Below, piece after piece: positions 1-64,000 of a stretch of 64,000 nucleotides of DNA (its first letter is position 1; each line of letters opens with the position of its first letter). The notes under the pieces were generated by a model. The model did no database searches, was not told the DNA's origin, and saw nothing but the letters and a program-made list of their open reading frames with translations. The stretch spans positions 124,001-188,000 of the forward strand of contig DF236986.1 in assembly GCA_000708835.1 (NCBI GenBank), written 5' to 3'. This DNA comes from Klebsormidium nitens. Lineage: Eukaryota; Plantae; Klebsormidiophyceae. The position numbers and the translations under genes are program-made.

Positions 1-3000
1 AGATGGTGCTACCCTTCTAAACTTCACCCAAGGCAACCTCTTAAACAATGAGATGGCATGCTGCTGGGTTGTGCCGGATGCAGGGGCAGAACTGATAGCT
101 TATGAGCGACGTGCTTAGCGCCTGGTGTTCCATACCATAGCTGATCCTCCCCTTGACTCTCCCCGCTCCCTGACACAAGCGCGTCCACAGGATGTGGTGG
201 CTGCGCCTAGTGAGGAGTTCCTCATCGCCCGCAAACGAGACCACCCATCACATACAAACACGTAGCATACCTTACGCTCCCTTTGTGTTCTCCCTCAGGC
301 ACATTTATGGGCATGCTGCTCGGCAACGTGAACGTCGTCGCCGCACGGCGCGAGGTGCGCTTTAAGGTGAAGGAGGAGTACAACACGTACCGTGACCGCA
401 CCGCGCTCGTCTTCCTCACCTTCCCCTCCGTGCTGCTCTTCCTAAAGCACTATTATGCGGGCCAGTGCCTGCCGGGACTGCTCGTGACAGCCTACTCCGC
501 GTGGCTGCTCTTCTTCTACACGAGCCTCGCGCTGCGCGAAAACATTCTCAAGATCAATGGGAGTGACATCCGGCCCTGGTAAGTGTGTTTGTCAATTTGG
601 GGTCTCTGGAATTGTTTATCTGACTTTTTTTATAGATACCAGTGTTTGGCCTTGAACTTGAGGCTAAGCGAGTCGTTTTTGCCTTTTCAGTGTAACCAAC
701 GATGGAGTCTGGGGTTGTTCTGCGGGCTTGTCTGATGATACTTTTCACGGTAGAGTTGAAACCTGCGGGCATGAATGTTGTTACCGTTGCGGTACAGTCC
801 ATCTTTTCTTGCACGAACAGGGTTTGCACATGGAACCTCTATAAACACAGAGCGCATCGAGATCTGCCCCTGGACCGTGACAGAGTCGCTCAACTTCCGT
901 TCAATCGCATTCCCAGTTCTTCAGGTAATATCAACACCAAAGCTTTGCCAGACTGCGGGTTCCCAGCCTGACTTGAGACGCGACAATATGACACACTCTG
1001 AATACAGTCGCTTAACCTCATTCTGACCACTCTCTTAACCCCTTCCAGGTGGATTCAGCACCACTACTTCGCCATGCTGATGGCTCCCAGCCTGACTTAC
1101 GACGCGAAATTATGACGCGGTCAGAAAATAGTGGCTTAACCTCATCCTGACCACTCTCTTAACCTTGCCAGGTTGATCCAGCACCACTACTTCGCCATGC
1201 CGATGGTGCTGGTCAGCCTGACTTGGGACGCGACGATATGACACACTCTGAAACCAGTCGCTTAACCTCATCCTGACCACTCTCTTAAACCTCCCAGGTG
1301 GATCCAGCACCACTACTTTGCCATGCTGATGGCTTCCCGCCTGTAACCAGATCCGTAAGTTTCTTGCAATACCAGTTGCTTACCCTAACCACCTTCTTAA
1401 ACCTTCCAGGTGGATCCAGCACCACGACTTCGCCATGCTAATGGCTCCCCGCCTGTTTGAGACGCAACATTACGACGAACTGATAACAGTGGCTTAACCT
1501 CACCCTAACCATTCGCTTAACCCTTCCAGGTGGATCCAGCACCACTACTTCGCCATGCTGATGGCGCTGGTCAGCCTGACGTGGGGCGTGGAGGGCTCCG
1601 ACTGCCTCCAGAAGCAGGAGAGCGTCAGCCTGTTCCTCCTGTGGGCCGTCATGCAGGGCGTCGTGATGCTGCTCCAGAATCGCTACCAGAGGCGACGCAT
1701 GTACACCCGCATTGCTTTGGGAAAGGTGCGCTGCAATTCATTGGAATGGGGCGTCAGAAAACGGGTCATGGAGAACATGGATTTGCGGCCACTCTCCGCG
1801 AGCGCCCTTGGCTAAAATTTCAGGGCCGATCAATGATTAACCTTGATGACGAGATAATCCCAATTAGTCGATTCGAAGGGTGATAGCTGAGGGAAATCCT
1901 TGAAAGCTGGCCGGGAGTCCGGGTCCCTTTTCCATCCACTCGGTCAAGTGGGGCTTCGTGGTACCATGGCGACCCTCATTTGGTCAAGAAATAGTCGCTG
2001 AGAGTGCAAGAGGCCATGTTGGTGCTGCTTGTTGGGCTCTTTCTCCGACGACGGCTATTGAGAGGAGAGGCGTAACAACCGTACGCAAGTTCGTCAGTTC
2101 CCCGTCCATTCACTGGCATGTCGTCATTCTGGCCGCTGTCTGTCCTCACGGCTTGAAGTCCGCTCGCTTTCTGCACGTTTGTAATACATTTCCATTTCTT
2201 CGACAGCATCAATTCTTCCGTTCTTTGAGCATTCAACCTCGGATCACACCACTTCATTGATCGGTCTTGATTGGGGGATGTCAAGAAGTTGCTTTGACTG
2301 TTGCCCAGGCCAGCTTTGCACTGCGTACCGATCGAACGCCCCTGTTGTGCAGGCTGGGAGGATGGACGTGGTTTGGGGCGAAAGCGCCGGAGTCAAAGGG
2401 CAGCTGTGGGTTCTGTACCCGCTTCTCTTTGCCCTCCAGGTAAGACTGCGGCGAAGAGAGTTTTTTCACCAACTCCACATGACCGACTGCCCGCTCATTC
2501 TGCTTAGCAGATCGTGTGCTGTCCTTCCCGATTCGTGAGACGCCATTGACCCAGCTCGGGTGCAGTGAGATTGTTTTGAATATGTTCCGAATGCAACATG
2601 TTGACTTTTGTAAATCTCTTTGGGTTGTCGTTAAGTTCGAACTGTCTCGCGAGTTGCTGGGCGCTGCAAGGAAGCTGTACATGCAGAAAGCGCTTCTGGC
2701 AGAAGCAGTTTTCCAAGATCTCATCCAACTCGCTCTCTTTGCAGGGCTTTCAGTTCTACATTGGCTCAAGATTGATAATGTCGTCAATCTTCGTTTCCTA
2801 CGAATGGCAGGTGAGTTTCGACGAACTTATCCAGATCTGTTGCCCCATCGTGGAGTTAGCCACTTTCTCGTTTGTCCAGTCCAATCTTCGAGTTCGAGCA
2901 GACATTCTGGACGTGAACATATGCACTCCCTTTTTATTGTGAGAGGCTCGTCCTTGAACTTGCGCCCTTTTTAAATGCAACTCTCAATTTTTCGACTTAT

Positions 3001-3196
3001 TCAATTCGTTCTCGCCTCTGCGCAGATTGTGGCTTGTGGGGTTCTTCTAATCATAATGGCAGTCGGGAACTTCCTGAATACTGTCGCAACGCTAGCTACG
3101 AAGGCCAAGATCAAGAACAAGATGAACAGGAAGCGGAAGGAGGTGAGCGAAACCATCGCTCGTACTTTCAGTGGTCCTCCAAAGAAGACCCTTTAG
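1..3196 (+). CDS. TMEM120: TMEM120/TMPIT family membrane protein, 5'-truncated by the window. Exons (1-32 tentative), 299-578, 1530-1725, 2353-2439, 2745-2810, 3026-3196
   Basis: Spliced translation gives ...LRENILKINGSDIRPW|WIQHHYFAMLMALVSLTW...LQNRYQRRRMYTRIALGK|AGRMDVVWGESAGVKGQLW...EWQ|IVACGVLLIIMAVGNFLNTV..., which I recognise as the plant TMEM120 signature. All internal junctions are GT-AG with matching phases. Stop TAG at 3194-3196. Confidence 0.92.
905..1529 (+). repeat. Intronic tandem array of about 120 bp units, each a copy of the 3' splice site plus the first ~50 nt of the TMEM120 exon at 1530
   Basis: The motif cttaacc..ccag|GTGGATCCAGCACCACTACTTCGCCATG recurs with exon-like starts at 925 (very degenerate), 1049, 1172, 1298 and 1410, before the real exon at 1530. 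Spacings are 124, 123, 126, 112 and 120. Confidence 0.93.
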
Positions 3197-3950
3197 GTCA
3201 CGGCAGGGTGCTAGCCTCACAGGAACCGACTAGTCTGGTTTGTCGGTTCTCTGTTGCTTTGAGTAGGTTTAGGAGCAAGGGAGAGGGTCTGTCACAGCGT
3301 CCAACAGTTCTGTTGCAAGAGACAAGCTTGTCACAAACTAGCTCCGTAACCCTCTAGCTGAAAGCAGTCCTTGTCATCGCACCAACAAGACTCTCTTGCA
3401 CCTATGAAAACGGCAACTTCGGTTCATTTTTGAAAGAGTGTTATGAGCATGCTTGCGTCCACATGTACCTTGGAGAAGCATGTCATATTATGCAATGGAT
3501 GGATGCAGAGACTCTGTGCAGCTGGCTCCAGCAGCAGTGCTAGATACTAACGTGACTAGAGAAAATGCATTCGGATCCATTTGTTAAGTAGGATAGTGTG
3601 TACGTTATACACATACGCGCGGCGTCTTAAGACCTCTCGCACATGTCACTGCATCTCATGATAACAATCAAGCCAAGTGCGCCTTTATTCCACATTACCG
3701 CAACAAAGACCAGGCGGCCTTCTAAGTCAAGCTCGGCAAGCCACAGCTGCTACAGGTTGCAGCAAGCAACTAGGTGCCAAGCCTGACAGGTATAGGATGG
3801 CAGCATGCAGGTCAAAACGGATGACGAACTTGCTCGCACCAACAATGCCCTTTCGAGCTCTTGTCAACAATGTATCCAGAGGCAAAAGGTGCCCATCTTA
3901 CATTGCCCAAACACTGGTCTCCGCGGCTGACTTAGACTCAAGTCTACAGA

Positions 3951-5509
3951 TCAGATTGGCTTGATCTTGAAATGGAGTCCGATCAAAGAGAATACTAAGC
4001 ACTTCAGGTCCTGCACAGAATGGATACGAATCAGCCTGAGCTTTGCAGCACACAGCCCCAATGGACATCTCTGTTGGGTATCTTTTCGAGATCAAGATGT
4101 TTGCGAGTATTTACCGAATTCAGCCCTAGTACAGATGATGATGCGCGTACCATGATATCGCTCTGATAACTGAGAGGCATGACAATCACAAGTAGAGTGC
4201 GAGGGTTCCTTAGCAGAACAAACTCTCCAGTCATCTCAGATAAGCCCAATTGACATCAAGCCATATTCCCCAGGCTACGTCCCACGTACTATTTTAGATT
4301 TGAAACCAGTGATGGTAGAAGGAAGATAACATACGGAACTAGAAAGGGTGCACTTACCTGCACAAGGTAGTAGAAGACTCTCAACCCCTCTGGATCTTTG
4401 CTGCTCTGCACGTCCAGCAGCGACCCAATCTTTGCTGTCGTGAACGAGATGTGTTCATTCTTCAGAACGACCTCTAGCTCCTGCTTCCCGACCCTGTCTG
4501 GTAGCGGCCAATTGGCGTCGTCTTCCTTCATGATCTGGAAAGCCACAAGATGATAAGCGGTTTGGTTTTTGGCAACCAATCAGGGTCACCCTCTACTGCC
4601 AATTCTCAACATGTGCAGAAAAGCAAGCCACGAGCAGACTCCTTAAAGGAATAAAGCCGCACACTTGCCGTGTAATGAGCAACTGGCTCCTGACATGCTC
4701 CCCACAGTTAGCGCAGGATAGTACCTCACAGCAAACTTCTGCTTCCTGTCAATTGTCAAAGGAGGAATAAGAGCAGCTGCTGATTGATCACATCAGTTGT
4801 CATACTTCCCATGAAATCGTAACGACCTCAAGCAGAACAAACGGGCCGAACTAAGGTAGCTACTGTCAAACATTTTGCGCCACCACCTTAATTTCTGTTC
4901 AAATAATCGAGGTTCTTGAATAGTAACACAGAAAGGCCAAAAGTAGGGGGCCGGAAAGAATCCACGATAGAACTTCTGCTTCAGGTGAAAGGAGCAGAGC
5001 GCCACCCCAACTGCTAACTACAAATCGTTCCGATGAAGTGGCACAAAGGAATCAAGAATGCAAGCGACATGGATATTTACAACTACCCAAAGCGCAAGCA
5101 CGTATTAGCGGAGCTGCTTTTAAACAGGAGGCAAAGCAAACCATGCTCATCAGGCTTACACTACTGCCTGCAAATGGTCCGCCCTGAGTGAAACCACCAC
5201 CATGTCCGATTTGCTGCGGGTGAGCGACAATCGATCAACCTATTTTCCGTCATGAACGGAACCGATAGACAAATGTCTCCTCACAGCAAACATACCACCC
5301 ACCTCTGCGTCTTCGATTATTCTTCTGACTTCATCCAGCACCGCCTGCGTCACATACACCTCTTTCCTGATCATCGTGTCGTTCTTGTAGTTGGAGTTGT
5401 TTGCATAGCGCAGCTTGCCGTCTGGCCTAAACTCAAACTCCAGGAACTCATGGCCAAACTTCCCCTTGTGTCCGACATAATACCGCACATAGAAGTCACT
5501 ATCTGCCAT
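3951..5509 (-). CDS. MAGO: Mago nashi, exon junction complex core protein (147 aa). Exons 5509-5303, 4534-4358, 4010-3951
   Basis: [50 protein letters not shown]...|[21 protein letters not shown]...[13 protein letters not shown]|[19 protein letters not shown]. Near-invariant Mago sequence; both introns are phase-0 GT-AG. Confidence 0.98.
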
Positions 5510-5995
5510 GATGCTGGCGGCAAAAATCAATCAGCACAAGCTGATTCCGTCGCCCAACGAAGCTCAGTTTCAGGGGGTATTTGGAGCCTCTTCCACCAAT
5601 TGCCAGCGGTTTCGCAAATGCCCTCTTCCAATCCTCCACTATAAACTCTTGTTTCTCGACAATCCTCTTGCTTTGCCTACCCTCTCCTAAGGAAGCGTGC
5701 TGAAAGGAGAATTTGATCGAGGGGCGATCTGGAAGCGCCTGAACGTTGAAGTTTCTCTTCAGTCTTGAGTTGCTGCCACTGGAGAAGGCGGCCTTCCCTT
5801 TTCCCCTTGCTGTTCTACGTCGTCTGCTGAACAGAATTGGTACCCCGCAGTCAATACCTGAAAACTGGTTGCCAGGGGACCAAGATACTGATTCTACGTG
5901 ACCTTCCAAATCTTTCTGTGGGGTGCAGCACTTTCCCTCGTTTGAACACAAAATTCTGCACAGCGAAGTGGTAGCTCACATATAGCTCACAAGTA

Positions 5996-6324
5996 GGGCG
6001 GTCACATATGAGTTCTCGGGGAAGTGGGGAGTGTTCCCTGAGGGAGCGCATGCTCCCCGAGAATCTGCTTTGGTCATATTTTATTCAGGGACACATCGCG
6101 CGAAACGTTAAAGCTTCCCGATATCTACGGCGAGGCAGACTGTCCGATGACTGACCGCCGACCGTCCCCTAGTATTTTTACCGGCGTCCCTGAGGGGCGT
6201 AGCGTCCCCCAGAATATCGAGTTGAAATTCTGGGGGACGAATTCACCGGTTTTCGGTCCCTGAGGGACGGGAATTCGGTCCCTGAGGGACGGTGCCCTCC
6301 GAAAATGTTCATATGTGACCGCCC
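5996..6324. mobile_element. MITE-like element (329 bp) with 16-bp perfect TIRs and a TA target-site duplication
   Basis: GGGCGGTCACATATGA at 5996-6011 and its reverse complement TCATATGTGACCGCCC at 6309-6324. TA flanks both ends (5994-5995, 6325-6326). The interior has four TCCCTGAGGG motifs and a CGTCCCCCAGAAT...ATTCTGGGGGACG inverted repeat, and no convincing ORF. Confidence 0.82.
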
Positions 6325-6604
6325 TATCATCAAACTTCAAAGCTTTCAAGAGGACTTTTAGGCTGAACTCGTGGGCCATGGTGAAGAAATTGACAGCAAT
6401 AGAAGGCAGCACTGACGTGATCAATGGTGTGTCTGCAGACCACTTCAGAAGAGGTGCCAGCGTGGAAGCCACTGACAGCGCTCATTGGTGAAACTTCATG
6501 AGAACTTTCAATCAATTGTGCCACCTCATGTCGCGTCAAATTTCAGGTCAACGCGCGTTCTAGCTGGTCCTGAACTGGAAAATACAGGGCTAAAGGGCCA
6601 CATC

Positions 6605-9600
6605 ATGAAGCTGATCAATCAAGTGCAACTCTCTGCAGCAGAGTTGCAGGTGTGCCCAAAGTTCACGGAGTTGATAGAGCAGCTGGAGAAGGTCTGCTTC
6701 TCTGAAAGCAGCCCCCTCGTAGTCAAGGATGCTGCAGAGAATGTGGCGCAGGTATGCTGCCCTATAACGCCCTGAGCCTTTCCTGCTCTTGAACAGAGCG
6801 ATGTTTATGCCCTCCTGTACCGCGCTCCGAACTAGAAACTCTGCGCTTGACAGATTAAACTTTGAGACTCTCTTGTGAGACCGCATTTACATTCCCTAAC
6901 GGCTAGTTGGTGAAGATCAATCATTCTGTGGGTGCATATCTGGTGGTGCGATCTATTTGCACCGAAGTCAAGGACGGGGCCTGCACTCCATTTGATTGCA
7001 TTGCTTGTGATAGCTGCCAAGTCATGGACTTTTGACATGGATGATATGCAAACTGAGGTGGCGAAATCTGCTACAGGCCCGCTTGGACATGGTGAAGGAG
7101 AGAGAAAAGTACTACATAGCTAAGGTGACCAACCAACACGTTAGCAATCAGAGCTGATCTTCATGCCTGGAGTAACCGCTTGTACTCACCAGTGATGCAT
7201 GGTGTTGCTTGTTACTGTTGCATCACTACAAGTGCATTTGAATCTTGTTGCTCCTCTGATGTTATGAACGGCTTCTGTGTTTGAAAACACTCTGAGGTCC
7301 TGATGAACTCAATCGTTTCTCTTGCCAATCCTTTCCATCATAACCTCCTGAGAGCCCGAGGGCAAGTTCTGACCGTCAAGTCCGACCACCTTTCAAGACA
7401 GACGATGAAAGCCTGGTAGTCAATCAAGGGGTGTGGTGTGATCTATGTTTCTCCTGGGTGACAGAAGATTGTCGGTTTTCATGACGCTGACCCCTTACTG
7501 CAGGCAATCCACAGCGAAGCGACTGCTCTGCTGGAAGACTATCAAGAGGCCAAGGCGCTTGCTGTAGACAGGGATGCAGACTTGAGGGAAGCGGTTGAGC
7601 AAGCTGGGCTTTGGTCAGATCCTGAAGTGAGCCACTTGCCTACGCCACCTGCTTTCGTTGGTCACTGAGGGAATCATTATGAGTTCAAGCTTTGCTTGGG
7701 TCAAGAAAGCAGCCAGCTTCGCTGACTTCGATTCAACCTTAATGAAAAGCACAACCATTTCACAGGATTTGAACTTTCGAATGTTCGGATGTGAGAGGAG
7801 ATAGTTCGAACTTTGTCGACCTGGCTACGGTCAAGATCTCACCCTTAAAAAACCCCTGTAAAACATTCCCTGTCAGATCCCAGCACAGACCAGCGCAAAT
7901 GAATGACAATGACAAAGATTCATAATTCATCAATTCAAATTGACAAACAAGAACACAGCTGAGCATCTCGAGAACGCCTCTACTTCGTCCAGGTGTATGA
8001 GACGTTGGCCCGCCGCCTCAGCGCCGCAGAAGCCGCTCAGCGCTTGCGGCTGCCTGAAGGGGCGTCTCTTAAGCCAGATGAGGCCCAAGAAGAGTCGAAC
8101 GGCATACCGAAGGGGGTTATGACTGGCGACGACGAACATTCTGCGCATCACATGCTGGGAGTGCGGCCTGAGGAGCTGCTGAGGAGTCAGCTCGACGAGG
8201 GGCCGTTCAGCCAAGTAAGATTCGATAGACATGGATTCGGTATGTTTTGAAACCCTGCGTGAGATTGTTTGCTCATGCTGGTCGACCCCAAGGGTCTTCG
8301 TCGTTATACTGAGTCGATTCAAGGGTTCCTGCCATCCTTTAGTTGGTAGAAGTAGATGGTTTGCCATCTTGTGTCGGGAGTGGCTTGCAGCGTCTAGGAA
8401 AAAGAAGGCTGGCTGGAACCAACGGCCTGTAAAGCTGCTGGAGTTGGAGGAGCTCGACACCAAGCTTCTGGGGATGACATAAACATTTGCGGACAAGGTC
8501 GGTCAGGAGGTCACTGCAATGCAAAAGCTTTCGTGGATTGATCTGAAAGAAGACTCGAACCGTTGAGGACCCTAAAAGCTAGCGACCTCTAAGAAGCGTC
8601 CGTGCTTTACTTTCTCGATCGAGGAAATAGTCTCTTATGTTCTGTAAATCTCTGCAGTCGACGTCGACCTGTAGCCAAATTGATTCGCGCCCGGCCCTTG
8701 CAAAACGACGTACGACGAAATTCCAAAGACACACTTCGAAGAGCTTCCTCGCTCTTCGCTTCCTGCAGGATTCCGCTACCTTCCAGGCGATGGTGATACC
8801 CGAGATCGAGGCCCGTCTTCGAGCGAAGGTCGAGCGCCTCGAGTCGGCTTTTGCGGCAGGGTCCAGCGGCACCGCACAATCGACAAGGAGCTCGAGTCTT
8901 CCAGACAGGTGAGTTCATGAAAGCATCATTTTGGATTGCTGGGTTTTGTTCTTTCGTTTGTGGACCTGTGTCGAGAGGCTTTTGGATCTGGCCTTCCATT
9001 CGCTGCCCTCGTTCGACGTCATCCTCGTCATCAGCACCTCGATTATTCTCGAGAATGTGTAAGAGAAGCATTTATGAGATCTTGGCAAAACTTAGACTTC
9101 GGCCTCTTTGTGGCCCGTCGTCTTTGGGAACTTTAGGCCCGAAGAATAAGAGCGCCATTGATCCATAGCGGCTGCTTCAGCGTTATGAGTAATTATCTAG
9201 TGCTTTGGTATTGAGCATCTCTGAGCGTCTCTTCATTCTGCTGACCTCCACGCAAATCTCGAGGCAACAAATGCTTGCCAAATACCAATGGTTTAAACTC
9301 AACCGCTCTGCTCACTTTCTGGTCACTATGACGGCTCTCAAGAATTGGTCAAACGGACGCCCGACATCCAATTCTCACAGGACAAGCAAAATGCTTTGAT
9401 CTTCTACGTCGCACCTTGGGTGCACTATGGGTAAATGGGGCGGAAACAGGGTCCTCTTTCCTCTGCAGGGTCGCTGCCGCTGTGGCGAAGCTTTCCGCTG
9501 ACAAGGCGGCGGAGCTCGACGAGTACTACGCTGCTGATCGACGCTTCACCGAGTACTACAACGTGAGTCCTTCGGCCTTAGTAGCAAAGGGTTTACTTGA

Positions 9601-12318
9601 AGGCGCAGATGCCAATAAAACTTTTGCCAGGAAAAGAGAGGACGTCCGTGGGCGCAAACCCCAACGCTTTGCGGGGCTGGCCGGTGCTTGAGAGCCCTTT
9701 CCGAATGATCCCCCTTACTCTTTGCCATTGCAGGATCCCTCGCTTCTCTTGCCTTAACTCCTCGCGAAGTGGACGATGTGGTCATCTGACGGTGCTTATC
9801 AGTGACAGCTGCTGACGAGACTGTGGGAGTCGCTTCGTTGATATATCGCCGAACCACAGCGATCCTGATAAAAAGGGTTCCAGAATGTACCTTCAGTCCC
9901 CATGGTCAGTCTATCTTTCCGCTTTGCACGAATCAAAGCGTGAACAACCAATCCCAACCGTTCTCCGAAGATCTTCACATGCGAAAGTTTGTGAGCTTGA
10001 CGAGAAAAAAGCGTTCACTCATGCAGGTTTTGGAGCAGATGTTGGGCGTACTCCTGCGGATGGCAAAGGAATACAAGCTCGACCACCAGCACCGATACGT
10101 GAGGGCCCTTTCCTTTACGTCCTTCTCCTTGCTGCGCTCTTACGTGATCTCGTCCTGATCCAGTTGCAATCCTTTCGTGCCTCTTCTCTTGCTGCAGACT
10201 TTCCGCGGGGAACTTGTCACCTCTTCTCTCAGCAAGCTTCGGCTAGCGAGGCATCGGTACCTCGATTTCACGAGTCTGCTCTGTCTGAAGCACGTCCCAC
10301 GCCCCATCATCCGGAAATAGTGTCGCAGTACGTTTTGATCAACTCGTTCGCTTATGAGCGATTTGTAAGCTTGATGCTCATATTCACGGGAAACACAAGT
10401 GTCCGAATAACGCTCTCTTCTTTCCAGGACCTCCTTCGCACCGAGTGGCTCTGCCGGCGATGCCAGACGATGCACTCCAAGCTCCGGTGAGCCTCTGCGG
10501 ATCCGCATTGACTTTTGCTTCCATTAAGCATTTGCGTCTCAGTAAATTTTGGTGGTGACCTGAACGGCCCCGTCGAGCTTACTGTTTGAAAGCTATTTGT
10601 CTCGTACATACGTACCGCTAGGGGCCTCTCCTGCTCTACTGCACATCGAGTCCGTTGCATAGAGAGACGTCCAGAACCGCTTCTCGTTGCCTTACAAAGC
10701 ACCTGCTCTCCAATTTGTTATGAAGGAAACCCGTCGACCATTTTGGATTCCAGGCTGTTGTCTCTTGTCCCAACTGAACGCCAGTGCTTTCTCATCCTAC
10801 CGTACTTGATCATCTGTTTGACCGGATCGCCTCTGCGCTTGATGAACGTATATTCCCACGTGTCAACGAGAGCACTGAGTGGGAATGGCTCTGCTTGATG
10901 CACTTTTTACAGAAAAGAAAAGCTGCTGGCCGTTGTGTGCACGATTGTTGCGACCGTTTAGCGCTTCACGGCGTATAGTGAACTAACCCTGACTCGCATG
11001 CAGATTCTGCGTGTTGAAATTCCCCTCTTCGGTTGGCATTATCCGAGTTCTTTGTTTTCTGTTTTGCAGGGTAATGGAGTTCATGCTGCTGAGGGATACA
11101 TACAATGGGGAGACGGTTCCTGCACTGCACATCGTCAGGTCAGTTCATAAGGTCCTTCATTAAGCGTTCAATTGTGTAGATGTATACGTCACACGTCCCG
11201 CGCTCCGTCCTGTGATTCCCCAAGAGCTTCGACGGCATCTGAGCAGCTTGCGTTGGATCAGAGCTAGGTTGGCGATCCTTGCACCGGGCTCTTGCTTGAA
11301 ATGCTTTCTCCATCAACGCGTGCTTGTCTCGACTGTGCAGGAACCACCTTCTGAGAGCCATGGAAGATGCGACCGCCGCTCACACGACCGCAGTAAGCAC
11401 TCCGCCTTTAGCGCACAAACCATTCCGTCTCTGCCGCAGCCATGCCTTTTAAAGAGGCACTGATCAAAGTTGGCTGCTCGGACTCGTGCAGACAACAGGG
11501 ACGAATCTTTACAGATTTTCAAGCTTCGTGCGAATGCATATACAGGAATCCAAACTCGTCTTTACGTCGGAGTCTCTCTCGAAGTCGTGACTGCTCTTTT
11601 CGTGAAGGCTTGCTAATCAGCCAATGCTAAGGCCCCACTTGAGTTGCGAAAGTCGGTTCCGAGTTGACAGCTATCAATGTCTTGGAAATGCGAAGACCGA
11701 TCCTCATGCGCCACGTGTAAGAATGTCAGCCTGAAGTGGTTGCCGTTCCCTTTCGACAGGTCACGCGGTTGCGGGAGTTCCAAGGCTTCGACGAACGCTT
11801 CGACGAGATTGCCACCGAGTACAGAGAATTGACGGCGGTGAGACTTTGTTCTACCATTTTGAGTGCGCTTACTAGCTGCAGGCTCATCGACGATATCAGA
11901 CTGTACCTGTTCTTAAGTCAGCGGACTGGCAGGAACTCGTGTCTCGTATCTTGGTCTCTCGTTTTCTTTGGAAACGAATCACAGACCAGCAGGTGGCTGT
12001 AATGAGTTTGAACGAGAGTCTGAACAGGTCACGTAAGCTGCCGCTCTGGTGCTGATCATCAATCTTCAATAGGCCATTCCAACGCTTCTGCTGGAAGAAA
12101 TGTGGGCACTTATTGGGACACGGAAGTGGTTCCAAGGATTACGGTTTGAACTTGCAGTTGTGAGCGTGCATGACCGCCCAAGTTACAATTAGAAAAAGGG
12201 GAATGTTTTTGGCATCCTATCGAGCATTCATGGATGTGCCTTTTTGCAGAGGTTACAAGAGGTCGAGTGGACCCTTGCGGAGGTTGAAAGGGACTTAGAG
12301 GCGGTGGACTACGCTTGA
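6605..12318 (+). CDS. AUG4: AUGMIN subunit 4 (HAUS4 homolog, about 390 aa). Exons 6605-6751, 7077-7124, 7504-7626, 7993-8214, 8769-8908, 9469-9562, 10027-10098, 10428-10486, 11070-11138, 11341-11392, 11760-11837, 12250-12318
   Basis: The spliced product contains VYETLARRLSAAEAAQRLRLP, YAADRRFTEYYNVLEQMLGVL..KLDHQHRY, WLCRRCQTMHSKLRV and VTRLREFQGFDERFDEIATEY, collinear with plant AUG4 as I recall it. All 11 introns are GT-AG with consistent phase. The start codon is the least certain part. Confidence 0.9.
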
Positions 12319-13496
12319 GAAAGCTAGCAGCTCCGAATAGTGCGAGTCAGAGTCAGTGTTCGGCCGGTCCTAGGAAACCTTGTACCACAGGGGATATTGA
12401 AGAACTGATCACCCCTGTAAAAGGAATGAGAACGGGGGTATGATTGAGCCACGGTGAATCTATAAGCATCGACCTTGCTGTCCGGCCGTCGAAGAAAGCT
12501 CGATCATGTGCTAGCACCCCCCCTACATGTTGTGCAATGGGGCGCAAGTACTGCGGCGGGTAATGCAACCAGAAAGCATCGGTTGCGTACTGACTCTCAT
12601 CGTACAACGGTGATCCACAAAGAGCACGAATTTAATGGCATCTGCGTCTTAGAGAGTGGCCGGTGAAGATATATATCGGATTTGACATGATATACGTACG
12701 GCCAGCGCACCGCGGCGCGGCCTACACATGTGCGGCATAGCCTGGGCAGTACACACTAATATAAGTACCACGTTTCGATTTGAAAGAATCTTGCATGCCA
12801 GATGAGCTTAAAATATTTTCAGTAAAGCAATGGAGATGATCACCAGGCATGAATAATAACGGCCATGTGTACGTGCGTCGATCCTGAAGATGACGGTGCC
12901 CTTCTTTGTAATCGCACGCGCCTTAGGTTCGCCAACTCTGGACAGACGGTCGCGGTACATCTCTGGGAGGACATACTTAGGCAAATCATCATGCAGTTTA
13001 ATAAGTACGCACTTACTCATACAAAACACCTGTTTCCGGCAATGTGCCATGACAGAATGACATTGCAGCGCTGGCCGGCCGCCGTTCTTGCACTGAGCTA
13101 TGTAAAAGCGCCGCGGTGGTAGCATGTCGATCGAAACGGTCACAAACAGAAAGCTCTTTGGTTAGTACCTAATCTTTCCATGATCAAAGCCTAGCGGTCT
13201 TTCATATGCATCCTCGATGTGACGTGTAATCGCAGCACGGTCTAAACTCTTTCAGAATCATCATGTGAAATCTGACAGTCCGTGCATGCTTGGAAGAGCC
13301 CCTCAATATCAGCACACACACCGCGGATAGCTTCGACTGAAGCCGAAGAACCGAGGCGCATCGTGTCCACCTTGACCTGTTAGCTAATTATTTACCTTGA
13401 CCAAACCTACTCTGGCCAACACAACCTTACAAAATTACCCCTACGATGTTCCCTTGCGGAACCTGATGATCAACACGCAACAAGTCCAACTGTACG

Positions 13497-14707
13497 TTAT
13501 TGCTTCGAAGGAGATGCCGAGGAGCGCCTATCAACCACAATCTGCAACTGCGAATCCGGCATGTACCCAGCCGGCGTAACGGGTCTCGCTCGAACATTCG
13601 CCCCGGCCGCTTGAACCGGAGGCCGGTTGTTGGGTCCACCTCTGTTGTCCTTATAGCAAGCACAGATCATCACAAGGCTGCAAATCGTTATGAATCCCCC
13701 GAAGAGCACAACGTATTCAAGGGTAGGCGGCGTGTGCCGCATGACGTCCTTCAGGCACGCTTCCGCCGTTGCGTTTGGTGCTGACACGTAGCACCCAGTT
13801 GTGCTCCGACTAGATATTGCGCCAATGCTGAGTCCGCTGTTTCTGGCCCATACACTGGGGCCGCGTTTCCAGCCGCCCTCGGGGAACGGACTTTCCGGAA
13901 GTGACGTCACGAACTGGCCGCACTGCGTCATGATCTTGAGGGTGAGGAGCGTCGTGTAGGTGGAGCCAAAGGCGGGGTCGCGTTCGACCCTGTAGTACCT
14001 GGAAAGGGAAGCTCGTTTGAATCGAAATCCTGAATATTTAGAGCAACGGAAAGAACATAAGTGATCAGATGTGTTCGAATATGCACCAACAGTCACTGAT
14101 TGACATGAAGATCAGAGGCAGAGCTTCTACCCAGATTGAGGAGGGCGAAAAGCAGGGGCTGAAGTAGGGGCTTGCAAGGATGTCAGGTCTGGCCTCGGCG
14201 CATGAACTGGACAGCTTTCGTGAGAAGAACAAGCGATGACAGAAAGAGAGGCAACCTTACTACGCTCCAACGATCAGGCAGGTCAAAAAACCCTACAGCA
14301 AACGATTTTAGCTTTCCTCCTAACGAAGCAGGTTAATGGGACATGGAAAAGGTTAGCGACCGTGACTTGAGACCCGCAACAATCTTAGAAAAGCCAGCAG
14401 GATGCTCTCCTGAGATATGTTCTTGTACAGTTTTTACATTTACACCGTGGTAGAACCGTCCACGATTTGATTCTGTTGTTTTCTGTGGAATGCAATATTT
14501 AGGAGCCAATACTCACTGATCTGAATTCTTCACGTCGCGCCAGTAGCTGTAATCAACGAAGAGTTGCAAGTCGCTGCTGTAGCGACCGCTGTATGGTTTG
14601 TCACACAGAAAGGTCGCCGCTCCGTCGGCCTTCATTGTACTGCCGACTAGAAGAGCGACAAATAGCAGGAGCCGAGTGGCCTTGAAACTAGAGGGGGCTG
14701 CAGCCAT
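13497..14707 (-). CDS. Hypothetical single-pass membrane protein with signal peptide (about 230 aa). Exons 14707-14517, 13998-13497
   Basis: The N-terminus MAAAPSSFKATRLLLFVALLVGSTMKADG is signal-peptide-like. A GTGAGT donor and ctttccAG acceptor join in phase 2. A hydrophobic helix LEYVVLFGGFITICSLVMICACY is followed by a basic/Pro-rich tail. I recognise no family. Confidence 0.55.
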
Positions 14708-17563
14708 GGACCGGCGGTTCATCTGCACGTGAGGAAAGTGTGTTGTTTCGTTAGTGGATAAATGACGAGTTGCATCACAATGACATGGTTGTTTTAAAAA
14801 TCACTGTTGACTTGACTTGATGATGACTTTGCTTTTGACTACGGGTTTGTAAAGCAAGGCTTTCGAGATCAGGTGATCTGTTGAGAGTTGCATAAGGAAA
14901 AGGAAAAGACCGCAGAGGTACATTCTGAAGAAAGGAAGGATGTCTTGCTCTTGCATCTCGCCGAATGCTTCATAGACACCGAAACTTCAATCTTATCGAT
15001 GCCGAATGAGAAGCTGTGCCTCAAACACGCTGTGGACAAAGGTTTCCAAAACGAGGAAGCCATCAATCAAGGCTAACATATCCATCCAGTTCCATTCAAT
15101 CGCAAAATAAACGCATCAGCTTAAGCCTTACAGAAACGTTCAAGACAGAATGAATGTGAATCATTCGAGGCCAAATAATTTCAAAACCGACTCAAGAAGG
15201 GTCTCTCTAAGTTTAAGCAATCTTGAACTCTCAGAGGAGAGACACCGAGGACCACTAGGTCAGCTAGAAAGAAGGACAAGTTTGAACAAAATTGCACGCT
15301 TTCCACGCACCATCAGGTGAGGAGGAAATCAAATGAGGATTCGCATCAAGATAGAGAAAACGTCAGCGGAAAGCTTACATTGCAGCCGGCGCCAATCCAA
15401 TGCATCCTCTTCTGCTTCCAGGTACAGTTGAGCTCTGTTGAGCAGGCTGTTGATGCGGATGTGGAGCAGAACGCAGCAGGTGCGTGATATCTTTTTGGCA
15501 GGAGCTAATGCGTGAGAGGAATTGTCTGCGAAGTCCGCTGAAAGAGGTGATTTGATTTATTGAATTGGACGAAAGACGTCGGAACTCAAGCAAGTGCTAG
15601 TACTTTATACTCCCTACAACACACTCCATTTGACCTGCTGTGGCAGCAGAATTCCTTCACTGCTCTCACCAGATAACTCATCTTTCTGATAACTTCAAGG
15701 CAGAGAGCGTCTGTTGGAAAGTCAGCTTCCCGGAAGCCGGTCAGAATACCTCCTTCCACGAAGGATCATGTTACTTGCATGCGCAGGGCGGCCCAGCTAG
15801 CGCGCGGGCGCCGCGCCTTGTATTGTTACCGTTGAACGTCGGGGCCGCGGGGGTTTGGAAGAGGTTTTGAATTGACGGCGCGGCTGAAGAACGCAACGCG
15901 CCGCCGCCGCTATGCGCCGCGGCCGCACGCACTAGTACCGGTCGCCGAGTTTGAGAGCCTGAGGGCAGATAGGGAATGAGGCAAGCTTCGGATCCATTAA
16001 TTCGGATCCTTTTAAGAATGGCCACTGATGAGGGAGCTGTATTCGTCAAGACTATCAAATTTAGAAGCCAAGTAAGACGGCAACGAATGAGAGGCCTCCA
16101 GTGAGCGAGACGCAGTATGAAGACCGGGACGACGCTTCTGATTTCTATAACTCGCTCACGTGCGTTAAAAAGTCCGGGCCTTGAAGGAAAGGAAAGAGTA
16201 CTGGGCGTTTTCCCCCCCCCTCTCGTGAATCATTTCGGGGCAGATTGGGTTCTGGCGTCTTGACGCCTGTGATGCATCACAAAAGTCGCTGCAAAGGCGC
16301 CTTGCAGCAGCAGCATTAAAATTTTCATAGCTGACCTCAGTTATAAAAATGTCGGACCATGCCCGTGAAGCACTGGGATCTCTTGAAAGTGTCAGTTGGC
16401 CCAATTTTATTTGGAACAATTTTATGTGGAAAGTCTGAGTAAGTGAATGCGTACTCATTGATTGTTCTAGTTGGCGTACCTCTCAAGTGTCAGACTCTCG
16501 GGTATTCAACTTCGGCATCTTTTAGAAGATTCTCAAGATCTATTTTTGCCTCTGTCTCGATTCTACGCTTTGTCTGTGCTCACTCAGTGGTGGGCAGTGA
16601 TTAGACCAGCTTGGGATAGCAGTCAGGACCTATGGGTGCGGTTCGCTAAGTTCTTCAAGAGATACCAGGTGGGCCGGATCCCCAGTCCGTGGCGGCAAGT
16701 TCAGTCTTACAGCTCGAGGACACAGCTTTCAACGGGTCCCATATCGTCGCGTCGCCGTTCACTAGTCAGTTCTGATAGGGATAAACTTAAATAGTGCTTC
16801 GAAGTACGTATTAAATCTGGTCTTCAAGTGTCCTGACGATTCGAAAAGTTGAACCGCTGACGATCGAACCCAGGATGTTTTCCAGCGACTCCGCTAAAAT
16901 GGAAAGAGGAGAGCGCGATGAGCCCTTGATCTCAGGTAAATTTAGGCCTCAGAACTTCAACCTTGGAAGACGAGGGCTCAGCGCATTTCACCGTAAAAAG
17001 GGCAGCTTCAAGGCGATGGCGCGCTCACCAACTGATCTAGCATTGAAGTTATCGAAGGTCGCCGGAACTTTTTCATGCTGAGACCATAGCAAGCTCCAAA
17101 TTGCAGCGAGTTTTTTGTGCAGCGTCGATCCTCAATCCGGAACGGTGGCTCGAAGCAGGAGAGGTACTCAAACCAATCTTGCAGCAAGGGGGCATGCAGC
17201 TGACCAGAGAGAGGAGGCAATGCAAGCATTGCAACACTGATGTTTTGGAAAGAAACGTGTTGCAAGGAGTACGTGGGCTCGCAACATCTGCGAAGCCCCT
17301 CAGGGTCCTAGCGGAGAGCTGTAGCTGGATAGCCTTCACTTTGATTAGTTGAATACATTTCTCCAACTTGCAGAGAAAGAGGAAGCGCAAAAAGCTTTCA
17401 ATGCATGTAAGCTAAGTGCTCAAATGCAGGCTTCAGACCGATTGAGAGAAAGGTTCTTTCCCCCAATAAGCTGTTGAGTGCAGGTTCGAACGCAAGATCT
17501 GCTTGGCCCTTTCACTGCATTCTAATCAAAACGAACCTTCAAGGCAAAGAAGAATCGAGCAGA

Positions 17564-20500
17564 ATGGCTTCTCCACAAGCAGCGCCCTCTGCTTCGAAAC
17601 GCGCGCCCTGCGCCCGAGCGTCCGCTCCCATTGAACCCTTCAACCCCCCGAACAACAGCTGCAGCAGCTTCGGAGACCTGCCGCCATGCATGCAGCAGCG
17701 CATCTTCTCGCTCCTCCCAACGGACGCGGCCGACATTCTGCGCGCGTCGGGCGTCTGCCGCGCGTGGGCCGCGGCCGCGGACGACGCGCTCGCGGCCGCG
17801 CCGCGCGTCGGCTTCGCCGTCGCGATCTGGGGCCGCCGCTCGCTGCTCTCGTGGCTGTCCTCTCTCAGCACCGTGCTCAACAAGTGCGCGCGCCTACGCG
17901 ACCTCGAGGTTTCGCTCGCGTGCGCGCTCCCCGAGCCGCTCGAACCGGTCGGGATCGAGGTTTTGCTGGAGGGGTTTCTGCGCCAGCTGGCAACACTGTC
18001 CGTCGTCAAAACCCGCCTGGAAGGGTTTGCGCTCAGCCTGTCGGGCGACCTCGCGCAGCCGACGCGCGGGCTCGACTTCGTCCTCGCGGCCGCGGCGCTC
18101 AAGCGGTTAGCGCTAACCAACGTGGTCATCCCCGCGCACGGGCTAAACCTCCGGCGCACCGACCGCTGCGCGGCGTCGCTGGGCGCCCTCGCGCTCACGG
18201 GCGTCGAGATCGCGGCCGACGACCTGTGCGCGCTCGTCGCGTACCTGCGGGGTTTGGAGGTTTTGGAGCTGTGCGGCACGGGCGCCGCGGACCTGCACGT
18301 GGCGTCTGAGGGTTTGAGGGTTTTGCGCGTGTCGAACCACGCCGTGGGCGTGCTGGACCTGAAGACGCCCAAGCTGGAGGATCTGCGAGTGGAGAAGGGG
18401 CGGGCGAACATGGGCTTCACCCTGTGCACCGAGGTGAGGTACTTTCCGGTGTGAGCTCGGTTTGTTTTGTTTGATATGCGAAACAACGGTCAGGACAAAC
18501 TCAACCAGGTGCAGCAAAGTGTTGTAACGGCGAAGCGAATTCTCTTGGGAAGCCCTGTCAAGCGTACTTTCTAGAAACCAAAACCGGTTCGCTGCAGATG
18601 TGCGCTCGCAAAACGTTTATTGACGGAGGTATGAAATCGTGGGAAGAATTCACAGAAAGGGTATCTCTAAATGTGCCCATCTAAGTAATTTTGACTCCCA
18701 ATCTAGAGTGCCTCGTAAGCGGACGTTTTTGACGGACCGTCTTTCTCGTTCCTCTGGAATTTTGGAATTTCGAGATATCTACGTGGACGCCTCTCCATAA
18801 ACAGATCGTACCTAAGTGTTCAGCGTTCATAACAGGGTTCACAAATCAGAAGCTTAATGCGACTTGTTGACAGAGCTCAAAGGGGGCTTTCAGTCCTTGC
18901 AGAAGGCTGGTCAAAACCGCGCCGCCAAGAAAACTTTCGGTAGATAGCTTTTCTACTATCGGACACGTTTGCATCCCTTCTTAGCTGAGCACTAGAATGC
19001 AAACCCACCTACGGCTGGTACTGGGCGGTTTTCGAACCGACATTCCAATTCAAAAGTTTTGGCACCGTTCCGTCCGTCAGGCAAATCCAATCTGAGCATC
19101 GCAGCTCGACGTAGCGGATACGGTCCCTGATCAAAAGGTTGACTGAAAGTCAAAGTCAGAACGCGACTCGGAGGTGCGCCCCAGTTTTGGGCGGGCCTTC
19201 CACAAAACACTTGAAAAGTGGTGCAAAGGATCCAAGTGCAGATTCGACACCCGCCGGCTGAGAACGCAGCTACATTTTTACCCGATACACTTCGTCAAAG
19301 TCAAATTCAGAAGGGACGCCAATGCAGGTTACAGGAGTGCCAGACTGCGCCTACTCGAGGGCGGCCCTCCAAACTTCCGGTTGGGTCTGTGCGACTGATC
19401 GCATTTCATTCTCCCGCAGAATATGTCCAAGTCTCGCCGGCTGAGCATCGCAACTACGGCGGAGCCAACACGATCACTAGATTCGCCATCAAAAGCAGAA
19501 CGCACGAGATCAAAAAGCCGGAAATGTATTGAGTGCGCCGGGCCTTCACATTCCTGGCCAGTTTTCTGCTAATGAATGAATACGAACAATCTCGCAGGGC
19601 AAGTCGACTTCCTCTGACTGTGCATCGCAGCCACGAGGGACCCAATACAACTCCTGACAGCAATCACGGGAATCTGAAAGTCCCGACGCAAATGTTAAAT
19701 GCATTCCTGGGTGCGCACATGCTTGGGCGGGCGATCAATACCCACAATCATTTTGATTCTCCCGCAGGGCAAGTCCAAGATCCGCCGCCCAAGCGTCGCA
19801 ACTACAATTGCGCGGAAACGCGCATCCCCTGTTATGTCTGAACGCTTGCAAACAAAAGTTATACGAAACGCGAATTGCGAACTGCGAACTGCGCCCACTC
19901 TTCGGTTTTTCCAAACCAGATTTTGAACTCGCGTAGGGCAAGTCCAAGATTCGGCGGCTGAGCATCACGCTGCAGGGCCTGGGGTACCTGCGCATCTTCG
20001 GCGAGCTGCGCGAGGTGGAGGCCGTGACGCTGTCCGCCAACTGCTGGGACTGGACCGGCAACATCGCGTCCGTCCTGCAGGTGCGCGGAATCGGAACGGG
20101 CGGAACGGTCTTGTGCTTTTGTTCTGAAAACGAATGTTCGGAACTTCTTTGTTTGACCCCTGATAGACACACGGAGGGATGACGACAGGGGGAGATGAAG
20201 ATTGCGAAGCCCTGTGTGCTTCTCTGGAAACGCTTTAAAGGGAGAACTTTTTCAAAGACCAAACCGTGTTCACCTATGTTTTTTCAAGGTTTGTACAATA
20301 TACGACGGGGTTCTCAGTTGCGCCCGTGTCTATGTTGCCAGATAACAGCTCCACTTTCGTTCGTCTTGAAAGCAGCCTTGCAACAAGCAAAACCTCTCTC
20401 TGTTAGCCAGCATGTCAGACAGCCCAGGAGTCTCCAGCAAGGAGTGCCTTACTTTCCTCGGTTCCCTACAATCCCTTCATCTCAAATCCCTAAAGTTTGA

Positions 20501-21162
20501 AATCATTCCATCTGCGGAACGGCAGACGAATCCGTCAGGAGTTCAAGACTCAAGAATTCGGAATTGGACTCAAGCTATCGCAGAACAGCCCCCCATTCTG
20601 ACAGACCCCCCCTTGAATCTCAGTGTTGTTATCACTCTGCCTGCAGAACAGCCCCCGCCTGCTCCACCTCGCCCTCGAGGCCGCGCGCGACACCCCCCCC
20701 GACTACCCCGACATCGGCAACATGCTCGCGCGCATGACCACCGCCGCGGAACCGCTCGACCTCTTCTCCTTCCCCGGTCGCTTCCCCCGGCTCGTCTCCC
20801 TCACCCTCCCGCTGGGCATGACGGAGCAAATGGTGCTCGGGGCGCGCGTTTCCGGCGACCAATCGCCACAGTTCGCCGCGCTGGAGTCGCTGGAAGTCGC
20901 TATCTGGCAGCCCAGCGCGGCGCATCTGCGGTGGCTGGAGGGCCTCGTCGAGGCGGCGCCCCGCCTGAAACGCGTTGCGATTGCGATCGTGGCCAAGTGG
21001 GACAAGGCCCTGCTGCACTTCAGTCTGCGCCAGTGTAGCGCGAAAGCGTGCATCGAGTATCTGGACGATACCGGAGAGAATCTGTACACGTTCTTTCACG
21101 GACTGTGCGCGCTGCAGAAGCGGAGCCCGGGCGTCGACATCGCGTGGGAGAAGATCGAGTAG
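17564..21162 (+). CDS. F-box/LRR (RNI-like) protein (about 509 aa). Exons 17564-18433, 19937-20080, 20647-21162
   Basis: F-box motif FGDLPPCMQQRIFSLLP..DILRASGVCRAW, followed by LxxLxL repeats (LRDLEVSL, LKRLALTNV, LEVLELCG, LEDLRV, LVSLTLP, LESLEVAI). Strong GC3 codon bias; both introns are phase-0 GT-AG. Confidence 0.85.
19070..19936 (+). repeat. Intronic array of about 170 bp units, each a degenerate copy of the acceptor plus start of F-box exon 2
   Basis: The real exon starts ag|GGCAAGTCCAAGATTCGGCGGCTGAGCATC at 19937. Copies start at 19768 (cag|ggcaagtccaagatccgccgcc), 19598 (cag|ggcaagtcgac), 19420 (cag|aatatgtccaagtctcgccggctgagcatc), about 19230-19245 (weak) and 19081 (cag|gcaaatccaatctgagcatc). 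Confidence 0.78.
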
Positions 21163-22284
21163 GGATTCCGTTCCGGTAGCGGGTTCCGCAGCGGGAGTGC
21201 GAGGGAAAAAGCCTGGTGGCGGAAGATTGTAGCCGAAGGGTGAGAGGGTCGACCTTTGGAAGGGTGGCGAAAGATTGTGTTTTTGGGTTCTCAAGAGGAT
21301 TGAGATTTGTCAGTTCGTACGGTAGTTCAGATGCCGGGGAATGCATTTCCATGTTTGAGAGGAAGATAATTGAGGAACTCCAATCAGAATTTTTGCGATG
21401 GTGGCGACAGAGTCAATTGAGTCTGAACACTAAACGTGTCCTAGGCATTCACAATCACATTCACTGGTGACGTTGGGCCCGTGAACCGCACTGACTACAC
21501 ATCAAGCTCAGGCTGTTGTTGGGTCACCGGATAGATCCGTCAAGGCTCCTTTTCAATCATGCATCATGTACCAAAAGTCCGACATTTCATGACGATAGCA
21601 TTGTGAACTTAGTGTCTGCCTAGCATCGTTGCTGTTGAAGCAGATTGACTAGAAGAATCAGTGTATACTCGTATGGGCCCGAATACAATGTCATCGGGCC
21701 AGTATCTATCTTTGTTGTAGTACGTAACGGTGTGGAACCAATTGAGACATGACGCTTGCGCAGCCCGAGGCGTGGAGCTAGCTGCGATCCGTCGCGGCGA
21801 CACGGCGAGCATGCGTCGGATGAAAGTCGAACAAGCTTGAGATGGTATATATAAGCCAAGATATATAACAGTGGGCTCCAACCAATCGACCGTCCGCAAA
21901 CCAGGCATCATTATACTTCGAGCCCGACCGATACGTGGAGGCAAGAAAGTATGATATATCCTTCATTTTGGTGTATGGACTCCAACGAAGGCCACATGCT
22001 CATCAGAACGAGTCTGCAAAGTGGCCTACCACAGTGATGCAAGAGCTTCAGAGCCGAGGTGGACCCCATGAGGATTCATCACATGCAAAGGACTGACCCT
22101 CAGCGGGCCTTCGTTGAAGCGCTTTAGAAGGTGGCAAGCATATGGCGAATGTTACCATCTCCAGCTCAGAACGCAGGGCACGGTTGGGTCTAGATCGTCT
22201 CAACCAGTGCATTCTTTCCAACAGCATGTGCACTGGCATTCAACACACGGAGGCGGCATGCAAAACAATTTTGCACGTTTAACT

Positions 22285-25200
22285 TTACACACTCGGCAGG
22301 TCCGTCTGCCGCCACCGCCGGTACGGCCCTTTCACCCCCTCCTCGCTCTCGGCCATGCCGATGCCAGCCGACCCGCCCCCGTCATACCCAACGTAATACA
22401 GCCGCCACCGGTCGCCCCCCATGGGCACCAAACACGGCCTGCAAACACTATGATTATCCCACACTGACGTCACATCCGACGGTGCGAAAACGACGCCCTC
22501 CGCCTTCGCCCACGACCCCAACCCGTCCTTCGACTTCGCGACGCCGATGCGCCGCCGCCCGTCCCCCCCCACCATTTCGAACGCCATGAAGTACCCCCCG
22601 CCGCGGGGGTCGGGGACCACGTGGGGAGCGGCGACCCCTCTCTCGTCAAACGCCCCGGGAGCGTCGCCCGGTTGGAGCACCCGACCAAGCTTCTGCCACC
22701 GGACGCCCTCGCGAGACCGCGCGAGACCGATGCTGAAGGTGTTGCTGTTCGTGTCGAGGGAGTGGTAGAACATGCGCAGGTCCTGGGGGACGTAGAAGAC
22801 GACCTGGGGGTACAGGGGGGGAAGAAGAGTGACGACAGCAGTCAGTGTATATTTTTGAACAAATTCTGAAAGTGTCGAGGGAGTGGTAGAACATGCGCGG
22901 GTCCTGGGGGACGTGGAAAACGACCTGCGGGGACGGGGGACCAGAAGTGACGTCAATAATTGATGTAACGGCGTTTAGCGGAAGTTCGAAGGGCGTGCGC
23001 AGGTCCTGGGGTATTTGGAAGACGACTTGGGAGCCCAGCGTGACGTCAGCGGTCAGGTGTAATGTCACCAAGCGATGTTAGAGAAAGCGCACATCGGCAA
23101 TTTGCGGCGGATTTCAGCTCGGGTTCTGGAGCTGGCACTTGGGAATTTCCCCCGATAAGGTCGGATGTGTTCAGCAAGCATTTGCAGGCTTGCTGAGGTT
23201 GAATCGCTATTTGCCGGCTCTCAACTGCTGCCAACCCTCCAGGTCCGTCAAGAAACTGATTTGTAGCAATGCAAGTTGAAAAGCAGGGGATTATTTGCGG
23301 TTCCAAAGCGGAAGAGCGTCTGGTACATGCTGTTGTGAAAGAAAGGCGTTGGACGAAAAGCAGAGGGCCCCCGGTCCAGATCCAAAAGATCGTCAAAAGC
23401 GAAGCCAGTGAGGATGTCTGGAGCGGCATTATCTATCAGCTAAAGTCGATCCAATGCCCGAATGTCGAACGCCTCGAATGTCCAACACCCCGACCAAGCG
23501 GATTTCGTACTTGAGAAAGACAAGCACGGTTCCTACCGTCATTGCTTCAAATCTGCATTCGTGCCAATAGATTGACTGCTTCGAACAGATACGCGGGTTC
23601 AAAATCGGTCTTTCGGAAAGGCCATACAAAATCTTCCCCGAGAACCCGTCAAGCAAAAAGAAGCACCGTCAAGTAGCTCTTGAAGCAACCTTCTGGGAAG
23701 CGACCAGCTTCACAAAAGCTTTGCAGAGAATGTCACCTGCGGGCAACCAACGAAGAGCGCGTCCCACTCGCCCTCCTCTCCAACGTCAAAAAGCGCCCCC
23801 GAGTGGTGTTCCCCCTCGATGCGCGCCCAGTTCTTCCCGTCCTGGCTCATTGCAAGGCCCGGCCGCTGCCGGAGTCCCTCTACGATAGTGCCCGGAGGGG
23901 ATCCCCCGGGCATTGAAAGCAACTCGGGCAGGGGGAGTTCTTCGGCGTCGCCCCCAGAGTAGTACAGCCAGTAGACGCCGGACTGAGCTCGGACCTGCGA
24001 GCGAAAACCTCTCTTTGAAAAGCGATTCAAGTAAAACCTGATAGAAAGTCTTCAACGTAGCTGAATCTTATTTCGAGTTTTTCCACGATAGTACCCCGGA
24101 GGAGACTTTCCGGGCATTGCCAGCAGCTCCAGCGGGGGAAGCTCCTCGGCGTGGCCCCCAGAGTAGTAAAGCCAGTAGACGCCGGACTGGGCTCGGACCT
24201 GCGAGCGAACTTTCAATCCTGATGCAATCCTTGTGACTTCAAATGGAAGGAAGTTTTCTTTCAAAGTCCTTCTATCTAAGGGACACCAGAAGAGATTCAA
24301 CTTCGAACGATGGAAAGTGGTCTAGGGTGGGTTTATTTTAGACTGCGCCCTTCACAGATAGCGCAACCAGGTGAGCTGAACCGACCAAGGATTGACAACG
24401 CGTCAGGTTGAGAGGACTCGGATAGTCATTGTCATGCAGGGAGGATGTGTCCGTCTGACTGCATGCGGGCTTGCTCGCAGGAGTGGGAGGAGTTACATCC
24501 AAGGAGTGCTTGCTTTGAAAAGACACGCTTCCTTTCATTGGCCACCGAGGTACTGCACTTGTGCAACCATTCGACTGCTTCTCAGCGCCTGCTTTGCACC
24601 AACAAAGAAGATCCTTTCATGTGCTACTTAAAAGCGGGCAGAATCAGTGGGATTGTGAGGTTTTTTTGCAATGTCAATGAACTCAAACATGATACCAGCT
24701 TCGATCAATGACTCACCACTTGACTGGACATGATTTGGACGTCCGACACACGGACATGGCGCGTGTCAAAAGTCCACCAGTCCTGATTGGGCTCCATCAC
24801 CATGCCGGTGCCCCCGTTGCCGTACTGGTCCGTCACCACCTTCTCGCCGCCCCTGCCAAAAAAGGTTGAACAATTGAGGCATGCTAACGGCGAGCAGCAA
24901 AGAGAGTGAGGAGTTTGACGGGATCCAAATGTTGGGATACACCTTCTTGTTGGCCCCGCAAAGAAGGAGTGGAGGAGTTTGACGGGATTGGCTGCACCAA
25001 AAGCGACCCGTTGAAGCTCTCTGCCCTTTCATGACCGCCCGCTTCCGTGAGATCCTCAGTTTCTCAGACAAGTCCAAATTGTTGCAATTGCGAGAGAAAC
25101 ATATCTGGCCTGTGATGCCATTGTGCAAGTAGTAAGAAAGTCGGGCCCTCTATTTTGAAGTCTGATTAGGAGCGGATGATAGCAGCTGAAAAGTAAAGAT

Positions 25201-25915
25201 TGTAAGACGATCGATCCCAGGAATCGAAGTGAAAACGTTCTGGCAGATTTGGTGCATTAGGAGCCAGCGACCTCTGATTCGACTTTCCAATGGACTAGAA
25301 CGAGATTGGGTGAGAGGGATGCGCCTCGCCTGTGTGAGAAGGTGCTCACCTCGACCAATGAATGCCGTTCGACGACGTCGCCAGCCCCAGGCTCCCAAAG
25401 CTGGGGTCCGCTAGCGGCATCGCTTTTCCCTCATCAGAAGAGGCCCTGCCGTGGTACCACATGCACCACCGCTCCTCATTGTCGCTGAGATACCGCCTCA
25501 CAACAGGGCCTCCCACTGCATGAGAGTCCCAGGCCCCCGCTTCTCCCGCGGGAAAGATCAGGCCCTCAGCATTTTCGCCTGTTGGGAGGGGTTTTCTCCG
25601 CTCAAGGGGCTGGGAGACTGCTGATTGGGAAGCGGAAGGAGGAGTGCAAGGTTTCTTGTGAGAGAGGGGAGTGATGGGGGAGGTGTGGAAGAGATTGGCA
25701 AAGTGAGCCGGCGAAGTACCGGTTGCGAATTGTGTGAACCTTAAGGGTTTGCTTGACCTGCGGAGAATTGCAGACACGTTGAAATGATTGGCGCAATGTC
25801 TTGCAACGACGCATTTAACAGGAAACCCAGTCTTTGAGGTAGCAGGGGATGACTTGCATGCCCTCGCAGCCAATGAACTGTGCAACAGCGGAGCGGAGGC
25901 CGTCGAATTGGCCAT
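22285..25915 (-). CDS. Five-bladed beta-propeller glycosyl-hydrolase-like protein (GH43/GH32/GH130 fold class) with predicted plastid transit peptide (about 492 aa). Exons 25915-25350, 24852-24717, 23994-23737, 22803-22285
   Basis: Repeated blade motifs WDSHAVGGPVV, WCMWYHG, GLATSSNGIHWSR, DWWTFDT, GLAMSQDGKNWARIEGEHHSGALFDVG, WDALFVGCPQVV, GLARSREGVRW and WRLYYVG match a conserved plant protein family as I recall it. The N-terminus is Ser/Ala/Arg-rich and phases are consistent. The exon 2 donor could lie 3 nt earlier. Confidence 0.88.
22804..23050 (-). repeat. Two intronic degenerate copies of the acceptor plus start of the last beta-propeller exon
   Basis: The real exon begins VVFYVPQDLRMFYHSLDT at 22803. 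The copy at 22924 reads VVFHVPQDPRMFYHSLDTF with an intact cag acceptor. The copy at 23026 reads VVFQIPQDLRT with the acceptor mutated to caa. Offsets are 121 and 102 bp. Confidence 0.9.
23995..24215 (-). repeat. Intronic copy of the acceptor plus first ~120 nt of beta-propeller exon 3
   Basis: The real exon at 23994 reads VRAQSGVYWLYYSGGDAEELPLPELLSMPGGSPPG. The copy at 24198 reads VRAQSGVYWLYYSGGHAEELPPLELLAMPGKSPPG, then frameshifts and stops. Both are preceded by gttcgctcgcag-like acceptors; the offset is 204 bp. Confidence 0.92.
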
Positions 25916-26333
25916 GGCTGAGCGCCCCTCGTTGCTAAGCAATGCTGGCGTTTCTGAACATAAGTTGCATGCACAATTGCCTCTCCCAAAGCTCCCAGAA
26001 AATTGTTAGAATGCGCCACCATCAAGCTGCGCCAAACACAGGAAATGCTGCATTTGACCTGCCTCGTGTTATGAAGTTAGACGCACGAAACCCCCTATCT
26101 TAGGAGAAAGTTATCGTAACCCGCGCTTTGACCCCTAGGTTCTTCTTCGACTCTGCAGACCAATCAAACCTGGGTTCGATTCTTAACCCCTTTGGATAAC
26201 TCGGTCAACGTTGAGTCCCGGGTTAGAGCTGCATTGAAAGGAGGGGCAATGCAGGAGCTGGGCACCATCCCACATACCTACCTTGCTTCAGGCTTAGGAA
26301 TGGCTTAGGTTCAAGGGTTCTCCATCGTGCGCC

Positions 26334-29300
26334 ATGGCATCTCTAGCAAGCAGACGAGCTTGCAACTGTGGCACATTTCTGCCGCGGCAGCCTGACTCGC
26401 AGCATGGCATCAATGTCACATACCCCAGCTTTCTGCTGCCTGCAAAAACAAACTCAAAATGGGCGCAGCCCGCATGCGCAGCTTCCAATGAAAGCCTTGC
26501 TAAGCGGAGCCAAAAGCGAAGCAGTCTTGTATCATGTCTACACGACAGAACGTCTCCTGGTTGTTCAGAAAGATTTTTGAAGGAGCACAGGCTAGGTGGA
26601 GCCCGGGAAAGTGACACACGGAAGCGGTCAGTTGCAAGGAGAGCAACTGAAGATGGCGATGGAGCTTCTTCAGGCAAGTCCGGTCTTGTTTCTTTCTTTT
26701 GAAGAGAAGAATTGAATAGAATCAATATATCATCTCAAGGTCTAGTATGATCTACAGACTTACCATTTTGTCTGCACTCAATGGTGGTGCTGCTCCGTAC
26801 GTGAGCAATGAAAGGCGTCTTTTGGAACGAATAGGTCTGCTGTAATGTGGGAGAAGAAAGCAAATCTCACACTCTTTTACGTTTTCCTTGGTTGGGTTTC
26901 GGCTTATCTTTGAAGCTAAGACCGTGTTTTGGTCAAGGTTCTCTTCATCAAGTTTGGTGTTAATAGATCAGCTCCCTTCATTATGAATGCCATCATCAAA
27001 GTAGCAATCATATTCAGCTTGCGTTCTTTCTTCTCCCAGCACAAAGTACTGCCACCGTTGACATCAGGATCGTGAAAAGAGCTGCCAATTCTGAGGGCGT
27101 TTAGCCCCTGTTCCTCCACAATCTTCTGTCACTAACATGAAGGGTCCAACAATGAATGAAAGGGTGACCTTTCTGACATGACTCACTTGTTCACATTTAC
27201 TGCTCTTAGTACCTGCTTGATCAAAAGAACTAGATAGAGACTGTTGGTCCAACCGTGGTCAAATCGTCACAGCCGCTGTCTCCCCCATCTGCTCTATTCT
27301 GCGGCCTGCAACAAACCTTCTGCTTATTTGAAGTCACATCCCGTAGCTTCTCTAAGTCAACACCTGCTGCATTCACCTTCGCCCAGCGATTGTCCCAGAA
27401 GCTCCCGACGTCCTTATCTTGGCCTGCCTTGTCAGAGTATAACAGTGTCAACTCAAAGCAATCCGTTTGGTCTTGCAGAGCCGCTGCAAGTGGAGAATGG
27501 AGATACCGTCACGGTTCACTACCGATGCATGACCAGCGACGGCAGGGTATGCTGCTGAAATTCCAAAGTACCTTCGCGCTCTTCATGTGTTTGTCCTCAT
27601 GTCAAAAGCGCCATGCTGACGTCATGTTCTTCCTGGACCTTGTGAAAACCATCTGATGAATCTTTGTGTCGGTTCCCCGTTTACTCACTCATGCGCACCA
27701 TCCCTGCTCTGCTCCTTTTCAAGTTTGTTTCCATCGCAAGAGTCCAAATATGGTTGCAGGGTTACAGACAGGTGCCAGGCAGACGTGATCGATCCGTTCT
27801 TTCAAGGCGTGATGTTTCCCATCCATTGAAACAAGAAGAGCAGGCAAATGGCTGTCAGCTTATCAAGCGAGTTGCAAAGTTAGAGGGGGGAGAATGAATG
27901 CAGTGTCCACTACAAATACTTCGCCCTAATAGCCATGAGTCCACCAAGTTCATGATGAAGTCTAGCAGTCACAAGTGCTCGGACGTTCTCGATCTGGCAG
28001 AGAACCCAACTGTTCTTCCTGCAGTTGCTGCACTCCTCAGACGCCCAAGAGCCCCTCACTTTCGTCTCAGGGGCGGGGGACGTCGTCGGCAACCCGTTGT
28101 TCCAGGTGTGCCTTCGTGCTTTTGGTCATTAGTCGCTCTGGCCCCATCTTGCCAACAAGACTGAAACCAAGAACGAATCGAAACTTGAAAAGGTCTAATT
28201 GGGGCTAAGCCGAAGAAGAAAGAGTGGGGCGTAGGTTGGAGGGTTGAGAAAGATCCGAAGTGCAGAATGTTCCGTCCGCAGTCAATTCGATCAGATGAAA
28301 TTACGTGGTCAACTTCATCTTCCTTTACCGATTTACTACAAAGTGCTTCTCCAAGTAGCTGGGTGTTCATAACCTAGGCAAAACCTACGCAATAACTGCT
28401 TGCCGCAGCTAAGAACGTAATGTTTCTAGGCTGGTTATGTGTTCAGGCTCGGTGATCAATCTAGGCTGTCTTGCCTGAGGCGAACTAACGCAACCCCAAT
28501 CACATGATGGAAAGTTGCGCTTTAGAGAAGCGTCGTTTCTGAGAAGCAGAAACATATCACGCTTCTGGGCCCGTTCTGAAGAAAACATACAAACGGTCTC
28601 CAAGTTGCAGGTGTCTCGATTTCCGTCTTGCTTCCAGGTTTTCAAGCTTCTTTTCTAACGTCTCCCCTATTCCGGCTGCAGGAGTTTGACCAGGCAACGC
28701 GGGATCTGACCGTGGGCGAGAAAGGCTACGTCCAAGTGAGCTTTGGGGACAAATGACTTTCGGTATCATATTCCCGACTTTCTCCTAGCGACTCTGGTTC
28801 TTGCGTTTAACTTGATTCTTCACTTCCGCATAAATCGAAGTCGGTTTTACTATTTTTTCTTTCTGTTTAAAATCACGCCTTTTGTGAGACCCTTCGTCTC
28901 CTGTTGATATAGACATATGCCAAGCTACGTGGACACCTACAGCGTGAACGTTGTTCACAGTAACCTTGTCGCATTCCGCCGTCGTGAATTTGAAAGTTCG
29001 ATTGCTGTACACGAAGTTCTCTGCGACCCTCCCGATTTAAGTATTCGTGTTTTGCCAGACTCATCCGCTTCACTTCTGCAATGTCCCAGGCTGTGGGCGA
29101 CGAATGGACGGAGGACCTGGTCTTTGACGTGCCTAGGGACCACGAAGAGGTCGCCCGTCTCGAGGCGAGCGTCGAGGGCACCGACGAAGGGCCGCTAAAA
29201 CCGGGCTCCGTGGTGCAGCTGATCAATGGAAACCCGGCCATCGTCGTGGCGGTAAGTACGCGACTATCTTCATACTCTGTGAATGTTCTTTGTGTCCTAC

Positions 29301-29836
29301 ACGTTGGGGACAGGTTGTTGTACGCAGTTTCAAAGACCTGGGAGAGTCTCTAAAGAAATAAAGCATCGTTCACAACGAAGCATCGTTGTCAGAGGAGGTG
29401 GTTATTCTGATAATCTGATTACAGCTGATACAATTCTCATTGGGATTCAAACGGTGCATCCGGTTCAGAAAGACAAGCGCTTAGCAAGGCTGTTCTTGCT
29501 GCGGCTTTTGATGAAAGTTGAGCAACGTAAGTTCTTTCTGAACCGCATCCTGGGAGCGTTTACCCTCTTAGTAACAACCAATCAGGTCACCAAGCGGCAA
29601 GTTGGTGTGAGCGAATTCACTTGGACACGGCCAAGGCTGGAAGCAGATTTCGCAGGACCGGTTTAGGGGCGGCAGTGTGTTCTTGTGGTGACAACTCTGT
29701 CTCGTTTGTGCAGATTGACGATGAGCACGTCCGAATAGATGCAAACCACCCTCTTGCAGGGTCGACGTTGAGTTTCGAAGTAGAGGTTGTGAACGTTGAG
29801 AAGGCTAGGAAAACAGTCACTTCGACTCCTTCTTAG
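26334..29836 (+). CDS. FKBP-type peptidyl-prolyl isomerase, SlyD/FkpB-like with insert-in-flap domain and N-terminal transit-peptide-like extension (about 275 aa). Exons 26334-26673, 27479-27546, 28025-28105, 28682-28735, 29090-29251, 29714-29836
   Basis: VENGDTVTVHYRC...EPLTFVSGAGDVVGNPLFQ|EFDQATRDLTVGE...and the SlyD-family C-terminal signature IDANHPLAGSTLSFEVEVV. Joining exon 1 requires a GC donor (AG|GCAAGT at 26674), so the first exon is less certain than the rest. Confidence 0.85.
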
Positions 29837-30793
29837 CATCTTAGCCAAAGAGACATACGTTGAAGTTAGAGATGTGTCGAGTCATTTTGCACGGAGATCT
29901 GGCTATCATTGAAAGATATACGATTGGCAATGAACTGGCATCAGACTCAGAAAGTCTCACCACGATCCAAATAACAAAGCTGAGACGAGTACGACTACGG
30001 TTGCCTAAAAGCCGCCGTATTGCGTCTTCTTCGGCCTTTCTCAAGGCATACATCTGAGTACTTAAGAGGACTTAAGAGTGCCCGATTGTTCTATGGTCCA
30101 GATTCCTCATCCCACATGCACGGTACAACTCTGGTTGCAACTGCATTCATCATCGGCCACATTGTCTCTTACCACATGTATTGCCTTCACATGACAGATG
30201 CGCCCACGATGCGCCCTACTTGCGACTGTTATGAAGAGGTGACAAGTGTAACAATTGACCACTTCATGCATCATGTGAAGCTGATGAGTCATGACCAACA
30301 AACTGAGCTGCCCGCCATGAACAAACAACCCGGCTAAGAATATCAAATACTGTATTCGACTGACGACAGAGCAAACTCGAGAACAGCTAGATCAGAAGCG
30401 CTATGCACCTGGCCGGGTGTGCACGCGTTCATTAATACGAAGTGACCATCAGAATCACCTTCGCGCCAACTGTTGTCGATGTTCATGCCCGGGACTCTAG
30501 ATTCTTCTGAAACCTCTGCTGGTACAATGACCCTCCGATCGACAGATACAGTTCATGAGAGCAATATCGGACGGCTGAACGCGTTCCCTTGACAGTTGGC
30601 TCCCAGGTAACAGTGAAAGCCAGCCCGAACAAAATAATTGAATTGAGAGGGTGCCCTGCTTCTTCAATCCTGAGGAACCGTAGGAGCTCAAAATTCTCCG
30701 TTTAGCAAGAAACGCAGCTTGGGAGGTTGCGGGGTTGCACCATCAGCAGACCATTTGTTCTCCGCACTGCACAGAGGCATTGCATCAGTTATC

Positions 30794-33700
30794 ATGGCGA
30801 CCACCACCGAGGATGTCAGGCTCGTGAGCGAGGGGGAGACGGAGACCTTTGCGTTCCAGGCGGAGATCAATCAGCTGCTGAGTCTGATTATCAACACCTT
30901 CTACAGCAACAAGGAGATCTTCCTCAGGGAGCTGATCAGCAATGCTTCAGATGTGAGCTATTGACTTCTGACCTGTTTGAGTTCATGAACAATGTCATGG
31001 TAGACGATCGTCAATCCGTTCCACACATGGATATAGGCGTGCTCCTTGTGGTAGATCTGTTGATGGTTCCTGTGGATCACGGGCTTTGCAAGTCCGATGT
31101 AATGTCCTCTTAGCTTTGTTGGCGGGAGATGCATTTTTGGTAATGCTTTCAGCACCACAATTGGATCGGGAGTCTAGCGTTTGCCTTTTGGTAACTATCT
31201 GTGTGGTGGCAGCCCAAGGGGCTGAAGTCTTCTACTATTCTGGCTCCTGGCGTGTTTTGTTTCCTGTTTGGTAATGATCCACTACTTTGTTTGAGATTGC
31301 TGCAAGCTGTTTTGGATCCAGCGGTAATCGTATGTCCTACTGGCACACTGTGACAGTTGTGAATTGTCTAGGGCTCTCTGCTGCTAAGTGTCTTTCCTTG
31401 TTGACCATAGCAGGGCTTCTCTATATTGACCGCTTAATGGTTTCTTCCTTTTATTTTCAGTCACAACCTCATAATTGGCAAGCTGCTATTAACACCATTT
31501 GGCGTTTCTTATAGTCACTTTTCCTTTTGACGCCAGTCAACCTGCACATCTTCCTCATACAACGTCTATTGCGCTTCTCGGGGTACTGGTAGAAGGTTAT
31601 TGTTTGGAGCTACCAGATCTCCGCTAATCTGCAGTTTATTCTCTGCAGGCATTGGACAAGATCCGCTTTGAGAGCCTCACTGACAAGTCCAAGCTGGATG
31701 GCCAGCCCGAGCTTTTCATCCACATCATTCCTGACAAGGCGGCGAACACTTTGACCATTGTGGACAGTGGCATTGGCATGACCAAGGCCGGTGCGTAGAC
31801 ACTCTGTGTTCCTGCTTTTATGTTTGTTGTGTTCAAAATCAGCGCTAGGAGCAACTCGCACTATATGAGCAGGTTGCATCTTGGTGACCCTCATCAAAGC
31901 AGACTGAAAAGCCGTATACGTGTGTCCATAGATGCACTCATGTTGATGATGTGCGGTGGTGGTACTGGGGGTTGCAATCACTTATACTCCTTTTTTGTGC
32001 ACCAATCGCTCAGGCCTGTTGGCTGCTCTCGGCATGAGGATTGGGTTTGCCTCATTCGGTATAAGTTTTTGTTCAAAAGCTCATTTGGAAGGGTTTGGAA
32101 AGTTTTTTCCTTGGAACTGTCATTGACCAAGTTGCTGCCCGTCAAACCAAGGGCGCCAGAGCATGTGTCCGGCAGGGATGCTGGCGACCGCTTCTAGGAG
32201 GTATCTTGATCGCCAGGGCATTCTTGGGGTTTTCTTTTTGTTCACTCCTGGAAGGTCGTCGGAGGTTTGCTTTTGAAAGACGGTCGGTCGGTTGATAACA
32301 TGGGAAGCTCGAGAATTCAATGCTCATTAGTCAAACCTGGTAGAAGCGCTCTCAATAAATCTATCTGCAGAGAGTCCTAGTATCGTCATCTGTTATTGTA
32401 TGGTTAGTTTCAAATCAGTGCCTAACCTTTACGTTTTACTCGTCCAGACTTGGTCAACAACCTGGGGACCATTGCACGCTCCGGCACCAAGGACTTCATG
32501 GAGGCGCTCACTCAGGGTGCCGGTGACATCAGCATGATCGGCCAGTTCGGTGTCGGGTTTTACAGCGCTTACCTCGTTGCCGAGCGCGTCATCGTGACCA
32601 CCAAGCACAACGATGATGAGCAGTATGTGTGGGAGTCCCAGGCTGGCGGTTCTTTCACCGTCAGGAGGGACACGAGCGGAGAGGACATTGGTCGGGGGAC
32701 CAAGATTCAGTTGCATCTCAAGGAGGATCAGGTACGGTGGTTTTGGGTGAACTTGGTCGGGTCTATGGACAGGTTCCTGCTTTTAGTTGGGGAGTTAGGT
32801 TTTCGCTCTCAAAGCGTTCAGCGTGGAACCAGAATCTCAGTAGCCCTGAGTGATTATTGAGTGGTTATGATGATCTGTCAAAATGTTTCTCCATGCCACC
32901 ATCAGGTAAAGTGCTGAGCCAAAGCACTGGAAGCCTCGAGGAACAGAGATTAGCTATCATCAATCCTAATTTAGGCATTTTGTAGTGGTGCGCTTGATTG
33001 AGAGCGGGAGGAGTTCAAGGTCATATGAAGCTTTTCTGAAGGATTAGACCCTCTGCTGGTTTCTTGGTAAGTGAATACTCCACTGCTGAGCTGACGCGTT
33101 GTATCTCGTGCTGCAGCTTGAGTACGTTGAGGAGAAGCGGCTGAAGGAGCTGGTGAAGAAGCACTCGGAGTTCATCAGCTACCCCATCTCGCTGTGGACA
33201 GAGAAGACCGTTGATAGGGAGGTGTCGGACGATGAGGAGGAGGAGGAGAAGAAGGACGACAAGGCTGAGGAGGGCAAGATCGAGGAGGTGAGCGCTGTCT
33301 GATCGAGCGATTAGTGACAGACAAAGGCTTGGTTCTTGCGCACGTTAGAATCCACCAAGCATTTGGGTGGGTGTCACAATTGTACATTGGAGTCGATTTT
33401 TGGATTGAAAGATGAGTTGTTGGGGACGTGACATGACAGTGGTGGCACTTGGTCATAGCGGTCCTATCTGAAGTTTGATTTCAGCAGATATCACAGGTTT
33501 CCTTTCTACATTTTCACATGGTGCATTGTGACTGGATCGATCTGGTTACCCATGTGACTTGCAGTCATGTAGTATTCTGGGGTCATAATGTGGTGGTTTC
33601 CATGTTGATGAAGGTGGAAAGGGCATCCTTGATGCATTTGTAAAGACTGCTGTGCTTATGAACAAGACCATCCTGGTCATGTTCACCACCTTCAAGCATG

Positions 33701-36700
33701 TGATGCTGTTTGGCTGGTAATAGAAGGTGTGCAGATTTGGAGATCTTGCTTTTTGCCAGGTGGATGAGGACGAGGAGAAGGAGAAGAAGGAGAAGAAGAA
33801 GAAGACGGTCAAGGAGGTGACGCACGAGTGGGCGCAGGTCAACAAGCAGAAGCCCATCTGGCTGCGCTCCCCCGACGAAATCACCAAGGAGGAGTACGCC
33901 GCGTTCTACAAGTCCCTCTCCAACGACTGGGAAGAGCACCTCGCCGTCAAGCACTTCTCTGTCGAGGGCCAGCTGGAGTTCAAGTCGGTCCTGTTTGTGC
34001 CCAAGCGCGCGCCTTTCGACCTGTTCGACGGGAAGAAGAAGGCGAACAACATCAAGCTGTACGTGCGGCGTGTGTTCATCATGGACAACTGCGAGGACCT
34101 TATCCCCGAGTACCTGAGCTTTGTCAAGGGTGTCGTCGACAGCGAGGACCTGCCGCTCAACATCTCGCGTGAGATGCTGCAGCAGAACAAGATCCTCAAG
34201 GTGCGCCGCAGCTTGTTCTGCTTATTCCCAACTTCTGCAATTTTCGGACCCCGCCGGGAATCATAATCGGATTGGAAGCATCTGATTCAATCAGAGAAAG
34301 TCTGCCCTTGCCCTTGTTCGTTCTGACTAACAGGTTGCTTCCAGCATCTTGACCTCCCCTATTTCAGTGGAGAGCTGATCCTTTTCTGGTGATTCCGGAG
34401 CTCGTTTGGATCTTGTCAAGCCCCATTTGAAATCTCAAAAGCCATCAGTCTTCTCCGTCTCAATGCTCGGTCAAGGGCAATCTCGGTCTGCCCTGGTCCC
34501 CTGATTGCTTGTACAACTTCCTGATTGCAAGTCCCCAAACCCGGTTGCCTGACGGATCTGCACCGTTACAGAGTATCTAACTTGGTTACTGCACCCGCTT
34601 GCAAGCTCAGAATCAACCGCTGGGCCCAAACCCTCTTCTGCGAAGGCATGCACGTCCGATGGCTGATCATTTGCTGACCCGAAAACTACTCGTTCGCAGG
34701 TCATTCGCAAGAACTTGGTGAAAAAATGCATGGAGATGTTCGGCGAGATTGCTGAGAACAAGGAGGACTACGCCAAGTTCTACGAGTCCTTCAGCAAGAA
34801 CCTGAAGCTGGGCATTCACGAGGACAGCCAGAACCGGCCCAAGCTCGCGGACCTCCTGCGCTACCACTCCACCAAGTCGGGCGGCGAGGTGAGGGCCGCC
34901 GATTTTTTCACAAGCAGCTTCAAGGCCCTTTCCGCAATTTGAAGGGTTCGATCGGAGAGGCAGCTGTCAGAAGCTTGTCGTGGTCAGCTTCTCTTTCTAC
35001 TAGGAGTACGGAGGATTGCCGTATCTACGGCCGTCCTGATAGGCCTCACCCGAGTCTAGTGCTCTCACTCTGCTGATTCTTCTTATCGAAGTGGCAGATG
35101 TTTGTTCTGCACACATCCTGTGCCCAGACTTCCTACAACGAAGTCAAACTTACTCCTTTGATCTCCAAGCAGGCCTCGATGCGACTATCTGAAGACGTCC
35201 ATGTCAAACTAGGCGGTTTTCAAGGCTGTTTCGTTTTCTGGTGATTGCAAAAGCTTGATGTATCTACGACTTGGTTCCCGTAGCCTCAATTGCAGATCTT
35301 GGCGCTCGTAAGGTCAAAGTTCGCTCACATGACTCTATACTCCCGTCGTTTCTTATTTTCCATTTCGACCCCCTGCAGCTTACGAGCCTCAAGGACTACG
35401 TCACCCGCATGAAGGAGGGGCAGAGCGACATTTACTACATCACGGGTGAGAGCCAGAAGGCGGTGGAGAACTCGCCGTTCCTGGAGCGCCTCAAGAAGAA
35501 GGGCCTCGAGGTCATCTTCATGACGGACGCCATCGACGAGTACGCGGTGCAGCAGCTCAAGGAGTATGACGGCAAGAAGCTCGTCTCCGCCACCAAGGAG
35601 GTAAGCGCATGCTTTTCTTCGCAGGGCGAGCATCTTTTTGAAGCAAGGCTGTGGTTTTGGGCGGCGTCTTCTGTATTCAGTGAGCCGTTTGGACGGGCCC
35701 ATCACTTTGAACTTCAAAGTGCCTGACTTTGCAGATGCGTCCGATTCGCTGGTACTTTGTTTCGTGGATTGTATGGTCTTTGCCACAGCAGCCGCAATCC
35801 AATCGTCCAGGACTCCAGGATGCAACCTGGTTGATAAAAACCAGGATGGATCTGTATTGCCACTTACGTTTATTCAACTGCTTCTGTTGGATGGTTTCAT
35901 CGAAACTCGCTTTGCTTGGTAAGATTGGGTTATTGCTTATCTGGAACTCTGGACCGTGTTGTCTGGCCCTTTATGAGTTCTTTCGCTCAGCTTATCCGAG
36001 CTTACTCGGTCGCTTCACGTGCTTTCGGTTTGTTCAGTACCCGTGTTCCAGCAATACCAAAGTATGATATGGATTGAAATACAGAGTCTCTCCAAATCTG
36101 GCCCTCCTAAGTCTGCCATTTGGCATTAAAACCATGACAAATCTCAGATTTCAAAAGCTAGCACTAACAATTTTTAGGGCAACTCTGACCCATACTCTCC
36201 CCATTTGTGCAGGGCCTCAAGCTGGAGGAGTCCGACGAGGAGAAGGCCAAGAAGGAGGAGGAGAAGGCGCAGTTCGAGGGCCTGTGCAAGGTCATCAAGG
36301 ACATCCTGGGCGACAAGGTCGAGAAGGTCGTCGTCTCGGACCGCATCGTCGACTCGCCGTGCGTTCTCGTCACCGGGGAGTATGGCTGGAGCGCCAACAT
36401 GGAGCGCATCATGAAGGCGCAGGCGCTCAAGGACAACGCAATGAGCGGCTACATGAGCAGCAAGAAGACGATGGAGATCAACCCGAGCAACGCCATTGTG
36501 CAGGTAAGGCTTGCGTGTGGTTTGGACTCGTTGTGCGGGAATGTGTTTAGATCGGTCAACATCCGTGGGTTTCCAGGCCTTTCCGGGTCGAAGATTTGAC
36601 TCATCAACTGCTAATGTTCAGGTGAAGTAAGTGGTTTGTGTTCCGGCCGTTCAGTCTACATGGTTCATATTCATGCTGAGGGTTTGGGTCGTTTCACTTG

Positions 36701-37742
36701 GTGAATAGGCCAACAGAATCAAGGGTGGTGCAGTCATAGTTTCCGTGTCGTCGGGTATGGTGATGAATTGGGGGTTGCCATCGTGCAATTGCGGGCGGTT
36801 TGTGGTTAGAAAAGGCGTTTGGCGTCGCTTTTGCGGCATGTGTGAACGGTCCTGCCTCCGAGAGCGGCACTTTGCATGCTTGCGTTTCGGCGGGCATATC
36901 TGCTTAATAACCATGATTTTCCGCCTGTCGTTCACCTTGAGGGCGGCACTAGACGCGCACACCCTCAGCAATCGTTCGGGACAGAGACCGCACATCATTT
37001 CGATGCGGACGAACTTCGTTGGCTTTCTGGTCTCTGTCCGAGATCACTGTCCTGACAGTCCACGTGGCGCCTTCTGATTGCAGGAGCTGAGGCAGCGGTC
37101 GGAAGCTGACAAGAGCGACAAGACCGTCAAGGATCTGGTGCTCCTCCTCTTCGAGACCTCTCTGCTGACTTCTGGCTTCAGGTGAGCCGTTTCGCCGCTA
37201 ACCTAGTCAGTACTCACTCATGGCCGCGAGTATTCCCTTCTGGCTTGTCGTCAGTGGTCTGAAGTCTCGTGGCTTGCACATTTGCAGCAGAGTATATCGG
37301 TCCAAGTGGCTCACAGAAGCTGAGCGGTTGAAGATGCAGAAACAAGTGGTCAGTTTCTTTTCTGGCGAGGAGAACTGTGTGGCTCATTATTCAGCGCCTC
37401 TCTACGGCCAGTGTGAAGATTTCCTGTAGACAGTCTTGTCCGCGAACGTCCCCCAATGTCCTAATCGACCTTTGGTCGGATCTGGTGGACTCTCGGGAGG
37501 GTTCAGAAACCTTCGGACGATGGGAGAGAGGCTTGTATGATGCTCTTTTCGAGGTGTTGATGGCCGTTCCGTTTCTTGGCAGCTTGGACGAGCCCAACAC
37601 CTTCGGAAACCGCATCCATCGGATGATCAAGCTGGGCCTGAGCATCGACGAGGATGCCGCCGCCGAGGAGGACGATAGCGATCTACCCCCCCTCGAAGAC
37701 GCTGCAGCTGAGGAGGGCAGCCGCATGGAGGAGGTCGACTAA
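30794..37742 (+). CDS. HSP90: Cytosolic heat shock protein 90 (about 718 aa). Exons 30794-30952, 31649-31790, 32448-32731, 33117-33287, 33760-34200, 34700-34888, 35379-35600, 36213-36503, 37084-37181, 37583-37742
   Basis: [95 protein letters not shown] and the C-terminal MEEVD* that marks the cytosolic isoform. All nine introns are GT-AG and in phase. Confidence 0.99.
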
Positions 37743-38550
37743 TTGATGACTGAAGCTGTTTGGGGACAGTTCTGAGCTGTCGGAAATGTCGGGAAACGAG
37801 TCTGCATTTGAGATGCTAGTCGCGCTTTGCTGGAGTAGGGCTTTGACGGGTTGGCACTGCTTATGGCTCACGGAGTACCTGAGTTGAGGACAGCCTTGTT
37901 GAAGATTGCTTGATGCGCACATATGTGAGCGAATGGGAATTTAGTACTGTCGTCAGGTATGCTTGTTGCGACAGAATAACGACTGTCAGTTGCAATGCTT
38001 TTCATTGAGCTCATGATGTTTGAAATTCAGGAATGGTACTGCGCTTGCTGAGCTCGTCATGACTGGGCGTATGTCTTCACACAATACTAACTTGTCCTTG
38101 GATCAACGGCAAAAGCTCAAGTTGCGAGCAGAGAGCGAGAGCTATGAACAGCTGTGTGCCCAGCTGATCTGCCTCTGTTGGCCAATGATCACCTTTCATG
38201 GATACATGTGGCGATGTTTGAAGCATTTGTTCTTGGAGTCATCAGCTACCTATACACGCTTTATCTCAGGCTGCATGCTAGCTCGACACGTACCATGGTA
38301 ACTAGCCCAATGGTAACTTCCAATCAATTCACCTTGAGCATTTGCGTGCTAGTTTAGGGCATGCTAAGCATGATGCAATTAGAGTCATAAGGGCAACAAT
38401 GGTCCCCACTCATGTTGTAACATGTCCCCACTCATGTCCCCACTCATGTTGCAACAAAGCTGAGATGTACATGCATGCATCATGCTTGCCACTCAGTCTT
38501 ACATCAAGCAAATGCTCAGTGAACAGTACGCGCTTCCATAGTTCACGTAC

Positions 38551-38680
38551 TGCTAGGCTGCCAACTTACAGCTAGGCCTACAGGCTGTGAATCCATGGTT
38601 CGCTCATATCAGTCCTGCTAGGCTAGGCTGCCAACTTACAGGGCAACCACCTGTGAATTCATGGTTCGCTCATGTCAGTC
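38551..38680. repeat. Intergenic imperfect tandem duplication with a 65-70 bp unit
   Basis: GCTAGGCTGCCAACTTACAG at about 38552 and 38622. CTGTGAAT(C/T)CATGGTTCGCTCAT(A/G)TCAGTC at about 38585 and 38650. Confidence 0.8.
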
Positions 38681-39655
38681 AGCCGCACGCCTTGACAGAT
38701 TTGCGCATGTGTCATGAGCATCACCCCAAGAGCATCCTGAAATATCAGTAGCATCCTCATTAGTAACTTTGTACATTAGGTCTGACAGGTGACTATAGGA
38801 TAGCTGTCCAATGCATGCCTCGCAGCCACCCCAGACCTTTCGTCGCCCACTGCAGGCACATAAACCTCCTGAGAAAGGATTCGCATCATGCACTGAACGC
38901 AACGAGAAGATATATCTGCCATGTATTTGCAGTCGATATCCCCATTGTTAGTCTACTGGTTAGGCTCATGTCACCATCCAATTGCAAGTGCAGATTGCTG
39001 CCACAATCTGCATTGGACTTGGGAGCTGCAATGCGACCACAGATAGACGATTCTGAAAGAACTGTCGTTTACATACAGGGACCGTAAGTAGTTTACAAAT
39101 CGATGGAGGGAGATATGGATGCAGATACCAAGAGCAAGCTAGAGCTGTGGCGCTGGGCAGACGGTGTCTTCATCCCAAGATATGTTAGATTCGGCTGGAT
39201 ACTTCGAAACCAGATGACACAAGCCCAGCACTGCGTTTCCAGACAATTGCACTAGCTCCATCATTGATGCCAAACACATTAAAACATGGCCTGGGCTAGA
39301 CATATGATGGCATTCAATGCACGAGCACTGATGGCATTCAATGCAAGAGGCCTGAAGAACAGCTAAAGAACCAGTGGAAGCATCTGAAATGACGACGCGT
39401 GTTTTGACACTGAATCAGCTGCCTTACGGCATTATTATGATGGCCTTGCGGCCTGATCTCTGTCAGTGTGTGTTGTTAAAGCGGACCACCTGGACTCTAG
39501 CGAATGTTTGGACTTGACTTGACCAACCTCTTACGCAACTCTCCACCTGCAACTCTTGTGCAACACCATGTTCAGGATCTATACACAGTCAATCTAATCA
39601 AACAGGTGAACGTAAACACATTTCACCTGCCAACAACACGCAGTCAGGCTACCAA

Positions 39656-40408
39656 TCAAGCCTCTGTCTGCCACAGGAACAACGCGTAGCTACTGAGCAG
39701 ATCCGCATCCTCAGGAGCCTCCTGGAGCGCCTGCCGGTATAGCCTATCTGCCAATGTGACGTCGTTCTGCTCCTTGTATGCGAACGCCGCATAGCTGGCC
39801 AGAATCTTGGCGCTCCGGGGGTCTTGTCTAAGCTCCTTCTCATACAACCGCTGCGCCACGTCCTTCTCCATCCACACCTCCTTCAAATACTCGACAAACC
39901 CATCCGGGTAGACCGGCTTCTTCTTTGCCTCCGCCCCTATCCTTTGCTCGACACAGACGCCCCCCCCTTCCGTAACCTCCCTCTCTGCAAATACTGATTC
40001 AGCTGATGCAAAGATTGGTCTGCAGCCCCTAGCTGAACACACAACCATCCCCACCGCTGCCTCTGCAATGTGTGGCCGTCTCATTGCAGGGGCATTGTTG
40101 TACGACCTTGCGCTGAGCTCATCGTCCCACGCGCTCGTGCTGGCGACCAGATCTGTCGCAAACTTTGTCCTCACGGAGCCCCTCCCGTGGCTCGGACCCT
40201 CCGATGGTCCTGGCAGGGCCAGCTTGGAGGCAATGCGCATCTGCTGCCGCTTCTCCCTAAACGTTATGCTGCCAACCTGATGCTTCCGGCTGGTAAACAC
40301 CTTTTGAGGGGACGAGGTGAAGGAAGACTCCGACAATGACTGCAGCCCTGTGAAGAGCGATGCTTGCTGAAGCGCAAGAGCCGCTCTGCAAACGGAGTTC
40401 GTAGCCAT
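39656..40408 (-). CDS. Intronless TPR-like repeat protein with organellar transit-peptide-like N-terminus (250 aa)
   Basis: The open frame from MATNSVCRAALALQQ ends in two TPR-like helical pairs: AQRLYEKELRQDPRSAKILASYAAFAY and ADRLYRQALQEAPEDADLLSSYALFLWQ. The start codon is chosen by inference. Confidence 0.8.
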   Translation of the reverse strand: MATNSVCRAALALQQASLFTGLQSLSESSFTSSPQKVFTSRKHQVGSITFREKRQQMRIASKLALPGPSEGPSHGRGSVRTKFATDLVASTSAWDDELSARSYNNAPAMRRPHIAEAAVGMVVCSARGCRPIFASAESVFAEREVTEGGGVCVEQRIGAEAKKKPVYPDGFVEYLKEVWMEKDVAQRLYEKELRQDPRSAKILASYAAFAYKEQNDVTLADRLYRQALQEAPEDADLLSSYALFLWQTEA

Positions 40409-43400
40409 TTTCTCAGCTTGTGCGAGTTGCTGGAATGGGGCGCCCTGACGATTTCGGAGCTGGCGCAAACTTGCGATGAAGGTTTGTGACTGCTCTTTGG
40501 GAATATAAGAATGAGAGATCTGCTTCTGCAAACCAAAACCCTAGCTGGCGCCCTCCTGAAGAACTGGTCTCGTCTTCAATTTCTGCTGGTCATGCAAGAA
40601 TTGAATTTGGAAGACTTGTGACTTCCCAGCTCCGGTCAGGTTCCAGCTTCGAGTGCTTGAATATTGTTTTTGAGTGCGTTTCCACCCCTTCGTACAGGCA
40701 CGAGCTGCTGTATACTTTTGACGTGTAACTACGCTCCCTGAAGCTCGGAGAAGATGTACCGAGGAAGGTACCGACTTGAGCGCACGCGCAATTCATGCCG
40801 TCTGACGGTCTGACCGCCTGTACCGTACCTTGTACCCACGGCTGTACCGTACGTACAAGAGAAGCGCACCAGCGGAATCATTACAAATTACACGTGCAAG
40901 CTGCAGAAGGGCTCTGGTCCGTTCGGCTGCCGCATTTCCCGCTCGTGTGTACGCCCAGGACCCACATGGAGGCCATTTCGAAAATGCGGGTACTTTTACC
41001 CGGTCTGTCTCCGGTAAGATTGAGATTCCAAATCGACCGGGCTTGTACCTCCCCCGGGCCTGCAATTGACAAGGCCACGACATCTGAAGATGTACCCGAG
41101 GTTCAATCGATGACCGAGCGCCTAGCACGCTGGGCCCTTTTCTGAAAAGTGCATGCAGAGGGATTCCTGTGCCAAAAGAGCATTTGATTGGTTTGCAGGA
41201 TCCGTACCTGTTTCTAGCATCTCATTGGCTGCAAGTCGTAACAGATTTTTCGAATGGAAGGTCCTCAACCTTCCCCCAGCTTCTCCTTCACATGGGCCCA
41301 CACGCAGGCAATTGGTCAATATTCTGGCGTCCAATAAGAGAGGAGTAAAAGATTTTGGTGCCGCTTGACCTTCATACCATGAATGCCCCTAAAATTAAAG
41401 ACAGTACCGTACCGAGATGCTACCGGTCTGTGTCTGGAGACGCTTCGTCGACACCTGGCACAAGAAGGTGAAGCGACCGTTATTGTCGGACCAGCTAACG
41501 GCAAGAAGTCGAGTCGTCCGATGCAGTTACAAAGAATCATACGGCCGATGCAAAATCTAATCTGAATGGTAAATCTACGGTCACTGTCAGCCGGTTGAGC
41601 AATGATCGACGATATGATGAGAAAGCCACCGTCCGCGCGTCTCGCCGGAGTCGCGCCCCACTGTCCAATGACTAAGATATTCATATTAGGTATGTCAATT
41701 ACGGTACTTTGAAGTTTACATAGGCATTCAATGGCCAACGTTGAACTCACTACCGTTTTGTTGATATTACGATATTGCTATTATCATTGTTTGTTTTGTT
41801 GCGATTCCGGTATTGCTATATGCTTCTGACTCTTTTGGAATGCTCATGACGGTTCTCGGCCCGGTTCGATCTTGGCTTTTGCAATTGAGGCAATAGGGAT
41901 TACACAGCGGGGGTCTTTCGTCAAGCCGACATGTAGTGGGGCCATACAGCAAAAGGGGTCAATGCAATGGGCCGCCCATGAGACAATAAGGCTGGCGCAC
42001 AACTTGAGTCATTTGGATCACAATGGCAGTTCAGCTGTTGGTGACTCACTATAATCTATCCTTGGTATCCGCCCGGTATCCGACGACTTCAAGCCATGGA
42101 CCGAAGCAACATGCATCTCAGCTTTTATAATTCAAGAGCTTGCTATTTATACGCGGTAAAATGATTAAAGTAGGTAGCACCATGTCGGCCTTACGGCATA
42201 TCTTGCCGGTTCACAAGCTACCTATGGTGGGTCTCGACGGTATCGACCGCGCGACGGTCGGGTCTCAAATTTGTATGACCGGTGTCACGCGTCGCGACAC
42301 ATTTTGTACGCAGTACTAACGATCGTACTCGGCCGTACTAGAGAATCGGGTCCGAATTCATGAATCGAGCTTTTCCTGACACGTCGATCAAACGGGCAAT
42401 TACGTACTACCCGGAGGTACGGTACCGTCGCGCGAGACTCGAGTCTGCGCGGCCGACAAATTTAAATTTCATGGTCTTGGTCGGAACTTCCGACTTGTAC
42501 CGTGCACGAGTACCGCGGTACCCAGACTGAAAGAAGAGTGCAGAGATTTGATATAGGAGTGTAAGAGAAGGCGCTCTTCAAAATCCAACAATGGCGGCCA
42601 ACTTTGCGCCTCCTATGCTGCTATTTGAGATTTGTCCTGAACAAAACATGATGTTGGAGCTTCAAAGGACAGCTAATGACGGTCCCCCAACATTTTTTTT
42701 AGCTTGTCAAAGGTTTCTGCATGTTGCATAAGCCGCATCTTAGTGTGGCATTTTCATGCTCCCGTCAAAGTGTAAAATAATACACTTGTTTACAACTTCA
42801 TGACACTCACTTACGGCCGAGCAAAAATTCCTGAGTACTCGAACCGTACATGTTTCGGAAGTCCGACTCAGCGTAACGTGAACCGCCGGTATCACTGACA
42901 GAATTTGATACCGGGTCCCACAATTTCGTTGCGGTTCGAGTCGGAGTCGACTCGGCCGGAACCCACCGTAGGTAGATTGTGTTATACCTTATATATGATT
43001 TAACCCGTACGTCATTAGGTGCATCTCTTTTGATGGTAACACCTCGCTTGTATACATATGCGAACATCGCGAGAGGCCTCATGAAGCGAACTCCCGAATC
43101 CGTCTATATCATTTAGTTGCCGGGGCAGGCCCAGTAGAAAGCCATGGCCACTGCCACATGATGTCGGCCATTGGTCGGAGAGCAACAGCGGTCGAGTGCA
43201 TCATTGTTGTCTTCGCCGCGATGCCTGCCGCTTTCATGACAGTATGGTACGACAAACGTGGGAGTATTAGGATGATGCATGGAAGAACCAAATTTGTATG
43301 TCCTACCTTCTAACGTTCCATTTGCCTTCGTGGCAAACATTCACAACCATTGACGCACGTGAGTGGATGCCTCGCTTTCCACTGAAGAAGTGACTTAGCG

Positions 43401-43649
43401 ATCCGATCATGCCAAAAATGGCTACAAGGTGATTTCCCTTGCATCGGGGTTTTGCACATGGGCCCTACCAGCTCATAATTGACAGGCCATGTAGCACAAT
43501 CGGCCTTTTGCACATTGGCCCAACCAAACAGTCAATGACAGGCTATGTAGCATCATCTTGGCAATTGCTGGACACTTGCACCAGCTTAAGCAAAGTTCCA
43601 ATTCTAGAATCTCAGAAGCTGGTGAAGGTACCCTCGTGTTTGTGTTTCA

Positions 43650-46600
43650 TCACAGGTCCTTGGATGCGTTACCGAAGTCCCCCTCGAAGTCTGTCCAATC
43701 ATCCAGGTGCACGGTCTCGAATGGTCCCTGAAATAGGAGGGACAAAAAGGAGTTGGTTTAACAACTGGCAATTGGGACTCGACGGAATTCTCGGACTTGC
43801 ATTTAGCACAGCCATTCAAAAGCCAGGGAACAACGAGAAGAGTCGAAAGGCACTCCAAAAACCAAGCACAAGTGCCGCAGCCATCATTTTGGACTGAACG
43901 CAAGAGCAAGCAGCATCCGCATGCAAGAGCCAGCTAAAAGACACATCAAGAAACATAAGCGTCTCTACTTCATTGCCGTTAGTAACTTCGGCCGAGTACC
44001 CTCCACCCAAGCCCGTCGCTTGTAAACATAACGACAACATCGACAACGACCTTCACAATGATACCTAGAGCAATGGTCGTTTGCAAGCCAGATTTTGGTG
44101 AAGTCGATTGGAGGGCTCTGAATCAGGCAGAAATCCATACCGGGTTTGAACTTGGCCGCTTCATGCCGGGCCAATTCCGGAGGGACCGTGCTGTTGCTGT
44201 TGACCAGCATCTGCTTAAGATCGTAGAACAGGTCCGTGTCCTGGTTAGTCAAGAACGACGTTGCCACGCCCTTCTTTCCGGCACGCCCAGTACGACCTGC
44301 AACGGAATGAGAACAAACGTCAGAAAGTTTCAGACCGAAAACCGTGAAATTGCATGGAACCTTTTCAGAAGACTGACAGAGGTCGACCTGCAACTCTCCA
44401 GAAATGCAATCGTGCATCTACACAAAACCAGTTGCGTTCTTGGCATATGAAACGATTGCGAAGCAAAGCGTGAGTGAGATTAGGAACATCGAGAGCAAAG
44501 GCTGATCTTCGTCTCAGTTGAAGAACGGTGCTCGAAAGCGAGCGATGACCTTTGGGAACCAATTCACTGCTACAATGCTCGTCTGAAAAAAACATTGCCG
44601 CAAGAAAAGGTACGGTGATTCCTGAGGACGAGAGCAGAAGCGCCATTAAAGGTTTAAGGACGTACCGATTCGGTGAGTGTACTGGTCAATGGTAGTTGGC
44701 ATGTCGTAGTTTACCACAGCAGCGACGTCCTGCAGACACCGAGGGGGGACGGACGTCAGTCCGTCTCAAAAGGACCCCCGGAAACAAATCTCAGACTTTA
44801 AACCATACCCGATAATTCCGACCTTTGCCTAAGGAAGTTCTCTAGCAAATGGCCGCGATTGTGCAGTCCTTACAATGGTCAAGCTGCTCGACAATGGGTG
44901 TTCGGATGCGAAGTCTGTGGGAGCGCACAGGTAAGTAGTTTGATCCTTTCATCCGCAGCACCAGAAAGGCTATAACTCGATCACTGGACACCCGCAGAAC
45001 TTCTTGACACTTTCGTGACTTTACATGAAGAGAAACCTATTTGGAAGAAGAAGTTCTAGTTGCGTAATAGGGGCAACCAAAACATGCTTACATGCGCCTG
45101 AATAGAAACGGTAAAGGGCGCAAGCCGAAGAGTCACTTGGGAACAAGTACGGCGCTGAAGAACCTCGTGCGAATGTGCAGCAGATGAGACCGTGCTGATC
45201 AAATCGAGGAAAACCGACAAGGTTGTCACCAACCAAACTACGGTACTGTCCGCACAAGGAAGGCGGTACAGAGGGGCATACATCACACCAGTGCAATACC
45301 CATGCACGAATGGAGTAGGAACCCACCGGAATATCGATACCACGCCCCGCCACGTCGGTAGCAACTAGTATGGTGAACTTCTTCTGGCGGAAGCCTTCGA
45401 GGGAGACCTCGCGCTGGTCCTGGATCTTGCCTCCGTGGAGTGACGTCACCTTGAAGCCGTCGCGCTCCAGCTGGCGTGCGAGACCGTCCGCCGACTTCTT
45501 TTGGTTCACGAAGATGATGGCCTGCCGCTCGCCCAAGTCCTCCAGGAGGCGCTTCAGCCTGGTTAGAAAGGGGGTTAGGAGATGGTTAGAACCAGGTCTG
45601 AACCGGATTACCAGAAAACAATTGGGTTAAGGTTTTTGACGTTTTCTGGTTCCGGAGATGTTGGCCTGCCGCTCGCCCAAGTCCTCCAAAATGCGCTTCA
45701 GCCTGGTTAGAGGTATGTTGGAGGGGGGTCAGGGTGGGGTTTGGAGCGGGTTAACAGAAACTAGATGAACATTCGTGCGTTCTGATCACTCAATAACGCT
45801 GATCAGCCTCTTCGCAAAGGTGAGCAAAGGGTTCTGATAACGTTAAAGGACGGTTGCGGGAGGCTTACTTGGGAGGGCAAATAGAGCGGGTTAGACAATC
45901 AAGGGCCTCAGATCCGGTCCGAAAGGATGACTGCCTGACTTTGCCCAAGTCCACACAATGGACTTCAGACCAGCACTTTCTTGACGTATATTGGATTAGC
46001 GAGAGCTGAGAAGTATAAAAAAAGAGGAGCTGAGGTATGGTTGTGTTTATGAGATACAGCCAGAAAATCGAGGCAAACTACAGTCCAACGAATCTGAAAG
46101 ATCCTCTTCAACCCTGCATATCTGACCGGTTGTCCAACGTTGGAAACGGAGACATGGGCAGCAATTGGTCAAGGACCCTGACCGCCTTCTTCTCAACGCA
46201 ACAGCAGGAAGAGACTCCTCGAGAAAGGTTAGAAGCGACAGAGCAGCTCACTAGTCCTTCTTTCGTTTTCATTCTTCACGAACCACGGTCTACTCGAGTG
46301 GACAAAGTCGCACGGAAACACCAAAGAGAACACCAGTTCAAACGAAAAGAAAGGCAGGCAACGAGCCCAAGGTCGCAGTCAGGACCCCTCTCACCGGTCC
46401 TTCTTCTCACTCTCATTCTTGACCATCGTCACCACGGTCTTCTCGAGCATAACCAAAAAGAAATGAGCACAAACAAAGGCAAGATCAAGGTAAANNNNNN
46501 NNNNNNNNNNNNNNCAAAGCCGCAGCCAAAGAAGATCTTCTCACTTGTCCTTCTTCTCGTTCTCGCCCTTGACCATCATGACCGTCTGTGTGATGAGGTC

Positions 46601-49600
46601 CGTCGTCTTCCCTGCGTGCCCGATCGTCACGACAACTGGCTGGCGCAGGTACTTGCGCGCAAGGCGCTCCACCGCTGGCGGCATCGTGGCACTGAACATG
46701 TACGTCGTCCGGTACAGCTTGTCGCCCTCCAGCTCCTGCGGAAAGAAAAAAACGTCAGAGTGACGTCAGCATTGACAGAAATCTGAGTTCAGGTGCGCAA
46801 GGTGTGCGAGGCGCTCCAGCGCTGGCGGCATCGCCGCGCTAGTTGTGTAAGTAGTGCGGTACAGCTCGTCGCCCCCCGGCTCCTGCGGAAAGTGACATCA
46901 GAATGAGCTCAGCATCGGTGACGTTGGGTGACGTAGACTTATGGTCTTCAAATTCTCGACACCTTGGTGACAACTACGAACAAACGCTGCATCGTCGCCC
47001 AGTAGAGCTTGTCGCCCTCCAGCTCCTGCGAAGAGTGACCTCAAAGTGACGTCAGCAACGACAATTTTGGGTGGTATGAAAACGTGTAAGTGACGAGCAA
47101 GTTGCTGCATTGTTGTGCTGAACATGTCCGTCGTGTATGAGGCCGCAATGCCCTCCAAAGCTACTACGAAGAAAGACAATAAAAGGGGCCTACAAGTTGC
47201 AGCACCGTTCACCTTGAACATGCAAGGTGTCCTCAAACTTCTGCGTGCAAGTGACTTCAGGATGCCATCAACTCTTTAACGGTCAAGGGCCTTGGCCGGA
47301 GTCCCTTCTAAAAAGCTCTGCCCCTTCTCAGAAGAGCGCTTTTGGCCCTCCCTGTGCGGATTCAGCCATTCTGGCCAAACCGTTGAGCCAAGAAAACCGA
47401 CACAGGCGCTGGAAAGCCCAGACAATAGTCGTCCAACGCAAAAGTCAATCTTAATATTGACTAGGATTTGATGGCTCTTACCGCACCCGGTCCGTCTGAG
47501 CAAGACAAAGCTGATATTCATCCGAGAAGGAATGCAATGGTTCAAGGCAGAGTTTCCTTCAGAGCAAGAGGGAAGCGCCGACACTTACTTCGTCTTCGTT
47601 CTCGGGCTTCAGGTTAGAGGACGGCATCAGGTCCAGCACCGCAGCCACCTGCAGGGGACACGTGGCATCAGTTCCGCCGTTCGTATCCAAGGGCTGATCG
47701 CAAACTCAGTTTGGACCATTTTTAAGGGGTCGCCGACCGATCTTAGCTCGGCTCTCTACTCCAAGCCTTGCTTTTTCCGCCGGAGCTCTCGGAAGTCTAT
47801 AGACCGATCCTCAAAGCCCAGTTAATACACGCCAAATTCGAGGAATCTGTTCGGCGAAGACAGCGTCCAGATAATCCCCTCGTAGATCCCGAAACATTTG
47901 GCACGTTGAACATCGAAGGAAAGTCACTTTAACGTTTGCGGGGCGGATCCATAGATATCCTCGGCAGTCTGGAACTACGGCGCCGAGCTTAACATGGATG
48001 TGGGCTCCAATTGCACGCAGATCGTGCATAAAAACAAGTCCGACCCGGCGGGAAGGGTGGCTTTGCCAAAGACATCGACAACAATCAAAAGGGCAGTAAC
48101 GTCCAGATGAACGAAACGATAACAGAGGAATTTTCCAACATTTTAAGGGACTGATCAAGACAACACAGAGCGACATTTCACTCTCAAAAATCCTTTATTC
48201 CAAAACGTAGAGCAATCAGACTTCAGCATCTGAATGAGAGGTAGCCACGTGCCTGCGGCTCGAAGCCCATGTCGATCATGCGGTCCGCCTCGTCGAGCAC
48301 GATGTAGTGGCACTGCTGCAGCACCGCGTAGCGCCGCTCGAGGCAGTCCAGCATGCGCCCGGGGGTTGCGATCACGATCTCGCACCCCTGTCGCAGCTTG
48401 AAGCCCTGCTCCTCGATGGACTGGCCGCCGACAATGGAAGTCACGCGGAAGTCCTGCAGGGGATAGATAGTATTTGAATAGTCAACAGTAATAGATTAGT
48501 CAATTTGCGGCTCGGGATCTCGCACCCCTGCCGCAACTTGAAGCCCTGCTCATCGATGGACTGGCCGCCCACGATCGAAGTGACGCGGAAGTCCTGTAGA
48601 AAGTGTGTAGAATAAAGGGGTCAATTTCCTGGCTCGGATTCGCGTTATGCTCATCAAGCATTCGGGGCGGACGGCCAACGTGGAGGTCACTCGGAACACG
48701 TGCTACCGGAAGCAAGTTCAAGTAGGGGAAACTTTGCTTCGAAAATTCGCGGGTCCGGAACTCTGCAGCCGCAGAGCACCCGGCATGCTTCAAGGACTGG
48801 CCGCCAAAACATAGGCGAAAGTCTTGTCGTTGCAAGGCGAGACCGTGCCGAGCACGAGTAAACGAAGACCGTTGTCAAACGGGGCCAAACCATGAAGGAC
48901 GCGAACTTGACGGTCTCTCCTTCGAACCTGGTTGACTTACGAGGCAACGCAGAGCCCGGCTGCTCCAACGGGGAATCAAACCCGCGCATGCTGACAGCTC
49001 AAACAGAAACTTAACTTCCTTAGTCCGACCTAAGACGCCGAAAAGATAAAACAAAAAATCGAGAGCCAAAGAAGGTGACCATGACCACAGCAACCTTGAC
49101 GTCCACTTCCTCAATCTACCGCGAGAGCTTGCGTGTGAACCACGTATACTTACCAAGCGAAGTACTGTCGACGCAAGGCAAAGCGGAAGAAAAGTGAAAA
49201 AAAGAGAACACAGACGGTAAAGACGGGCCTTGCCATGAAGGACGCGAACTTGACGGTCTCTTCTTCAAGCTCCTGCGCGAGCTCGCGCACGGGCGCCATG
49301 AAGGTCACCAAGCAAAAGTCCTCTATAGGCAAGACGAGACGAAAGAGAAACCAGAGAAAGAGAAGAAAAAATTTGACGTTTCAAAAGGAGCCTCACCATG
49401 AAGGACGCAAACCTGACGGTCTGTTCCTCGATCTGCTGCGCCAGCTCGTGCGTGGGCGCCAAGAATGAGATTCAAGCGCGATTGATACTCAAGCTGAAGT
49501 CCTATCAACGCAAGGCGAGACAAAGGATTCTAGCAGACAACCAAGAACATTATTGAATCGAAGACGGGCCTTACCATGAAGGACGCAAACTTGACAGTCT

Positions 49601-52600
49601 CCTCTTCGATCTGCTGCGCCAGCTCGCGCGTGGGCGCCATGATGAGCGCGTATGGCCCGAGCGCCTCGTTCTCCTCTGTCAGCGGGGGGAGCTTGCTGAT
49701 GTACACCAGCATGGGCAGCACGAAAGCAGCCGTCTTGCCAGAACCTGCAACCACAACCACAAACACTTACAGTCAACCATTGTGACAAGTATGCGGATAC
49801 TACAATGCTGAATTATTAGGACGAAGCGTGATGAGTAGCAAGATTGCCGGCCTGAAACGAGTAGGCTTAATCCTGGATTCGGAGTGGGAATGACTATGTA
49901 GCAAGCGACCGCAAACGTTATGGTTTCAGCGTTAGGTTGTGAGCTTAACCATCCTGAAGCTCATCAACCGAGACTCGAAGAGCTATGCAAAGTTAAACCA
50001 CGCAGAGGAGAGTCACTACACGAAGCCACACATGAAATCCTCATGCAATAAGGCGGGAGAGAGACGTCAAAAGCTGCTGATTCACAACGACTGTCCAGAT
50101 CAAAGCTGCCAGTGGATTGCCAACAGCAACGCTTGGAGCATTCTGACTCTAAGGAAAGATATTCGAACTCCAAGTCAAGGACATAAAACCAACAAACCAA
50201 GAAACGACGCACCTGTCTCGGCGATGCCAATGACGTCACGCTGTTGCAGCCCGAGCGGGATGGCGGCCATCTGGATGGGCGACGGCTTCGTGTAGCCGGC
50301 CTTCTCCACCGCTTGGAGCACCTCCTTGGTGAGCCCGCTCTCGTCCCAGTTGCGCATCGGCTTCGGGATGTTGGAGCCCTGTGCAGAAAGGCAGGTTTGT
50401 CAATCCGCTAATCTACAAAACAATTGAGAAAAAGGTAGACTACTTTCAAGGATTGCTCTTCTTGCAGTTGCAGTCTTGATCAGCACGCTCTCGTCCCAGT
50501 TGCGCATCAGCTCCGGAATGTTGGAGCCCTGTGGATAAGAGAGTGTGCTAAGTGTTTGTTGGCGTATCCCAAGAACTGTAGTTTGTGATAAGCATAATAT
50601 AGTCGAAACCGCAAAGTCAGAAGCTACTAACGGTGGTAATCTAATTGAAGCGCTCTATGACGTGTTGACCGAAACCATAGGGCCACACTGCGATGTAAAG
50701 TTGCACCTTGCTTGGGCACCGACTCTCGTTGATCCTTCTACATAAGCTTGCACTCTTGCGGGTACAAATCCGAAAACTTTTGCTCGTGTGTCTAATTGAC
50801 CATACAATTTGAAGGGAGACGTTCCGTTTAGCTCAATCAGAAAGGGAGAATACATTTCTCCGTGCCGAGACCACTGAAAAGTTTCTGCATGTTTTCCACG
50901 GCAATTGTAGATCAGCTCGTTTGGGACTGAGTACGCGAGGCAGAAGGGGTGACAAGGCTGGAGTGTGTGAGAAAGGGGGGTAAGCAAAGTAGAGGAGAGG
51001 GCGGCGCACATACCTTGAAAGAGATGTTGAAGTCCTCTCGGAAGATACGCCAGTCGCGCTCCGTCATTTGCGACAACTGCAGACACACGAGCGAGAACAT
51101 CTCAGCCTATGAGCAGCAAACCGCGTCAGAGTTTGCAGCGCGCTAACAGCGCCCCTCGTAACCACCTCAGGCCAACGCATCACTGAGCTCGCGCACCTTG
51201 ATGAGCTGCAAATAAGCTCTCTATTTAAAGATCTATTTGAAGACAATTATGAGGACTATTTTGCAGATCTATTTGGAGACTAATATGTAGACGAAGCGGG
51301 CAAACCTCTTTCTGTACTTATTCGCACCCCGAACGACCAAGAATCGTTTGGCGATATTGGCAGCTCACAATCAACAACCTTAAATAGAGAGCTTCCGTCA
51401 AGCATCCCCCTATCCCCACACCTCCTTAACCATCTGCACGCACCTTCTTCTGCGTCCAGTGCGCGTCGACGCGCATGTCGAACGACGAGTTGTACTCGTC
51501 GGCAGCGCGCGCCTTGCGTGCGTCCGACGCCCGTTCCTCCTCCGTCTGCACCTCGCCCGTCTCTTTCCGACGTTGCGCAAACAGCTCCTTCTCTTGCTGG
51601 GCGGCCGCCTGAGATGGGTTAAGCAGAGTCGGGTTAGCAAAGAGTCACGTGGACTCTCCGCGACGTGTGTTCAACACGTGCTTTTCCGGCGCTGCGCAAA
51701 CAGCTCCTTCTCTTGCTGGGCGGCCGCCTGAGACGGGTTCAGTGATACATACTTCCGGACAGTCGATTAACTTTTTCGCGGATGTTTCGTGACGTGCTCT
51801 CTCCAGCGCCGCGCAAACAACTCCTCACCTCGCTGAGCGGCCGTGAGATGGGAGGATGATGATCGAGTTGACGGAGGTTTCAATTTAGCTACTCGTAAGC
51901 CTGTGTCATAATATAACTCTCGTAGGGTCTGCCAACTCCTGCTTTTTCCACAGAATGGATTCGAATGTACCCGGAAAGTCGGTCTTATAGCTGCGGGATT
52001 CTTCTGTTTGAAATCGGCAAATGCTGAGGGCTCCCTGTCCTGGTATTTGAGTCAGACTTTACGAGTCTATTTGGCGGTTGACAGGCAGGCACATTTCTTG
52101 TTTGCGCTGAGCATCGAGTACAAAATGTGAGGGTCGCTCACCATTGAACGTCGTGCACGACTTCCAGACGCTGGAGTCACTCACGACCAGCATAAGGGCG
52201 GGAGAAACACAAGTATGCTGACAGACAGAAACTCTCAACCACAAACGTCCCGTTTGACAATTATAACCGGACCCCAAAACTTTCTGGCACGACTTGCTTC
52301 CAGAACCCAGCAAGTTGGACTTCAGATCCAGTCTCTTTCGTGAAGTAAAGCTCAACCGGACCTCGGAGTCCGCATTCAACTGAAAGGTCGAATACTTCCA
52401 CCTGATAAGAATGGTTTTTTAATCACCTAAAAGGTCAAGTACTTCAACTTAAAGGAAATGTGCGCTTACCTTCTTCTGCACCCTGACGTCAATCCCCGCC
52501 TTGAGGCCTCTCCCGAACAGCAGCTGCGCCTCGTGAGGGTTGTTGTATATCGGGTTGAGGTCGCGCGACGTGTCCTCGCCCGCCTCCCAGTCGAACGCAA

Positions 52601-55600
52601 ACTTAAACTTGTCGCTCGGGCGGATTACGCGCTTCTTCTTCTTGGCCAGCCCGAGGTACTGGACAAAAAGAACACTTGTTTGGGCACAAGACAGAGAATT
52701 GGCAAGCTTCTCCGGTCTTGTCTTGGAGAGAGCAAGACCGTCTCTAAGATGACCTCAAATAACGATCGACCGGATTCTGGATCGACTTGGAAACTTGATT
52801 CAGGGCAAGGACGCGCGGAGAGACTCCACTGGCGAAGACGCCAGGTAAGACGCTCAACACAAGGCAATCTGAAAGCCTCTCAAGGTAAACCCGTTGCGTT
52901 TTCCCAGTCAACACGATGCGGAAAGCTTTCGTCCACCCACCTGTTCTTTGATGGCCTCCAGTTCCTTCTCCTTCTCCTTCTGCGCGTTCCGCTCCTTCCT
53001 CTCTCGATCCCTCTCCTCCGCAGTCATCCGATCGTCCCCACGGCCTCGGTCCCGGTCCCGGTCCCTGTCGCGCCGGTCTCGGTCCCGCTCTCGTTCTCGA
53101 TCACGCTCGCGGTCCCTCTCGCGTTCCCGTTCCTTTTCCCTTTCGCGGTCGCGTTCGCGATCTCTGTCGCGGTCCCTGTCACGATCTGCACAGGAAGGAC
53201 GACATGATAAACATACGGAACGAGTGCTTTGTGGGGTAGGATATGGGAAACATTGTCTCACCATGTGCGGATGAAATCTGTGTTTGGATCTTGTTACCTC
53301 CTGACGACATTCTCTTTCGCCGCTTCTTGGTGCGGAAGGATCCCAACTCTGATCCTCGTCGTTTCCGCAACAACGCTCTTATCGGGATCACTCCGAACTT
53401 TCGAACTAGGCGCCGCCTACCACCAGGTCGCCTTCTCTTTTTCTTAAACCTTTTGTCCTAGTTCGCAGCGAAAATTTGAAACTCAGACAGTTGACACGAT
53501 CTGACTCTCAATGGAAACAACCAGAAGCTTTCTTGATGGAAATAATCTCTTTGAACGTGGCAATAAATCCACAACTTGGAAGCAAGCAAGTATTACACAC
53601 GGGCGTATAGAGCTGCACAAGGGGCCAAGTCCAGAGCACAACACTCCGACTGGTCGATCGACTCAAGCACGACTTGGACAAAAAGGAAATAGCTGATCCT
53701 AATTGGAAAGCCGTCAGAAGACCAGTACCAAGTACGCACAAAATAAACACGATGTCTAACCTGATTGAGCATCCTTTCCCCCTGCGACAGCGGCAGGGGG
53801 CCCAAACAGAGCCTTCCGTTGCTCCTCGACCTTTTGCCTTTGCAGTGCCGCCTCCTCCTCGCGCCGCTTCATTGCGAGCTCCTCACGCTGCTTCTTGGTA
53901 AGGAACTTTGGCTGCAGAAAGAACATACAGTCGCGTCTTGTAATCCTTCTCTCGCTCAGAATGTAAGGTGATCGACATGGTCACAACTAAGAGATGGCTT
54001 CAAGTTCTGTAGAGGAACTGCGACCAGTTCACATGTGATGGAAAAACCACCTGTGGTGTGGCGCTTCAGAGGAGGTGGTAATTATCAAATCCAGCCAGGA
54101 CCTGTAATGTTGAACAATTTGTCAAGCCTGCGAGCACCTGAAAGAACTTCAGGATCCATGCCATATCTAACTACCAGTCGCACAATATGCGCCACAAAAG
54201 AAGCATACATCCAAAGCTTACGGCCTGCATGAAATCCGCTGAGAGAGCAACCCACACGAAATTGTGTTAGAGGTTGAGCTGAGTGTGCTTTAGAGCGGTG
54301 GTGCAACAGCTGCGGCCCCTACCTGCTTGAAGGGGAGAACTTGTTCAACCAAAGTGTGTGCGCTCTTACCTTTGCCAGTTCGGCTGCCTCCTGCTGGCGC
54401 TTCTTGAGCAGGTCCTCCAGAGACAGTGGCTGCACAGAACATGAGACTGAGTCATAATTGGTGTGAATCTTATTTTTGAATTGAGTCACTGGAAAAGTAG
54501 CCCCGCCTCGTCAGGGCGTCAGAAACAAGAGAAGCAGCACTTACTCTCAGGACACTACCAATATGCCATCCTCAACAAGATCCACATGTCTGCATTTGGC
54601 TGCATATTGGTCGGAGGTGTTTCGATGCTTTGAACAATCACCAAAAAGTCCAAGGGATGCTCGGCATTAAGCAAGAAGCGGTATTTTGGAAACAGATAGC
54701 TTTTAGACAGGGAGTCTCACCTCCACCTTCTTCACGTCCTTCTTATCATCTTTCTCATCAATCATATCCTCCTCCTTCACAGCCGCTCCTTTCCCCACCT
54801 CTTCCAGTTTGACATCCTTCATTTCTTCAATTTCCATCTTGACCTTCTTTCGATCCTGATCCTCAGCTTCCGAGTCCCGCCCCCGCTTCTCCCGCCTGTC
54901 CCTGCTCGGACTCCGGCTCCGCCGATCCTTCCTCCTGTCACCATCCTCGTCCTTTCTCCTTTCCCTCTCCCGCTCCCTCGGCTTCTCACTGTCTTCTCTT
55001 CTTCTTTCCCTGTCTTCCCTATCTCTTGGCTTCTCACTCGCTTCTCGCCTCCTCTCCTTCTCTTTCTCCCGGTCATCCCGATCTCTTGGTTTCTCGCTGG
55101 TCTCCCTTCGCCTCTCCCTATCTCTCTCTCTTTCCCTTGGCTCTTTGCTTGCCTCGCTCCGCTTCTCCCTCGCCTTCTCCCTCTCGCGGTCCTTCTCGCG
55201 ATCCCTTTCTTTCCCCCTGTCTCGTTCGCGATCCCGATCTTTGTGACGATCCTTCTCTCGATCCCGTACCTTGTCTCCATCTCTAGTTTTCTCCCTGTCA
55301 CGATCCCTTTCCCTGTCTCTCTCCCTCTCTTTGGTTGAATCCTTCTCCCTGTACCTATCGCCGTCCCGTTTTCTTCCCAGGTCCAATGACTTCTCTTTTC
55401 TCTCCCTGTCGCGATCGTTATCCCTGTGCTCCTTCCTCTCTTTCTCTGCACGATCACCGGGACTCGTGCTCCGCCGGCTGTCTCTTGAGCGGCCTCGCTC
55501 CTTCTCAACATCCCTAGCACCGTTTTTATCTGAGTGCCTCTCAGAGCTTTTATCGCGTCTTCTCGGAGGCGGTGGCGGGGGCGGCGGCAAGTCCTCCGCT

Positions 55601-55722
55601 ATCTCCCCATCTTCAGGCGCATCATCGTACTGCGCCAAACCCCGCAACCCATTCAGCGCGCCGTTGTGGGGAATTTCGCCATCTTCAGGAGCGAAGCGAT
55701 CGTCAAAACCCTCACGCCCCAT
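43650..55722 (-). CDS. PRP28: DEAD-box RNA helicase PRP28/DDX23 (U5-100K). Exons 55722-54721, 54429-54370, 53911-53761, 53185-52941, 52658-52470, 51608-51444, 51076-51014, 50378-50213, 49744-49575, 48453-48253, 47648-47589, 46735-46545, 45558-45327, 44729-44666, 44296-44141, plus an uncertain terminal exon (near 44064 and/or 43727-43650)
   Basis: RD/RE-rich N-terminus; PRP28 signatures [12 protein letters not shown] and [16 protein letters not shown]; Q motif PSPIQ; motif I AETGSGKT; [10 protein letters not shown]; TPGR; [16 protein letters not shown]; FSAT; [14 protein letters not shown]; YTHRIGRTGRAG. Phases are consistent through exon 15. The 3' end is unresolved. Confidence 0.95.
45559..47050 (-). 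repeat. Junction copies around PRP28 exons 12 and 13: one acceptor copy of exon 13, two donor copies and two acceptor copies of exon 12
   Basis: Exon 13 start copied at 45702 (offset 144). Exon 12 end plus GTGAG donor copied at 46395 and 46252. Exon 12 start (cag|GAGCTGGAGGGCGACAAGCT) copied at 46882 and 47025 (offsets 147 and 143), with a shared intronic tail agtgacgtcagca on the plus strand. Confidence 0.88.
46495..46514. other. Assembly gap (20 N) inside a PRP28 intron
   Basis: Run of N at 46495-46514, between the exon 12 donor and its first copy. Confidence 1.
48454..49574 (-). repeat. PRP28 intron 9, largely filled by four copies of the exon 9 end plus donor and one or two copies of the exon 10 acceptor plus start
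   Basis: GTCAAGTTTGCGTCCTTCATG|GT copies end at 49397 (GTGAGG), 49234 (GCAAGG), about 49080 (very degenerate) and 48891 (GTTTGG). cag|GACTTCCGCGTCACTTC is copied at 48593 (about 80 nt, high identity) and weakly at about 48795-48826. Confidence 0.9.
50379..50545 (-). repeat. Copy of the acceptor plus first ~55 nt of PRP28 exon 8
   Basis: cag|GGCTCCAACATTCCGGAGCTGATGCGCAACTGGGACGAGAGC at 50528, versus the real GGCTCCAACATCCCGAAGCCGATGCGCAACTGGGACGAGAGC at 50378. Offset 150. Confidence 0.9.
51609..51855 (-). repeat. Two copies of the acceptor plus start of PRP28 exon 6
   Basis: ctcag|GCGGCCGCCCAGCAAGAGAAGGAGCTGTTTGCGCA at 51727 (offset 119) and a more decayed copy at about 51845-51790 whose AG is lost. 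Confidence 0.88.
54840..55560 (-). repeat. Low-complexity RD/RE/RK mixed-charge coding repeat in PRP28 exon 1 (a second tract lies at 52960-53185 in exon 4)
   Basis: Translations such as [39 protein letters not shown] and [26 protein letters not shown]. The plus strand is a CT-rich tract. Confidence 0.9.
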
Positions 55723-56570
55723 CCCCAGGCACAACTAATGAGCGACTTTTAACAATTTCTTCCTGGATATCAGATTCCGACTCGAACCACTTGCAATAAG
55801 ACAACTTAGCCGCTCAAGGTTAATTTGAGTCGCAGCCAATCCCCAATTGAGCAGTCCTGCCTTTTAAGATGATTACATTCTTGTATGTTCAACGCAGCTG
55901 CATGCTGCGCTTGTACAATCCTACGCACCGCCAAAAGCACCCTGCGCCCCTGCTGCCAGTGCAGGTCTCAGTTTTGTTCACCTGAAATGTCAGTGTGTGC
56001 CGCCTGGTAGCCATCACAAGGTAGCCATCACCTAGGCCACAGGCCCACAGCCACACATGGGCAGGGTCCGGCGTTCCAAGTCTAGTTGCCATATACTATT
56101 ACCGGGTAGGATATGTACCGGGACGGTGAGTCCGACTGAGTCCGATCAGTGAAGATTAGCGGCCAGGTGGCATGTTTCGACTGGGTCCGGGGTCCGGGGC
56201 AGTTGTTCATGATTTGGCCACAACTGCAGACGCATCTCGTTCTAGTTCCTCGTTTAAGGTACCGGTAGCTTGAAGCTGCATGGGCCATGGCGTCAGAGAA
56301 TCTGCCCTTCAACTCGATCAGAGAAAAGTTTCGAAAGCGGAAACTCAGAAAGTGAAGGCGCTCGAATGCAAGGCGTATTGTTAGTGGCGGTGGGGAAATC
56401 GTACTGAGCAGCTCTGCGACTAGGGTCGATTGTCCCAATCTAAACCTGTTGCAACAGCAGCTGGGGTCGGAACATGTGCTCAAGATAGGCGCCGGTAGGC
56501 TGCTCAGGTTTTGGCTGCAACGTTAAAGAAATTAGAAGAATACATCAGACCTGCCCTGTCTTAAGTCGAG

Positions 56571-57248
56571 ATGGCAATTCCAGCCTCATACCCGGTTGCT
56601 GATCCTGCACCGGGGTTCTGGAAAGCTGTCGGCAACTTTGATGTTAATGACTATTTGAAGATGACAGGTCTGACGGCCATCTCCCTCCCTTTTGGTTATG
56701 CAGCAGGTAAGATGCTAATCTGCCGAGACTTGTTCCACTGCTGTTCTTGTCAATGTCATGCAGGTTTCTGATGGCCGGTTGTCAATGACCGAGGGGTTTG
56801 AATATCTGCATAGTAGATGAATGTTCCTGAAGATCAGGTGTGTTGGTGGAGCCAGCACTTGCGCTATCATTTAGCTTTCCTGGCATAACAGCAAATTATC
56901 TCAAAGTCTCGTTTCCAAGTTCAGTCCGCAAACAAGTATTCCGTGGATTGCGGTCACCATAATGGAATGATTGGATGCAAAGAGAGTGGACGTTTGGGAG
57001 GCGCTGGTTTGTAACCCCTTAGACATATGGAGCTAGCTTTAAGCATGAAGGTTGAGATGCCCGTGTTGGCTGAACTGCTTGCTTTCGATCGTGCAGGCAA
57101 CACTCCGGGAGCCAGAATAGCTGGTCCTTCTATGTACGTTGCTGGGATGATTGGTTTGTTCGGGGGTTTCTGCCTTGCATACCAATCATCAACAGGCAGG
57201 TTGATGGGTTTGATTCCAAACGAGAAGGAAGCTTCTGTAAAGCGATGA
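56571..57248 (+). CDS. Mitochondrial complex I 20.9 kDa-type accessory subunit (NUXM/MNLL-like, 95 aa). Exons 56571-56706, 57097-57248
   Basis: YPVADPAPGFWKAVGNFDVNDYLKMTGLTAISLPFGYAAG...GPSMYVAGMIGLFGGFCLAYQSSTGRLMGLIPNE matches my recollection of the plant 20.9 kDa subunit (YPVVDRNP..KVVGNF..DYL; GGF.YAYQNSAGRLMGF.PN). Phase-1 GT-AG intron. Confidence 0.9.
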
Positions 57249-58153
57249 GACACTTCTTTCTTCTCTTTTTTTCAAGCGATGAAGTCACTGGTTGTCTCCT
57301 GTCCGGCTGCGAGGCTTGGCGTTCTTCCACATTGGGTGCACTGATATCTGGAACACACTTAAACACTGCCTTGTAAGGTTGAGTGAGATTTTAATTGGAG
57401 ATCTGACAGTCTCACAACGCATTGGAAGCTGACGCGACCTGGTGAATCTAGCTCTCTATAATTATTAGAGCGCCCTGCCCGGGCTCAAATCTGAGCATCA
57501 AACATCTTCCTCAAGTGACTAGTGTGACCTGGATGGTCGCACTGCAGTCAGCCCCACTTCGGTGGGAGTTTGAATCTTAATATTTTCAAAGCACCACGTG
57601 TGATCACAGTTGCGACCTTGTGTAAGGCGTACATGTTGCAATTGCTCAGCAAAGAGGCTCTAACATCCATGGTCGGTCGGTCAAGTCCACTCAAACATGG
57701 TTACTGGTTCTCATAATGACTGTCGGTTTATTTGGTCAACCAAAGCAGATCCGAGCATCCCTGACTGCATTGCACAAAGATCAAACCTTTTCTCGGAGGC
57801 ATATAATACATAAACCAGATTTAAAACCAGATCAACCATCAGCTTGAAGTCCACCAGCTATAAGGCCAAACATGTTCATATGCATACGCGTGCATTCTTG
57901 ATTGCGACAAGGCCATACGTCATGTATACAAAGTAGGGTGTGATTCAATCTTCGGCGGAGAGGAGCATCGTTATAGTGCCAAGAAGGCCCACGCCAATCG
58001 TTGTACATGCCGCAATTTCGATATGCCGCGCCACTTGTCTAAATGTATTCATGACATGTATGTAAAACGTACTTAAACCGATCAGATCATCACTACATTT
58101 TTTCACTAGATCATGTCACTGTGTGTGCGCGTACATGTTACATACCAGTACTA

Positions 58154-58366
58154 GGCATCGTGTCAAAACATGTCAGTGCAGGGGCGTCCGGAACTCCGAA
58201 AATAAAACCGGCCACCAGCCCCCCCCTCCCCTCTCGATGCCCGGTTTTACCTAGGGGTAAATTTGCCCCTAGATGTTGGCCCCACCGGCCACTAGCCCCC
58301 CCCCAACGAGGGCCAATTTTCGGAGTTCCGCGAACGCCCTTGCCCATATGTTCTGACACGATGCCC
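58154..58366. mobile_element. MITE-like foldback element (213 bp) with about 55-bp imperfect TIRs and a TA target-site duplication
   Basis: The left end TA|GGCATCGTGTCAAAACATG...GGGCGTCCGGAACTCCGAAAAT pairs with the reverse complement of the right end, TA|GGGCATCGTGTCAGAACATATG...GGGCGTTCGCGGAACTCCGAAAAT. A central hairpin CTAGGGGTAAATTTGCCCCTAG is present. The reconstructed empty site TACTAGTA is palindromic. Confidence 0.82.
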
Positions 58367-59251
58367 TAGTAGTAGTAGTATGTACCATGTGCACTGATGT
58401 CACATGATATACATATGGATTGGTTGATCCGGCTGCATGGCGCGATCCTTTCAAACACACATGTGAGTGACCGTCTAGCAGTTCGTAATATATGGATTTA
58501 AGAATTTGACACGCATACGCGTTGGTACTGGATCATTGGATCCCACATGTGCGGCCGCCAGACTCAGCCTGCCACATGTGCATGACAAGAACGTATTGTA
58601 TATGGACGGTACCGCGTGACACCTATATATGGATGAGCACATTGCCAAATTATAAGGAGTACCACGCATGTGTGCATAATGTCTAACAGATTGAATCGTT
58701 GCGGTATGCATGTGGACAATCGACTTCGTTGATCGACCTTCAGCAAATCAAGCTCCAGCAGACATTAATGAATATTGCTACTTAGTTCCCAGACATCTCA
58801 TTGTCAGCGTCAATATGGTTCACGGGACCAATACTTGACACCTAAGTGCCCCAGGACTACAAGTCTTTCACAACCTTTCATCCTCCTTGATCATGACTTT
58901 AAGCGTGCGACTGCATGTAGATCTTTCAAGCTACATATAGGAGGGCTAACTTGTGTACATTTCGACGAATGAGCGGTGATCGAGTGGGTAAAATCTACTC
59001 TGCCTCCACTTCAGGGCCACGCTCTCGAACTCTTGAGCCATCTATAGAATGAAGAACCACGTTTCTGTATGCCCGCCAAGCTTACCGACCAGGACCCCAA
59101 AAAATTCTAGTCACTCGCTTTACCGTACAATTCCGAGACGTATCAGCTAGCTTTACAGAGCGGGGCAGCTCGACACACTGCACCCGGATGCACGTTCAGC
59201 GCATGTTTATGTAGCTGTGCATAATGAAGAACCAGGGGTCTGGGCCGCTTG

Positions 59252-61452
59252 TTATCTTGAGAAGGACTCTCGTATGTCGTGCCGGCACACAGGACAGATT
59301 CCGTGTTGGGAAAGCCACGTGTCCACACAGGGTTGGTGGAAAGTGTGGCGGCAGAATGGCAAGGAGCGGGCCCGGTCGCCAGCGCACAGCTCCTGCAGTG
59401 TGTAATAGATGCACGAGGATCAGCGTGTGGGACTTCGGCAAGTATCTCGCCCAAGCTCGCAGGTTCTTTTTGGTCAACTTGCATCAATGATGCCCTGAAC
59501 ATGACGCGAACCTTGCTACAAAAGCGACAGCTCTGTGAGCGAACCGAAGCAGGGACTTGCAAACAGCAAGAGAGCGGAATAGCCAGAAGCGTTCATCCGC
59601 CCGATGGAAATGAATGTTTTCCGTTTACTAGACTCCGTCCTTTTCTTAGTCGCACATCGAACCAACAGACTCAGTGTCTTCACCAGGGTCAAAGAGGGCT
59701 GACGTCTCAAAAAGTGATTAAAACCGAGAGGAAGGGGAGAGCGAGGTCCAAAATACAGCAGAGGCTTCCACGGGGTCGAACAGCTGGATCTCGAAGAGCC
59801 AAATCGATGCAAGCAATTTCTTTTCTCATTACGAGCACGAACATGAACAACAAACGCTCAATCCCTTCTCTCTACAAATGACAACTCAGTCACAGGGTCC
59901 ACTTCAAATGCTGACCTGTAAACAGATTGGGCAGCCAATTGGGTTCCCAACGCTGTCTCGCCGATCCCGCTCGCCGATGGTGTGCAGGGGCAGGCTGGCA
60001 ATCGCCGCAGGCGACGCTCCGTACGTCACGCGGCCCGGGCCAAAGAATTCGTACAGCTCCTCGTAGCTCATGTCGTCCACTTCGACCTGAACACGGAAAG
60101 GCAGTTTGACGAGTTGGATCGACGGAGTTGTATCGAGAATGAAGAGGATCAGCACAGCAATGGAAGGAACGATCGGGGAGATTGCATACTTGACTGATGC
60201 TTGTCAATCTTGACACCCACGATCAAACAACTATTCCACAACCAGAAGTGAGTAGCTGCTGAATAAGCACCCTTGTCTCGTGAAGGACTGGTGAAGCTAA
60301 AACGGGATACCCACCAGTCGGACATAGATTGCTGCTTGGAGTTCCCCAATTCGATCATTCTGCGGCATCTCAGAGTCTGAGCGCCTAACCGAATAGTGAC
60401 GACTTGTCCAGGACGTCAGATGACTGATAAGCTGAGGACTTACAAAGGCACATTCTGAGGTCCAAAATCTCCAGTGACAGGCTTGGTCAATAAGGCCCAA
60501 GGCACCAATTCTGAGGTATACGTTGTTTGAGTCACCATATTTCTGCTTTAGTTTTGCAAGAGCCCGCAGAGGTCCAGCCATTCTGCAAACCACAGCAGCC
60601 CAAAACTCTTGGCAAATGCAGAGGCCAGGCTAACGGGATAGAATTCTCCTGTCGGCACAAATTGTGTTCATGCCAGGGTGAATCTCGATCCCATCAGCCA
60701 CCGCGATCGCCTCCACTCACCTGCCATCGATTCCCTCGCAAAGAGATGCCCCGTCCAAAGCGGTCTTGTAGCAGGTCCTCGATATACTCAATCTGCAAAC
60801 GGTGGTTGATGTCAGCCCATGCAGTCAGAGTTTTAAATCAAAAACTCTGGTACAAAAGATGGTGCCTGCTCTGAAGATTCAGCACCAAGTGCCCTTTGCT
60901 GATGCTCTCTGCGACACCGATGGGAGTCTCAATAGACCAGGGTTGTATCTTAAACATGACACGTGCTAAAACAGAAAGTTGATTGGTTCCACAAAGCAGC
61001 AAAGCAACGCTATTCGCATGAATGCTATACCAGATACCTGATGAGCCTCGATCGTTCCCACAATATATTCCCCTGTGCTGTATGCACTGACACCTCGGAC
61101 CCCAAGCAGATAACTAGTACACTCTCACCGTTGCAGGGGGCACGTTTCCCGCTGACATCGAGACCCCCAGTCGTTCCAGCGCCGACTTCCACATCTCCCG
61201 GGCCCTCTCTAGCGCCTCTACGCTGACCACCGCCCCCGCTATGAGGCCCAGCCCCGCCCCCCGAAGGACACCGCTGTCGGTCGCTCTCCCCGCCAGTGCC
61301 CCAGCAACCGCCCCGGTGCACGCCCCCACGAATGCAAACATGCCCGTGAGGGCCCCAGACACCGCTCCATTGATCAGGCTCTGGCCTTGCGCAAGTCCTG
61401 CAAGGGAGGCGCAGTGAGGGTGTCCATGAGTGTTGGTTCTGGTGACGAACAT
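59252..61452 (-). CDS. NEP1-interacting-protein-like (NIP-type) transmembrane RING-H2 E3 ligase (at least 235 aa). Exons ~61452-61129, 60792-60721, 60086-59916, 59392-59252
   Basis: Gly/Ala-rich TM block [37 protein letters not shown], typical of plant NIP1-like proteins. C-terminal C3H2C3 RING: CPICLQ|[37 protein letters not shown]. The start codon is uncertain (ATG 61452, or further upstream). Confidence 0.85.
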
Positions 61453-62750
61453 GGTACAACTTAAGGCTTGCCGCCAGACTTGCCCCAAAGGGTCAACAAT
61501 GGATGGTACTGGAGGTTGTACAAAGTACAAGATGGCCATAAAGAGCAGCCTGGTGCCTGGTGAGCTCGGTGAGGTCTCCACAAGCACCACGGTTGACCAC
61601 GTGCGAAAAAGGTACAAAAGCAACCCACTACTGTTTCACTTTGTTTGAAGGAGTCAGGATGCAAAGGTTGGGAGAAGGCTCTCAGTGTCCAAAACTTGAA
61701 AGTATGCAGACCAAACTCTGTCGGCAACTAGAGCTTCACCACTTCACACAAGCAGAAAATCATAAGAAGTACCTTGAGGGTGACTGGAGCTTGAGCTTGT
61801 GTCACAAGACTTCATATCTGAAGACCTTTCAAGAGAGAAATCCTCTGCAAGCTGAGAGCTTGATGAGCACAGCACGCAAGGAGACACTTGCCCCCTTAAC
61901 AGACTCTGACGAGCTGCGCTGATCAGTCACTTGCGAAGGAGCGGAAAAACCGTAGCAACTCATTTTGATTCATCCCTTGCTCAATAAAGAACGCTGTATC
62001 GAGTTGCATTACAAAGGAGTTCTTGGAGAATGACGTAATATGGACACCAGAGAACTCAACCAAACAGCCTTGGGCTTAAAGCAGCTCCTTGAAAGCTTTT
62101 GGTTCTTTCTGGGGCTTGACAGAAGCCCAACAATAGATAGACTCAGCATCACGACAAGTCATCAAGGAGATCTTCCAAAGAACACCAAAGAACACTATTG
62201 TAAGAACCTCATCACAGCATTAGTATCTCAAAAATAGTAAGCAATGCAAGGATGACCCAAGAACCGCCGGTTCGCTCCGACCAGTCCAAGGGGGCAATGC
62301 TGGCCCAGGAAACCAGAAATGAGAAATTTTCCTCGTGCACCGGCAGATCTCGGCTTGTAAATAGGATTGCAGTTGAGAAGATTGATAACCGAGAGAGAGT
62401 ACCAGACACATCCAAAACCAGTCATGTGATCAAAGTAAAGGTGAGCTGTGAATGAAAGCATAGGCAAAAGCGTGAAGATGATGATCAGGGTTTAGATGCT
62501 GCGAGGGCTGCAGGCTTTTGCAACCAAGCCACAAGTCTTGACCAAAAAGAAGAATATCAAGAAAGCAATACGTGACGTGGTTGCCTCAAGCTGCACACCT
62601 GTGACATGAAGCAGAAACCTATCATGTTCCCAAAGCTGTGTCACCAACCACAGCACCAGGCACTTTGAAGCAGACAATCACTAGGGCTCAATGACATTGT
62701 CGTCGCTCTCTTTACCAAGGACGCTGCAGAGATCAGGTGGCGGGCCCTAC

Positions 62751-63041
62751 CAGGTATATAACTGCTGAGACTCCAGTTCCTTTCATTGCTTCCACTGTCC
62801 GACGATCGTTGGAGGTCCGCAGCACTCGCACTAGCCCAGAGATCTTCACAAAAAGAGTTGTGGCACATCCCACACTGCATGGAATCGCCCTCCTCGTCGT
62901 TGAGAAACGTACACACGGGACAGAGTCTCCGGCCCTCGCCGCTGGTTGCAGCATGATCATGTTCCCAGTGTGCAGACGGCCCTGCCGCTGGTTCTGCCTC
63001 AATCTCAGCTTCCTCAATCTCCGCCATGAGAGGGTGCGACC
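62751..63041 (-). CDS. Probable internal exon encoding an acidic linker and RanBP2/NZF-like zinc finger; the rest of the gene is not resolved
   Basis: RLCPVCTFLNDEEGDSMQCGMC (C-x2-C-x3-N-x8-C-x2-C), flanked by a ttgcAG acceptor (63043-63042) and a GTAGGG donor (62750). I could not assign neighbouring exons. Confidence 0.5.
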
Positions 63042-64000
63042 CTGCAACTTGACTGCGGCTTACGAGAAGGATTCAAGCGAGCAGACGAGCAATCAGCCAG
63101 ACTGCCCGAGCACTTTGGGGATGGGACTGTCATGCCTGTGCGGCAGAACCGACAGGGCCTCGCTCATGTTTAACGAAATTGCAACCAACACTTTGCCCAG
63201 CTATTGCTTCAAACGTTCTTGATGACTAGGATGATGACTAGGACAATGACTGGGACGTCTTCTTTCCCAACAGCTACGCTGCTAGGAGCAATGAAGCCTC
63301 TGCCTGCACCATGCAACAGTCTGCCCCACCCAAAGGACCAAGTGAGGCCAGTATGATTAGAGCACAGCTACTTGAGAAAATATATGGAACAATTCCAGGT
63401 CAATCTGCTACACCCGACTGCTTGCGATTGCTCATTCAACATACTGTTGAAAGCAGGGGTCCTTGCGACTTGCCCAGCTGCTAAGGAAGCTGATGGCACT
63501 CCCCAGAATCCCACCCAGCACACCCTCTTGTTTCTTCCCGAGTCAGCTCTGAACAAACGCGGAACAGAGCACGAGGAATCCAAGGGAACAGAATGCAACC
63601 TCAGGCAAAGCCCAACCACATCTTCCACTCAGCCCTTCCCTCGATTTCTCCGTTGGTCACTCGGCTGCCTCGTCAATTAAACAGCGGTACAACACCCCTT
63701 GCAGATGCGGTAGCCATTCTTGTCCCCTCTCGCCCCTTGATGCCAGTCTATGGAAAGAAGCTGTGCTCTACTACCGTATTGCCTGAGGCTTTGCGGACGG
63801 CTCGGACGGCTAGCCTGAGCTGTCCGCTTTTGCTGCAGCGTCCGAAAGCGTGACTGTGCAAAGTGGACCCTTTCGCTGACGTCATCATCCGACATGGTTC
63901 ACGTGCTAACCAATCATCCATTAGTCGCACCTGACGGCTCAGAAGCCGCCAGCTGGGCACCTCATCCGTGAGCAGTGAGCACTGAGCACTGAGACACTGA

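Follow-up and report, generated by a model that had tools for sequence, protein, structure and literature searches.

Do introns grow from copies of their own exon boundaries? This question was raised by a window of 64,000 nucleotides from the genome of Klebsormidium nitens NIES-2285 (scaffold DF236986.1:124001-188000), in which several introns contain repeated copies of the adjacent splice junction. An original prediction for this window had interpreted the copies as an ongoing, polarised process with a possible chromatin-linked origin. In the present study, we describe the anatomy of these arrays, their turnover between species and the explanations that might account for them.

Identification and anatomy of the junction arrays

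The arrays were detected by a gapless repeat search and self-BLAST, and TRF was also run on the 64-kb window. Junction positions were assigned by spliced homology to a PRP28 protein and by the conservation of blocks in related species; outside PRP28, the exon ends were based on conservation blocks and reading frames. It was observed that 12 exon-intron junctions in four genes (TMEM120, F-box, beta-propeller and PRP28/DDX23) carried one to four extra head-to-tail copies of the junction inside the intron (Table 1). The predicted copies were thereby confirmed as real, and the predicted periods matched. TRF called just the TMEM120 array (964-1565, period 126, 5 copies); the other 11 arrays escaped it owing to excessive divergence between their copies and were recovered by the gapless repeat search and self-BLAST.

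Table 1. Junction arrays in the window. Acceptor positions give the first exon base and donor positions the first intron base.
Gene	Feature	Range	Strand	True junction	Decoys	Period (bp)	Remarks
TMEM120	Acceptor array	931..1588	+	1530	1410, 1298, 1172, 1049 (all AG)	112-126	Five units
F-box	Acceptor copies	19404..19974	+	19937	19768, ~19420
beta-propeller	Acceptor array	22751..23041	-	22803	22924 (AG), 23026 (AA, AG lost)	121, 102
beta-propeller	Acceptor duplication	23879..24209	-	23994	24198	204	~125 nt of exon head copied
beta-propeller	Intron-tail repeat and decayed exon head	24853..24990	-	~24853		61	Copies at 24897-24988, upstream of the acceptor
PRP28	A1, acceptor array	51561..51859	-	51608	51727 (AG), 51843 (AG lost)	119, 116
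PRP28	A2, acceptor duplication	50325..50538	-	50378	50528	150
PRP28	D3, donor array	48870..49646	-	49574	49396 (GT), 49233 (GC), 49079, 48890 (GT)	178, 163, 154, 189
PRP28	A4, acceptor duplication	48376..48599	-	48453	48593	140	Same intron as D3
PRP28	A5, acceptor array	46659..47165	-	46735	46882, 47025, ~47160
PRP28	D6, donor array	46250..46583	-	46544	46394, ~46251		Contains an N gap
PRP28	A7, acceptor duplication	45493..45711	-	45558	45702	144

Each array consisted of two to five units with a roughly constant period, and the acceptor copies lay upstream of the true exon while the donor copies lay downstream. The spacing ranged from about 61 to 204 bp with a median of about 144 bp and no sharp mode; the units were mostly 100-200 bp long and had diverged to 75-90% identity between copies. 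One end of the exon only was copied, never an entire exon together with its two splice sites. An intact AG or GT/GC was found in approximately 17 of 21 decoys, with near-identical flanking motifs, and AG|GTGGAT was kept in all five TMEM120 units. The reading frame was continued solely by the copy adjoining the rest of the exon, and the frames of the decoys reached stops. These results agreed with the prediction that a normal mRNA requires the proximal copy; the decoys themselves are presumably left unspliced. In the F-box gene, the conserved block began at 19935, and the intron measured 1497 bp, compared with introns of 769 and 806 bp in a pair of relatives.

Self-BLAST of the window revealed no distant copies of any unit, each of which matched its own adjacent exon alone. 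The arrays are therefore local duplications and not dispersed elements.

Two further candidates were considered and rejected. An introner or other transposable element was rejected on the lack of dispersed copies in the self-BLAST of the window, and mutually exclusive or alternative coding exons were rejected on the copying of partial exons, the stops in the decoy frames and the mostly non-synonymous changes of the decoys. In addition, tandem duplications were present between genes, at 38552-38680 and 43443-43554. The arrays were clustered by gene, occupying 7 of about 28 junctions of PRP28 and three junctions of TMEM120 in one relative, and they were absent from HAUS4, Mago nashi and HSP90 in K. 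nitens.

The D6 array contained an N gap (46495-46514), which follows the true donor at a distance of 30 nt and precedes the first decoy by 61 nt. The gap is intronic, and no reading frame therefore crosses it. The D6 decoys beyond the gap are real; the 150-bp spacing across it is uncertain, and the gap could hide further copies in an intron that was covered by no close relative examined. Such a gap could also point to repeats that were falsely expanded or stitched during assembly. However, an assembler does not produce differences of 10-25% such as those between the copies, and relatives assembled independently by JGI and Logan showed the same type of array. Moreover, L089 and L091, which are independent assemblies of one organism, agreed base for base across an array. 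An assembly artefact was thus considered extremely improbable.

Turnover of the arrays in related species

One exon open reading frame had a 90% cluster, the members of which supplied the orthologous loci in relatives. When metagenomes were scanned for relatives of PRP28, the genes found were mainly distant or poor in introns, long Klebsormidium contigs were missing, and the top representative hits lay on very short contigs. The related Klebsormidium contigs carried arrays of the same type in the same genes, for the most part at different junctions. Across three Klebsormidium lineages, the arrays occupied largely different junctions of PRP28 and TMEM120, and 11 of about 28 PRP28 junctions bore an array in at least one lineage. 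A comparison of copy number across related species had been proposed as a check: presence and copy number differed between K. nitens, L093 and L090/L089, as well as between two TMEM120 relatives, in this between-species comparison. A 63-nt junction duplication in the HAUS4 gene of a relative was 96.6% identical and is very young. Since the junctions arrayed in relatives were mostly different ones within the same genes, arrays are quickly gained and lost, and the different sets of arrayed junctions in the three lineages and the young HAUS4 duplication bear out, on the evolutionary scale, the claim that the process is ongoing. The same arrays were observed at PRP28 exon ends in an unrelated alga of 57% GC. 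The birth-and-death rate of arrays is probably high in Klebsormidium and in at least one other green alga.

Some arrays were shared between species. A2 had a decayed counterpart in the close relative L093, and A4 was common to K. nitens and L093; these two decoys are older than the split from L093. As regards polarity, the pairing of the L093 decoy varied with the approach, since global alignment matched it to the distal K. nitens copy and position together with local identity matched it to the proximal copy. The same TMEM120 junction was arrayed in K. nitens and one relative, and the unit tails were mutually unrelated (47-48% identity). Intron positions were identical in all relatives compared, and the exon blocks ended at the same positions, indicating that existing introns were lengthened and no new introns were created.

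The order of the copies within arrays was also evaluated. In TMEM120, the tails of c1 and c3, which are alternate distal units, were 92% identical and formed the most similar pair, while the head of c2 was 93% identical to the true exon and unit 2 grouped with the true copy. Because of these groupings, part of the TMEM120 array probably grew by a two-unit duplication of 250 bp, and the prediction that new copies always arise at the functional junction and push older ones into the intron did not hold in general. Likewise, the expected rise in divergence with copy rank was not found in the TMEM120, D3 and A5 arrays, in which identity to the true copy was non-monotonic.

Divergence and decay of the copies

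The exon-derived parts of the copies were 85-91% identical to the true exon, and the intron-derived parts 51-65%. To quantify the similarity of the intron tails, non-overlapping segments were scored against shuffles. The intron-derived parts of A2 and A4 were at random level (z = 0.4 and 0.7), and the shared stretch comprised just 5-6 nt of intron and 53-77 nt of exon. The A7 tails were still similar (z = 6.1), and A7, A5 and A1 formed a graded series of residual tail similarity.

The short shared stretch and dissimilar remainder of A2 and A4 are what templated insertion during break repair would leave, if a nearby exon head had been copied into the intron approximately 60-95 nt upstream of the acceptor. 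However, the periods of these two duplications lie inside the span seen in the clear tandem arrays, and the graded tails of A7, A5 and A1 suggest a continuum of decay. Since both decoys predate the L093 split, their tails also had time for turnover, and the introns of K. nitens and L093 are barely alignable in general. Templated insertion was therefore judged highly improbable.

Orthologous decoys were 76-77% identical, and the divergence at third codon positions was 21%. The agreement between these values indicated that the decoys decay neutrally, as non-coding sequence. Changes in the decoy lineages showed no synonymous bias (in A2, for example, two were synonymous and four were not), and evidence of gene conversion was confined to a handful of sites. 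The original prediction had regarded the decoys as a record of ancestral exon sequence; this was true of a few decoys, which keep ancestral synonymous states since lost by the working exon, and it extended to few sites only. Similarly, the predicted loss of splice dinucleotides in older copies was seen in the distal A1 decoy (d2) and in the 23026 copy of the 22803 array, but most decoys retained theirs.

This retention could alternatively reflect selection on the decoys for RNA processing, whether as alternative sites feeding nonsense-mediated decay, as splicing enhancers or as kinetic spacers. PRP28 is itself a splicing factor, the exon-derived halves outlast the intron halves, the flanks of the retained dinucleotides are near-identical, and no private change was seen across 45 nt of the proximal A1 decoy, all of which would be consistent with such a role. 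On the other hand, different junctions are arrayed in different species, orthologous junctions occur without arrays, and the genes that carry arrays are unrelated to each other. The divergence of orthologous decoys at the rate of third codon positions and the loss of splice dinucleotides from older copies also argue against it. Taken together, selection for RNA processing was regarded as quite improbable.

Enrichment of the arrays at splice junctions

If tolerated duplications were placed at random in PRP28, the probability of spanning a junction would be 0.44. Compared with this expectation, the enrichment gave p = 0.003 for 7 of 7 arrays and p ~4e-4 for 12 of 13. Detection bias could produce such an enrichment because the exon-derived halves remain recognisable far longer than the intron-derived halves. 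The intron halves were detectable without the exon half in only about 3-4 arrays, on which the excess fell to roughly p = 0.04-0.09. We could not show that detection bias accounts fully for the junction excess.

The excess might instead arise from junction-targeted mutation, in which splicing, transcription or exon-positioned nucleosomes would give rise to DNA breaks or template switches and so make exon boundaries hotspots of 100-200-bp tandem duplication, with introns growing from their ends. All 12 arrays with a period of at least 60 bp in the genes of the window touch a junction, against the 0.44 expected, and an array is present in at least one of the three lineages at 11 of about 28 PRP28 junctions. 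The median period of about 144 bp also counts in favour of this reading, and the TMEM120 junction arrayed in two species with unrelated tails fits independent origins. However, with 9-25% of junctions occupied, chance coincidence of junctions is expected, and the excess is weakened to the values above on the arrays detectable by their intron halves. Tandem duplications also exist between genes, and the highly expressed HSP90 has no arrays, which speaks against a simple link to transcription. The predicted nucleosome-linked origin found no support in the spread of periods, since splicing limits on the sizes tolerated explain the range equally well. Junction-targeted mutation was therefore considered unlikely, and the window provided no evidence for a new mechanism of this kind. 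The broader proposal, that exon boundaries in Klebsormidium and some green algae are true mutational hotspots at which splicing, transcription or exon-positioned nucleosomes are coupled to tandem duplication of about 100-200 bp, with introns growing mainly from their ends and decoys exchanging sequence with the working exon, was rated as rather unlikely.

Proposed origin of the arrays

The arrays probably represent tandem duplications of the ordinary minisatellite type, roughly 60-200 bp in size, that arise within genes and happen to span a splice junction. A duplication of this kind would be tolerated since the copy beside the rest of the exon still yields a normal mRNA, and the extra copy would turn into intron and add a silent pseudo-splice-site. 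Once two copies are present, unequal exchange or slippage could add or remove units, at times two together. The intron-derived half of the unit would then decay fast, whereas the exon-derived half would stay recognisable because selection keeps its partner, the working exon, unchanged; occasional conversion of the decoy by the exon may also contribute. As the exon-derived half outlasts the intron half, junction-spanning duplications would be visible long after purely intronic ones have faded, which may be the reason for the junction excess. The resulting introns would appear to be built from their own boundaries.

Two observations sit less easily with ordinary duplication. Neutral decay predicts about 80% identity for the intron halves of A2 and A4, in which no similarity was found, against about 90% identity in the exon halves. 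The clustering of the arrays in some genes is likewise not explained by it.

Comparison with known systems

The prediction had also suggested that such arrays had not been described as a genome-wide system, whereas junction-spanning minisatellites, a duplication of an intron 3' end with an exon 5' end, and algal repeats at intron ends have already been published (PMC1557585, PMC4974935, PMC3887541). The main text of the K. nitens genome paper mentions neither introns nor tandem repeats, and our literature search found no description of junction-copy arrays in Klebsormidium.

Rogers in 1989 and Gao and Lynch in 2009 reportedly described intron gain by internal gene duplication, known as the tandem-duplication model. 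The Klebsormidium arrays resemble it in being short intragenic tandem duplications that bear splice signals; unlike in that model, no new intron position is created, and existing introns are lengthened by copies stacked into arrays. Intron gain of the Rogers type was rejected because the ends of the exon blocks coincide in all relatives compared and AG|GT occurs only at the TMEM120 junction. Later work has addressed tandem-duplication intron gain (Hellsten 2011, PMC3265369; reviewed in PMC3443670), and in potato RdRp, exactly the 3' side of an intron and the next exon's 5' side were duplicated (PMC4974935). Tandem exon duplication of the Dscam type is likewise an intragenic tandem duplication followed by divergence of the copies, but the Klebsormidium copies hold part of an exon, have lost the frame and have accumulated non-synonymous changes.

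In green algae, tandem repeats are enriched in introns toward the intron-exon junctions (Zhao et al. 2014, PMC3887541), and the assembly gaps of Chlamydomonas v6 fall within genic tandem repeats (PMC9940879). The arrays described here share the green lineage and the concentration toward intron ends. However, the units surveyed in that work measured 1-50 bp, and no exon sequence with a splice site was reported within them.

If the density of arrays in this window holds genome-wide, tandem duplication of exon boundaries would measurably lengthen introns in a streptophyte alga that stands close to land plants and would provide a steady supply of pseudo-splice-sites for the spliceosome to ignore. 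Arrays of this type lead to errors in gene prediction and to gaps in assemblies, and one gap lies within D6. They are also natural test cases for the choice of the authentic site among near-identical competitors, and the few ancestral synonymous states held by decoys help to polarise substitutions.

The closest known counterparts are human minisatellites whose first monomer lies across an exon-intron boundary, including F7 IVS7 (37 bp), CBS, LMNB2 (100 bp), PDGF (81 bp) and the interferon-induced 6-16 gene (PMC1557585). Both systems run head to tail from the exon, reiterate the splice site in the intron and vary in copy number; the Klebsormidium arrays have tandem head-to-tail copies, a terminal monomer with exon and splice site, and a copy number that varies between close relatives. 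In the F7 IVS7 type, splicing as a rule takes the authentic site beside the exon, whereas in Klebsormidium the continuity of the frame was read from the DNA. The Klebsormidium units are larger and are diverged, lie at the acceptor as well as the donor side, and in one gene occupy as many as a quarter of the junctions. Collectively, these comparisons indicated that the kind of array is known, while its density in Klebsormidium may be new.

Junction Arrays in the Window

A Mago nashi exon led to a Klebsormidium nitens protein, and over 15.5 kb the contig coding for that protein agreed with the window at 100% identity; this places the window in K. nitens NIES-2285 (GCA_000708835.1), scaffold DF236986.1:124001-188000. 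Short-range direct repeats were revealed at every site named in the original prediction by a gapless repeat search and self-BLAST of the window, and TRF detected the TMEM120 array only. The PRP28 junctions were set by spliced homology with P0126, a full-length PRP28 protein, and those of the other genes were set from blocks conserved with related species. These results confirmed the predicted junction copies in four genes at 12 junctions, including seven in PRP28, three in the beta-propeller gene, and one each in TMEM120 and the F-box gene. In each repeat family, the working junction was accompanied by one to four additional copies (decoys) within the adjoining intron. Acceptor-type copies lay upstream of the exon and consisted of the intron tail, AG, and 30-125 nt of the exon head, and donor-type copies lay downstream and consisted of 35-72 nt of the exon tail, GT, and the intron head. 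The AG or GT/GC was intact in about 17 of 21 decoys. The 1.1-kb PRP28 intron between the exon ending at 49575 and the exon starting at 48453 contained copies of both its boundaries, four on the donor side and one on the acceptor side, so that such copies make up much of it. No distant matches to array units were found within the window by self-BLAST.

Two apparently non-coding tandem duplications, downstream of HSP90 and PRP28, were the sole arrays away from junctions. The CT-rich stretch within PRP28 was rejected as a junction array, being the coding sequence of the PRP28 N-terminus. The intron following the PRP28 exon that ends in GFEPQ looks like a GC-AG intron, and the protein continues as expected in the next exon.

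The D6 array contains a run of N between the true donor and its first decoy. The run is intronic, so no reading frame crosses it. The decoys beyond the gap are real, and the 150-bp spacing across it is only as reliable as the gap estimate; further units may be hidden. The only close relative found (L093) stops short of this intron.

Features of the window and of related or control loci (window coordinates unless a contig is named)
Feature	Position	Strand	Remark
TMEM120		plus	window starts inside gene
TMEM120 acceptor array	931-1588	plus	five units; true exon start 1530
Mago nashi exon	5243-5509	minus	matches a Klebsormidium nitens protein
HAUS4			in window; ~20 junctions
F-box gene			in window
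beta-propeller gene	about 25430-22290	minus	
FKBP-like gene			in window
HSP90	30.7-37.7 kb		
PRP28/DDX23	about 55700-44100	minus	
PRP28 acceptors A1, A2, A4, A5, A7	51608, 50378, 48453, 46735, 45558	minus	true acceptors of arrays
PRP28 donors D3, D6	49574, 46544	minus	true donors of arrays
D6 decoys	46394, about 46251	minus	first and second
N run	46495-46514		
Duplication downstream of HSP90	38552-38680		period 66-70; about 2 copies
Duplication downstream of PRP28	43443-43554		period 56; about 2 copies
CT-rich stretch	53030-55440	plus	low complexity; PRP28 N-terminal coding region on minus strand, Arg/Glu/Asp/Ser-rich
GCACGT after GFEPQ exon	48246-48253	minus	
Exon after GFEPQ	47651-47592	minus	
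Inverted repeat arms	58133-58203 / 58316-58390		about 75 nt, 80% identity, 113 bp between arms
Donor-side copy, L093	4608-4647 / 4752-4785		after PRP28 exon ending at window 51441
HAUS4 duplication, species A	composite 16396-16517; L002 6534-6655		
F-box inversion, species A	L005 5915-9105		versus window 17675-21170
L072 arrays (also L077, L075)	2812-3130, 4461-4660, 5893-6260		periods 106, 56, 119

Gain and Loss of Arrays among Relatives

Orthologous loci were recovered from three lineages. Two sets of Klebsormidium-like metagenome contigs covered the region from TMEM120 to the F-box gene, namely species A (L002 and L005) and species B (L004 and L006). The PRP28 loci came from an A-like lineage (L090 and L089; L091, obtained in another sequencing run, is identical to L089) and from the closer relative L093. 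The exon blocks terminated at identical positions in all relatives, indicating that the introns are old. Unlike the introns, the arrays are not old. None of the seven K. nitens PRP28 arrays was present in the A-like lineage, which carried its own at three other junctions. There, the exon starting at 49745 had four copies at its acceptor, and the exons with ends at 48253 and 52938 were followed by donor-side copies. L093 shared A1, D3, A4, and a decayed A2 with K. nitens, and also carried copies on the donor side of the exons whose ends lie at 48253 and 51441; K. nitens had no copy at the latter. In total, about 11 of the 28 PRP28 junctions bore an array in at least one of the three lineages. 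The number of TMEM120 junctions with an array was three for species B, two for species A, and one for K. nitens. In HAUS4 of species A, a 63-nt tandem duplication across an exon acceptor was 96.6% identical and hence very recent. The predicted ongoing process was thus supported by this duplication and by the array differences among lineages, and the results support continuing birth and death of arrays.

The HAUS4 duplication was in frame (21 codons without a stop), so a readable mRNA is possible from either acceptor. Against the arrangement in K. nitens and species B, the F-box block of species A was inverted with respect to HAUS4 and Mago nashi.

Decay of the Copies

The exon-derived part of the units was 85-91% identical to the working exon, and the intron-derived part was 51-65% identical. 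In A2 and A4, the similarity of the intron-derived parts was no better than that of shuffled sequence, a complete loss beyond the prediction of simple neutral decay. Changes on the decoy lineages showed no bias to synonymous sites, and the decoy frames ran into stops, indicating that these copies do not code for protein. Between K. nitens and L093, orthologous decoys were 76-77% identical, which matched the third-codon-position divergence of 21%; the decoys therefore appear to evolve neutrally. The remaining introns were barely alignable (≤57% identity). Set against the same 21%, this is much faster change than would be predicted from substitution alone, which points to rapid indel-driven turnover. 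Since the working exon is under constraint and the exon-derived half of a decoy drifts by substitution only, exon-derived halves can still be detected well after the intron halves, and purely intronic duplications of the same age, are lost from view. The proposal that decoys record ancestral exon sequence held for a few decoys, which retained synonymous states lost from the K. nitens exon at a handful of sites. A few sites also suggested exchange between decoy and exon within species.

Junction Bias, Polarity, and Period

Duplications of the observed sizes were placed randomly in PRP28 with the arrays collapsed, and placements were retained if they neither lay within an exon nor engulfed a whole exon. 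The probability of spanning a junction was 0.44, and the junction excess was significant for 7/7 (p = 0.003) and 12/13 (p about 4e-4) when equal detectability was assumed. This assumption is false because the exon- and intron-derived halves differ in preserved identity. Only about three or four arrays had intron halves similar enough for detection without the exon half, and limited to these, the excess fell to about p = 0.04-0.09. On 64 kb of sequence, a junction bias is unproven, and a junction-targeted mechanism is possible.

The predicted polarity, with the most distal copies most decayed, was observed in A1, but identity to the true copy did not fall steadily with rank in TMEM120, D3, or A5. 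In TMEM120, the most alike units were the alternate distal c1 and c3 (92% in tails), the c2 head matched the true exon at 93% and reached further into it, and a match occurred at a 250-bp offset. Together, these results show that at least one step in the growth of this array was a duplication of two units. Across all lineages, the periods were 61-204 bp, with a median near 144. To be tolerated, an acceptor-side unit needs a branch site and a tract of its own, and no whole exon may lie within a unit. Such splicing constraints can explain the period range, so the chromatin-linked origin proposed from a near-nucleosome period has no specific support.

Density and Comparison with Known Systems

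A control scan covered 80 PRP28 loci of other organisms, mostly genes with few introns, and yielded 0.64 short-range arrays per 10 kb, compared with 5.0 in the K. nitens PRP28 region, 5.5 in L093, and 1.7 in the whole window. Arrays were concentrated in PRP28 and TMEM120 across species, and none were seen in K. nitens HAUS4, HSP90, or Mago nashi. Two PRP28 exon ends bore clear donor-side arrays in an intron-rich control (L072/L077), an unrelated alga with 57% GC from brine metagenomes. One of these ends was the same GFEPQ|GT junction, and a further array adjoined a PRP28 exon end. The phenomenon is not specific to Klebsormidium. A 67-residue PRP28 exon was matched two or three times by several database proteins (P0122, P0138, P0155, P0176, and others), which may be gene models of other organisms in which duplicated parts of exons are read through.

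In the literature searched, the phenomenon was not described for Klebsormidium. In human F7, CBS, LMNB2, PDGF, and 6-16, the first monomer of a minisatellite lies across an exon-intron boundary and the donor is reiterated, with the authentic site used as a rule (PMC1557585). In a potato gene, the 3' side of an intron, together with the following exon's 5' side, is tandemly duplicated, and internal gene duplications are reported to be common (PMC4974935, PMC3443670). Green algae show an excess of tandem repeats in their introns, as well as close to intron-exon junctions (PMC3887541, PMC9940879). Each array by itself is of a known kind; the possibly new features are the density of the arrays, their occurrence on both intron sides, and their turnover between congeners.
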